From Ginglymostoma cirratum (taxonomy: Eukaryota): 64,000 nt of DNA. The translations under genes and the position numbers were made by a program. The stretch covers positions 4,855,380-4,919,379 of the forward strand of contig JAHRHZ010000111.1 of the NCBI GenBank assembly GCA_024137785.1, in the 5' to 3' direction. The notes below the pieces were generated by a model, which saw only the letters and a list, made by a program, of their open reading frames with translations, did no database searches and was not told the origin of the DNA. Position 1 is the first letter of the stretch. Each line of letters begins with the position of its first letter. Shown here in pieces: positions 1 to 64,000 of the stretch.

Positions 1-945
1 TATCTGAAGCACAGTAATTGGAAATGAGGTGAGATGGCTGTCTCCAGCTTTGCCTACCACGGGACTTCATCAGCGTAGAGGTGGGAGAATAGTGGGCTCA
101 ACATCAACACCTCCCTGCCAGATTAAATACCCCCAAACCCTCTCCACTATCAAACTCATCAGAGGGGACAATATTAAATTTTGCTTTTATTATAACCATT
201 AATGAACCAGGTCATAGTAATCACAGAAATTATATATTAAAAAAATGATTACTTACAGGACAAAATTACTCAAAAGTCTTCAAAATGATTATGGAAAATG
301 TGAGCCAGATAAAACTTGGTCCTCAAGGCAACCTTAAATTATTAAAAGGAATTTAAATAATTTATGGGTAAATCAATTTCACAATAACTACAGGGAGAGC
401 AAAGTAATTAGCACTAGCATTAGTCTCATAGGACAGGATGAGTAAAAGACATAATATACATTTATGCATAACATCCAGAATGACCTGTCTATTGTTTTTT
501 GAGAATTAATATTTGCCAAGGCTGTATTTGCATTCTGTGATTCATACCCCAAATGATCTTGGTCTGGGGAAACTGGCACATGAAAATTATTCCTTCAATT
601 TTGCTTCATTTTATAATTTTCCCTTTATTTTCCAACTCCGTTTGCTATTTGCTCCGCTGCTAACATCTATCTTTCTCCAAGTCTGAAGGTTAGTTTCTAC
701 CCGCTGTTCACCTGCCACCTCCACTGTAGAGACCAATTTTTCTTTACCCTGCTCTTACAGAGGTGGAACAAGATCCACCATCTCAATGTCGCCAAGCTCC
801 CAGGACCATCTCCTGGGTCAGGAATCAAGGAGTATTCGCAGTAGAACAAAGAGAAGTTGAAAGAAATTATTGAGGGAAATAAAGGGTAAAAGCAAAGCCT
901 TCAGCTGCTAAGGTATCTCTGTCAGTTACTCTGAAGGTGAGGGAT

Positions 946-1174
946 GGGTGGCATGGTGGCACTGTGGTTAGCACTGCTGTCTCACAACACCAGGGACCCA
1001 GGTTCAATTCTAACCGTGGGTGACTGTCTGTGCAGAATTTACACATTCTTCCCCAGTCTTTGTGTGTTTCTGCCAGATGCTGTGCTTTCCTTCCAAAATC
1101 TCAGGATGTGCAGGTTGGGTGGATTGGCTACACTAAATTGCCCCATAATGTTGAGGGATTTCAGGCTAGGTGGA
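946..1174 (+). mobile_element. HE1/V-SINE-type tRNA-derived SINE, 5' half (interrupted by CR1 insertion)
   Basis: tRNA-like head with A box (tggcactgtgg) and B box (ggttcaattc); matches copies at 9408, 39154, 49821, 59016; sequence resumes at 2118. Confidence 0.85.
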
Positions 1175-2117
1175 CTGAACAAAGAGATGCCTGAACAGGC
1201 AAGTGATAAATAATTACAAAGTTCAGTGATTGCTTCTGCTTTTGTATTTACTTCTGTAATACATTAGTTCATCTCAAAATCTTGCATTCATTTTCTACAC
1301 TTCGCAATCTTCTTTTTGCATTTGAGGGAGATGCCGATGTCAGATTTGATACAGCCAGATGCTGAACTTTTAAGCATGACCTACAATCTGTTTCCTCTGT
1401 CTTTTCGGTTGAGATCCATAATGGTGTTGGAGTGCAGGTTCATAGTGCCTTGAAAGTGGTGTTGCAGGTAAATAGGACAGTGAAGGAGGCATTTGGTATA
1501 CTTACCTTTATTGGTCAGTGGACTGAGTATAGGAGTGGGGAGGTCGTGTTGCAGCTTATACAAGACATTGGCTTGGCCACTTTTGGAGTATTGCATGCAA
1601 TTATGGTCTCCATCCTACAGGAAGAATGCTAGAAAGGGTTCAGAAAAGATTTACCAGGATGTTGCCAGGGTTGGAGGATTTGAGATATAAGGAGAGGCTG
1701 AATAGGCTGGGGCTATTTTCCCTGGAGCATAGGAGATTGCAGGGTGAACTTATAGAAGTTTATAAAATCATGAGGGGTATGGATAGGGTAAACAGGTAAG
1801 GTCTTTTCCCCAGGGTAGGGGAGTCCAAAACTAGAGGGCATAGGTTTAAAGTGGGAGGGGAAAGATATAAAAGGGACCTAAGGGGCAACTTTTTCACACA
1901 GGGTGGTGCATGTATGGAATGAGCTACCAGAGGAAGTGGTGGAGGCTGGGATGATTATCACATTTAAAAGGCATCTGGATGGGTATATGAATAAGAAGGA
2001 TTCAGAGCGATATGGGCCAAATGCTGGTAAATGGACTAGATTTATATAGGATATCTGGTCGGCATGGATGAGTTGGACCAAATGGTCTGTTTCCAAGCTG
2101 TATGTCTTTGACTCTGT
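1175..2117 (+). mobile_element. CR1 LINE 3' fragment (RT C-terminus plus 3' UTR), containing a 240-bp non-CR1 patch at 1191-1430
   Basis: ORF pieces VHSALKVVLQVNRTVKEAFGILTFIGQWTEYRS and LLEYCMQLWSP are typical of the CR1 ORF2 C-terminus; ends in a decayed (tatgactc)n-like tail. Confidence 0.9.
1191..1430 (+). repeat. Direct duplicate of 3218-3458
   Basis: ctgaacaggcaagtgataaataa...ataatggtgt(t/c)gg aligns colinearly with 3218-3458. Confidence 0.95.
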
Positions 2118-2239
2118 GATTAGCCGTGGTAAATGTGAGGTTACGGGATGGAGTGGGGAGGGGGCATGGTGGGTGCTCTTCAGAGGATCAGTGCAGACTC
2201 AGTCGAATCCCCTCTATCTGCACTGTAGGAATTCTATGA
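2118..2239 (+). mobile_element. HE1-type SINE, 3' half
   Basis: gattagcc...ctcttcagagg...tgcactgtaggaattctatga continues the SINE broken at 1174. Confidence 0.75.
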
Positions 2240-3217
2240 GGCCTTCACTAGTCAACTAGCCACTTCCTGTCCACTCAGTGTCATTCAGTCCTTCTACTTC
2301 TTCATAGGGAGCACAGAGTAATTGCCTCACAACTTATAAGGTATTTGACTTATTGGTTAAAAGCAACAGCTTACAGAAAATGGTGGGAGATAACGAACAG
2401 TGTTTTTTCAAGCTTTATATGTATTTTACTGAGAAAGAAAGAGAGAGAGAGAGACAGACATACCACCTGCCCTTTCAGCAGTCTGAAGTTTTCTGTCAGT
2501 ATCATTCACACCCACAAACTGTTAAGCCATCCCGGAGCAAAACAGATTGTTGTTGTCAGGATGATAACCTTTAGCATCCACAACTGGTCACAACTCCACA
2601 AGTCAATCTGTGACCTGTTGCTGGCTGAATCTCACTTTGTACACAGACCCCCATGCTGGTCCATTACAAACATACTCACTCCCTACCTCTCAGCCTGAAC
2701 AAAGCAGCATTGTAAACACCACACAAAAAGAGTCAAATATACAATTTTGCAATTCAAAAAAATGTATAAAAGTATGGAATTTTATTTCCTTTGTCACTTT
2801 CTGTAAGACAGTCCTTTTTCCAGTTTAGTCCACAGTCAAAAATATAGAAAATATAAGTTGGTGGTGGAAGAGTGAATATTTAATATGATAAATAGGGTTC
2901 CAATCAAACTTATCAATGTATGGATGGGAGGAACAATCAAGAAAGCAAATGCTTTCCAATGAAAACACAGATTTAATTTGCAGAATACAGCATTTGTTGT
3001 TAAACAATGATTTTGCTGTGATCAAATTGCTATGATTATGATACAATCATAAATATTAAGTACTATAATGTTTAGGGAAAATTATGAGACTTTTTCTACA
3101 GCCCCTGGAGTCTATTATTGGTGTTTATCATTATTCTAGCTGACTGAGCATGTTTTCCATTTGTGATGTTTAAAGATTCAGGACAGTTAGCATCCCATCA
3201 CTCGAACAGTTTTTCCA

Positions 3218-3458
3218 CTGAACAGGCAAGTGATAAATAACGACAAAGTTCAGTGATTGCTTCTGCTTTTGTATTCACTTCTGTAATATATTAGTTCATC
3301 CCAAAATCTTGCATTCATTTTCTACACTTTCCACTCCCCTTTTTGCATTTGCGGGAGATACTGATGTCAGATTTGATACAGCCAGTTACTGACCTTTTAA
3401 GCTTGATCTATGATAGTGTTCTCTCTGTCTTTTAGGTTGAGACCCATAATGGTGTCGG
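3218..3458 (+). repeat. Probable donor copy of the 1191-1430 duplicate
   Basis: Direct alignment; this copy lies in unique sequence context. Confidence 0.95.
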
Positions 3459-3944
3459 CGGGCGGGAGGCCCACACTCCCGCCTATTAGCTGCATCAAGG
3501 GCAATGTCGGAGAACGTTGTCTTTCAGCACTGGTTGCAACTTTCCCACATCTGTATCCAGTATATATCTTCCATTTAATTGATTTTGCCTACCATGGAGA
3601 GGCATCAGAGATATGTAAACTTTACTGATATGCGCCCACCTGTCTCTCTCAGCCCCAGATCAGTTGTGAAGTCAATGAACAACACAGGTACATGCTAGCT
3701 GGGCTGACTCTGAGGTGAAAATATTGATCAAAGCAGCATGAATATTGCAAGCTGTCTGAATGCATATATGAGGTGCGTGAGATGCTTGTCCTGACACAAT
3801 CAGACTTCTAAACGATTAAGGCTGTTTGTTGTTTGAGGCAGTTCAGTTGCAGTCATGAAGGTAGGCTGGTTAGAGGGTCCGAGATAACAAGCATGGGGCT
3901 GGATGAACACAGCAGGTCAAGCAGCATCACAGGAGCAGGAAAAC

Positions 3945-3976
3945 TTGACGTTTCGGGCCTAAACCCTTCATCAGAA
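3945..3976 (-). ncRNA. Minimal type I hammerhead ribozyme motif in the PLE terminal repeat (left arm)
   Basis: Reverse complement reads ttCTGATGAagggtttaggcccGAAAcGTCaa. Confidence 0.75.
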
Positions 3977-4229
3977 ATGGGGGAGGGGAAGAGGGTTCTG
4001 AAATAAATAGGGAGAAAGGGGGAGGTGGATAGAGGATGGATAGAGGAGAGGATAGGTGGAGAGGAGGCAGACAAGTCGAAGAGGCGGGGATGGAGCCAGT
4101 GAAGGTGAGTGTAGGTAGGGGGTTAGGGAGGAGATAGGTCAGTCCAGGGAGGACGGACAGGTCAAGGGGGCGGGATGATGTTAGTAGATAGGAGATGGGG
4201 GTGTGGCTTGAGGTGAGAGGAAAAACAGG

Positions 4230-4633
4230 TTAGGGAGGTGGAGATGAGCTGGGCTGGTTTTGGGATGCGGTTGGGGGAGGGGAGATTTTGAAGCTTGTGA
4301 AATCCACATTGATGCCATTGGGCTGCAGGGTTCCCAGGCTGAATATGATTTGCTGTACCTGCAGCCTTCGGGTGGCATCACTGTGGCATTGTAGGAGGCC
4401 AAGGATGGACATGTCATCTGAGGAATGGGAGGGGGAGTTGAAATGGTTCGCGACTGGGAGGTGCAGTTGTTTGTTGCGAACTGAGCGCAGGTGTTCTGCA
4501 AAGCGGTCCCCAAGCCTGCGCTTGGTTTCCCCGATGTAGAGGAAGCCACAACGGGTACAGCGGATGCAGTATACCACATTGGCAGATGTGCAGGTGAGCC
4601 TCTGCCTGATGTGGAAAGTCTTCTTGGGGCCTG
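4230..4633 (-). pseudogene. Penelope GIY-YIG endonuclease domain (C-terminal ORF fragment, 5'-truncated)
   Basis: FHIRQRLTCTSANVVYCIRCTRCGFLYIGETKRRLGDRFAEH...VANHF...LGTLQPNGIN shows the PLE VVY-CxxC-YIG signature; no native start codon. Confidence 0.92.
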
Positions 4634-5106
4634 AAACCATTTCAACTCCCCCTCCCATTCGTCAGATGACATGTCCATCCTTGGCCTCCTGCAATGCCAC
4701 AGTGATGCCACCCGAAGGCTGCAGGAACAGCAAATCATATTCAGCCTGGGAACCCTGCAGCCCAATGGCATCAATGTGGATTTCACAAGCTTCAAAATCT
4801 CCCCTCCCCCAACCGCACCCCAAAACCAGCCCAGCTCATCTCCACCTCCCTAACCTGTTTTTCCTCTCACCTCAAGCCACACCCCCATCTCCTATCTACT
4901 AACATCATCCCGCCCCCTTGACCTGTCCGTCCTCCCTGGACTAACCTATCTCCTCCCTACCCCCCTACCTACACTCACCTTCACTGGCTCCATCCCCGCC
5001 TCTTCGACTTGTCTGCCTCCTCTCCACCTATCCTCTCCTCTATCCATCTTCTATCTACCTCCCCCTTTCTCCCTATTTATTTCAGAACCCTCTTCCCCTC
5101 CCCCAT

Positions 5107-5138
5107 TTCTGATGAAGGGTTTAGGCCCGAAACGTCAA
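5107..5138 (+). ncRNA. Minimal type I hammerhead ribozyme motif in the PLE terminal repeat (right arm)
   Basis: CUGAUGA (5109-5115), extra A, stem II gggu/gccc with a uuag loop, GAAA (5129-5132), palindromic ACGU in place of stem III, GUC triplet at 5134-5136. Confidence 0.78.
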
Positions 5139-6489
5139 GTTTTCCTGCTCCTGTGATGCTGCTTGACCTGCTGTGTTCATCCAGCCCCATGCTTGTTATC
5201 TCAGATTCTCCAGCATCTGCAGTACCTTTTATCTCTGGTTAGAGGGTCCTCCTGGATTCTCTGGGACATTAGAAAGCCATTAGACCCTCTAGCCATCCAC
5301 CCAACCACACTCCACACCTTCTCTGCAATCTGCCTGATCGCCCATGCCAAATTATAACTTCTCGTACCCCCATGCCCCTCAATGCCCCAACATATACCCC
5401 CATAAATGTTCCCTCTATGATATGCAGCCGAGTAGCTGCTAGGAAGCGCTGCACATCAATCATCGTACATGACCTGTGCTTCTGGAACCTGCAGCTGCAT
5501 GGACCACGGAGATCCATACAGGAGGAAGAAAACTTAGAGGAAACGTTGCCCGTCATACTCGTCCATGCCTCCCATGTATTCTCAATGGACAATTACTCAT
5601 TATCTGCTGAAAGTGGACAATTGTCTTGTAATGATGAAAACTAACTTCGAACAATCTAATGAAGATCTTATTCAAGCGTAATTGAATATGAAAATTCTTG
5701 AATTCATGAAACATTGTCAAAACGTAAGTTATACAAATGGTTCATCATTGTAAAATAAACAAACATGTTTGTTACAAACCACATCAACGACAGCTGATCT
5801 TTTGATAACATTTTAAAATTGCCAATCAAAATGTCAACTCACCCTACTGATAAGTAAGTCACTCTGAACCTCTTGAAAATCAGCTAAACATTCATAATGG
5901 ACTAGTTATACAATAATTCTCTGCAAATGGGTGGAAAAGATGTCTACTGAGATTGTAAAAACAGTGGACAATGAACTTCTTTTCTGTAATAGGAAGCCTC
6001 TCAATCAGTAGTCTTGAGTTACAGATGTCCATTTTTATCCTCGGGTGAAAGTTACAGATTCCTTTTTGCATTTTTAAAGGTTTGGGGATTTAACCTACTG
6101 CAGGTCATAAAACTTAAACAGTCCACAGATCCCCCCCTTCAGAAATGTTTATGTTTCCTTCATAAAATCATAGTTCCCACACTGCATGTTAAAGGGTCTT
6201 GAAATAATGCAATTCGGGTCTGCCTGAGTCACGAATGCATTTCAAATGGTCCAATCAATTTGTGTTTCACACCTCTGAAATTCACAATTTGCTCACTACC
6301 CCCTACCAAGAAAAATAGCATCTGCCAGGTAAAAGGTCAGAATTTCTGCATCCAATTCCTTTCCACCATTTTTGAAGGTCTGTTGAGTCATCCCAACTCA
6401 GTGAAAAACAAGCCATTGCTCTAAGGTTAGTACATTAAAATTAAGCCCACAAGTGGATGCAAAATAAATGACTATAATTTCAGAGCCGG

Positions 6490-6700
6490 AATTATCCCTT
6501 TTGTTCTGAGCAATTCTTAATCCTCAACAAATGCCATTAAAGTAGTTGAACAGTCTCAATAGTTGATTGTCCACTTGCTTTTTGTGGGAGCTTGTTGCAC
6601 ACGAGTGGTGGCTATACATTGAAAAGACTTTGCTAGTGGAGAAGTATTTTCGAAAAGCCTGAGGTGCTAACCAATGCCATATAACTGCAGCTTATCCCTT
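6490..6700 (+). mobile_element. Old SINE remnant, Deu-domain/SacSINE-like
   Basis: tcctcaacaaa...tttgtgggagcttgttgcacac...ccatataactgcag resembles the reverse complement of 36630-37035. Confidence 0.5.
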
Positions 6701-8804
6701 TATTCTGTTTTCTTACTGTCAGAGGAGCATTTTTTTTGTCATAATTTAAATCAAACAGTGTCCCAAAGGTATTAAGTTGCAGCAGTGCTATTTCAGTCAA
6801 ATATTTAGATTGATAGTGTTTGTCTTATTTTGTCTTTGCTTCCTCTACGCTTTGCAATGATTTCCTAGCCAGTCTGTTGTTTGAGAGGAAATCCCAGTTG
6901 TACAGAACAGAAAAGTCTGAAGTGGTCCTGGTCTGCTATTCTAAGAGCAACACAGCTCAAGCAGTAGAAGTACATTGTAAAATCTGGCAGGATTTGAGAC
7001 CCTTTTTGTATTCCATCAATCCTGATTAAAAACCCATTTAGTGGATATTTGAATTAAAGTTTGAGGGTAGTTTGAGCAAACTTGTTGAGTATTTCACAAA
7101 GTTAAGAATAGTGATCAGGTGATCTATTTAAGGAGTAAAAAACATAGAAAGGATCCATTCAAGAAAATATGGAGAAACTGTTTGGACAGAAGTAATCAGA
7201 CAAAGCAGAGCAATACATCATGGAATTAGAGCTGGCTGTTCAGGAGCAAAATCAAAATTCAGTCCTTCACAGAAAGGAAGAAGTCTACTGTTAGGCTTTG
7301 GGAGCTTTAGGGTCAGAGAGCAATTGATTACTGGTATAAAATAAATGCCATCAGGCAAAGGAACGTAAGTGGGGTTGAGGTGCAAATTAGCCATGATCTA
7401 ATTGAATAGCAGAGCAAGTCCAAAGGGCTGAATGACCTATTCCTGTTTCCATGGATACCTCTTCCGTCTGCCATTCCAAAATCTTTAGTCATCCAAGATT
7501 CAAGTAGTGTTGATCAACTGAAGCTCAACCCTGCAGTTCAACAGCCCTCCCGCTAAATGGTACTGAGCAAGAGCCTTCAGGTGAAGAAAGGAAAGAAAAG
7601 ACATGACAGTAAAAGTTGTGGACTACAGGCAAAAGGAAATTGCCTGGAAAAAAGGGCAGTGATGCCCCATTTAGCAAACTGAATTCAATTAAATTTCTTT
7701 CCCGTAAAGCAAATTATTATAAATCTGTGACTAATAAAATTCTGTTAATGTGACTAAAAGGTCATTATCCCTCACAAAAAAACCTCTAGCTAATTTTCTG
7801 ACTTTTACATATTTTACCTGGTGCTGAGTCTATATTAATAAAAATGAAGGTCACTGATACAATCGAATGACTCAGTGATTAATCAACTTTAACTTCATTA
7901 TGGTAGCGTCAAACTATAGCAACAATGTTTTACTCACGTTATTCCAGCAGACTTTAAAGAATATGAATTTTTCTTTAACAGATGATGTCAAGACTGTGAT
8001 GATGAAAGGGGGAGTGAATAATTTGAGGCCCTTTTCCTGAGGAAAGAGGAAGTTGTATGGACAAACTACGTATTTACACTTGTAAAAGTCATGCTTCTAA
8101 GGCTAAACTATTACCAAAAAGTAGGGGTTTCACTTGGGCATGAGTAATATTTTGAAGGAGTGGAAATTCACCCTCTCCCGTCATCTTGCTATCACAGAGA
8201 GGCTATTTTGGAGGTCACGCCTGCCAATACCACCCCAAAAATAGCACAAAAGAAACTAGATAGATTTTTTATTATTGAATATTATTTCAAAGTGACATGA
8301 AATCTTGGTGTTCTGTAATTGTACAAATTATTTCGAATCCATTTTAACGACTTACATTGATGCATTTTGCTGTTTATTTTTCCAACAGCAGCCATATCTT
8401 GAGCTGTTCTCTGTACCCTTTTGTGCTTGGGGCTCTGCAGGAGCTGCAGAGAACAATTCTTCCAGTTTCCAAGGTTCTTCTCTGAAACCTTGAATCCTCT
8501 AGCTTCTGCACAATCATTTGTTGAGATTGCACAGTAGGCAACTAAGTTTGAACTGGGATAGCTATCAACTGCTCCTTCCTGATGCCATGATGCCATATCA
8601 GAGTGCACGACTGGTGAGAATACAACATGCACCGATGATGTGGCAGCCTTGGCATCATATGTTGACAAGCACAGACATGATTAGTTGATCAGTTGGTGTG
8701 CTGTTGGGCTATTCTATGAATATCAGAGGGAGTAAGTTTGCACTAGCTTGAGATTGACCTCAGCAGTGAGCAGGTGCATGTGGTAGAACAACACTCAAGT
8801 ATAT

Positions 8805-9175
8805 AAGTCAGTTGAGATATTTGAGTTGACATAAAGATTTGAAAGGGACATTGTAGAGAAGATATTTATGCTTGCGGGAATACAAAAGCTAGGAGTCTTA
8901 AAGATAAGATAGTCTCAAATAAATACAATGGGGAATTGAGATGAAACATTACTCGGAGAGTAATGAGAATGTGAAACTCCTTACTATGTGAAGTAGTTGA
9001 GGTGAATAGCATCACCACTTTTAAAAAATGCATGAAGGAGAAAAGCATAAAAGTTATGCTGATAGAGTGAGATGAAGAAAGGTAGGAAGAGGCTCACATG
9101 AAGCACAAGCACCAGCAAGGATCAATTGATCAATTGAATCAAATGGCCTGTTTTTTTTTTTTCTGCTGTGCATGC
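8805..9175 (+). mobile_element. Old CR1 3' end
   Basis: Decayed 'RVVxxWNxLP..VVEA' region and gaatcaaatggcctgttt tail. Confidence 0.7.
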
Positions 9176-9407
9176 TTTGTAGTTTTCATCTGGCATTTCA
9201 GTTAATAGATTTATTAACACTGCAATTTTACCAGTACTAGACATTTCTGCTGGATTTAAACCCAGGAACCAGCTTTTTTAAAATTTATGAGAATCTATGA
9301 GAACCCTAAGCCCCTCTGTGCTATAGCTTTCTGCATTCTTGGCCATTTATATCATATTTAACTCTTCCTTTATTCCTGCCTAAGTATGCTACATCACAGT
9401 TCCCTTT

Positions 9408-9691
9408 TCATAGTATGCTTACAATGCAAAAAGAAGCCATTCTGCCCATTAAGCCTGCACTAACCCTCTGAAGAACATCCCACCCCTACCCACAACCCTG
9501 TATTTATCATGGCTAATCCACCTAACCTGCACATCTCTTGATTGTGGGACAAATCCAGAGCACCCAGCAGAAACCCTCACAGATACAGGGAGACCGTGCA
9601 AACTCCACAGACAGTCACGGAAGACTGGAATCAAACCCAAGTCCCTGACACTGTGAGGCAGCAGTGCTAACCACTGTACCACTATGCCACC
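9408..9691 (-). mobile_element. HE1-type SINE
   Basis: Reverse complement of the tRNA head (cactgtgaggcagcagtgctaaccactg) and CR1-like tail. Confidence 0.88.
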
Positions 9692-9959
9692 TGTAATGAT
9701 ATATTCCATCTGCTGAGTTTTTGCCTTTGTATTTTGTGCCTCCTATGGTCAGGAGATCCACATCTGAAAGTGCGCTGATTCACCATTCAAAGTTCAGATC
9801 TGATAAGTATCTATCCTCATTATCTATCCCCCTCTTTCTAAAACTGAATAGAACCAACACCTGTGGAAACTGGGCTGCCAGCTGATTTATCTGATTGCCA
9901 AAGAAGCAACACTTCAAATTTATACTCTCAACAGTGCAATAGGATTCAGAAAATGATAA

Positions 9960-10872
9960 GATTGACACCACAAAAATAGATGGAAAGTTAAGTGGTGAAG
10001 ATGACTTGAGATATATATATAGAGAGACAGATATAGGCAGGTGAAGTGAGTGGGAAAGAAACCTGGCAGATGGAATACAATGTGGGGAAATGTGAGCTTA
10101 TGCACTTAGGCATGAAGAAAAGATGAGATGAATATTACTGAAGTTTGAAAAGACCGCAGAAATCTGCAGCACAGAGAGATTTAGGGGTCTTCATTTGGGT
10201 CCAAATTACAAAAAGCTAATATCCCAGTTCAGCTGATAATAGGGAAGGTAAATGGAATGTTAGCCTTTATTGCAAAGGGAATGGAATTCAAAAGTAGGGA
10301 GGTTTCTCTAAAACTATACAAGGCCGCTAGTCAGACCACAGCTGGAATATTGTGAGCAGTTTTGGTCCCCTTAAACAAGGCAAGATAAACTGGCATTGGA
10401 GTCAATCCAGAGAAGGTTTACTGGATTGATTTTAAGTTGGAGGAATTTTCTTATGAGGAGAGATTGAATGGGTTGAGCTTGTATTCACTGGAGTTTATAA
10501 GAATAAGAGGAAACCTTATTGAAATGTCTAAGTTAATTAGGGACCTTGAGAGGAAAAGTGTGAACAGGTTATTTCACCTTGTGCGAGAGCCTAAAACCGG
10601 AGGGCATAATCTCAGAGTAAGGGGTCATCCGTTTAAGACAAATATAAGAATGAATTTAACTCATAGGGTAGTGAATCTGTGGAAATCTTTACTGCAGAGG
10701 ACTGTAGAAATTGAGTCATTAAGTAGAAAGACAGATTTTTAATTCGTAAGAGAAGCAAGGGTAATGGGGACAAGGCAGCCAAGTGAGTTGATTGTCAGAT
10801 CAGCCATTATCTTATTGAATGGCAAAGCAGACTCAATAGACTGACCATCTTCTGCTCTTAATATTTATGGTC
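9960..10872 (+). mobile_element. CR1 LINE 3' fragment
   Basis: ORF 10437-10742 (SYEERLNGLSLYSLEFIRIRGNLIE...RVVNLWKSL); upstream ctggaatattgtgagcagttttggtcccc (LEYCEQFWSP). Confidence 0.9.
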
Positions 10873-11029
10873 ATTTTAAGCAAAGTAGCCTTTCTTCTGC
10901 TTCTTCTTCGAGTCTTCATCCCAACTCCATAGTTAGCTCCCCCCACCGTGATGCTGTCCTGCTCACAGCAGCTTATTCTCTGCCCTCAAGGCATTAGAGA
11001 TGATCCATTCTGATATCTCATAAGAAAAG

Positions 11030-11231
11030 ATAGCAAGAACTGCAGATGCTGGAGTCAGAGACAACACAGTATGGAGCTAGAGCAACACGGCAGGCCAGGC
11101 AGCATCAGAGCAGCAGAAAAGTTGACATTTTGGATTTCTGAAGAAGAGTCCTGACCCAAAATGTCAACTTTCCTACTCCTCTGATGCAGCCTGGCCTGCT
11201 GCCTTCCTCCAGCTCCAAAATGTATTGTCTC
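11030..11231. mobile_element. Mini-PLE inverted dimer of the terminal repeat
   Basis: Minus arm 11030-11133 includes the tail; plus arm starts at tttctgaagaag (11135); diverged TSD tctcataagaaaag / tctcatatgaacag (11016-11029, 11228-11241). Confidence 0.85.
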
Positions 11232-12737
11232 ATATGAACAGGTTATTTTTCCTCCTCTCTGGCTTCCTGCTACATGAAAAGAGCTTTTTTTTCTCTCACT
11301 CTTCATTCTGATGATGGTGCAGAAATTTCCAACTGATGTGTTGCTTTGTTCTGCTTTTACTTTTTGAGTCTGTAATTTTCTGTAGTAAAAATTCTCCAGA
11401 GGGATACCTCTTCCGAAATGGTAATTAATTGCTGAATCCATTGTTTAGGAATTCTAATCCTTAAACCTTGATACATTTTACTATGTTGATGGATCTATAC
11501 AAATGTAAGTTGTTGTTAATGTTCATTCTAGAATTGCCTTAGTATTATGTATTTCAGATATGATCTGAAGCATGCAGAGACAAGACAGAAAGCTTTGGTC
11601 CTAATGATAAATGTTCATTACATGTGTGGAAGAAAATATAGTACAACATGAGGTTAGTTAAAGAGTAGATGCACTACTCATATATCCAACTGCCAGGTGA
11701 TCACTCCCAAGGAGCTCACCTTGAAGGTGTCCAACATTACTGCAAGAGACACATGATACCAAAATTCCATCTTTTATATAGCAAATAGATCAGTAAATTC
11801 TGTAAATTAAGTTCTGCGTCACTCAGCTAGAAACCATCTGTTCTATTCTTTTGTCAGGGATTAAGCATATTTTCCCTGTTATTGATTCAGAGATGTGTTT
11901 TCACTTTCAGTGTCAGTAATGGCTAGCAGAATGGTGCACTGAATGGCATGGGAAGCATGCTGAGAAGTAAATTCAGTGCACCTCCCTAAGATGTTTTAGC
12001 ACAGCCACCTAATAATGATTTGTTTTCTGGGTTTTGGTTGATTTCTCAGTAGTGGGCATGATGAAAAGCCACAAGAACTGATCTAAAAAGCAATTTGACA
12101 CGGATATGCGAAGATAACATTCAGAAAATGTGTGAGTTGGAAACAAGAAAGGAAGAACAACCTCAATTAAATTTGAAACCCAATTTGAAATGTGACTGGA
12201 CTGTGGGAAAGAGGATAATTCAAAGCACTTGCTCCACTTACCTGTGAGGTGGGTCATTCTTGGTATGGACACTGGTGAGCTCCAAAATCAAAACGGTGTC
12301 GATCAAAGCATTTTGTAAAGGGTTTGAGCAGCATGCTGAAGTGTTAGATCATGTATGAAAGGTGGAAAAAAGATAGAGGGAATTGCTGTATAAGGCAGTT
12401 AGGACCTGAAAGTATAAACTGACATTATGTGATAACTGCTGCCCATCAGACTAAGAAGAACTATTCCTGGAAGAAGCTAACCAGTGTGTGTTTGAGTGTT
12501 CAAGTGTTGCAGTAGCAGTATCATTTAAAAGTACTATGATCAATGTAGTTATTCTTTAGTGGAGCCTTAGACAATTATGTAACTAGCTATTAAGTGCAGG
12601 GTACAATGTTAAAAAGAACCTTTGCTGTTTGCCAAGATTAAGCCTATCTTCTCCTGAAACCTTTGGGTGGGCATCATTCCCCATTTGGAAACAGTAACTT
12701 GGACTAATTAGAGGGATAGGTGTTAGTGAATTTACCC

Positions 12738-12886
12738 AAAACTCTGCAGTGCTGACAAAGCATCACTGAACTTGAGGCATTGACTCTGTTAGTTTCTTTG
12801 CAGATGCTGCCAGACCTGCTGGGTTTCTCAAACACTTTCTATTTTTTGTTCAGATTTCCAGCATTTTTGGTTCTTTGTTTTATTTC
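12738..12886 (+). mobile_element. Old mini-PLE terminal repeat (second subfamily)
   Basis: cagatgctgccagacctgctgggtttctc...cagatttccagca matches the subfamily at 23810, 29080 and 48581. Confidence 0.65.
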
Positions 12887-13920
12887 ATCATGCCCAATGA
12901 TTGTAGTGAACATGACTACAACATATTACCATGCTGATGGGGCAGATTTTGCCATATGTACCATATGTATGTGCTTCACTCACCAAAGGATTTATGCATG
13001 GGTAGAGGTGAAAAATATTGTATTGTTAAGTTTCCATTCTATATTTGAACCACATCCAAACAGTATATTATTGCCTCACTTTCTTGTGTGGCACATTATT
13101 AATTATAAGGTGAGAATTTGCCTCTTAGCTAACACGAGAGAACGCTTGTTGTGAATGGACTGTCTCTGATAGATCCAAGTGCCTGATTTTGGAGGGACCT
13201 CCAAATTGGCCACATGATCATCCTATTTTCTAGAGGCCTCATGTCAGAAATTTTTCAAAGATCACAAAATGAAGGTAGAAAAAGAATTGATTGGAAATTA
13301 ATTTTTTCAGAAAATGTTAAATCCAAAGTAGTGCTCCTGTTTCTCAGTCAGTGCAATCAATTGAAACCTTGCCAAAATAACAGAAATGTGATGTACTTTC
13401 TGTAGCACCAATCTGATCCTATAGAGTTGACCTTTTCACCCCACTTGTCCTACCTGAATTGTTTGGTTGATCAGTTAAGAAGAACATGCTATATTCCCAC
13501 TTCAATCCTTGTAGAATTTTGTCGGCAGATGGAACATAGGAAATAAAATCAAGTGTAGACCATTCAGCCCATCATATTTGTTCCACCTTTCAAGTAGATT
13601 ATGGCTGAGCAGCCATCATCTGGGCCCCATAATGATAGTAACAGTCTATAATTCTCCTGCTTCTCCGAAACCTGCCTTCCCAGAACCTATCAGCCTGCCA
13701 TTGAGCTTCACCTTAAAAGACAGTCATTTATTTCCAGTCACCTGTCCTGCCGACTGAATATCGGATGTATTTTTGCCAACAAAACAAATGGAAACTGTTG
13801 TCCAAGATGTATGCACCTTTTAAATTGCCTTGAAATCTGCTGCATGTCAATGTTTATTTGGGTGAATCAGAGAGGTATTATTCAGAAGCTTCGCTGACTA
13901 ATTGCAAAGGATTGGGTAGA

Positions 13921-14650
13921 GTCAGCTCTGATTCAGTGGGTAACACATTTCACCCTTGAGTCAGAATATGTAGGGTTCATTTCCAATTCCAGCAGCTTGA
14001 AATATTAAATCTAAAATGACAAGCCAGGCAGCAGTGAGGAGACAACAAGGTGTAGAGCTGGATGAACACAGCAGGCCAGGCAGTGTCAGAGGAGCAGGAA
14101 AGCTGACGTTTTGCGTCTGTACCCTTCTTCAGAAATTTCTCAAGAAGGGTCCAGACCCAAAACGTCAGCTTTGCGGCTCCTCTGCTGCCTGGCCTGCTGT
14201 GTTCATCCAGCTCTACATCTTGTTATCTGAGATTCTCCAGCATCGACAGTTCCTACTATCTTTAGCAGTGAGGAGATACTGTCTTTAAGATTAGGGCCTG
14301 ACTGCTCACTTGTGAGGATTTTAAAACAGAGGAATGGAATTCTGTGATTTCATTGGAGCATAGGAAATAGCATTAGGCCATTTGGCCCCCCAACTCTGCT
14401 CCATCATTCAACAAGATCATGGCTGGTCTTCTACTTCAAAGCCATTTTCTTGCACTATCCCCATATTTCTTGATATCCGTAATGTGCCCTGGTCAACCAC
14501 GTAAAACAAGTTACCTTATCACTAATACACTGCTGTATATTGGATGTTGCTGCAGACAAATTTGCTGTTGCATTTGTATTAATTATATTAATTATTACAT
14601 TGATTCCAAAGAGTTTTGGGATATCCTAAACTTGTGAAACGAGCTCTTTT
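13921..14650 (+). mobile_element. Old Deu-domain-like SINE interrupted by a mini-PLE (14043-14263) and a CR1 tail fragment (about 14357-14480, minus strand)
   Basis: tRNA-like head (gattcagtgggtaacac...gagtcagaa...gggttca); later gtgccctggtcaac...tgctgcagacaaatttgctg...ttttgggatatcct. Confidence 0.5.
14043..14263. mobile_element. Mini-PLE spacerless inverted dimer
   Basis: Symmetry centre cttcttcagaaa|tttctcaagaag at 14135/14136; 13-bp TSD agcagtgaggaga (14030-14042, 14264-14276). Confidence 0.92.
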
Positions 14651-15634
14651 TCAAAAAGAGGATAGACTATATGAAGCTTTGTGGACATATTCCTTGTCCA
14701 CAATTTCTTTTTCTTTTGTGGGGGAATTAATTAACAAGGAGAACAGGATTTTAAAGCCTGCAAAAACATCCAAACAAATTAATTATCAAAAGTAGCCTGA
14801 TGCAGTCAAATCCAGTCAAAAACATGTTTCCAGAACCAAACTTCCAGTCTTCACTGTGGGGCCTTCCTCAGCAATCCAAACCTCCAAACAATGTTCTCCT
14901 TCACAAAAAGCCTTGTAACAATAATTTACATTTTCTTTGATCATTTCCTTTGCTTTTGGCATCCTTGTGGTCATTTTAAGGAGCAGGCACCACCAGACAG
15001 TTGAATGATTTGAATCACTGTGTTCCAGAGAAAGTAGCAGAACTGACAAATCGCTTGTATTCTGCCAGCAGATCTTGCTTCGTCTTTAGTGATTGCACTG
15101 GACCGTTGTTTATTAAGCTTCATTTCTTTATTTAGCTCTGGCTCAGTAAACAAAACCGATGAAACTTTTGAGTTCCTTATTTTCCTGCTACATGGTTTCT
15201 GGCTGAGATTTTCATTGTGTACTTTATCTCCATTTAAAGGACGTTGACAAATATTTCAAAACTGTGGCTTCTAAAGGCTATGTATTAATATAATGGATGT
15301 TCACATGGTAATGTCTTATGTTTCCCATGGCACACAACACAATAAGCATCTTCTGATCTAATTAAAGCTGAAGTCATAGGCTGAGGTGGTAAATTAATCT
15401 GCCATAGCAATTGATTGTCAAGGATGTAACAAATATATCAAGGTTATTTCAGTAATTATACTGTTTTCTTGTGACAATCAAATATAAAAATTCTATTTTG
15501 ATAACTTTCACTTCTTGTGAAAAATAGTTTCCTTTATTAAAACATAATTTTTAATCAGATGCATTATTGGCCTTTGTTTTGAAGCTAATTAGATTCAGAA
15601 AAAACTGTTAATCAACAACAATGAAAATTTAAAT

Positions 15635-16000
15635 TTACAGAATGTCTTTAATGTCATAAAATGCCCCAAGGCACTGAATAAGCATACTGTTTATCAGAAT
15701 TTGAGATAAGCCACACGAGGGGATTTGAGGACAGGAGATTGATACCTTGGTCAAAGAGGTTGGTTTTCAGAGCTATCTTAAAAGCGGGAGAAAGGACTAA
15801 AGAGGTAGAGAATGCTTCAGGAGAGCATGTTAGAGCATAGGGATTTGGTGACTGCAAATGATGGAGCAAAGAAACAATGTTGAAAAGAATCCAGAATTGG
15901 AGGAGTGCAAAGAACATGTAGGTTCGTCAGACTGGAGGATGCTAAAGAGATAAGATAGGGAGAAGCCATGGAAAGAGAATAAAGGTGAGAGTTATAAAAT
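15635..16000 (-). mobile_element. L2-like LINE 3' fragment
   Basis: Minus-strand AFKIALKTNLFDQG resembles the L2 ORF2 C-terminus; similar to 45575-45965. Confidence 0.65.
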
Positions 16001-18524
16001 CAAGGTGTGGATGAACTGCGAACGAATACAGGCCAGAATATAGCTGAGAAATAATGATCAAGAATAAAATCGAGACTTCTCTGTACAGTAATATGTTGGT
16101 GAACAACCACCACAATTACACGTGAATGGACATTTCTGCCTGACAAATTGACTTGACTTCTTTGAGCAACTGCATCCAAAAATAAGAGGGAAGTACCTCT
16201 AATAAGGTATGTTAAGACCTCCAAGAAACCTTTAAAGGCAATAGTGTACCCCAATAATTCAGTCAATTCTTTGCCTCCCACCGCAACTGATGATGGAATT
16301 TAATATTCAGTGAATGAATCTAGAATGTTCAACCAGTCTCAGTTTTACCAAGGATAAAATGTAGACCAGAACATTCTCCATCTTCTATGAGACAGTGTTG
16401 CTGGATCTTTTACATGTATCTGAGATGGGAGAAAGACCCTCCATTTACAATCTTGCTCAGGAACATGGCATCTCTGACAGTACAGCACTCTCTTACTGAC
16501 ATGGGAGCCTGGATCATGTGCTAAAGTGTTCAGATTGGAGCTTGAATGCTGCCTGACAAACTGTACTTGACACCCAGAAGGCTATGTATCTCTCGCATTT
16601 AAAATAGCAATTTTTTTAGTTCACTTCTTATTGATCCATAATCTATTCCAACATCATCATCAAACTAATTAAGCAATAGCGACTAAGAATTTTTATCCAG
16701 TATCTTATGTCAGCAACTCACTGTTGGTCAAACTGCCTCCTTCTTATACTAATTACCTTGTGTCTAACTGATTCTATGATGGATGGAATATAGGTCACAG
16801 AGTCTATTTAGTGCTGACTGTGCCTCACTGCATTATTCAAGATTTGTCTCGCCAGTGGAGTTGACATTTTGTGGTTTTGAGATTGCTCATTATTTTCTCC
16901 TGCTTATGAACATCATAATCTTTATATGATTGAAGTGGGTTGGTAAATAGTCCCTGAGAGGCCCGCAGCTATTTAGTTGGCTTAAGTTAGACAGAAATCC
17001 AGGGATGTAATTACTACAAACAGCCATTAACCTGTTGAACGAGGTCAACAGTAAAAGCAAAGAATTGCCTGAAGTATCATGATGGTTTAGCATTTCTCAC
17101 TGAGCAACTGGACTAATTGCACTGCAGCTAGGTAGCTAATGTACTAGTAGTGCAACTAATGGATAACTCCCTGCAAACAACTACGACAACACATAAATGA
17201 TGCCTTGGACTGGCAGGAAGGAGCTAAAATGTCACAGCTTAGAAATATGAGGTCATTCACCTTTGCAGCAGGTGGGGTTATCATTGACTGATATTTATTA
17301 GAACTGAGGAGAATGAGTTACATATTTATACATAACAACGTTACTGTTTTAAGTCATGCCAGCAAACTCACTGTAACAAGTGACTCTGCTCCATCTGAAA
17401 GGGGAAAGGAAGATTCCTTGTCAGCCTGTCACTTTGATGCTAAACAAGTGTGCCACTCTTCTACATCCACACAGTCAAATCAATTCACTAACTTATTCAA
17501 ACACACTGAAAATTAAACTGCCTTACTCAGGAAAAATAACGGCTGGTGACATATTCCCAAATTAACTGAGTCATCCAGTCTGGTAATTTTGTGTAGGCAA
17601 TGTTTGAATCAATTGTGAAGAGCTTGACAATCTGTTATGTTTTTGAGCAGCAGTCACTGTTGTAGTTGGCTCCTATCAAAGCAACAATCTATTCAAATAG
17701 GCTTAGGTGAGGGCAACTCCACTGCTTTAATTCAGCAGTGGCTTGGGACCTTGAATTACACTCTAGAAAATCAGTTGCGAAAGGCTAGAACTGCAGCCAA
17801 TATCTTCATATCTTTTATGATTTTTGCAGATTACGAATGTGCACCTCCTAAATCAACAATGATAGCTTCAGTCCATATCTATTTGTAGGGGCTTAGGTAA
17901 TACCTACAATTAAACACAATTAATGTACAAGTAAAATCTGGGAGAGTGTGCAGGACCTCAATTCAACATCTCTTCTCAAAGATAGAACTTCGAATCATAG
18001 GCCCAAATTTTACAACTAACCTAGGTGTGGGCTAGCAGATGCAGAGAGGCAGAGATGGGGAGCTGGTATAAAATTGATTGACTACCTAAGGGCATCCTCC
18101 GACTTCCATTGGTGATTTACCAGAGCCCTAGCAACATGACATGGTTGCCTGGTAGATCTTGTTAGTCTGGCTGCAGGCTTGAGGAGTGTACCCCTCCCAT
18201 TTGGGAGCCTTGTGCCAAATGGAAGTCCTCACCAACAACAACTGTTGTCCTTGATTGTTCTGCCAACTACCCAGCCTCACAATTGCAACACCAATATGCC
18301 TCTCATTAGGCCTTGGTGCTGAGGAACCAGATGACTCACCTTTGACTCTACTCTCATAATGGTTCCTTATAGGAGACTGCTGCAAGTCCTAGGAATAGAC
18401 TACATTCCAAATGGCATTTCTGGGACTGGGAAGTGGCCAGCTAGAAGACAAGGTCATGTCTTCTGGGCGATTAAGTTCACTGTCTTTCCAAAAAGAAACT
18501 GCAGAAAAAGGCCAGCTTTGGAGT

Positions 18525-21110
18525 CATCAAAGAGATCTATACTCAGAAATAGGCCCATCAGCCCATCACATCCATGACAGCAAAAACCGCCACCTACCTA
18601 TTCAAATCCCATTTTCCTGCTCTGAGCCCATAGCCACGGATGCTTTGCCATCACAAGTACACATCTAATTACTACTTAAATGTTTTGAGGGTTACTGCCT
18701 CACAGGCAGAGAGTTCCAAATTCCCACCCCTCTCTGTGTGATAAAGTTTTTCCTCACATCTCATCTAAACCCTCTGCTCCTTACCTTAAATCTATGCCTC
18801 CTGATCATTTATCCTTCTATCAAAGGGAAATCAAAAGGGAAGTCTACCTTGTCTGTGCCCCTCATAATTTTATACATCTCAATTATTTCCCCTCTAAATC
18901 TCCTCTGTTCTAAGGAAAGCAATTCCAGGCTGTCAAACCTCTCTTCATATGAAATACACTTCATAACAGAAACTGTCCAGCCCAGGCAACACCCTGGTAA
19001 ATCTTCTCTGTCCCCTGTCCAGTGCTATCATACCCTTCCAGAACTGCGCACAACAATCTAGAGCTGCGGCCTAACCAACATTTTATGTAGTTCCAGCAAT
19101 GCCTCCCTGCTTTTAATCTCTATGCCTCAACTAATAAAGGTAAGTATGCCTTGTGCTTTCTTAAAACTTTATCCGCCTGTCCTGATACCGAAAGGTACAC
19201 ACGCACACCAAGGCCCATGTGAACCTTTGGTGCTTCCCAGAGTTCTACCAAGGCATTCCCTTGCCTTGTTCACCCTCCCCAACCGTATAACATCATATTT
19301 ATCCGGATTGAATTCCATTTGCTACTGATCAGCCTATGTAACTAACCTGCTTATATCCTCCCGTAATCTAAGGCAATCGTCCACACTATTTGCAAACTAA
19401 TCAATTTTTATATCATCTCCGAGCTTACTGCTGAACCTTCCTGTACTTAAATCTAAATCATTTATATAAACAACAAACATCATGAACCCCAACACTGACT
19501 CCTGTGGGATCCCACTGAGCACAGACTTCCTGTCAGAAAAACATAGCCCTGAACCATCACACTGAGCTCCCTACCATTCAGCAAATTGTGGATCTAATTT
19601 GCCAAATTCTGTCGAATGCCATGGATTCTTACCTTTACTATCAATATCCCAGGTGACACCTTATCAAAAGTCTTGCCGAAGTTCAAGTCAACTATGTCAA
19701 AAGCATTGCCCTCATCTACACACTAGCTCACCTCTGAAACGTTCAATCAAGTTGGTCAGACATGACCTCCCCTTAACAAAACCATGCTGACTGTTCTTGA
19801 TTAATCCCTACTTCTCCAAATGCAAATAAATTCTGTCCCTCAGAATTACTTCCAACAATTTCTCCACCACTGAGGTTAGACTGACCAGCCTGTAGTTTCC
19901 TAGTTTATCCCTTTCTCCCATCTTGAATAATGGTATCACACTGGCTGTCCTTCAGTATCTCTCCAGTGACCTGAGAGGATTTGAAAATTTTTGCAAGCAA
20001 CCCAGCTCTTTCTTCACTTACCACGCTCTATACCTGCATTACATTTCATCTGGCTCTGGAGATTCATCTACTTTTAAGCCTGGCGGCCCACTTTTAGTCT
20101 TTTTGTTGCCTATGCTAATGTATTTAACTGTATCACAGACCTTCTCCCTGATTTCTATCTCCGTAGCCTCCATCTTACTAGTACAGCCAGACCCAAGGAA
20201 TTAATTTAGAACCCTGCCTACATCCTCTAGCTCCATGTGCAAGTTGCCACTGTGGTCAAAAATGAGCCTATTTTTTCTCTCTCTCAGCCTTTTGCACTAA
20301 ATGTACTTGTAAAACAACTGAGGATTTTTCTTTAATCACTGGTAAGTATCTTTCATATCCTCTTTTACCACTCCTAATGTCCCTTTGAAGTTCCCTCTTG
20401 GACATTCTATACTCCTGTAGGGCTTTTGCTGTTTAAGTCCTCAGTATCTGCCATAAGTTTCCCATTTTCTTTTGACCTAATGTTGTATATCCCTTGATAT
20501 CCAGCCTTCATGGGTTTCAATGGTAATACCTTTTCCTTTATTGGAACATGTTGGCCCTGTACTCATCTTATTTGCTTATGGAATGCATCACACTGTTCTG
20601 AGACAGAATTTACCTGTAAATATCTGTTCCCAGTATGCTCTAGCCAATTCAGATTGGATCTTATTAAAATCAGTCATCCCCTCGTTGAGAATTTTGATTT
20701 CCTGTCCGCCATTGTCATTTTCCATAATATTCTCCAATCTAACAGAATTACGTTCACTGATTGCAAAATGGTCTCCTATCAACACATCAACCACTTGCCC
20801 AGTTCCTAAAATTAAGTCTAGGATCATCCTTTCTCTTGTCTTCTCTCTACTCCTGGCTTTAAAAGCTGTCCAGGCTCCATTTTAAGAAGTCAGTTCTCCT
20901 AAACTTTCACACTACAACTACCCTATTTAATGTTAGGCAAGCTGAAATGCCCCTGCCATTGCTACCCAATTGCTTTTACACTTCCCTGAAATTTGCCTAT
21001 ATATCTGCCCTTCTATTTCTCTGAGACTATTAGTACACTCCCAACTATATGATTGCTAGTTTTTGGTTTTTAAGTTCTACTTATATGTCTTCATTTGATG
21101 AGCCTTCTTA
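18525..21110 (-). mobile_element. Long decayed CR1 LINE (end of APE, RT, 3' UTR)
   Basis: ILDLILGTGQVVDVLIGDHFAISERNSVRL (CR1 APE C-terminus); ggttagactgaccagcctgtagtttcc reads GNYRLVSLT on the minus strand; CR1 tail near 18530. Confidence 0.9.
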
Positions 21111-21360
21111 GATGAGTTTCTAAGATTGTGGTTTGGAAGAGGCCATTCATCCTATTGGATTCATGTTAGCTCCCTAAAGAGCAATCCAGTAGGTTCCATT
21201 TCCCTGCTTTATTTCATTGCTTGACAGTTTATTTCCCTCAAGTGCCTGTCCAATTACATTTTGAAATCATTGTCTCTGTTGTTTTATGCCTCATGATCAA
21301 TAGGTCAACTTTAAGACATGTATGCTTATGATATCATCACTGTATCAGAGCAAAATTGAC

Positions 21361-21982
21361 CAAGATGGTGGTGGAGTAGGATGCCTCAGCCACAGCGTGT
21401 TCACTCCATCTGTTTCTTTTCTTACTTTATTCTTTTTTTCTCCCCTTTTTCACGTTTCTATTCCTTCTTTCTTCTCAGCAATGCCCTGAAATCCCAGCGT
21501 CAGTATGGACTCAGACTCTCGGTCTCAGTATGGACTTGAACTTTCGGCCTCAGCACAGACCCCATGTGGTGATCTCTCAGCCCATTGTGACAACCTCTTG
21601 GTCAGGCATGGCTGTCTCCTGGCCCAGCATGGTGGTCTCTCGGCCAGCTGTGGTGGTTTCTCAGCATCCTAGCATGGCAATCGTTTGGCCTCAGCATGGA
21701 TGTCCAGCCTTGAGAAGATTCCAGCGTGGTCTCCCAGTCTTGCGAGCCTCTAGATGAAGCCCAGCTTGGTCAGGAGTCAAGGCAAAATGCGCGCTAGAAG
21801 CTAGGTGCTGGTATGAAGGACTGTTATTGTGAAATTTTTATTTCTTCATTTTTGTATTTATTTTTCCCTAAGGATCTGTACCTAGGTACCTTTGTACCTA
21901 AGATTGTACTATAAGTGGTGACTTGTAAACTTTACACTGTACTCATTTGAGTGCATGTGACAATAAAGCTTATGCTAATTTT
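21361..21982 (+). mobile_element. Non-autonomous retroposon with an internal minisatellite and a Rex1/Babar-like 3' end
   Basis: Starts caagatggtggtgg (CpG-decayed CAAGATGGCGGCG); pyrimidine tract; tandem repeats; ends cactgtactcatttgagtgcatgtgacaataaa. Confidence 0.6.
21501..21700 (+). repeat. Degenerate minisatellite (2 x 25 bp, then about 6 x 21 bp)
   Basis: cagtatggactcagactctcggtct / cagtatggacttgaactttcggcct, followed by atggtggtctctcggcccagc-like units. Confidence 0.8.
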
Positions 21983-22375
21983 AATGCGGAAGATGTGACC
22001 TGAGGTTATCAAGGTCCCAGAATCCATCTTATGCCAAAATCAGTTGAAGCATGACACTCCACTGGAAGCACATTGCTGTGCATAACCTATTGACTTAAAT
22101 GTGAGCCCAGATACTGATGTGCTGGTGAATATTGTTTGTAAATATTTGTTTGCTGCCATAAATGCCTGTTGGATCCTTCAAGGCTAAATTATCCACATCC
22201 TAGTTTCTGAACCAGGTTTGACATAAAATTGGTGCAGGATCCACAGAGGTTAAAATCAGACTCACAGAAGAGTGAAGATGCAGATAGCTTCACCAAGTGA
22301 TAAATGGAATCTATCATCCTCTGGAAAGCACTTCTTTATCCCCACTGAGTACAGACTTTTAATAGCTGTGAAGAG

Positions 22376-22562
22376 ATGATGGTGTACTGGCCATGTTGTT
22401 CATAACATAGGGGCTAATGCTTTGGGGATATGGCAACTGGCGGAATTTTATTTCAGTTCATAAATCTGAAGTTGAAAGCTATTCTCAGTGAAGGTAACCA
22501 TGAAACCATCATCGATGGATTTTGGAACCGTTTGTTCGGTAATGTCCTTTAGGGAAGGAAAT
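22376..22562 (+). mobile_element. tRNA-SINE family 2, partial
   Basis: aatgtcctttagggaaggaaa core shared with 38818, 51278 and 61828. Confidence 0.65.
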
Positions 22563-23809
22563 ATAAACATCTGAATTAGTCTCTCAAACCTGTTCTGCTA
22601 TGCAGTAATATTATGGCTAATCTGTTTATGTTTTGAACTCCACATTTCCATCTGCTCTGGATAAAGATGTATTCTCTTGCCTAACAAGAATCTATCTACC
22701 TCTGCCTTAAAATATAGTTGAAGACACCACCTCCAGTGCCTTCTGAGGCAGCGTCTCAAATCCCACAGGCTTGTAGGAGAAATAATTTCCTGTCACCTCT
22801 GTCCTAAAAATCGGAACCTCTCCCCCTCCAATTAAATCTGCTGTACTTATTTGGTTTTGCTCCCTTGTGGCTCCAGACCCACGACACTGTGGTTGACTCT
22901 TTAAGTGATCCCCCAAAACCCTTCACTCTGTCATTTCCCCCATCCCTAAATGGCCTAACAAGTCACTTGGTTGCAACAAAATGTGACAGAAAAGCAGAAA
23001 GGGCTGGTTTCTGACCACACTGTACACCTGCTGTGATCTGTCCCTGTAGTTTCTTTCTTCCGCTCCCACACTGAAACCCTTCTCTGTTGTATTTAATAAC
23101 AGCACATTTATGGGCTCTTTAAAGTTAGAATTTCTGCTGGTGCTACCTTCGTTGAAACAAGCATTGTGTTTTTCATTGGAGGAAGGCAATGATGATATAT
23201 AATGGCAAATCTCCTTTGTTTTACTGCCACCCACTGACAATAACAGAGCAAGAGACAAAACCTCAGTGCCTGACTAAAGTATATCTATAAGCAGAAAACC
23301 TAAAGTTGAGATGTAATTTTATCTCAGTAAGACACCATTATTTTAGCAAGTGTTTCCTTGTTGCATCTTCTGGTCTGCATATTTAATTCAAACGATGGTA
23401 TTACAAAGTAGGGGGCCATTTAGCCCATAATACCCCTGCTAGCACCAGATCTTTGAGAAGGCCTTCCAATAAGTCTGAGTTTCCTGCCTTTTCCGGCAAC
23501 TCTTTGAGGTTTTCCATGTACTTGCTCAATTCAAGCTTTGAAAATGAATCTGCTTCACCACCCATTGAAATCATCATCGATCACTACGTTAAAGGAATTC
23601 TTCTCCTCTCCCATCTGGCTATTTGTCCAAATACTTTAAATCCTTGATAGTGAAAGTATGCAGGAGACCTGCCAGCATCCATTTTAAAAAAATAGAAAGC
23701 TTAATCTCATGCCTTTTTGGCTAACTATCAAGTTTTTAAGTAGGCTTTCTCACTGTTTCCTCCATTGAGATGTCTCACTGTAACTTTAACCACGTACCTC
23801 ATTATTTGC

Positions 23810-23967
23810 AGGAAAAGCCCAGCAGGTCTGACAGCATATCTGGAGAGAAATCAGAGTTAACATTTTGGGTCGACTGATACTTCCTCAGATCCCCCAGACC
23901 TGCTGAGCTTTTCCAGCTATTTCTGTTCTTGTTTCCGATTTACAGCATTCATTGTTCTTTCAGTTTT
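23810..23967. mobile_element. Mini-PLE inverted dimer (second subfamily)
   Basis: ggaaaagcccagcaggtctg vs cagacctgctgagcttttcc inverted; TSD tacctcatta(t/a)ttgc (23795-23809, 23968-23982). Confidence 0.85.
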
Positions 23968-24678
23968 TACCTCATTAATTGCTTGTCCCCATCCCTATGG
24001 AGTCCTTTATGACTGATTCTACTCCCATCTTACCACATGCCACTTTGGAAACAGCCGCAATTCACTGCATTTTGGCTGAAAGACCAGCATCCCATATGCC
24101 TGTGCCAACTTTGAGAGGCTGCCATGCACTAGAACAAGCATTGGCAATCAGCTTTGCCCCTCACTGGCAAGGTCATGGCACAGCAGCCAGAAAGTCATGT
24201 TGCTCATAGCACAAAGCCAGCACGGTTGGCACTCCTTCACACGTAAAAACTAACCCTCTTATTTTAGTCACTGTTTAATCACCAGGCCACACATTATACC
24301 TGCCCTTAGCTACAACCTACCTTAACATCCTCTCACGTCAGCACTACTCTTTCAGAAATACCTGCAGCCTGTTTTTATGCAAAAGGGGAATATCAGGCAA
24401 GCAATCAGATAAATCCAAACATGAGCTTTTACTTACAGCCAGCAAAAGGAACAAAAATCAAAATCAAAAGAGGCAACCAAATACTGGAATCATGACCACA
24501 TCTAGTCTACAGCCCATGCTGGCCTGCTGCAATTCATCTATTAGAAATAGGTGTCAATCAGGTCCAATTGCCTTCTGGTGTCCAATGCAGCTGATCTCTG
24601 TCTTCCATCAGGAAAGCTTCCTCCAGCTCATTGTCCTCATGCTTCTCCTCAAAAGACTCCTTATGTTACACAAGCTCT

Positions 24679-24915
24679 TCACCATCTGTCACATCGCCTA
24701 GTTGCTTGCTCCAAATGTGCTGAGCTCAGCTCAGCACAGCACACCAGTATGATGTAGCTCACTCTTATCTGGACTATAATGGAGTGGACTCCTCCAGACT
24801 GGTCTAAGCTGCAGAACTGAATCTTTAGGAACACTTTCCTCTGCTCCACCACAGCTATGGTTGCAGCTTGTGCACTAACTGGGTGAGGGTGCCAATCTCG
24901 CTGAGTGACCAACAC
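24679..24915 (-). pseudogene. PIF/Harbinger (HARBI1-like) DDE transposase C-terminal remnant
   Basis: AQAATIAVVEQRKVFLKIQFCSLDQSGG...RVSYIILVCCA resembles the Harbinger consensus AHxxTRxVVERxxGxLKxRFRCLDxSGG...xVxxIxxACCxLHN. Confidence 0.65.
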
Positions 24916-27621
24916 ATTACATCAAAAAGAGAATGCCTGCTGCATCCCGACTCCCTTCCCATCAAAGGCCAACATCGACCATTTCACTATCTGTTGGATT
25001 TATTAGAGTCCATTGTCTTACCTACACGACAAATGATACAGCAATATCCTCCTCACCCTACAGTATCTTTGAAAGTTCCAGATGTGATCTGTTGCTTGTT
25101 TTCAGCATTTGTCTCCTTTTAAGTCATTGCTGATAACTTCTGCATCACTGAGATGACAATGTTAGTTTAGCTGCCACCAATGGTGTGATGCAATCTGCCT
25201 TTGACCACCAATTAAATCCTAAGCACCTTCACTCTGCACGAATTGCTGATGGACAAAGAAATGTTTGCAAATGAGACATAAGTGGATTTTGCAAAACCAT
25301 GCTTCACATATTTGCCTTTGCAATGTTCAATATCCAGCAGACATGAATCTGGTGCTTTTGCCCATCCGAGTGACTCTGACTCCCCTAACCTTAAGTGTTG
25401 TGCCAGCCATTTTTCAGCACATTTCACATCTAGAGAATAGCAAGTAATGACAGAGGATGCAGCTTGCAGTGGGCACCATCAATTCCGGATTCTGCTGGTC
25501 ACCAGTTCCTAGAGACTTCACATGCCCTATTACCTCGCACTATCCTGACAGACCACTTTCACCCACCCCACTATGTATGGAGATTCACCATGTTGAACTT
25601 TGCCTCCAACTGACCACATTGCCCCCGAACCCTGACAGTACACCTTAAGGGTGCCTGGCTTGTTCCTCTATGCTCTATCTGTGTCTTTGTCCAAACCTCT
25701 ACAAGTGAATCTGTGCTCCCCCCCAATGTTGATTCTCAACCCATTTTGCTTGTGATCCCCTTGCTTCTCCTGTAGGCTTTCCTTGCACCTTCGCTAATGA
25801 TCAACAGACAGACCCCCAGGACGACACTCGCTTCAGACTGATTTTGACAAGCAGCCCCTAGACATGACTGATCAGACCTTTGACCACGTTGTTTACATCT
25901 GCAGACTAACAATGTGCAATTCCCATAATTACTGCTACAGGCCCCATGATATCATCATTTGAAGGCTGCAGTTGGGCAGCTAGAGTCATAGACTCATAAA
26001 ATGTGGAGCCTTGAATGTAAAATTTTCAAGCTGAGAGCTAACTATAGGCAATCTCCTGGACTGTAGGTGCACAACGCCCCTGGTTGACAGTACTAAAACC
26101 CCCTGACTCCCTTGCCTGGCATGAGAACTGGCCCTTGCTCCCCAGTTTATGCATAAAAAATGAATAAATGTGCAGTGTGTTTTCCATACGGCACTGGCAC
26201 ATTCTATAAGCATTAAATTGACTTTGCAGTGTGCAGTATGTCAATACCCCCCATCCTTCTGATAGATTCCTGTTTTAAAGCACGACAAGCAGCCTGTCAG
26301 TGTGCCTGTGCAAAAGAGCTCATCAATTCAGCTATATTAGCATGTTTTTGTTTTGGATGAAGCACCAAAGTGTCAATTAGCATGGTAGGCAAGCCATGGC
26401 ATGCATCTAAGTTCTAAGTGAGTGAGCACAAAGGGATCAAAGAAACAGCCTTGTGAATCCATGACATGGTACCTGTCCTCTGCATGCCAAATGTCCCTAC
26501 TGCAGCCTTTCAGTTCTAGTTGCTAGTGCACCCTGCAACATGACCCTGTGTTTCTTCAATGACCTGTCAGAGTATTGGAGAGGTGCCATGGCTGGTGACC
26601 CTGATGCATGCCCTGAGATACTTTTTGGTGCTGAGCAACATGGACACTCATTGCAGCTAGCGGGGAGCTGAAGTCTCTAAGTACCTGCTCTGACTTCCAT
26701 GTTGAGAATTCTCGACTGATCACTTGTTCAATATGTTTGATAAGATTGGAAGCTGAATATTAATGAAGCAAGTTTTGGCATTGATAAGGTATTTAGCAAG
26801 CTACAAATCCCCCTTAAATGGCAACTCACTGCTGCTTTGTGAGAAATTCACCTGACCACTCGGCAAAAGATAGAACAAGTTGGTCGTGCCCAATTTCGCC
26901 ACAAATTTTACCGTAGCCTATTTCAATAACCTTTCAGATCTGTGACTTTTATTGTCTTTAAACACTTTAAGTCTTTAAATACTTTAAACGCCCTTGTTTA
27001 CCTACCCTACTAAGTCTGGCAACACTGCATCCCTATTTACTCTATCTAAGCTCTGGTATAATAAAGAACTCTCTTTTAAATATCCCTTTCACCTTGTCTG
27101 CTCTAAGGAGAACAATCCAAGTCTCTCCACATGACAAGAGCCCGAATCCCTGGTTTGATTTCTTTTTAGTTAGCATCCAACATCAGAAGGTGTCAGTGAA
27201 GGCATCAGCCATTTTGAAGTGCCAACTGCTGCGTATGAGTGGCTTAGACACCAGCAATTGTTATGATGCAATGAGGACTGTTGGAGACAATGAGTAACAG
27301 TCTTAATAGAATCAGACTTAAGCACAGCTCCTCCTAATACACAATATAATAATGATGACTTTATACTTGTTACATATAAATAGTTGCAAAGCTGAAGTAA
27401 ACAATACCTTGTTTATTACAAAGGATTCTTCTAGTTAGACCAGAACTTTGCTATCCTCGTTCTTACTAGGCCACATGGTGATGAAAGTATGTATACCTAG
27501 AAGATTTTGATGCCAGCACAAACAAAATGATGTTTGGCTTCACTGTATAACACTGACATGTTGATGACAGAGTTTCTCTCTGGATCACATAAGATAGAAA
27601 CTAAGAACTGAAGTAAGAAAC

Positions 27622-28577
27622 TAAGACCATAAAACCATAAGACATAGGAGTGGAAGTAGGGCCATTCGGCCCATCGAGTCCACTCCGCCATTCAATCATG
27701 GCTGATGGGCATTTCAACTCCACTTACCCGCACTCTCCCCGTAGCCCTTGATTCCTTGCGAGATCAAGAATTTATCAATCTCTGCCTTGAAGACATTCAA
27801 CGTCCCGGCCTCCACTGCGCTCCTTGGCAATGAATTCCACAGGCCCACCACTCTCTGGCTGAAGAAATGTCTCCTCATTTCAGTTCTAAATCGACCCTCT
27901 CTAATTCTAAGGCTGTGCCCACGGGTCCCAGTATCCCCACCTAACGGAAACAACTTCCCAGCGTCCACCCTTTCTAAGCCATGCATTATCTTGTAAGTTT
28001 CTATTAGATCTCCCCTCAACCTTCTAAACTCTAATGAATACCATCCCAGGATCCTCAGCCGTTCATCGTATGTTAGGCCTACCATTCCAGGGGTCATCCG
28101 TGTGAATCTCCGCTGGACACTCTCCAGTGCCAGTATGTCCTTCCTGAGGTGTGAGGCCCAAAATTGGACACAATTCTAAATGGGGCCTAACTAGAGCTTT
28201 ATAAAGTCTCAGAAGCACATCACTGCTTTTATATTCCAACCCTCTTGAGATAAATGACAACATTCCATTCGCTTTCTTAATCACAGACTCAACCTGCAAG
28301 TTAACCTTCAGAGAATCCTATACTAGCACTCCCAGATCCCTTTGTACTTCGGCTTTATGAATTTTCTCACCGTTCAGAAAATAGTCCATGCCTGTATTCT
28401 TTTTTCCAAGGTGCAAGACCTCACATTTGCTCACATTGAATTTCATCAGCCATTTCCTGGACCACTCTCCTAAACTGTCTAAATCATTCTGCAGCCTCCC
28501 TACCTCCTCCATACTACCTGCCTGTCCACCCAACTTTGTATCATCGGCAAACTTCACCAGAATGCCCCCAGTCCTGG
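27622..28577 (-). mobile_element. Young 5'-truncated CR1 LINE
   Basis: KFADDTKLGG...KFNVSKCEVLHLG; LYKALVRPHLE; RLRGDLIETYKIM...RVVGLWNSLP; many CpGs retained; (taagacca)n tail; duplicated target agaactgaagtaa. Confidence 0.96.
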
Positions 28578-28944
28578 AGAACTGAAGTAACTAAGAACCG
28601 AAGTAACCTGTAAATAGGGCCAAGGGAGCACAGCTCATTTTCTTCACTAAGTAACTTTTTTTTATGCCAATGAGACAGCTTCATAGCCACATTTCCTAAA
28701 GCTGGCTTTATATCCTTAGCTATTTGCAACTTAGTTCAGATTCTTAAAATGATGCAGTAATATTTAAACTCATTTTTTTTGGATTATCGGTGCAGATTTC
28801 CAGACTAATAGCCCAGTAATGCGATGGCTGTGCTGCTGAAATCTTCTGTGTTAGAAGCAGCCATTCTGTGATGTGATCTAAATCATTGAAATCCTGAATA
28901 AAAAATTCTCTTGACAAATCCGATGCTACTTATAACAACTTGCT

Positions 28945-29078
28945 TTTGGAACTCTCTTCCTAAACCTCTCCAACTCCTTATTTCTCCTTCCTCTTTTAAG
29001 ATCTGTTTAAAACCCTAGTCTTTGAGCAGCCTATTGGTCATCTGATCTAATATCTCATCATTTGACATGCTGTATTTT
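28945..29078 (+). mobile_element. L2-like 3' fragment, split by a Penelope insertion (continues at 30421-30490)
   Basis: ctcttcctaaacctctcc...ttaaaaccctagtctttgagcagcc; resumes gctcctgtgaaatgtcttgg...aaaggtgctaca. Confidence 0.55.
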
Positions 29079-29079
29079 G

Positions 29080-30420
29080 TAACAAAAACAAAAATTGCTG
29101 GAGAAACTTAGCAGGTCTGGCAGCATCTGTAAAGGGAGAAACAGAGTAAACATTCCAAGTGCAATATAATTCTTCAGAACTAAAATGAGTTGGAAAATGG
29201 TATATTTTACAACTTTGCCAGAGGCATTTCAGAGAAATTTCTGAAGAAGGGTCTAGGCCCAAAACGTCAGCTTTCCTGCTCCTCTGATGCTGCTTGGCCT
29301 GCTGTGTTCATCCAGCTCTACACCTTGTTATCTAAGATTCTCCAGCATCTGCAGTTCCTGCTATCTCATCTAGTCTGCATTTGGTCTCAGTGATGTAAAA
29401 GAGACTGCATTGTGAGCAGTGAATGCAGTAGACTAGACTGAAAAAGTACAAGTAAATCATTGCTTCACCTGTAAGGTGTGTTTGAGCCTTGGACTGTGAG
29501 AAGTGAGGAGATGAATGGGCAAATGTTACACCTTTAGTAATTGTATGGGAAGGTGCCATAGGGGAGTGAGGAAGCTAATGGAGTGAACTAGTGCATCATT
29601 AGTGGAAACTATCCTATGGAATGCTGACAGTGGAGAAGAGAGGCAAACGTGTTTGGTTGTGGTATTCTTCTGGATCCTTTAAATTTGGAGAGTCCATGGG
29701 GTGGAATGTAGACAAGGGGAACCATATTGATGTTCTGGGATGGAAATAAATGGGTAAAGGCAGAAGTATGGGACATGATCAGAAATGGCAAAGCACCCTG
29801 TTGATCATTGTGGTGAAATGTTCACAGTTGAGAAAAAAGGTCATATCAGAGGTGGTCCACTGGTATTATTGGAACAAATGCAACAGATATGGAGAAAATG
29901 GGAAAATGGAAGGCAATCCTTGCAAGAAGTAGGGTGTGAAGAGATATACTCCAGTTAACTAGATGATTTATCTTGGAATCAATTTTGGTGGACAGTCCCT
30001 CCTCAGAAATGGAAACAGAGAAGTCAAAAAAAGGAAGATAAGATTCAGAGATGGACCAGACGAATGTAAGAGAATGGTAGAAATTGGAAGTAAAACTGAT
30101 GAATTTTCCCAATTCCAGAGAAGAGAGAGAAATGATCTTCAATGTAGTGAGAAAGATTTGTGGATGGCCTAAGTAGGAGTGGAACAAAGAATATTCCACA
30201 TATGCTACAAAGAAGCATAACTGGGATCCACGCAGATACCCCTATCCACACCTTTGCCTTGGACAAAATGAGATGAGTTACAGGAGAAGTTGTTCAAAGT
30301 GAGAATGAGCTCAACTCGACAAGGCAGGGTGGTGATGGATGGGGGCTGTTCAGGCTCTGCTCCAAGAAGAGCCTTCAGACCATCCTGATGGGGGTGGATG
30401 TGTAGAGGTACATGTACTTG
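29080..30420 (-). mobile_element. Old Penelope element (RT, GIY-YIG, terminal repeat)
   Basis: LVYCIHCSQCSLFYITETKCRL (GIY-YIG); FISFTSNFYHSLTFVWSISESYLPFFDFSVSI (PLE RT); terminal repeat at 29080-29180. Confidence 0.88.
29238..29367 (+). mobile_element. Mini-PLE monomer inserted in the older Penelope
   Basis: tttctgaagaagggtctaggcccaaaacgtcag...cagttcctgctatctc. Confidence 0.9.
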
Positions 30421-30879
30421 TGATAGTAATGCTCCTGTGAAATGTCTTGGAATATTCTTTAAGGTAAAGGTGCTACAAAAATATTTGTTACTGATTACGG
30501 TGAATTCTCACAATACGTTTCACGACAATGTTATAGAACAAAACCCGACATTAGGTCTCATAAGCAATATTAGGAAAGATGACCAAAAGCTCGGACAAAG
30601 ATGTATGTTTTAAGTGCCATCAACAAAAATGAAATTCAAGAACATGGACTGTTGCACTTTAGTGTCCTTGCACTCATAAGACCCAACTTAACTTTTGAAA
30701 TCTTCATGTAGAGCTACTCAAGAACAGCTTTGCGGAAACTCCCAATGATGCTTTGTTTAACCCAGGCATTTGTTAATTTTTGTGGCAAGGCCTGCTTCTC
30801 ATTTGATGTTTGCAGAACAGAGCAAAAGCTCCCAGCAACACATTTCAAAATACCAAAAGTATTTTGTGTAGATTTTGCC

Positions 30880-32445
30880 AATTTCAGTTGATGGCTTCAA
30901 GAAAACCAGATGTGAGTGAGTAGCAAAGCGGCCCTATCAGAAGAAATTGAACCCAGCCAATTACTACCCCATCAGTCTCCTTGCAATCAGCATTCTCTCT
31001 AATTACTTCTTTTTCTTCTGTATGACCTCCAATATCCACCCTCAACAATGATTTCCAGAACCAGAAGCCGATGCTGTGATTTGCATCAGCATGCCAATCA
31101 TCATGCATGGAATGTTGGACTGTATGCAGCTATGCAGTTTACAGGAGCATTGCTCATAATCATGAATGATGGAAGATGCCATCAACATTGCTACGCCACA
31201 GCATTTGCTTAGCAATAACCTGTTTACCGATGCTCAGTTTGGGTTCCACCAAGCCCACTCAGCTCCTAACCTTATTACAGCCTTAGTCTGAATACAGAAG
31301 ATAGAGGTGAACTTACGAGGGGAAATGAGGGTTTCGATCCTTGATATCAAGGCTGCGTTTGACCAAGTGTGGCATTAAGGAGCCCTAGCAAATTTGAAGT
31401 CAATGGAAATCAGGGGCAAACTCTCTCCTGGTTGTTGTCATACCAAACACAAAGCTTGTGACCTTTGTAGATCAATCATCCCAGCCACAAGATACTGTTG
31501 GAGTTCCTAAGGGTTGTGTCTTTGGCCCAGCCATCCTCAGCTAATTCATCAATGAGGTCCATCATAAGATCAGCAGTGGGGTAATTTGCTGATGAATGCA
31601 CTATGTTCAGCGACACTCACTAATCTTCAGGTATAGAAACAGTCCATGTCCACATGACAGATCTGGACAAAATTGAGGTTTGGGCCACATGAGCTGCTCA
31701 AGTGCCAGGCAATGACTATCTCCAACAATAGTGAATTCAACCATCACCCCTTGACATTCAGTGGTATTAACATAGCTGAATTTCCAACTATCAACATTCT
31801 GGGGGTTACCACTGACCAGAAACTGAACTGGACTAGTCATATAAGGCTGTAACTATAAAGGAAGGTCAGAGGCTGGGAATTTCATGGTGCATAACTCATC
31901 TCCTGAATCGTCAATGCCTGTACACCATGCACAAGATACAAGTTAGGGGTGTTATGGAATACGCCCCACCTGCCTCGATGAGTGCAGCTCCAACAACACT
32001 TGAGAAGCTTGACTCCATTCAGGACACAGCATTCTGCTTTACTGACAACCTACCTAATAATTTCAACCTTTTCTCCCTTCACTGACACACATCGTTGGAA
32101 GTGCATTCCATCTGTAAGACGTACTGCAGCTACTCACCAAAGCTCCTTAGACAGCAACTTCCATTTCTTCAATCTTTACCATCTAGAAGGTCAAGGGCAT
32201 CAGATATATGGGAACACCATCATCTGCAAACTCTCTTCCAAGCCATTCACTATCCTGACCTGGAAATATATTAATGTCTATTCAGTGTTGCTAGGTCAAA
32301 CTCCTGGAACTCCCTCCATAAGACTGTAGTTGTTGTGTACCTACACCAAATGGACTGCAGCAAATTAGGAACTTCTCAAGGGCCATTGGGATGCGCAATA
32401 AATTTTGGCCTAACAAGAAATGTCCACATCTTAAAAACAAATTTT
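30880..32445 (+). mobile_element. Decayed non-LTR retrotransposon RT (CR1/L2 group, Crack/Daphne-like; distinct from the CR1s here)
   Basis: NPANYYPISLL; QHLLSNNLFTDAQFGFHQAHSAPNLITALV; LDIKAAFDQVWH; GVPxGCVFGP; FADE; 3' tail shared with SINE family 2. Confidence 0.85.
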
Positions 32446-34394
32446 CTAAAACCTATTATGTATTATAGCATAGTGAATCAAGTCCAGGATCCAGTGACTT
32501 ATCAGACTAACGAGGCTTATTCATCCACTGCAGTTGTGCCTAACAAATGTAACAGGGATTATTTTCTCTATTGATGTTCCCATTATCATCTGTTTCATCT
32601 TGAACTGGTCTGCAACTGAACTTTTTCCTTTTCCCCTAACCTTCCAGGATACAGTCATTCCTGTTCCAATTTAACTGCTCTTACTAGTTATGAAGTGAAT
32701 CTGCTTTAAAGGAACTTGAGAGCTAGAAGAATTTTTCATTCCAGCCTGTCCCAACATTCTATGTGATCGCAGCTGATCTGCTCCAGCCCCCAACTCCTCT
32801 TTTGCGCCAGCTCATCATAGCCCTCAACACCTCAATATTTCAAAAATCTATTGACTTCCTCTTTAAATACTTTCAGTGGTTTCGCCTGCACAACCTTGGT
32901 ATAATCACTTTGACATTCTACGCAGCATCTTAAATCTACACAAGAAGAACAAACACAGACCACTCCAAAGTTTATGCCTCGCATATCTTACTCTGTTAAT
33001 AAAAATATTTCTCATTTAGAGAAAACAGCTGACCACATTAACCTGATCCAATTGGAAAACTGTATCTCAACATTTCCTCCATACTCAATTTGTAATCACG
33101 GACAGTGAGGGAGATGAGGAATGCTGAGGAATTCTGTAAATGTTGACACAAAGGTCAAGGTGATTGATATTTCAAGTTTTTTTGGTTTGGCAAGGGAAAG
33201 TTTCTGTCGCAGCTCAATTGAAGAATAGGAGCTATGCTGATAGAAGGTTGGTGAGATGGGGAGTTAAATATTAAACGTCCCTAATGTCAGGACACCTTGT
33301 ACTGACTAATGATTAAAGCAAGCTGTATGCAAATAAACTCAGTGACACAACCATATTTCACCCCTTCGGCAGTATTTAGCCTCTGACTTCTTTTGTGCCT
33401 CTTTAATAATGCATAGCTGTCCCAATATAAATTTGAGCAATGGCCCTGACACAGTAAAAACCAGGCAGTAAAATAGATTTATATTCAAGGGGCTGGAAAA
33501 ACAAAATGCATATTTGGCCGAGAAATTAGATTAAGGTAAATAGAAATTGCCTTTAGGATCCAAAAATATTCTAATGGAATTTTTTTTAATAATTAACAGT
33601 GACTGTACCAATAAAGGATTTTCACTTGGATTTATAATTGACACAGAACCTTAATTATCCAGAGGTGAAATATTGTATAAATTAAATTTTAGTCATCAAA
33701 AATGTAATTTTTGCATCATAAAATTAATATTAGAAACTGCCATTCAAATCATTCTCTCAGGAATTAGGACCCTTTGGGAGTCAAACCTTAAAATCTGACA
33801 TGTTTTAAATGTAATAAGAGATCATTTTAAAGAAAATTTTCTCAGTGGGTCATATGTTCTTGTAGAAAGGCCATATTTAATTTGTTAACAATTATCATAA
33901 AATTCAATACTCAAATTTGCCTCTCTCATACGTATGTATTTCCAGATATATATTGAATTTTTGAACAATGCTAATCTTGTGCACATTGCTGCTTCATACA
34001 CGATTCTGTTCATCTGCCATTGCCCATTTCTTGTGGGATCTCCTCATCCAATCTGGCAGAGAAATGGCAGCAGTGTAGAGTCAGAGGAAGAAAGATCACG
34101 ACCTCCAGGTTTTATTGAAGTTGCTGCTGTATAATAACATTACTGGTCCAGTGTGAATGTTAGTGAATGAATGTGTGAGTGGTTGAGTAATAGGTAGCTC
34201 AGCAGAGTCGGCAAGGTGGGTATTGGGTGAAAAATTCTCTGAGGAGTTGGGAAATAATCTTGTGGTCAGGAGATAATAGTTGGGCTTTTTCGGAGGGAAA
34301 GGTAGTCAGGTGGTTAAGGAGAAATTCAGTTTGGGGAGCCAGTCAGGTTGGATTGAGGTGACTGTTAGAAAATTGGAATTAGGACTAGTTTCAA

Positions 34395-35320
34395 TTCCTA
34401 AACTTGGGAATTGAGGCGAGTGCAGGAACAGAGGGACATAGGGGCTCACATGCATGATTCTCTAAGGTGACCAGGCAAGTTGAAACAGCTGTTAAGAAGG
34501 CCTGTAGGATCATTGGGTTTGTAAATAGAGGCATAGAGTATTAAAACAAAGATATGATGCTACACCTCTGCAAATCACTGGTTAGAGAAGATTAAGAGGT
34601 GACCTTATTGAGGTGTTGAAAATTATGAACAAATTTTTCAAACAAAGTTTTCACTAGCAGGTAAGTCAGTAACTAAAGGTCATAATTTCAAGATTATTAG
34701 CAAGAGAGCTAGGAGTGAGATGAAGAGAAGCTTCTTTACTCAGAGTTATTAGAATTTGGAATGCGCTGCCTGGGAGAGTGTTCGAAGAAGATTCCTTGGT
34801 AAGTTTCAAACGTGAGCTGGATATATATTTGAAAGTGATGAAGTTAGAGGGCTACAGATTTTGCATCTGGAGACTGCGGATGAGTTTAGTAGCTCTTTTG
34901 GGAGCTGGTACAAACACTATGCATTGAATGGTCTCTTTCTGAACTGTAAAACTCTATGATTTTGATGAAATGTAATGTCTCAATATTGGCAGATGACACA
35001 ATGCTGGGTGGAAGGGTGAGATGTGAAGCGGATGCAATAATGTTATGGTGGTTCAATGGTTAGCACTGATGCCTCATAGCACCACGGACCTGGGTTCAGT
35101 TCCACCCTCGGGTGACAGTCTGTGTGGAGATTGCACATTCTCCTTGTACCTGCAAGGTAGATATAGCTCTTCTGGCTAAAGGGATCAAGAGATGTGGCAT
35201 GAGAGTAGGAATAAGGTATCGAGCTTGATGATCAGCTATGGTCATATTGAATGGCAGAGCAAGCTTGAGAGGTTGAATGGCCTATTCCTGCTCCTACCTT
35301 CCATGTTACTATCTTTATAT
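34395..35320 (+). mobile_element. CR1 fragments with an embedded HE1-SINE head (about 35040-35155)
   Basis: agagggacatagggg, aatagaggcatagagta, agaagattaagaggtgaccttattgagg, tggaatgcgctgcctgg, gcagatgacacaatgctgggtgg. Confidence 0.8.
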
Positions 35321-36629
35321 GTTTATTTCATTCTCAATTTGGTCCTTTTCACACATTTTTTCAACTTAAATGTTGGTAATGCTCTTGAAGGCCTCTGAGT
35401 GGGAACACCTCTATTCTATGCAGGCAGTCCTTGCCACCATTCACTCCCAATGAGTGAATACCACGAAGACTGGATGGTTCCATGAGTAAATTCCATTCTC
35501 AGTTTAGTACTTAACTATATTGAGGAAGATATTGCATTTAATCCCGAGTCTATGCCAATCTCATCTGAGGGACACTTGGACTGGAGAGGGTAATAATCCA
35601 ATTTGAGATCCCTCTCTCTGTTTTTGTCCACTGTTATCCAGAAGTTGCATGAATATGGATACCAAATTAAGAGAGGGACAGAAATAGCTTCTAAATGCAC
35701 TGAAACACTGTGAAAAGGATGGTGTCGTTAGAGATTATTTCAAACAGAATGAATCTTTCTAGAGATTCTTCAAGTCTCTCAGAACTACAATAAACCCCAG
35801 GTAATTGTTGCCAGAGGGACCAGCAACATCAGAAACAACGCCCCCACTTTATGGAGGATATTTCATCCTACAATTTAAGGATTGCCCTACCCACAAGGTA
35901 TGTACTGGGCTATTCCTGTACTACTGAAAGAAGAGACCTTCAATTTCATTTGGCACCATGAATGACCATCAATATTAGGTACCAAATTGGGCACCTTTGA
36001 AACATTAATTATAATTATCAGTCAGTGGCCACACTAGAAAGAAAGAAATGTACTTACATAACACTTTTCATGACCATCATCAGATGCCTCAAAGCTCCTG
36101 ACAAACAATGAAGGGTACTAATTAAGTTGTTGTTCTATGTAAGTTCTCTTCCCAGTATAATACTGAGCCATATAGGACCTGGACTGGTCAGTGCTAAGTT
36201 CAGACAGAGGGACACTTGAGTATTGTATTTGGTGCCTGCTAGTGGAAACACCAGGGAACATAGAAACCAAAGAGGAACAGAGAAACACCAAAGAAACCAG
36301 ACCAAAGACATGGGGGAACAAAAATCAAGTTACTTGTGTCTTCATTCTTTACTCAGTATTCCTGGCTCAGAACTCAATGTTTTCCTTTACTTTTGTAATT
36401 TGTAATAAATCTGCGTCCACCTCTTTGTCAGGCATTGCACTCTAGCTCATCATACCTTGATGCATAAAGACATTTCTTCCCCCCTCACTTCTGGTTCTTT
36501 TTTCAACAGCGCTGTTTACATCTCCAGTAATTGACCTTCCTGTCCATAGAAAGCACCTCCCCCTGTTTACTCAAATAAAAAAGCTTCTTGTTTCACTGGG
36601 ATGAATCTGAGAAAGAAGAAACAAATTGA

Positions 36630-37035
36630 TATTTATTTGTCGCCTTTCACATCCTCAGTTCTGTACATCCATAGAAACCCTTTTAAAGTAGTGATTCTCA
36701 TAATTTTAAAAATGCAGCAGTCAATTTGTGCACAGCAAGCTCCCATTAAACAATGAAATGAAGGACTAACAAATCTGCTTTTCCACGAATATTTGTTGAG
36801 AGATAAACATTGATCAGGACCTGGGGAGAACGCTCTTGTTCTTCTTTGAAATGGTATAGTAGACCCTTCACAACCACCTGAGAGGGCAGTTAACTTAACA
36901 TCTTGAATCAGCGTGCAGCACTCCATCAATACTGCGCGGAAATATTAGTGCAATCATTTCATACTTGGCACTGAAGTCAGTTTCTAAATTTATAGTCTTC
37001 TACCTCCAGGCAAGTGTACTAACACTGAGCCATGA
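36630..37035 (-). mobile_element. Deu-domain/SacSINE-like tRNA SINE
   Basis: tRNA head (gtactaacactgagcca, reverse complement); central caatttgtgcacagcaagctccca; L2-like tail (gcctttcacatcctcag). Confidence 0.65.
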
Positions 37036-38817
37036 TTGACACTGAAGGAAATAGGAAGGTTTCAGTCTTCATAATGTTTTGGAAATATCATGTAATTTAG
37101 TCCAGTACAATCCCTTCTCGAGTTGCCTTTGATTGAAACCAAGCGCAAGAGTTGAGTTTTTGTGATGCCATTTGATCAAAAGACTGGAGTTCACTCAATG
37201 AATGTTTTTAAAGATGATAAGTAGTATCAAATCTCATTAAAGTCTCTAACTTATTCATCAGCTTTGCTGACCAATTTGTTACTTCAAATCAATGGGTGAC
37301 CTAAGCTCCTGTTGTTACTGCTGTTCACAGGTAGATAGAATTTGATTTTTAACTGAACAGAGGCAGGGCAACTTGATTTGAAAGTATTTTTCATGGCTTT
37401 ATCCTTCCTCTGTTTAACAGAGGAAGCATCATGAAGTTTCTGAACATTATCGAACAAAATAAAGAACGTCAGGTATCATGAGATTAAGTTTACTTCAGAA
37501 CCAGCCATCTGAAACCCTTTAAGTCTTTCACTCAAATGAACAAAGACAGCACAATGAAAAGGAAAGAAAGGACATTCTTGTGTCTATCAGTAGTAGATGT
37601 AAAAGCAACTAGATAAATCACAACTGTCTACAACACAAGCTTCAGAATCCATCAAGAGAACTGTAATCTACTTCAGAAACTAACCCCAAATTCACTCTGC
37701 ACAAATTCAAAGATGAAATGTAATTCACAGCCATTGAAAGCTGTTCCCAAAGCCTAATGAAATAATGCTCACTTGAATCCGATACCTTTCAGAAGCTGAA
37801 TCAAATGAGCAATTCTCCCAATAGTATTCTCAATCCCCTACCCCCCTACCCCAACCCTTTACAAATCCCAGTTGGTCTGATGAGAACAATCTATCCAGTC
37901 TAGGAATCTGACAATACAGCAGCTGATCAGGGAACCATGAAATAGGGCAAACAACAAAAATAGTCACCAGATACTGCTTGAGAAGCAAGAGAAATCCTTC
38001 ATCTTTGGTGTGGAAACAGCAACCATTTGAACTAGTAATAACTATTTGCAACAAAATAGGGGAAAGTTTTCCCAAAGCCCAATAGAGTAGCTATTATCAG
38101 CCAGCATTTCCCACCAGCTCAATACATATGAAAATGGGAATGTGTGAGTCATTCATAACCACTTCATCCCCAAAAAAAACATGTTCTGCAATTCAATTAA
38201 ATGATATCTGATCTGTATCATGACATCATAGTTTCTGTAAACATTAATATCTTTGCCCAGCAAAAGTTAATAAATCTAAGTTTTGACATTTTTAATTGGT
38301 TCCATGATGAGAGAGGTCCAAATCTGCATACCACTTTGTGTGAATAAATGCTTCCTGACATTATGCCTGAACCACCCAGCTCCAGTTTTAATAATATGCC
38401 CACCCAATCTGAATTATGTCTCAGAAAGAAGAAATATTTTTCTCTTTGACTAGCCTATAACATGCTTTAATCATCATCAACATCTTGATTAGATCACAAA
38501 TTAATCTTCATTAGTGAAGGAAATGCTTGTGATAGGGTTAGTCAACACATCATGTCCTCCCATTTAACCCTTTTGACAATTACAGGACAACATGTCATGA
38601 TGACACTTTGAGAAAGTCTTATTTTTTACTAAAGGTGCATGTCAAGTTTCTTTGGGCACTTCTATGAGGACAGAACTGATAAATATAGGTCTGGAGCTTG
38701 CTTCAATCATGGTTTCTATCCAGACTGCGCAAATAGCTACTCCTGCATCTGTATACAAGTTAAGACACATGTCTGAATCCTCCAATTATGTCCATGTCAC
38801 AGTATTGTTAATGTGGG

Positions 38818-39153
38818 AAGATGGTGTTGCGATGGTTATGTCACTGGACCAGTAATCTAGAACCCCAGGCTAATCGTTTGGAGTCCTGGGTTCAAATCCA
38901 ACCATGAAATGGTAAAATTTGAATCCAATTAAAATATCGAATTTAAAAAAAAGAGTTGACCTAATGGTGCCAATGTAGGCACTGTTGATTGTTGTTAAAA
39001 TAAACACATCTGGTCCATTAATAGCCTTCAGGGAAGGAAATCTACAATCATTACCTGGTCTGGCCTATATATGACTCCAGACCAAGAGCAATGTAACTAT
39101 TTTCTGTCTGATGGGTGATACATGTTTTCTGAATTAGTGTCACCCACATCATA
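38818..39153 (+). mobile_element. tRNA-SINE family 2
   Basis: B box gggttcaaatcc; cagggaaggaaatc...cctggtctggcctatatatgactccagac. Confidence 0.8.
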
Positions 39154-39450
39154 AATCATAGAATCCCCACAGAGTGGAAGCAGGCCATTTGGCCCATTGG
39201 GTCCAAATCAACCCTCTGAAGAGCATCCCACCCAGATCAACCCCCCTACCCTATCCCTGTAACCCTGTATTTCCTATGGCTAATCCACCTACCCTGCACA
39301 TCTTTGGACTATGGGAGGGAACCGGAGCACACAAAGGAAACTTACGCAGACATGGGGAGAACGTGAAAACTCCACACAGACAGTCACTCGAAAGTGGAAT
39401 TGACCCCTGTCCTTGTGCTATGAGGCAGCACTGAGCCACCATACTGCCCC
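39154..39450 (-). mobile_element. HE1-type SINE
   Basis: aatcatagaatccccacagagtggaagcaggcc tail; ggctaatccacctaccctgcacatc core. Confidence 0.88.
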
Positions 39451-39759
39451 ATGTTCCCCCAGTGATTTTTTATAATCATTGGTTATACCATTGCAGATAA
39501 CTCTCAGCAGGTTTAGAATCATTGCTTGGTGAGATGAGTGGATTTATTAACCCTTTGTCAGAAAAGAAGTTTGGAATATTTTAACTTTTGAATGTTATTT
39601 CAATCCCGCCCATTGAATTCCCACAGTCTAGACATTCTTTACGGGTTCTGAAAAAGTGCTGCTGTCTTTCAGACCCACAAATAAAGTTTATATCAACATA
39701 TCAGTCTGAATCTTAGATGACAGATATATAAATAAAGGTCATATGTAAGGAGAAACAGA

Positions 39760-40185
39760 AGAAGTTAAGTGGAGATTGAATGAGGTTGCTCAAAATTGCT
39801 CCTGCAGTTAAGTCCAATGCTGTTTCTACTTGGAAGTGTGGTCAGTAACCAGAAGACAAACCTTTAAATAACTGGTAAAAGACTCAGTATTTAGTGGGGT
39901 AGGGTGTGTGTGGTCAGGGTTAGTGGGGAGTAACGGGGACCCAAACTGATATGTTCATATGTACTTTCCTCTAGTTTGTGGCAAGATAAGAATTATTTTC
40001 ATCTAGCGATTTGTAATGCCTGCATGTCCTGAAAGAGTAGTAGAAACAGATTCAAAAGTAGCTTCTCAAAAGAAATTAAACTGACTTCAAAAGGAAACAT
40101 TTTCAGGCCTATGGGGGAACAAAAGGGGAGTGGGACTAATTGGTAACTTCCCAATGATCCAGCACTGGCATGATGTGTACTCACT
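39760..40185 (+). mobile_element. Old CR1 3' fragment
   Basis: agaagttaagtggagattgaatgaggttgctcaaaatt; ggggagtgggactaattgg tail region. Confidence 0.6.
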
Positions 40186-41027
40186 CATTGACTCCATTAG
40201 TTTTGGGCTGTTGTCTAGTGAAGGAACAATAGTTGCTAGGGTTCAACCAAGGTGGATGCAAAATGCTGTCTTGCTATTTTAGTAAGATGGTAGGGTTAAA
40301 ATCAGCCGAAACATGAAGGTACATCAGGAGCTGGTTGTTGCCCGTGCTGTTAAATACACAAGACTGTCTCCTACCAGATTGTCCTGTCCTTATCAATCAG
40401 CTCAGTAGCAATAATAACACTGTTTATGGCAATGTTTGTAAACAGAAAAGGAGCAATACGAGAATGGTTAATGTGACTGACAACATGTTACATGTCTAGA
40501 TGGTAAAGGGTAAAAGGAGGAAACTTACATATTGTTATTACTGGCTTCAATTAGGAGGGCCAAACGGCCTGGTTCTCTATTGTAACTTTAATGTAATTCT
40601 GTGTATGTTGTTCCTTGTGCCAGTTATCAATTTAACTCCATCAGTGTAATGTAGAGAATTTTGTAAACATGTACAATCAATCCTTATTAAAACCAAACAA
40701 GATGAGTGTTGTTATATAGCACTTCATATCATTGCAGCATGGGCTGTTTGAATGAACACATCAGTGTTCCCATCGGGGCCAAAAAAAATGCCTACAAGAA
40801 AAGAGTCCTTGTAGTAATAGGGGTTGGTAAAGAAAAGACTCCCAATGCAGCCCATCTCAAAATAAATCTGCTACTGTTTTACATTTCTGGTAATGTAGTT
40901 CCAATTTTGTACAAGCAGAAAGCTGGAGTTTTGATATTTCAATTCCAATATTTTTTTCTGTCTTTAACCCATCTCCACCCAATTACATTCCATCATTTCA
41001 TTTGCTGAAGCAAGCTTGTTTAAATGT

Positions 41028-42022
41028 TAGATAACTATTCACATTATGCATTAACAATCTGGAAGATGGAACTGAGGGTATTATTTCTGAGTTTGCAGAT
41101 CACACAAATATAAGTGGAGGGACAGATGGTGTTGAGGAAGGGAAAAGGCTGCATAAGGACTTTTACAAGGAAAGAGAGTGAGCAAAGAAGTAGTACATGG
41201 AATACAGCGAAGGAATTTGTGAGGTTATGCACTTTGGCTGGAAGAATAGAGTTGTGGACTATTTTCGAACAGGGAAAGGCTTTGGAAATCTGAAGCACAA
41301 AGGGACTTAGGAGCCCTAGTTCAGAATTCTCTTAAGGTTACCAACCTCTTAAGGTTCAGTTAGAAGGTAGGAAGGCAAATGCATCGTTAGCATTAATTGT
41401 GAGAGGGAAAATGCATCGTTAGCATTAATTGTGAGAGGGCTAGAGTGCAACAGCAAGGATGTACTGCTGAGGCTGTTTAAGGCTCTGTTCTGACCACATT
41501 TGGAACATTATAAGCAGTTTTGTGCTCTGTATCTAAGGAATGTTGGCATTGCAGGGGTTCCGGAGATTTACATTGATGATCTCGCGAATGAAGGGCTTGA
41601 GGAGCAGTTGATGGCTTTGTGTCTGCACTCAGTGAAGTTTAGAAGGATGAGAGGGAAATCATATTGAAATATAAAGAATAGTGAGAGACCTAGATGTAGC
41701 AGATGTGGAGAAGACGTTTCCACTTGTAAGAGTGACTACGACCTAGATTGAAGGCACAACCCTTTAGAACTGAAATGATGATGAATATCTTCAGTTAGAT
41801 GGTGGTGTATCTTTGGAACTCATTACTACAGAGGGATGTGGAAGCCAAATCACTGATTGTATTTAAGACAGAGATAGCTAGGTTCTCGATCAGTAAGGGG
41901 GTCCAAGGCCATGGGGAGAAGCCTGGAGAATGGAGGTAAGAAACATATCTGCCATGATCTAATGGTGGAGCAGGCTCTATGGGCCAAGTGGCCTAATTCT
42001 GCTCCTATATCTTATGGCCTTA
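41028..42022 (+). mobile_element. CR1 LINE 3' fragment
   Basis: tttgcagatcacaca (FADD-derived), tgtgaggttatgcactttgg, 3' tail ggcctaattctgctcctatatcttatgg. Confidence 0.9.
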
Positions 42023-42427
42023 ACTTATTATGGTGTCTCTCTCCCATGTGGAGGCACTAGAAAGTCTCCAATTATAGCAAGCTGTCTTCCTCTAACGTTT
42101 CTTCTCTTATAATTTTAATGTTTTGCCTTTATAAAGGGCATTGTGTGTACATTGGCACAAAAGAAAATCTTCAGCGCACTTGTTCATTAAAATGATTGGA
42201 CATACTCCTGGATGTTTTTGGCACATTACTATTGTGTGCCAAATGCTCCATTCAGTCAATTGCCTTTTTCTGCATTTCCAAACATTACGAGGAATTATAT
42301 AGCTTTTTGTAAGATACATGTCACACAAACAGGCCATTTATTGCATCATGGTGTTATGCTTCACTTCTGCTTCCTCCAATTTTGTCTCATCTAAATCTAC
42401 CATTGTGACTCTCTATTCCATTCTCTG

Positions 42428-44510
42428 TCATAGAGTCATAGAAGAATAGAGCAGGAGTCAGCCATTTGGGCCTTTGAGCCTGCTCCACCATTCAATATAA
42501 TCATGGCAGATCAATCGACTCTGTTCCCATTTTGTCCCCATACCCTTTGATCACTTTGCACTCAGAAGCTCTCTCTAAATCATTTTTGAGAACATTGAAA
42601 GTTTTGGCCTCAACTGCTTTCGGTGGCAGAGAATTCAACAGGCTCACCATTCCCTTGGTTAAGAAATTTTTCAGTCCTAAAAGGCCTATCCCTTACCTAT
42701 AGACTGTGACACCTGGATCTGGACTTGTTAGTAATCAGGAACATCCTTCCTGCACCTACCCTAGTCCTGTTAGAATTTTATAGGTTTTGATAAGTTCCTC
42801 CCCACCTCCTCATTCTTCTATCTCCATTGAATATTTTCCTGATGGATCCATGTCCTCTTCATACATCAGCCCTACCATTCCAGGAATCAGTTTGGTAAAA
42901 CTTTGTTGCATTCCCTCCATAATGAGAATATTGAAACCCCACATCACCACCCCCACATTAGAAGACAAAAATGCACTCAGTACTCCAGGTGTGATTTCAT
43001 CAAGATCCTGTACAAATCCAGCAAGACATCCCTGGTCCTGTACTTCAATCCCCTTACAATGAAAACCAATATACCATTGGCCTTCTTCACTGCGTGCCAC
43101 ACCTGCATGCTTACTTTCAGTTATTGGTCTATAAGCACATTCAGGTCTCCTCTCATTGCACTTGTTCCTCCCCCAATTTAACATCATTCAAATAAGAATC
43201 TGCCTTCCTGTTTTTCCTACTAAACTAGACAACCTGACATTTAACAACATTACACTTCACCTGCCCACTCTCTCAATTGTCCAAATCACAGCACTGAAGT
43301 ATCTCTGTGTCCTCCTCATGGCTCACCCTCTGACCCAGCTTTGTTCCATCTGCAAACATGGAGATATATTTATTTCCTTCATCTTAATTATTAATTAGTA
43401 TTGCGAATAAGTTGGGTCCAAGCAGTGGTCCCTGTGGTATCCCACTAGTCGCTACCTGGCACTCAAGAAAAAAAACTTCTTCCTACTCTTTGTTTCCTGT
43501 CTGCCAAACAGTTCTCTACCCATACCCATGTTTGCACATGGACTGCAGCGGTTCAAGAGGGCAGCTCACCACCAACATCTCAAGGGCAACTAGGGATGGA
43601 CAATAAATGCTGGCCAGATAATAACAGCCATGTCTCACAAGAGAATAAAAAAAGTGCACAACCATCAATCCCAATTTAATTTTACATGCTAATGTGGGAC
43701 TTTTTATTAAAAGCCTTCTGAAAGTCCAAATAAATCACATCAACTGCCTTTCCATTATCAACTCTGCTCGTTACATCCTTGAAAAACTTCAGTGGATTTG
43801 TCAAGCGTGATTTCCTTTTCATAAATCCATGCCAAATCTGTCCAATCCAGTCATTATTTTATAAATGGTCTGTTATTAAATCTTTTATAATGGATTCTAG
43901 CATTCTCCTCCCTGTTGGTGTCAGGCCATCAGGTCTATAATTTCCTGTTTTCTTAAATAATAGAGGTATTTAGCAGTTGTCCAATCCATAGGAACTGTTC
44001 CAGAATCTATAGAATCTTGGAAGATGACCTCCCAATGTATCCATTTTGTAAAGTGATGCTTCCTTAAATTCTTTTGGATGTAAGTTTTCATGTCCTTGGG
44101 ATTTATCAGCCTTGAATCCCATCAATTTCCCAACACCATTTCCCTACTAATACTGATTTCCTTCAGTTGTTCCCTTACACTAGATGTTGTGTTCCCCAAC
44201 ATTTTTTGGATGCTATTTGTTTCCTGCTATGTGAAAACAGAGCCAAAGTATAGATTTAATTGGTCTGTCATCTCCTTGTTCACCATTACAGATTCCCTTA
44301 TTTCTGACAAGAAGGGGCTTACATTTGTCTTCGATAATCTTTTGCTCTTCATATACCTGTAGATGCATTTAGAATCTGTTTGTATGTTCATTGCAAGCTT
44401 ACTCTTGCACTCTATTTCCCCTCATAATCAATCTATTTGTCCTCCTTTGTTAAAATCTAAACTGCTCCCAATCCTCAGGTCTTTTCTTTTAGCCAATTTG
44501 TATGCTTCAT
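42428..44510 (-). mobile_element. CR1 LINE (RT to 3' UTR), with a 3'-end fragment of the other LINE family inserted at about 43535-43653 (+)
   Basis: Tail gtcatagagtcatag; MEGMQQSFTKLIPGMVGLMYEE; aaagccttctgaaagtccaaataaatcacatc reads DVIYLDFQKAF on the minus strand. Confidence 0.9.
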
Positions 44511-44544
44511 GTGTTTGAATTTTCCTCTTGAATGATTATGTACG

Positions 44545-45005
44545 ATTCACCTTTCTCCCTGTGATAGTGAGTTCAATATTCTCACCACTATCTCTGTAAA
44601 GAAGTTACTTCTGAATTCCCAATTGAAATTCTTGGTGGCTATCTCAAATTGATGCCCTCTGGTTATAGTCCTCCCAAAAGGGGTATGCTTTCTTTGTAAA
44701 CTTTTCCTTCAAAACCTTTTATTATTTTAAAGACTTGATTAGATCAGACTTTAGCTTTCATTTATTCATGACAAAAGTAACCAAGGTTCATAATCCCTTC
44801 CTGACCTTTATATCCAAAAAAATCAGTGTCATTCTAGTAAATCTTACCTGCACCCTTTCCCATGCCCCAACATCCTTTTTATAATATGTTGACTGGAACT
44901 ACTCCAAGTGTGCTTTGGCCAAAGGTCAATAGGCCTATGACCTGAATATGGTTTCTTTATTTCCAAATTCTACCCCTCGCGAAATAAGACCCCGTGCTTG
45001 CTTTA
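44545..45005 (-). mobile_element. Old CR1 fragment
   Basis: gagttcaatattctcaccact...gtaaagaagtt; attctagtaaatctt..ctgcaccctttcc. Confidence 0.6.
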
Positions 45006-45574
45006 TCTTTCTTATGTGGAGTCAGCACTGATGGGTTGAAATGTCGGTCATGACACAAAATCTCTTCAAAAACCAAATCTACAGAAGTTAAGAAAAATCT
45101 GACGGTTACAAGGACAGCCGAAAAAGATTGCGAATGAAGTGGGTTACAATGTTGGAGAGAATGTAAGAACATATCTGAAGTGTAATTGAATTGATTATCC
45201 ATTATGGCCTTTCTGCTTAACCAGATCCTACCAGTTTATTAAAAGTCAGCTTTCTACAAAATAAGTGCACACATAACTCCTTCAATCTTTTTTGAGATTC
45301 AAACTGCATTTTTTAATAGATCAGACAGCTCTTTAAATTCAGCTGTCTTTTGTTTGAAAGTTGTTTTAATAATGCATTTGATTTTTCATGGGTCTTTTAT
45401 ATTTATGTTCCAGTTTCAAAGCATCAGTGATTTTTATCATGACTTCCACATAATGGAACTATTATTTCAGGAGTTCATTTTTATTTATTTTTAACTGCAC
45501 TCATATCTTTTTCAGATCTTTGATACAGTTGACACATGTTATCTACAATTGTGCATCTCTTTACCAGCAACTTT

Positions 45575-45965
45575 CATTATATAGTTCCTTTGATATAGTC
45601 AAACTGAGCAACGTGTTTAACGGGAGCATTGGGCAAATAAAATTTGACCCAAAAGTACAAAAGACACTAGAACAAGTGACCAAGCATTTGGTCAAAACTG
45701 TAGACTTTTGAGAGCATCCTGAGGAAGGAGCTAGAGGTAGCAAGGCAGAGGGATCCAGAAAATTCTGGTTATTTGGGATCCTGGCAGTTGAAGGTCGATG
45801 ACCAGCAATAGTGCAATGGTGAAAATCAGGGATATGCAAGGAGCCAGAACTATAGGAGCTCACAATCTTGGAGGGTACGGGATTGGAGGTGGGCACTGAA
45901 ATGGGGAGGTGTGAAGCCATGGAGAGATCTGAAAACAAGGAGAACGATTTTAAAATTGCCTAAAC
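45575..45965 (-). mobile_element. L2-like LINE 3' fragment
   Basis: SSGSLHIPDFHHCTIAG resembles L2 'GLLxIP..R.TIGGRAFS'; gaccaagcatttggtcaaa. Confidence 0.7.
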
Positions 45966-46977
45966 CGGGATCTGATGTTAAATGTTCAACTCTGTTTAGA
46001 ATATCAAAAGCCAACTTTGTTATTACTAATGATTTTTTTTAGGTAGCCCCCTATCATAAAGGCACATTTTGCAATGCTAAATTAGCATTAGCGCTGAGGA
46101 TACATGACAGCATTATTCTGACCTGAAGCGTTTGCAGATGGTTGCTTTCAAACAATTTAATTTGAGGAGGTTGGACTGAATATCAGAGGTGAATATTTAG
46201 CTCAAATTTGCATTAGATACCTGAACTGTTTGTCAAGCAGTGTCAACTGCACTTTCACACAGCGTTTCGACTGGGATGATTAAAGTCCATTTTACTCCAA
46301 TTTGTTTAGCCAATCTTCAGATGATATGATTTTTGCATTTTCTTTGCTCCCTTTCTTGCCAGCTATCTCACCCTTCACACTAATGGAAGTGTCTTTGGGA
46401 ATAATTTATGATGGCTCAGTATCTACAGCTCTGACCTATGCACATTCCTCAAACATGATGCATGCTGTGTTTCCTGGAGTGGGATACATCAACAGTAAAA
46501 ACAGTATAGAAGACAAAGCAATATCTTCCAGGCTTTCTGCTTCTGTTTACTGGAACATTCACAAGTATGGACATAGGTGGTACTCAATGTTCGATTTATG
46601 CCTTCCCAAAGCAGCAAAACAGGCAAATGAAAAAATTTGGTCTAATCTATTTTGCCTGCTTCAAAATCCTGGACCAATCTGAACAGCACATCAATTTCCT
46701 ATTAGTGCTAGTGCTGCATTCCAACTCCCTCAAATTACATCAACATACCAGGGCCCTTTTTGATTTATAGCTGTCTTGGATTAAAACTTGGCATACTTGT
46801 AGAATATAGTGCCTGGAATTTAGATGCATAGATTATTATAGCACACAAAGAGTCCTTCTGCCCACAGTGTCATCCCAGTTAACAAGCACCTATCTCCTCT
46901 AATCTAATTTCCCAGCACTTAGTCCATTACATTGCATTTCAAGTTATCTGAATAAAACTTAAATACCACCATGGGAC

Positions 46978-47820
46978 TGTAAGACAATAAGACATAGATG
47001 CAGAATTAAGCCAATCGGCCCATTAAGTCTGCTCTGCCATTTGATCATGGTTAAAATGTTTCTCAACCCCATTTGCCTGCCTTTTCCCTGTAGCCCTTGA
47101 TCCCCTTACTAATCAAATAACTAGCTGTCTCTGTCTCAATGACACTCAATGACCTGGCCTCCACAGCCTTCTATGACAATAAATTACATAGATTCATTAC
47201 CCTCTGATTGAAGAAATTCCTCCCCATTTCAGTTCTAAATCGTCATACCATTTCTCTGAGGCTCTCCCCTCGGGTCCTACTCTTTTCGACCAATGGAAAC
47301 ATCTTCTCCTCATTCACTCTACCCAGCCCTCTCAGCATTCAGTAAGCTTCAATGAGATTCCCCCTCATCCTTCTGAACTCTATCGAGTACAGACCCAGAG
47401 ACCTCAACTGCTCTTCATATGAAAAGCCCTTCAATTCCGGATCATTCTGGTAAACCGACTTTGGACCCTCACCAAGGTCAGCACATCATTCCTTAGACAC
47501 AGACCCAAATCTGTTCATAATATTCCAAATGCAGTCTGACCAGACCCTTACATAGCCTCAGCAGTACATCCCTGCTGTTGCATTCTAGCCCTCTCAAAAT
47601 GGATGCCAACATTGCTTTTGGCTTTCTAACTGCCAACTGAAACTATGTGTTAACATTAAGAGAATCCTGAACTACGACTCCTAAGTTTTTTTGTGCTTCA
47701 GATTTCCAAAGCCTTTTCCCATTTTTAAAAATGTCCATGCCTCTAATCTTCCTACCCAAGTGCATAACCTCACATTTCCCCACAATGTATTCCATCTGCC
47801 ACTTCTTTGCCTACTCTCCT
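46978..47820 (-). mobile_element. CR1 LINE 3' fragment
   Basis: taagacaataagacatag tail; colinear with 27622-28450 and the reverse complement of 41200-42020. Confidence 0.9.
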
Positions 47821-48580
47821 TATTGACCCCTCTACTAAGGAGGAACCTTTATTCCTATCAATCCTACCTAAGCCCCTCAAAACTTTGCAAATCCCAAACA
47901 AGGAAGGTTTATTCTTATCAATCCTACTTATGTTCCTCATCATGTTGTATACACAAGAAGATCCCCCACAGCTTTGTCTGATCTAAGGAAAACAACTCTA
48001 GCCTACCTTCATAACTCAGGCAAATCCTGATGAACCTCCTCTGCGCCTGTCCAAAGCTAGCATATCCTTTATGTAGTGTTGCACACAGTAGTCCAGCTAT
48101 GGCTTAACCAACATCATTTACAATGCCATCAAAATCTACCAGCTCTTGTATTCTATGCCTCAACTAATAAAGACAAGTATGCCAAATGCCTTTTAACCTG
48201 TCTACCACCTGTTCTTTTGCCTTCAAGGGTCTATGGACAGGCACACCAGGCTCCCTAATCCTCTGTACTTGCTAGGGTCTTGTCAATCCTTCCTATGTAC
48301 TCCCTTGTCCTGCTGGTTTTCCCAAAGTGCATTCTTTCATTTTTTAGGATTAAATTCCATTTTTCACTGTTTGCCCATCTGACCAACCAGTCTGTAGTCA
48401 AAAGCTCTCTTCTACGCTATTTATTATGCCATCAATTTTAGTATCATCTGTAAACTTGCTGGTAAAAACCACCTCTATTTGTGTTTAGGTCATTAATGTA
48501 CACTCCAAGCAGCACAGGGCCAAGTTCCAAACCTTGCAATTTGCCACTTATGCAGGCTTCTAGTCACAAAAGCAACCTCA

Positions 48581-49191
48581 ACAAACACAAAAACAGAAAT
48601 TAATCAAGCCTGGCAGCATCTGTGGAGAGAGAGCAGAGTTAAAATTCTAGGTTACTTCTTCAGGACTGATTTGAAGCTCGAAAAAGGTGTTGAAAATGGA
48701 GGGGTGGAGTTGTTGGAGCAATAAACCAAAAGTGGAGATGGAGCCCAAAGCGAGACAACAGCAGCTGGACAGACAAGGGATGGAAAATGGTGGGCTGGGA
48801 AGAAAGAAAAGCTGATAATGGGTACAACAGTGGATGAAAATGGGTTGGCTGTGATGAAAGCAGTCCATGTGATGACAGGACCATAGTGTGGGGATGGGTA
48901 AAGGACATGGAACAGAGGTGTTCAGGCCCTAAAATTATTGAACACGATATTGAGTCCTGAAGACTGAAGCGTCCCTAGATGGTAATTGAAATGCTGTTCT
49001 TCCACCTCGTGCTGAGACTCTCTGGAGTATTGCAGCGGGCATGAGACTGAAATGTTGGCCCAGCAACGTGATGGTGTGCTGAAGTGGCAGGCAACTGGAA
49101 GCTCAGGGTAATTTTTGAGGACAAAATGTAGGTGCTCTGCAAAGTTGTCATTCAGTTTGCTGTTTGTTTCCCAGTTAGAGGAAACAACACT
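48581..49191 (-). mobile_element. Old Penelope 3' fragment (GIY-YIG C-terminal part plus terminal repeat)
   Basis: ctggcagcatctgtggagagagagcagagttaa repeat; gaagtggcaggcaactggaagc...aggtgctctgcaaag parallels 4440-4505. Confidence 0.82.
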
Positions 49192-49820
49192 AGCACACTC
49201 TTCTTTTTGCCATTAAGCCAGTTTTGGATCCTTACCTATATTCACCAGTCTCCCATATGACACCTTTTCAATAGCCTTACTAATGTCTATGTAGATCACA
49301 TCATCCGCATTGCCTTCATCCATGCACCCAGTTACATCTTCAAAGAACTCAATCAAGTTTGTCAAACATAATCTCACTTTGATAAGGCCATGCTGATTAT
49401 CCTTTATTAATCCTTGTTTTTCTGAGTGAAGACATATTCTTTCCCTCAGACTAACTAGCCTTTAATATTTTGTTTATCCCGATTACCTTTCTTGAATATA
49501 TGGCACTACATTAGATGTCTTCCAATCCTCTGGGACACCTTTGGCGGCCAGAGAGGATTTGAACGTTGTCAGAACCTTTGCAACTTCTTCTTTTGCCTCT
49601 CTCAGCAGCCCGGTGTGCATCTCAACTGAGCCTGGGTATTTGTCCAATTTTATGCCAGTCAATTCCTCTTTCCTCTACTAATTTGTTGAGTTTATCAAAG
49701 TTGCAGTCCCTGATTTCCATATCTACATTGTTCTTCTTGATAGTAAACGGAAACAAAGTAATCATTTGAAGTATCACTTAAGTTATCCAGCTCCACCCAC
49801 ACATTGCCACCTTGACCCCT

Positions 49821-50131
49821 AATCATAGAAAAATCATAGAATTCCTACAGAGCAGTTTGAGGCTATTCAGCCCATCATGTCTGCACCAACCCTCTGAAAA
49901 CCATCCAAACCATCCAAAACCATCCATTGCTCTCCCTGTAATCTTGTGTTGACCATACCTAACCCACCCAGACTGAACAATGCTGGACACTACAGGAAAT
50001 TTAGCATGGCTAATCTACCTAATCTTTGGACTGTGGTAGGACCACACAGACAGTTCCCCGAGGCTGGAATCAAACTCGTGTCCCTGGTGCTGTGAGGCAG
50101 CAGTGCCAACCACTGAACCACAGTGCCACCC
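49821..50131 (-). mobile_element. HE1-type SINE
   Basis: aatcatagaa tail repeats; gctgtgaggcagcagtgccaaccactg head. Confidence 0.85.
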
Positions 50132-50754
50132 CAATACAAAAACCTTTATTTCCAAAGCAATCTTAAGTCTTACTGAATCGTGGTCACTATCACTGAAATG
50201 CTCATCCATGGCCACATCTACCACTTGCCTAATAATGTTCTCTGAAATTAAATCCAACACCATCCTCTCTCATAGGAATTACTAAGTGCTGGTTTATAAA
50301 GCTAAGAATTCAACCCTCTCTAAGTTTTACACACATTGTGTACCCTGTGAAGTTGAAATCCCCTATTGATACCCTATTATTTTTACAATGCCAATATTTG
50401 CCTACTATTATCTTTCTACTGCACTACATTATCTGTCTGACTGTTTGAGGTCTATTGTACACCACCAATAACACAATTGCACCCTTTTCATTTTTACAGT
50501 CTAGTCATTCAATCTCAAATGAAGAACCTTCTAAGATATCCAGGTAGTTTTCCTTTAACGTGATAATTGCATTCTTGCCTGACCTCGTGCTGTGGAAAAT
50601 TGCCATAGAAGATCGCTATATCTATACAGCAGAAAGTTTGTGTTATTCAAACAGCGTCCTCTATTCATCAACGTGTTACAGCCAATTCGCATTAATGAAA
50701 CACGCTTTACAGCAGAACTCACTGTATGGAGCTGGCGAACTTGAGGCAATAAAT

Positions 50755-52535
50755 AGTGACATCTTGAAAAGAGTCCATATTACAGAAGGGGGGTACTGGA
50801 GATCTTAGTATGCCTAAAGGTAGATAAATCCCTGGGAACTGATCAGGTGTTACCCAGAACTTTATGGGAAGCTAGGGAAGAGATTGATGGGCTCTTGCAG
50901 AGACGTTTGTATCATCGACAGCCATGAGTGAAGTGCTGAAAGACTGGTGGTTGGCTAATGTGGTGCCATTATTTAAGAAAGGAAAAGTCAGGGAAGTATA
51001 GATTCAGGCTATTTTCCCTGGAGTGTCGGAGATTGCAGGGTGACGTTATAGAAGTTTATAAAATCATGAGGGGCACAGATAGGGTAAACAGATAAGGTCT
51101 TTTCCCCAGGATAGGGAAAGCTAGAGGGCATAGGTTTAAAGTGAGAGGTGAAAGATATAAAAGGGACCTAAGGTGTAAAGTTTTCATACAGAGGGTGGTG
51201 CATGTATGGAATGAGCTGCCATAGGAAGTGGTGGAGGCTGATACAATTACAACATTTAAAAGGTATCTGGATAGGTATTCCTTTTTACCTTTATGTATTC
51301 ATCGGATGAGGGCATTGCTAACCATGCAACATTTATTGCCCATCCCTAATTGCCCAGAGGGCAGTTAAGAGTCAACCACATTAATGTAGGTCTGGAGTCA
51401 CATGTAGGCCAGACCTGGTAAAGATGGTAGTTTCCTTCCCTAAAGGACATTAGTGAACCAGATGGGTTTTTCTTCCCCAACAATTGGCAATGGATTTATG
51501 GCTATCATTAGAACCTTAATTCCAGATATTCAAATTCCACCATCTGCCATGGCTGGATTTGAACCTGGGTCCCCGGAACATTATCTGGGTCTCCGAATTA
51601 ACAGTCCAGTGATAATTTCACTAGGCCATTGTCTCCCCATCAAGGAATGGTAAATGAATAGGAAGGATTTAGAGGGATATGGGCCAAATTCTGGCAAATG
51701 GGACTAGATTAATTTAGGATATCTGGTAGGCCAGGTCGAGTTGGACTGAAGGGTCTGTTTCCATGCTGTACAGCTCTATGACTCTCTGACTCTATGATTC
51801 AGTGAGCCTTACATCAATGGTAAATAACTTGTTGGAAGGGATTCTGAGGGATAGGATTTACATGCATTTGGAAAGGGAAGGATTGATTAGAGAGAGTTAA
51901 CATGGCTTTGTGCATGGGAAATCATGCCTTACTGACTTGATTGAGTTTCTTGAAGAGGGTGACAAAGAAGATTAATAAAGGCAAAGTGGTAGATGTTGTC
52001 TATGTGGACTTCAGCAAAGCATTTGCCAAGGCCCTGGATGGTCGACTGGTTATCATAGAGTCACTACAGTGTGGAAGCAGGCCATTCAGCCCATCGAGTC
52101 CAAACGATCCTCTAAAGAGAATTCCACCAGACCACAGATGCTAAGGGTTGACATTATAGAGGTTTATAAAATTATGAGGGACATGGATAGGGTGAATGTC
52201 CAAGTATTTTTCTGAAGTTGGGGGGGGGAGTCCAAAAGTACAGGGAATATCTATAAGTTGAGAGGGTAATGATTTAAAAGGGATTTGAGGGGCAACTTTT
52301 CCACATGTAGGGTGGTGCATGCATGGAATGAGCTGTCAGAGGAAGTGGTGAAGGCAGGTAGAATTAGAATTACAACATTTAAAATGTATCTGGATGGGTA
52401 TAAGAAAAGGAAGGGTTTAGAGGAAAATGAGCCAAATGCTAGCAAATGGGACTTGGTCAAATGAGATGTCCAGTCAATGCAGACAGGATGGGCCAAAGAT
52501 TCTGTTTTGGTGCTGTACAACTATATTACTCTGAA
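50755..52535 (+). mobile_element. Nested CR1 stack (CR1 A interrupted by CR1 B at 51008-51795, itself interrupted by a SINE)
   Basis: gctaatgtggtgccattatttaagaaagg (ANVVPLFKKG); VDVVYVDFSKAF; gattcag duplicated at 51001-51007 and 51796-51802. Confidence 0.88.
51278..51638 (-). mobile_element. tRNA-SINE family 2, near full length
   Basis: Reverse complement of 61828-62186. Confidence 0.88.
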
Positions 52536-53378
52536 ATTTTTTGTCTTTCTTAGTGGAGAGGTTAACTATTACTGTAGATTCAGGAGATGTGAACCACTTT
52601 TATTTTCAATTTTAAAATTATTTTTTCTTTATTTCTTTTCTGAATTTTTTCTCTTTCTTGATCTAATCTTTTTTGCTTTTGTCTGTCTTTCTGTATCTGA
52701 TTTGACTCACATCTATGCTTTGTTTTTTCTCCAATATTCCTGATTCCTTATTAGCTGTTAATGTCTTTGGTTAAATTGCTGAATTCTGACTTTGTTCACT
52801 AAGGTCTGAAATAGCCCATTGGCCTCACTGTGCCATTATCACATTGCGCTGTCAAGAACTGATAGATGTTACACCAAAGGTTGGAGGGGTCACTGTTTCC
52901 TTTTTTTTATTCCAAGCCCTCTAGTGATTGTTGCAATCAAATTTTAATTTTAATAAAGTTGGCACGTTAACATATTTTATAGGTCTCTGACAGTGTCAAG
53001 TTTCATGCATTAAGAACAAGTCAGCTAGGTTTGTTTAATCAACAGCAAGTTACCAAAAAATGAACTTGCTCAAATAAAGATTTAAAGATTAATGACAAAC
53101 TGATTAGACAATGAAAATTTCATATAAACTTATATGCATAGATAGATAGATAAGTATATATATATAATATACATATCATTTATTTGCAGATATATACATG
53201 TATACACACATCGACCTTCGAGGGTCTTCTGGTGCAGTGGCATTCACGAACAGAAGTTCTTGTTTCAGGACAAATCAGAATGTGAATGCCACGGAGGCAC
53301 ATACAAACAGTTTCTTTTATTTTTTTAAAATATATATATCTATCTTTCAAAGATGCAAACATGCACACATTTAAGTTT

Positions 53379-53596
53379 GGCAAGAATATTAATGAGGTCA
53401 GAAGGGTGGACCTCATATGAGTTCACTGATTGGGGCTGTTAATCTGGTCCAATCAGGGAGGCCTGGCTGACAAATAAAAACTGGAATGTCAGCCATCCTG
53501 TCACTCTGAGAGTGCTGAATTAGTGTTATGGACTTTTTAACATGTAAGTAAAGGGTGACTTGGTGATGGGATACTGGCCTCTGGGGAGTTATTTCA
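53379..53596 (+). repeat. 5' LTR
   Basis: atgagttcactgattggggctgttaatct...aaagggtgac..ggtgatgg...gttatttca matches 57942-58174. Confidence 0.9.
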
Positions 53597-53807
53597 GTGG
53601 TCATGAGAGTAAAGCACACTCTTGAAGAAGTTTGCTTATAATAGCCATCTTTCAGTTGGTATAAGTATTTCTGGCATTATGCTGTTATTTGGGAAGCTTT
53701 ATTCATTTGATCTTGTCATTGAAGTCTGGGTCCACAATGTGGAAAGAATACTTTCATTTTGAGGCAAATGACACCAGAGCAGATAAAAAGCAACAAGTTG
53801 TCTCAGG

Positions 53808-54006
53808 ATAATTACAAGGTGCAGAGCTGGATGAACACTGCAGGCCAAGCAGCATCAGAGGAGCAGGAAGGCTGATGCCCTGGGCTTAGACCCTTCCTGG
53901 GGTGTTGGCCTTCCTGCTCCTCTGATGCTGATTGGCCTGCTATGTTCATCCAGCTCTGCACCTTGTTGTCTCAGATTCTCCAGCATCTGCAGTTCCTACT
54001 ATCTCT
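53808..54006. mobile_element. Mini-PLE inverted dimer inserted in Gypsy gag
   Basis: acaaggtgcagagctggatgaaca... vs ...tgttcatccagctctgcaccttgt inverted; tail cagattctccagcatctgcagttcctactatctc. Confidence 0.88.
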
Positions 54007-56735
54007 AGAGTAGTTATCCTGACAGCTTGTGATCCTATAGCTTTTTCAGTTATTAGGAGCCTAACTTTTCCTGATGTGCAAGGTATCAAACTGTTTCAAG
54101 AGTTGAGATTTATTTAACGAATATGATGACCCCAAGGCTTCTCTAATTCTGAGATACTGTCAGTTTTACTTAGCAACTTGAGAACTAAGGAATTGGATTG
54201 GGACTTTTTGACTAGGTTAACTCTTAATGCTGAGAGACAACTTGACATGTGGGATTAATGATGTAACTGTGCAAAAGCACCAAATAGCTCAAGCCAAACT
54301 GGACTTTAAATAGGTGCTACAACTAGCTTTATCATTGGAAAATTGGGCAAGTGGAGCATATGAGTTGTAGGGTACTCTGGGAGTGGACACCCTTGCCAGT
54401 CTGACTGATCATGGGGAACACCTCTTAAGGAAGGTAATTGCATAGCCTCACTCAGGAAACATCCTGAATAGAGGCTCTCTAGATTTGCCCACAGCAAAAA
54501 ATGCTCAGACAAATGGTTAAATTATTTTCAGAATCAAGGCTTACAAGCCATTGCAGTTGCTGCTGGATTGCAGACTCAAGATGACAATAAAATCCCACTA
54601 GTACTAAATTGAGTGAGAACTCATACACTGGTATCCAGGAGAATGCACACCCTAGAAGGCCCACTACATCTGGGTTGGAACAGTTAAATTGCTAAGCAAC
54701 ATCCAAATCAGAATCAATCAAAATAAACATTGGGTTAAATGGTCACCCAGTTCTAATGGAGGTCAATACTGGCATGGTTGTCTCAGTGATTGCAGAACTA
54801 GTCTTTAACAAAACTCACTCTGGACTCCAACCCTTGTGTTTGTGCAAGAGTGCAGTTACACTGAGAACCTATGCAGATTTAGATTTTTAGATTGCAGATA
54901 CAGATTTAGGGTACAACTTTGGTTCTGGTCTCTTATGGGAAGCAACTGGTTCAATTATCACTGATTGTAGTAAAAGGCTTGGGCCCAAATTTGATGGAGT
55001 GAAATTGGTTGAGGAAAAATTCACCTAAATTAGCTCAATATTATTTGATTAGAAAATGGCTGCCTGATTGATGTCCTCATTGAATACCTGGAACTATTTC
55101 GAGGAAGTTCTAGGGACTGTCAACGGAGACAAGGCCACCTTACATGTTGACCAGGAAGCAATTCCACAATTCTACAAGGCCCACTCAGTGCCATTTGCCT
55201 TGTGAGCAAAAGTAGAGGCTGAAATCAGAAGGGTGGAAAGCAAAGAAATCATCAAACCAGTCCAGTTTGTGGAATGGGCAACACCAGTTATACTGATTGT
55301 GAAGCCCAATGGATTGGTTCACCTTTGTAGGGATTTAAAACACAGTATTTAATTTTCACAGCTTGATAAATACTCAGTCCCTCATGTAGAGGATTTATAA
55401 GCAAAGCTGACAAGGGGACTGTCCTTCACAAAGCTGGACATGAGCCATGTATACTTACAATTGCAGTTAGAAGAGGATTCCCAGAATTATGCTACAATTA
55501 ATACTCATAGGAGTTTGTTCCAATATGAGACTGCCATTTTGGGTATTGTTAGCCTGTGCAATTTTTCAGTGGACAATAAATGACATTTTACAAGGTGTAC
55601 CCCAGGTTGCCATTTATCTAGATTATGCACTAATAACAGTGAAAACCAATAAAGAGCATTTTGGGAACTTGGAGATCGTACTGAGATGTTTCTCCCAAGC
55701 AGATGTATGTCTTCGGGGGGGGGGGGGGTGTGAAATTGCACATTCTAGACATTCCAAGTGACTTATTTTGGCTACAGGGTCAACAGAACCAGGTTACAGA
55801 AGATAAAGGAAGAGCAATCAAAGGTGTGGCAGTTCCCACCTCTGTACTGGAGTTTAGGTCTTTCCTTGAGCTAATTCAGATATAACCTGGCCAATATTTT
55901 GACATTGTTGCATCCACTCCAAAAAGTGTCAGCCTTGGAAATGTTAGCATAGCCAAGCCATAGCTCTCTGGGACTTAAAGAAACAGTTATCATCCCCTGA
56001 GGTATTCACATACTATGGTCACAAGTGAGATCTGGTGTTGACATGTGATGTCTCCCCATTTGGCATTGGTGTAGTATAAACGCATTGGTGGCCAAATAGA
56101 GACATGCCCAACAATATAATAATACAGGTCTTTGGCTAATGCAGCATGTAAATATGCCCAGATAGAGAAGGAAGGTTTGTCGGTCACTTGGAATCAGGAA
56201 GTTCCACTAATACCTTTGCAGGTGTAAATTTGTAGTAATGGACTACAAATCCCTGCTACTTAAGTAGGCCTACATAAGGATGACAAGGCAGTCCTACCCT
56301 TAGCTTCAGGCCAAATTCAACAGTGGGCTCAATACTAAGTGTGTATAATTATAAGTTGGAGCATTGTCTGGGAGGCCAAGTAACAAATGTAGGTGCATTG
56401 AGCTGACTCCTGCTGGCAGATAAATCACCAGTGGTACTGCTACTGGAAGGGTTCATGAAGACTTTAAATTTTCTGGACACACTTCCAGTCACAGCTGACA
56501 ATATCAAACTATGGATGCAGAAAAATCCAGTTCTAGTAAAACTTAAACAGCTAAGGGTGATGGGGGAAACCAGAGGTGTGTCAGAATCAGAATTGAAACT
56601 TTTTTGGACCTGAAGAAGATGGTATATTATTGAGGAGCAAGAGTGCTTGCCCTAAGCAAAGGTCACTACCAGGTACTGGCTGAACTCCACCAGGGCCATC
56701 TAGGGGTTTCCAAAATGAAGATGTTGGTGAGAAGT

Positions 56736-56858
56736 TTCTGAAGAAGGGTCCAGACCAAAAACGTTAGCATTCCTACTCTGCTGCCTAGCCTCCTGTGTTC
56801 ATCCAGCTCTATACCTTGTTATCTCGGATTCTCCAGCATCAGCAGTTCCTACCATCTC
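56736..56858 (+). mobile_element. Mini-PLE monomer inserted in Gypsy integrase
   Basis: ttctgaagaagggtccagacc...accatctc; perfect 11-bp TSD tggtgagaagt (56725-56735, 56859-56869). Confidence 0.92.
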
Positions 56859-57941
56859 TGGTGAGAAGTGATGTCTAGAGGCCAGGACTGGATGCAGATA
56901 TAGCTGCATTGGTTGGACATTGCCCAGTGTGCCAACAAGAACAAAAATTGCTGCCAGCAACTCACCCATATTCATGGGAATGGCTGGGTAACCCTGGACT
57001 CTGTTACATATCAACTTTACAGCTCCTTTTATGGGCTCACCTTTCTTAATCACTGTGGATTCCCACTCAATGACTGGATGTGCATAGAGTTCACTTGTCA
57101 AGCACTAGGACGATAGAAAAACTGCATGAGTTTTTAATACATGGACTTCTGGAAGTGTTAATCACAGAAAATTGGCCATTGTTTACAAGCATGGATTTTC
57201 AGTATTTCCTAAAGTTGAATGGCATTCCATTATATATGGTCAGCTCCATACCATCCATCCAGTGGTCTGGCAGAAAGAGCAGTCCAAACTTTCAAGGTAG
57301 GTTTAAAGAAACACCATAGTTTCAGTAGATACTAAACTGTCCCAGTTCCTAGCTGATAATAGGACCATGCTTCATGCAGCTTCAGGGATAGCTCCAGCAG
57401 AGTCTCTAATGGGGAGAAGACTCCACATGAGGATAAATCTGGAGCTGGGGGTGATGGTGAGATGCCATCAGGAATCCCAAAGCTAGACACAACGCTTTGC
57501 TAAGTGAGATGGTTTACTTCCAGGAATGAAGTTTGGTATAAAAACCACAGGAGTGGTAAGAGGCATGGTCAATGAGGTCAGGTCGAATAGGTGCGACAGT
57601 CTTGAAAAGCATATGGACCAAATGAAAGCTGCAAAGGGGGCAGAAGCAAATATGCCCCACTCTTTGGAATAGTCATAAAGGTGGTCAGAACTCATGGGTC
57701 CTCCATTTCCATCAAGTGTTGAAGACCCTTCAGAATCTAAAGTGAACATGGCAGAGCTACCTTGATCCCTTTGCACCTGAAGAGAATGAATTGCTTCTGA
57801 GATGCTATGGGCTGAAGATGCAAACTACTGTGCATTACACCACCCGAATCAGAGGCAGACTTGGAGGAACCTGACACAGTGCTAAAACAGCCCAGGAGGA
57901 GCTACAAAAAAGTCAGCCTCTACCTGAGACTCGGGAAGGGA

Positions 57942-58174
57942 TGTAAAGGTTGTAACAAGGTCAGCTAGCTTGGCCTTGTAGAATGAGTTCACTGATTGGG
58001 GCTGTTAATCTAGCCTAATCAGGGACCCCTGGCTGACTTATTAAAAACAGGAGAATCAGACATCCTGTCACTGAGACCTGGCACTGAGGGTGCTGGATCA
58101 CTGTCAAGGACTTCCTACATGTAAATAAAGGGTGACGTGGTGATGGAAAACCAGCATCTCCTGAAGTTATTTCT
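57942..58174 (+). repeat. 3' LTR
   Basis: Starts TG immediately after the PPT; contains aataaa; aligns with the 5' LTR. Confidence 0.9.
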
Positions 58175-59015
58175 CCTTGGCCAAGTAATATTTCAACCCA
58201 TGAAAGGATAAATCATGGATTATCCCAAATCGTGTTCTGTGTCTAAACCTATTTTGCCTAAACTTATTTTGCATGTATAAACTCACAGCTCTGGGATGTC
58301 TCCCTGGAACAATTACAGCTGGGTGAATATCCTCCAACTGGAGACAATGTAGATTCTAACAAATCCTCTACAGACATCCTCCAAGAAGAGTAAACAGACT
58401 TATTGTGGGTTTTCAGCCCTCTCTCTTCCCCACCCTTTTCTCCTGATTTTTGGAAAGAAAAGAAGCAGGGGGCTGCTGCTTCTGAGGCAGCTATCCAATC
58501 CTCCATAAATTCAAAAATACAATTGTCTGGGCTGTGTGACCTTTCTCTACACATCCTCCTGACTCTAACTTCATTGAAATTCCCTGGTCCTTGCCAGTAT
58601 AACATTGTTATTGTTGTGCTCAGTGCCTCTTCCTTTAACAGTGTCTTGTATTTAAAAATTCAAAATATATTGATATTGGGGCCACTAACTCTCAATATCA
58701 GATTACATCTCTTTATAATTCAGCATAAATTGCTTGAGTTTAAACATAATGGTCAAGATCACAAAGCAAAGACATATCATAAGACCTGTGACTGCAACAA
58801 ATCGTAGGCCATCAACAATTTGGCTTCACCATAGCCGCCTCGAAATTCTGTGTCTGTAATGGCCAGAATTCTCTATCCTTGCTTCAGCAAAGCTCCTCAT
58901 CAAGAGCATTCAGCATCAACGTGGATTCCCATCTTGAATACTCACTCAGGGGTAGGTACTGAATGATAAGCACTGAGGCCCATCTCTCACTTAGAGACAG
59001 TAAAATATTTGGAAA

Positions 59016-59336
59016 GATCATGGAATCCCTGCAGTGTGGAAGCAACATCACATCCACACTGACCCTCCCATCCAGACCCACACTATCCCATAACCCTGCA
59101 TTTCCTATGTCTAATCTGCCTAGCCTGCACAACCCTGGATACTGAGGCAATTTAGCATGGCCAATCCCTCTAACTACATATTTGGTCTGTGGGAGGAAAC
59201 CAGAACCCACAAAGGAAACCCATGCAGACCAGGGGAGACTATGGAAACTCCAGACACAGTCACCCAAGACTGGAATCAAACCTAGGTTCCTGCACCTGTG
59301 AGGCAGCAACGCTAACCATTGAGCCACTGTCACCCC
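59016..59336 (-). mobile_element. HE1-type SINE
   Basis: atcatggaatccctgcagtgtggaagc tail; gtgaggcagcaacgctaaccattgagccac head. Confidence 0.87.
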
Positions 59337-59469
59337 AAAGAGTTTCAACAATAATTTTCAAGGGCAGTTAGTTGTACCACAGCGATTTCAAAATCTCACC
59401 AAACAGGTTGAAATGATAACATTTTCAAGGTCATTAAAAGCCTTTGCTCCGTATTCAATGGACATTTCT

Positions 59470-59855
59470 CTAGAAATACATCCAATTCTATTGGGGTTCA
59501 ACAGTATAGATGCTGAGAGGATTTTTCACAACATTCAGCAATCTAGAACAAGGGACATATGTTCAAAATCAAGGGTCTTTTATTTAAGATGCCAATGAGG
59601 AGAAATTTCTCCTCCCAGAGGGTCATTAGCTTTTAGAGGAGGGGCTCTTTCCCAATGATAAGTAGTGGCAGGGTCCTTAAACATTTTCAAGGCTTTGTTA
59701 GATAGTCTTCTAGTTGGTAAGGAAATTGGGGGTTATCGAGGTCTGACAGGAAAGAAGAAAAGGTCGAGTTAGAGCACCCATGACATTGGTTTATAGTTCA
59801 GACTTGAGAGGTTGAATGGCCTACCTCTGCTCATAAATATTTTCATGTTATGAAG
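59470..59855 (+). mobile_element. Old CR1 3' fragment
   Basis: gatgctgagaggattttt..tctagaacaagggacat; gaggttgaatggcctacctctgctc tail. Confidence 0.65.
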
Positions 59856-60413
59856 ATGTGTAGACAGAATTAATTCTATTAGTTAATCCTCTTCAGAGCA
59901 GCATAAGGCTAGGTTACAGGGATTAGGGAGGGATATAAGTTTCCATCTTATTCTGATAGCTCAAAAATATCATTGAAATTAAAATCACATTGCTTAAAAA
60001 TATTCTTGGAATTTCGAAATTTAAGGCAACAAATGCACTCAATCTTTACAATGTATCTTAAAGCTCTGTTGCTACATTATCAGTCTGAGCTTTTAAATTA
60101 TTTTTGCTGAAGTTATCTTTTAGATATTTTAGAACTGAACTCTCATGGAAGGCCTTCGGAGTTGTGTGGAGATAATTGCAGAATAACTCCTATTTGCAAA
60201 GATGTATTTACTAATCTGAGGTAAAAGCAGTGTCTACCGAAACAATGAAGCAATCTGTCAGTCTGAAAAGAGGAAATAACTGTGCTACTTCTGTTGAACA
60301 TTGCACTATAAAAGCCAAATCAACCCCTATTTCACTGAGTGATTTAACCCTTAATGCCCCTAGCCTGTGAAGTGTTTCCATTGCTCACTTCCAAATTTAT
60401 GGTGTGAGCCTCA

Positions 60414-60543
60414 GATGAAAGGAAAACACCTGCTGGACTTTGCCATCCTGATCATATTCCACTGCTCCTTTGTGCCCAGGTGAGATAATATTGGCTTCTA
60501 GTGCAATGCACATTGCAGTTGAATAGTCTGTGGGCATGCACTA
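60414..60543 (+). repeat. Probable donor copy of the 61461-61599 duplicate
   Basis: ctgct(g/a)gactttgccatcctgatca...gttgaatagtctgtgg aligns with 61461-61599. Confidence 0.93.
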
Positions 60544-60644
60544 GCTGAAAAATCATACGTTGGCAATACTAGAAAATAAATGAAATTACTTTTGCCATCC
60601 CACACCCTGTAATAATAAAAGATGCTGCCTTCTACGAAATCAAT

Positions 60645-60950
60645 CATAGAATTTGAATAAAATTTTGCAGATCCTTCTGAAATGAAATAGGTCATTTGGC
60701 CCATTGTGACTATGCTGCATTTTGAAACCGCCATCTCATTAGCACCACTCCCCTGCATTTTCTGCATATCCATGAAATGTTCTCCCCTGTAAGTAATTAT
60801 CTAATAACTTGCAATAATCTGTTATTGAACCTGCAGCCACTGGTCTTTCAGCCACTGCTTTCAAGATCATGATAACTTGCTGCCTCCAAAAAAGATTGAC
60901 TCTTCCCCATCTGGTTCTTTAGTCAATCACCTTCGATCTGTGACTTCTAG
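60645..60950 (-). mobile_element. Old CR1 3' fragment
   Basis: gaaataggtcatttggcccattgtgactatgctg tail motif. Confidence 0.55.
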
Positions 60951-61059
60951 GTGTTGTGTCAAAACAGTTGGATGCTGTTTGCTGTGAAGTCATGGATCTG
61001 AATGTCAATGGGAATAAATACCACACTGTAGGTGAAGTTACCATTGTCTAGAAAGAGCA

Positions 61060-61232
61060 CTGGGAGCCAGTTTAGTTCAGTTGGCTGGAGAGCTGGCTTC
61101 CAAAACAGTGTAATACCAAAAACATGGGCTTAATTCCCACACTGGTTGAGGTTACCATGAAGGATTCTCCGCTCACCAGAGATATGATGGCTCTGTGGTT
61201 AAATCACTACCCAGTCATCTATCTCTAATGAC
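61060..61232 (+). mobile_element. Probable tRNA-head SINE (another family), partial
   Basis: ttagttcagttggctgga (A-box-like) and gggcttaattccc (decayed B box). Confidence 0.45.
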
Positions 61233-61460
61233 ATGCACCATGCACCACGCACACACGATTGACTAGACAATACCTAATGCAAGTCAAAGCCTGGTACAAG
61301 ATCGCCATATATTATTTAGCATGGATGTTTAATAATAGAGTTACATAGCATGGAAACAGATCCTTCAGTCCAACTCAGCCCCTCCAGACAGATATTCTAA
61401 ACTGATCGAATCCCATTGCCAGTACTTGGCCCATATCCTTCCAAGCCCTTCCTATTTATG

Positions 61461-61599
61461 GATGGGAAACATCTGCTAGACTTTGCCATCCTGATCACAT
61501 TCCACTGTTGCTTTGTGCCCATGTATTGATGCCAGCTGAGGTAATGTTGGCTTCCAGTGCAATGCATATTGTAGTTGAATAGTCTGTGGACTTGTACTA
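61461..61599 (+). repeat. Direct duplicate of 60414-60543 embedded in CR1
   Basis: Direct alignment; CR1 sequence flanks both sides. Confidence 0.93.
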
Positions 61600-61827
61600 A
61601 ATGTTGTTAATGTACCTGCCTCCTCCACTTCCTCTGGCAACTCATTCCATACACTCACCACGCTCTGCATGAAAAAGTTGCCCTCAGATCCTTTTTAAAT
61701 CTTTCCCCTCTCACCTTAAACCTATGGCCTCTAGTTTTGGACTCCCTTACCATGGCTATTCACCCTATCTAATCCCATGATTTTACAAACCTCTATAAAC
61801 CCACCCTTTAGCCTCTGACACTCCAAA

Positions 61828-62186
61828 GGGGAGTCAATGGCCTAGTGGTATTATTGCTGGACTATTAATCCAGAGACCCAGATAATGTTCAGGGGACCCA
61901 GGCTCGAATCCTGCCATGGCAGATGGTGGAATTTGAATTTAATAAACATCTGGAATTAAGAATCTAATGATGAACATGAATCCATTGTTGATTGTCAGGA
62001 AAAACCCATCCAGTTCACTGGTGTCTTTAGGGAAGGAAAATGCCATCCTTACCTGATCTGGCTTATGTGTAACTCCAGACCCTTAGCAATGTGGTTGACT
62101 CTTAACTGCTCTTTGGGCAATTAGGATGGGCAATAAACGCTGCCTAGCCAGCAATGCCTTCATCCTGTGAATGAATTTAAAAAATA
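61828..62186 (+). mobile_element. tRNA-SINE family 2, near full length
   Basis: A box tggcctagtgg, B box ggctcgaatcc, tail gggcaattaggatgggcaataaa...tgaatgaatttaaaaaa. Confidence 0.9.
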
Positions 62187-63037
62187 ACTTCAGCCTTTCC
62201 CTATGGCGCAAACCCTCCAATCCCAGCAACTTCCTTGGAAGTATGTTCTGAATCCTTTCAAGTTTAACAACTTTGAAAATAAATCTGAAGTTAATCTTTG
62301 GCTTGCCTTCTCCTTGACTAATCCATACTTAACCAAACTCAGTGTGCCATAAGTACCATGACAAAGACTGGGGATTACCAATTCCTGTGCCACTAAAATC
62401 AGTTTCTCCTTTATATAATCTCTCAAAATCCTACAAGATAATTAAGTCCTCCATAAAATCTTCCCTTAACCTTTTCTATTGCAGGAACAATGATTAAGAA
62501 TAATGCAACTCAATGCTACAACATGATATGAAATTTAACCTCCAGATACAAAGTTATACTTTGAATTCAGACAGTTCATTGTGCTCTGTGCAAGTTATCT
62601 TTGTGTCAAACTTGAATCTTCATTGTGGGAAATGCATTGCCGGTTCAAATATATGTTGGCAAAACGTTTTTCAGTTCTTTGATATCACTAAGACCTATCA
62701 ATTAGAAATGAGAGAAGTTTTTTTGATTACTTTCTCACTTATGTAAGTGTATAAGCTTCTCCTCAAACAAAACTCTATTAGTCTCATGTCTGTCTCATGT
62801 TTGTGAGTTCCCTTTTTCTATGTCTTCTGAATTCTCTATCAGACTTATGATGTCTGGTTTATGTTAAGACCTCTAGTTTTGGGTCTCCTCTCGCCACAAG
62901 TGGCAATTGAGGTCAAACTGGATGGTCCTCAAACTGATACAGGGACCACGATGAATGGCAGACTCACGCCCATTGACTAATTTCATGCTGCATGCTCAAT
63001 TGAATGTTATCCATGCCAAGCAATAGTCATCCCAGTG

Positions 63038-63162
63038 ACAGTAGGAACGGCAGATGCTGGAGATTTCTGAAGAAGGCTCTAGGCCTGAAACGTCAGCTTT
63101 CCTGCTGCTCTGATGCTGCTTGGCCTGCTCTGTTCATCCAGCTCTACATCTTGTTATCTTAT
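63038..63162. mobile_element. Mini-PLE with an inverted tail
   Basis: 26-nt tail on the minus strand (63038-63063), body on the plus strand from tttctgaagaagg (63064); perfect 11-bp TSD tcatcccagtg (63027-63037, 63163-63173). Confidence 0.92.
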
Positions 63163-63429
63163 TCATCCCAGTGTTCATTGATTGGACTCATCAGCAAGGT
63201 GTCAATATTGCAATATTGTGGGTGGTAATAACACCACATTAAGCAAACCTGGATGGTTTAAAGCTAGCCTGCACTTCTTAAAGAGGAGGTGCATGTAACA
63301 TCACATAGATTGAGCCTACACTACTGTAGCTCTGAAAAAAGAAGAAAAAAAGAAATGTAGCTGCTGGGTGATGCGGTTGAAGAGAATCTGACCTGGCAAA
63401 GAGCTGAGGAATGGCACAGCAGGATGAAA

Positions 63430-63628
63430 AGTGGGGCACAAGAAGTTCAGAAACTACACTGGCGGCCTTAATGGAGGATATGGAAAAGAGATCAGGATGA
63501 GAAAAGTGATTCAGGCAGGGTCAGAAATTATCAAGACCAGATAACCATAGAAGACAGTGACAGGATTTTCATCCAAGATCTGAATGCAGTACGACCATAA
63601 GTTTAATGACCTCATAGTGGTCAAGTCA
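63430..63628 (+). pseudogene. Harbinger-type Myb/SANT-like (MADF/trihelix) ORF remnant
   Basis: SETTLAALMEDMEKR and MQYDHKFNDLIVVK resemble 'FSDxxLExLVExVxxR' and 'xQCRKKFNDL'. Confidence 0.55.
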
Positions 63629-64000
63629 ATAATATCTTCAAATGCCATGTCCTACCCTCAGTTTCACCACCCTCACCACAGATCCAATCACTAGATCCTC
63701 ATCCCGCACCTACCAATATCCTCCAAAAATCAGGATTCATTCATGTGCTTCACCATACTTGCAGTTAGTCAGCACTGGTGCAGGCCTCCCTCATATACAC
63801 TTTGCAGTTTATACATATTGCCAGTAATTCCACCATACCAACCAAACTCTTCTTGACCTCTTTGGTTTGAGGATGGCCTGTTTCAGCTCCAGTTTAATGG
63901 GTTTTCGAATTACTAATCAGTCCAACATGGGATTGGCAGATTCTGTTACCTGCCAAGGAGGTGGTACTTGAAGAGTTGAGTAAATGACTTTTAGTGTACG

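Follow-up and report, generated by a model that had tools for sequence, protein, structure and literature searches.

Background

Penelope-like elements (PLEs) of the EN+ Neptune and Nematis type are described, in the available portions of the literature, as carrying a pLTR, a tail of 30-40 bp and an adjacent inverted truncated copy, and members of these clades have a CX2-5CxxC linker between the reverse transcriptase (RT) and the endonuclease and two cysteines in the GIY-YIG domain (PMC8557442). The same portions report 5' truncation and solo pLTRs (for which recombination is partly blamed, PMC3846280), but make no mention of a 5' end fixed at a start site, of a cap G or of oligo(A)-G junctions, whereas the shark copies analyzed here show a sharp 5' boundary (hereafter the wall), an extra G and such junctions.

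The anole Poseidon element PAc primes internally in vitro, at two tail-bounding sites on uncleaved RNA (PMC11167929). Two internal RT start sites, independence from hammerhead cleavage and nicking of both strands would be common to PAc and the shark element, but the ORF of PAc starts in helix II, whereas the shark element is Neptune-like and its main ORF starts at about +169. The 2024 study of PAc left the steps after initiation open, and the later stages of Penelope completion were not validated there (PMC11167929); the shark genomic copies appear to record cDNA ends and the steps that come next. Figure S2 of Frangieh charts the coverage of genomic copies and may already display such a wall in anole. 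A transcription start within the pLTR is known from Drosophila virilis Penelope and Adineta vaga Pen2a (PMC2377424, PMC3846280), the rotifer element also having a putative TATA box and initiator (PMC3846280). The promoter of D. virilis Penelope is internal and lacks a TATA box, and an intron separates the start from the hammerhead (PMC2377424, PMC3846280), whereas in the shark element a TATA-like box lies upstream of the putative start, at which the hammerhead begins.

Methods

The DNA analyzed is a 64,000-nt stretch of the Ginglymostoma cirratum genome, called the window (GCA_024137785.1, contig JAHRHZ010000111.1, positions 4,855,380-4,919,379, forward strand). Element positions are numbered from 0, the first T of TTTCTGA (window position 29238). 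A genome sample drawn without regard to the repeat supplied 617,902 readable bases (~618 kb); of the initial 600,000 bases, 374,884 were N, later draws adjoined readable stretches, and many dimer centers are N in the sampled sequence. Removing 18 arms that lay at N or edges, together with 8 of less than 80% identity, reduced the 111 sampled arms to 85. TSDs were judged against a random-pair null.

Results

The short insertions in the window are terminal stretches, 97 or 130 nt long, of an autonomous Penelope-like element, and were likely copied from its mRNA, starting from the capped 5' end of that molecule. The initial annotation of this DNA had listed seven short insertions and an eighth at 53808; all were found (Table 1), and none has an ORF. 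It had treated them as a single repeat family, which holds for most of them, but the copies at 12738 and 23810, together with one at 29084 that it had missed, are members of a second Penelope family that is older (the sister family). TSDs, which it had claimed for five insertions, stand above the random-pair null at 11030, 14043, 23810, 56736 and 63038, and by the same null there is no TSD above chance at 12738, 29238 or 53808. Its reading of the insertions as independent and PLE-driven is supported.

Table 1. Element copies and sequence features in the window.
Feature	Positions	Strand	Details
Long head-to-head insertion, autonomous young subfamily	3881..5234		minus arm 4634 to 3881, end +96; plus arm 4635 to 5234, end +129; 15-nt TSD 3866-3880 / 5235-5249
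TATA-like box TATTTAT	5074..5080	+	first base 31 nt before A at 5105; missing from short copies; putative promoter element
Initiator-like CCATTT	5103..5108	+	resembles the initiator consensus; putative transcription start 5104 (C, -2) or 5105 (A, -1), at the wall
Minimal type I hammerhead motif	5105..5140	+	read from the sequence against the description in PMC4209133; CUGAUGA box 5109-5115, helix II, GAAAC-GUC 5129-5136, possible 4-bp helix I; predicted cut after 5136 (+30)
Inverted dimer, older subfamily	11028..11231		minus arm +21..+129; plus arm -1..+96, G before A; TSD 11016-11029 / 11228-11241, 14 nt, 2 mismatches
Degenerate monomer, older sister family	12747..12889	+	start near the family's CAG; TSD not above chance
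Inverted dimer	14040..14262		both arms start -1/0; one end +96, other +128; TSD 14030-14042 / 14264-14276, 13 nt exact
Inverted dimer, sister family	23810..23969		minus arm start 23889-23890; TSD 23797-23809 / 23970-23982, 13 nt, 1 mismatch
Monomer, sister family	29084..29181	-	start at sister-family wall; weak TSD candidate (null p 0.03)
Monomer -1..+129	29237..29367	+	no TSD above chance
Inverted dimer	53811..54005		neither arm reaches the wall (starts +8 and +32); TSD not above chance
Monomer 0..+129	56735..56858	+	TSD 56725-56735 / 56859-56869, 11 nt exact
Inverted pair	63038..63159		inverted tail-only arm 63038-63063, GA link, plus arm -1..+95; TSD 63024-63037 / 63160-63173, 11 nt exact, 14 with 2 mismatches

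The one long copy in the table, which encodes the GIY-YIG C-terminus, is the parent type of the short insertions. The parent has a single 796-aa frame (in copy L088) with an RT and, at its C-terminus, a GIY-YIG domain; the RVT_1 match (E 2.9e-5, 24.3 bits) is below the 29.6 cut-off, and the GIY-YIG match (E 5.3e-5) is above its own. Its other features are likewise those of the EN+ Neptune/Nematis type: a terminal repeat with a minimal hammerhead motif (compared with PMC4209133), an optional 33-nt tail at one end, an inverted 5' copy, TSDs of variable length, a CX4CxxC linker and two cysteines within GIY-YIG (PMC8557442). The parent is an abundant autonomous Penelope element that appears Neptune-like.

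Six of the 11 main-family arms in the window start at -1 or 0, two are long (-656, -471), and three start at +8, +21 and +32. The wall persists outside the window: 29 of the 111 sampled arms start at -3..+3, one at -40..-4, 31 farther upstream and 50 farther downstream, and in the filtered set of 85 the corresponding numbers are 21, 1, 26 and 37. A non-random 5' boundary with a peak at TTTCTGA is found in the genome sample outside the window as well, and the fixed template end proposed in the initial annotation is supported. Exact-pattern counts over the readable genome (only roughly comparable, because the patterns are of unequal length) give 9,441 starts at -1 and 6,211 at -2, with 111 at -7 and 1,561 at +4. 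Among near-full-length copies chosen solely for containing the 5' region of the ORF, 9/30 start at -5..0. In the sister family 16/46 arms start at -2..+3, and none at -97..-3.

The wall is most likely the transcription start of the element, and the stop is likely sharp genome-wide because the boundary is the capped start of its mRNA. Of 66 long copies, 48 have the first base of TATTTAT at -31 from the A and four have it at -30 or -32 (it is missing in 14), and this TATA-like box lies upstream of the 5' end of the short copies, outside them. The sister family, with TATAAA-like text about 29 nt before CAGTT, has the same wall and what reads as the same promoter layout. Among the first 100 matches listed for each position, a G precedes the start in 48 at -2 and 49 at -1, as against 18 at -7 and 17 at +4, the control positions (97/200 vs 35/200, Fisher p 5e-11; counts by hand, with the first 30 of each wall list verified by script). 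A script control on the sampled loci gave a weaker contrast, with G at 12/23 wall starts and 36/99 other starts (p 0.24); comparing 97/200 from the wall lists with those 36/99 gives p 0.049. At starts of 0 or +1 the preceding base is T, not G, in 12/16. Extra G at full-length L1 5' junctions has been attributed to the cap (PMC11702581); here its source may alternatively be C added without a template wherever an RNA ends, or in part microhomology with the other arm. For seamless long copies a carried-over cap G did not reach significance, G occurring in 18/100 at -2 and 9/100 at -5 (p 0.10; first 100 listed, of totals of 1,077 and 1,021), and transfer from cap to 3' end is therefore not established as their main route.

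A wall could also form at a point where the RT, copying a long template, pauses or is prone to switch templates, the cause being either the upstream C-run (G-rich in the cDNA) or a short hairpin between TTCAGAA (at about -25) and TTCTGA. The C-rich tract does start at -2, when an upstream-extended copy is folded its -25 region pairs with bases near the hammerhead, and the 26 arms of the filtered sample noted above do extend past the wall. However, four 5' segments show no folding advantage over shuffles (z -0.3 to -1.1; the monomer fold is not a hammerhead), the sister family has its wall with no C-run directly upstream, and a pause would leave unexplained the confinement of the G excess to -2/-1, the oligo(A)-G junctions and the correctly spaced TATA-like box in both families, so that we consider it unlikely. 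A defined transcription start, one of several alternatives listed in the initial annotation, is the one that the sequence evidence appears to favor.

The annotation's main proposal, a distinct non-autonomous, ribozyme-delimited family, was not supported. A tree of 38 short and 35 long arms (96 columns, leaving 42 of 70 inner branches without resolution) intersperses short copies with long ones, and at this low resolution the short copies have no lineage of their own: there are 24 label changes, at least seven of them forced by well-supported branches, against a shuffled mean of 24.6. Near-full-length elements share the wall, every subfamily (the youngest included) contains short copies, and the TATA-like box is not within the short copies. 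Self-propagation of a non-autonomous family (retrozyme-, SINE- or MITE-like) from short or fold-back masters is nonetheless favored by very high copy number, about 150,000-200,000 wall arms genome-wide if the sample is representative, and by the existence of HHR-bearing non-autonomous PLE derivatives (bioRxiv 10.64898/2026.07.22.740005). The nearest neighbor of a short copy is short in 30/38 cases, but so is that of a long copy in 21/35, and the dimer junctions vary from copy to copy, unlike descent from a fold-back master; we regard such a family as quite unlikely. Two particular identities are not supported. A separate SINE- or MITE-like family would have its own lineage, which the same low-resolution tree does not display. 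Non-LTR retrozymes (bioRxiv 10.64898/2026.07.22.740005) are, like the shark copies, short, non-coding, hammerhead-bearing, PLE-derived and often monomers, but they are defined as head-to-tail arrays, whereas the copies in the window and sample are wall-bounded monomers or head-to-head pairs with few direct dimers (L269, L278).

As the initial annotation had argued, self-cleavage does not explain the boundary: the hammerhead lies at the apparent RNA start, its predicted cut (+30/+31) differs from the wall, and the copies do not end at the cut site. Its core is intact in 10/31 wall arms and decayed in most copies, and an Rfam search with E up to 1 returned no hammerhead, just miRNA and snoRNA matches under the gathering score. 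Raw alignments do place 6/85 arms at +28..+34, a slight bump near the predicted cut, and one long element, L190, begins exactly at +31; there may be a minor class of 5' ends at this position, although the refined junctions have no +31 peak (1/168). That the RNA is processed to give the 5' end, whether cut by the hammerhead or by some other nuclease or spliced onto an acceptor, would fit these few ends, the adjacency of wall and hammerhead, and a pyrimidine tract with CAG at about -20, but neither the predicted cut nor the CAG coincides with the wall, no AG precedes -2, and cleavage would not leave a G, all of which makes processing very unlikely. A splice acceptor at the wall was rejected, its CAG being 20 nt away.

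Short copies have two 3' ends, +96 and +129, and head-to-head pairs combine one of each in 58/69 cases (expected 49%, p 2e-9). Twelve direct junctions from element body to wall, at loci selected without regard to junction letters, comprise six with an untemplated G (three after oligo(A)), five with CC/CCA microhomology and one that starts at -6. Some junctions run from element body or foreign sequence through oligo(A) and G into the start, and jumps onto oligo(A) ends are observed at some loci. Locus L340, for example, consists of a TSD, an inverted arm that terminates in the G-CA complement, a 213-nt stretch not derived from the element (in which AATAAA stands 16 nt ahead of the A-run), (A)11, G-CATTTCTG to the tail, and the TSD again. 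One set of oligo(A) loci was partly chosen for G and so demonstrates structure, with no rate derivable from it; unpicked A-run junctions are mostly A/T runs at dimer centers or monomers. Self-priming on an antisense template, proposed in 2013 for the inverted ends of rotifer Penelope elements (PMC3846280), would suit the head-to-head arrangement, the short palindromes at some junctions (e.g. 14130-14141) and the inverted partner of 17/31 wall arms, but is highly improbable given the same boundary in monomers and direct body-to-wall junctions, the sense orientation of G and oligo(A), and the pairing of one +96 with one +129 end, which fits two priming events on sense RNA.

Discussion

If the wall is the capped start of the mRNA, the short copies would be the fossil traces of an early stage of copying, and would not form a ribozyme-defined family in their own right. 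Polymerase II would start at the CA that immediately precedes the hammerhead box, within a 5' terminal repeat long enough to contain the TATA box. The RT-endonuclease would nick both target strands and prime inside the mRNA at two internal sites (+96, +129), usually one site per strand, and each cDNA would extend to the cap, often gaining a C. Such a cDNA could be sealed to the target, giving a monomer; it could be joined to a second cDNA, giving a head-to-head dimer; or it could jump onto an RNA 3' end, giving partial tandems and captured host RNA. Short copies, being without the TATA box, are likely dead ends.

In retroviral minus-strand strong-stop synthesis, internal priming near the capped 5' end yields a short, defined cDNA able to switch template. 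Tentatively, and with more doubt than confidence, we suggest that PLE replication could proceed in a like manner: a protein dimer would prime both target strands at two internal positions on one capped mRNA, copy to the cap, and then have to jump to an RNA 3' end. A jump to the 3' end of the element's own RNA (which the 3' hammerhead may trim, with ~30 nt of terminal redundancy left) would produce long copies and new pLTRs, a jump to host poly(A) would produce retrocopies, and failure would leave the 97/130-nt copies. L1 twin priming is comparable in that two target-primed cDNAs give inversions, and in the G at full-length junctions (PMC11702581). In the shark element the primer would be nicked target DNA, not tRNA, and both cDNAs would start in the 5' region; an obligatory strand transfer is not established for it.

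Conclusions

The insertions seem to keep a record, in the genome, of the steps missing from the account of Penelope replication, namely where the cDNA stops and which strand serves as template, and the same record appears to cover the formation of head-to-head pairs and partial tandems and the capture of host RNA. Capped templates in the in vitro system already established would allow each step of the model to be tested. For annotation, short copies on the order of 10^5 would belong with the autonomous element, and not with retrozymes or MITEs.

The short insertions and their 5' boundary

The short Penelope-type insertions and their sharp 5' boundary at or near TTTCTGA (the "wall") are confirmed. 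Numbering takes the first T of TTTCTGA as 0, which falls at window 29238 and at 5106 in the window's long head-to-head copy. Every short insertion listed in the initial annotation is present in the window sequence, and the boundary is as non-random as was claimed, with 6 of 11 main-family arms (single terminal-repeat copies) in the window beginning at -1 or 0. Target-site duplications (TSDs) rise above a random-pair null at 11030, 14043, 23810, 56736 and 63038, but not at 12738, 29238 or 53808. Two of the listed insertions, 12738 and 23810, are members of an older sister family, not the main one, as is a copy at 29084 that the annotation did not list. The flanks of the 53808 dimer are mutual inverted, not direct, repeats, as if fold-back had reached into the target.

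Outside the window, arm starts show the peak at TTTCTGA that the annotation had set against a broad spread of truncations. Among 111 arms in 617,902 readable bases, 29 begin at -3 to +3 and 1 at -40 to -4; 31 begin further upstream and 50 further downstream. These bases come from 100 stretches picked by position (200 kb adjoining the window on its flanks) in a 4.36 Gb genome whose SINE and LINE fragments suggest a cartilaginous fish. Of the 600,000 bases drawn first, 374,884 are N, as are many dimer centres. Once 18 arms lying at N or at an edge and 8 with <80% identity are set aside, 85 are left, of which 21 begin at -3 to +3, 1 at -40 to -4, 26 further upstream and 37 further downstream. Exact-pattern starts in the genome, counted as lower bounds with patterns of differing length, number at least 9,441 at -1, 6,211 at -2, 111 at -7 and 1,561 at +4. 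The boundary is common to long elements too, since 9 of 30 copies picked only for the ORF 5' region begin at -5 to 0 (4 at -56 to -21, 17 downstream). At some wall junctions (L296, L316, L323) a stretch of 7-15 nt from the element's start is duplicated, as if the reverse transcriptase (RT) had re-annealed its end to the same RNA and copied the start a second time.

Features located in the window and at sampled loci (L numbers)
Feature	Location	Remark
Capture of non-element sequence between two terminal-repeat arms	L340: 1400-1881 (G000:C23)	all within one 14-nt TSD
Dispersed SINE-like repeats	window 932-1159, 9494-9691, 39153-39449, 59176-59336	presumably HE1 type
Dispersed CR1-like repeats	window 1702-2099, 50998-52449	presumably HER1 type
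Several inverted matches	window 41171-42035 and 46967-47821	72-273 nt, 74-88%; suggests a single old LINE-like insertion carrying an inversion, or else a pair of opposed copies
Flanks of 53808 dimer	window 53790-53810, 54012-54032
Pyrimidine tract and CAG at about -20, splice-acceptor-like; TTCAGAA at -25	window 5070-5112	TTCAGAA could pair with hammerhead box if upstream sequence present
Sister family with the same wall, a TATA-like box of its own, initiator-like start (CAGTT) and palindromic cut region (GTTAAC)	window 29084-29181; L036, L052, L119
Young subfamily, ATG within hammerhead box opening a short upstream frame	L185: 573-1570 (minus-oriented numbering); L089: 5066-5200	main ORF starts near +169; N-terminal part with variable Thr/Ala/Pro tandem repeat

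Relation to the parent element

The annotation's reading of the short insertions as a distinct new family is not supported. Short copies occur in young, middle and old subfamilies alike, long elements have the same boundary, and short and long arms mix on a tree (38 short, 35 long; 96 columns, poorly resolved), with 24 label changes where shuffling gives a mean of 24.6; well-supported branches force at least 7 of the changes. The nearest neighbour is a short arm for 30 of 38 short arms and 21 of 35 long ones.

The inverted repeat at 3881-5234 codes for a GIY-YIG C-terminus, and a genome-wide protein search for the parent element gave 131,921 first-look candidates. Long copies carry frames, the longest of 796 aa, that match RT and GIY-YIG and have a CX4CxxC linker, a type that marks Neptune/Nematis (excerpts of PMC8557442). 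Near-full-length copies run from terminal repeat through tail, ORF (from about +169) and 3' region to a second terminal repeat. The 3' ends of copies cluster at +96 and +129, on either side of the optional 33-nt tail. This matches an anole element in which RT starts internally at two sites flanking the tail (excerpts of PMC11167929).

The ends could be classed in 69 of the 73 head-to-head pairs; 58 of these join one +96 end to one +129 end, 10 have two long ends and 1 two short. Mixed ends (58/69 against 49% by chance, p 2e-9) would point to two coordinated priming events, one on each nicked strand; a tail at one end only was known qualitatively (PMC8557442, in part).

In the sister family, long copies have endonuclease-region homology upstream at 38-50% identity. 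Its 46 arms include 16 beginning at -2 to +3, none at -97 to -3, 8 long (4 being reference copies) and 22 shorter.

Origin of the wall

The hammerhead motif fits the minimal type (as described in excerpts of PMC4209133), and the annotation was right that self-cleavage is insufficient: 168 refined junctions do not peak at the predicted cut site, +30/+31, which is rejected as the boundary. A minor class of starts near it is possible (raw starts at +28 to +34 in 6 of 85 arms); in vitro the main substrate is uncleaved RNA (PMC11167929, in part). The boundary appears ribozyme-defined because the motif begins at the inferred RNA start.

Of 66 long copies, 48 have TATTTAT beginning 31 nt upstream of the A, 4 have it at -30 or -32, and 14 lack it. 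In the sister family, a TATAAA-like sequence lies some 29 nt upstream of CAGTT. The positions of these boxes fit TATA spacing, and the starts fit the initiator consensus. Hand counts of the first 100 matches listed find G directly before the start in 48 at -2 and 49 at -1, against 18 at -7 and 17 at +4 as controls (17/63 at -7 once 37 matches resembling long copies with a deletion are removed; genome G content 20.6%). The excess has a Fisher p of 5e-11 to 3e-3 by choice of control. For the first 30 matches at -2 and at -1, a script confirmed the hand counts (9 and 17 G, respectively). A script control on sampled loci is weaker, with G at 12/23 wall starts against 36/99 others (p 0.24); with C as the reference base the figure is 12/44. 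At 0/+1, 12 of 16 starts have T before them. In L1, full-length junctions show an additional G that is attributed to the cap (excerpts of PMC11702581).

Element body lies directly upstream in 12 of 61 wall junctions from loci not picked by junction letters; 6 of the 12 have a G not templated by the element (3 after oligo(A)), 5 have microhomology and 1 begins at -6. Six further junctions read body-oligo(A)-G-start and three lack the G, the loci being partly picked for G. One oligo(A)-G-CAGTT case was seen in the sister family (L346). In vitro, R2 RT performs template jumping with non-templated additions, usually A (PMC8857657, in part). Long copies have G at -2 in 18/100 against 9/100 at -5 (hand counts, p 0.10; totals similar), and the source of seamless long copies may therefore be tandem read-through transcripts instead of a transfer.

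The capture at L340 opens with an inverted arm whose end is the complement of G-CA. Next come 213 nt foreign to the element, in which AATAAA (a polyadenylation-like signal) stands 16 nt before (A)11, and then G-CA-TTTCTG through the tail. The source of the 213 nt was not found among the sampled loci; the simplest reading of the sequence would be a jump from cap to host poly(A) tail.

Truncated and inverted copies, tails, solo terminal repeats (pLTRs) and start sites in pLTRs are already known for Penelope elements (excerpts of PMC8557442, PMC2377424, PMC3846280), as is host sequence captured between pLTRs. In the portions of the literature searched, subscription papers, Dfam and Repbase aside, no description was found for these elements of a wall at the start site, of a cap G or of oligo(A)-G junctions. 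Judged from sequence, the wall is quite probably where the capped mRNA of the autonomous element begins.
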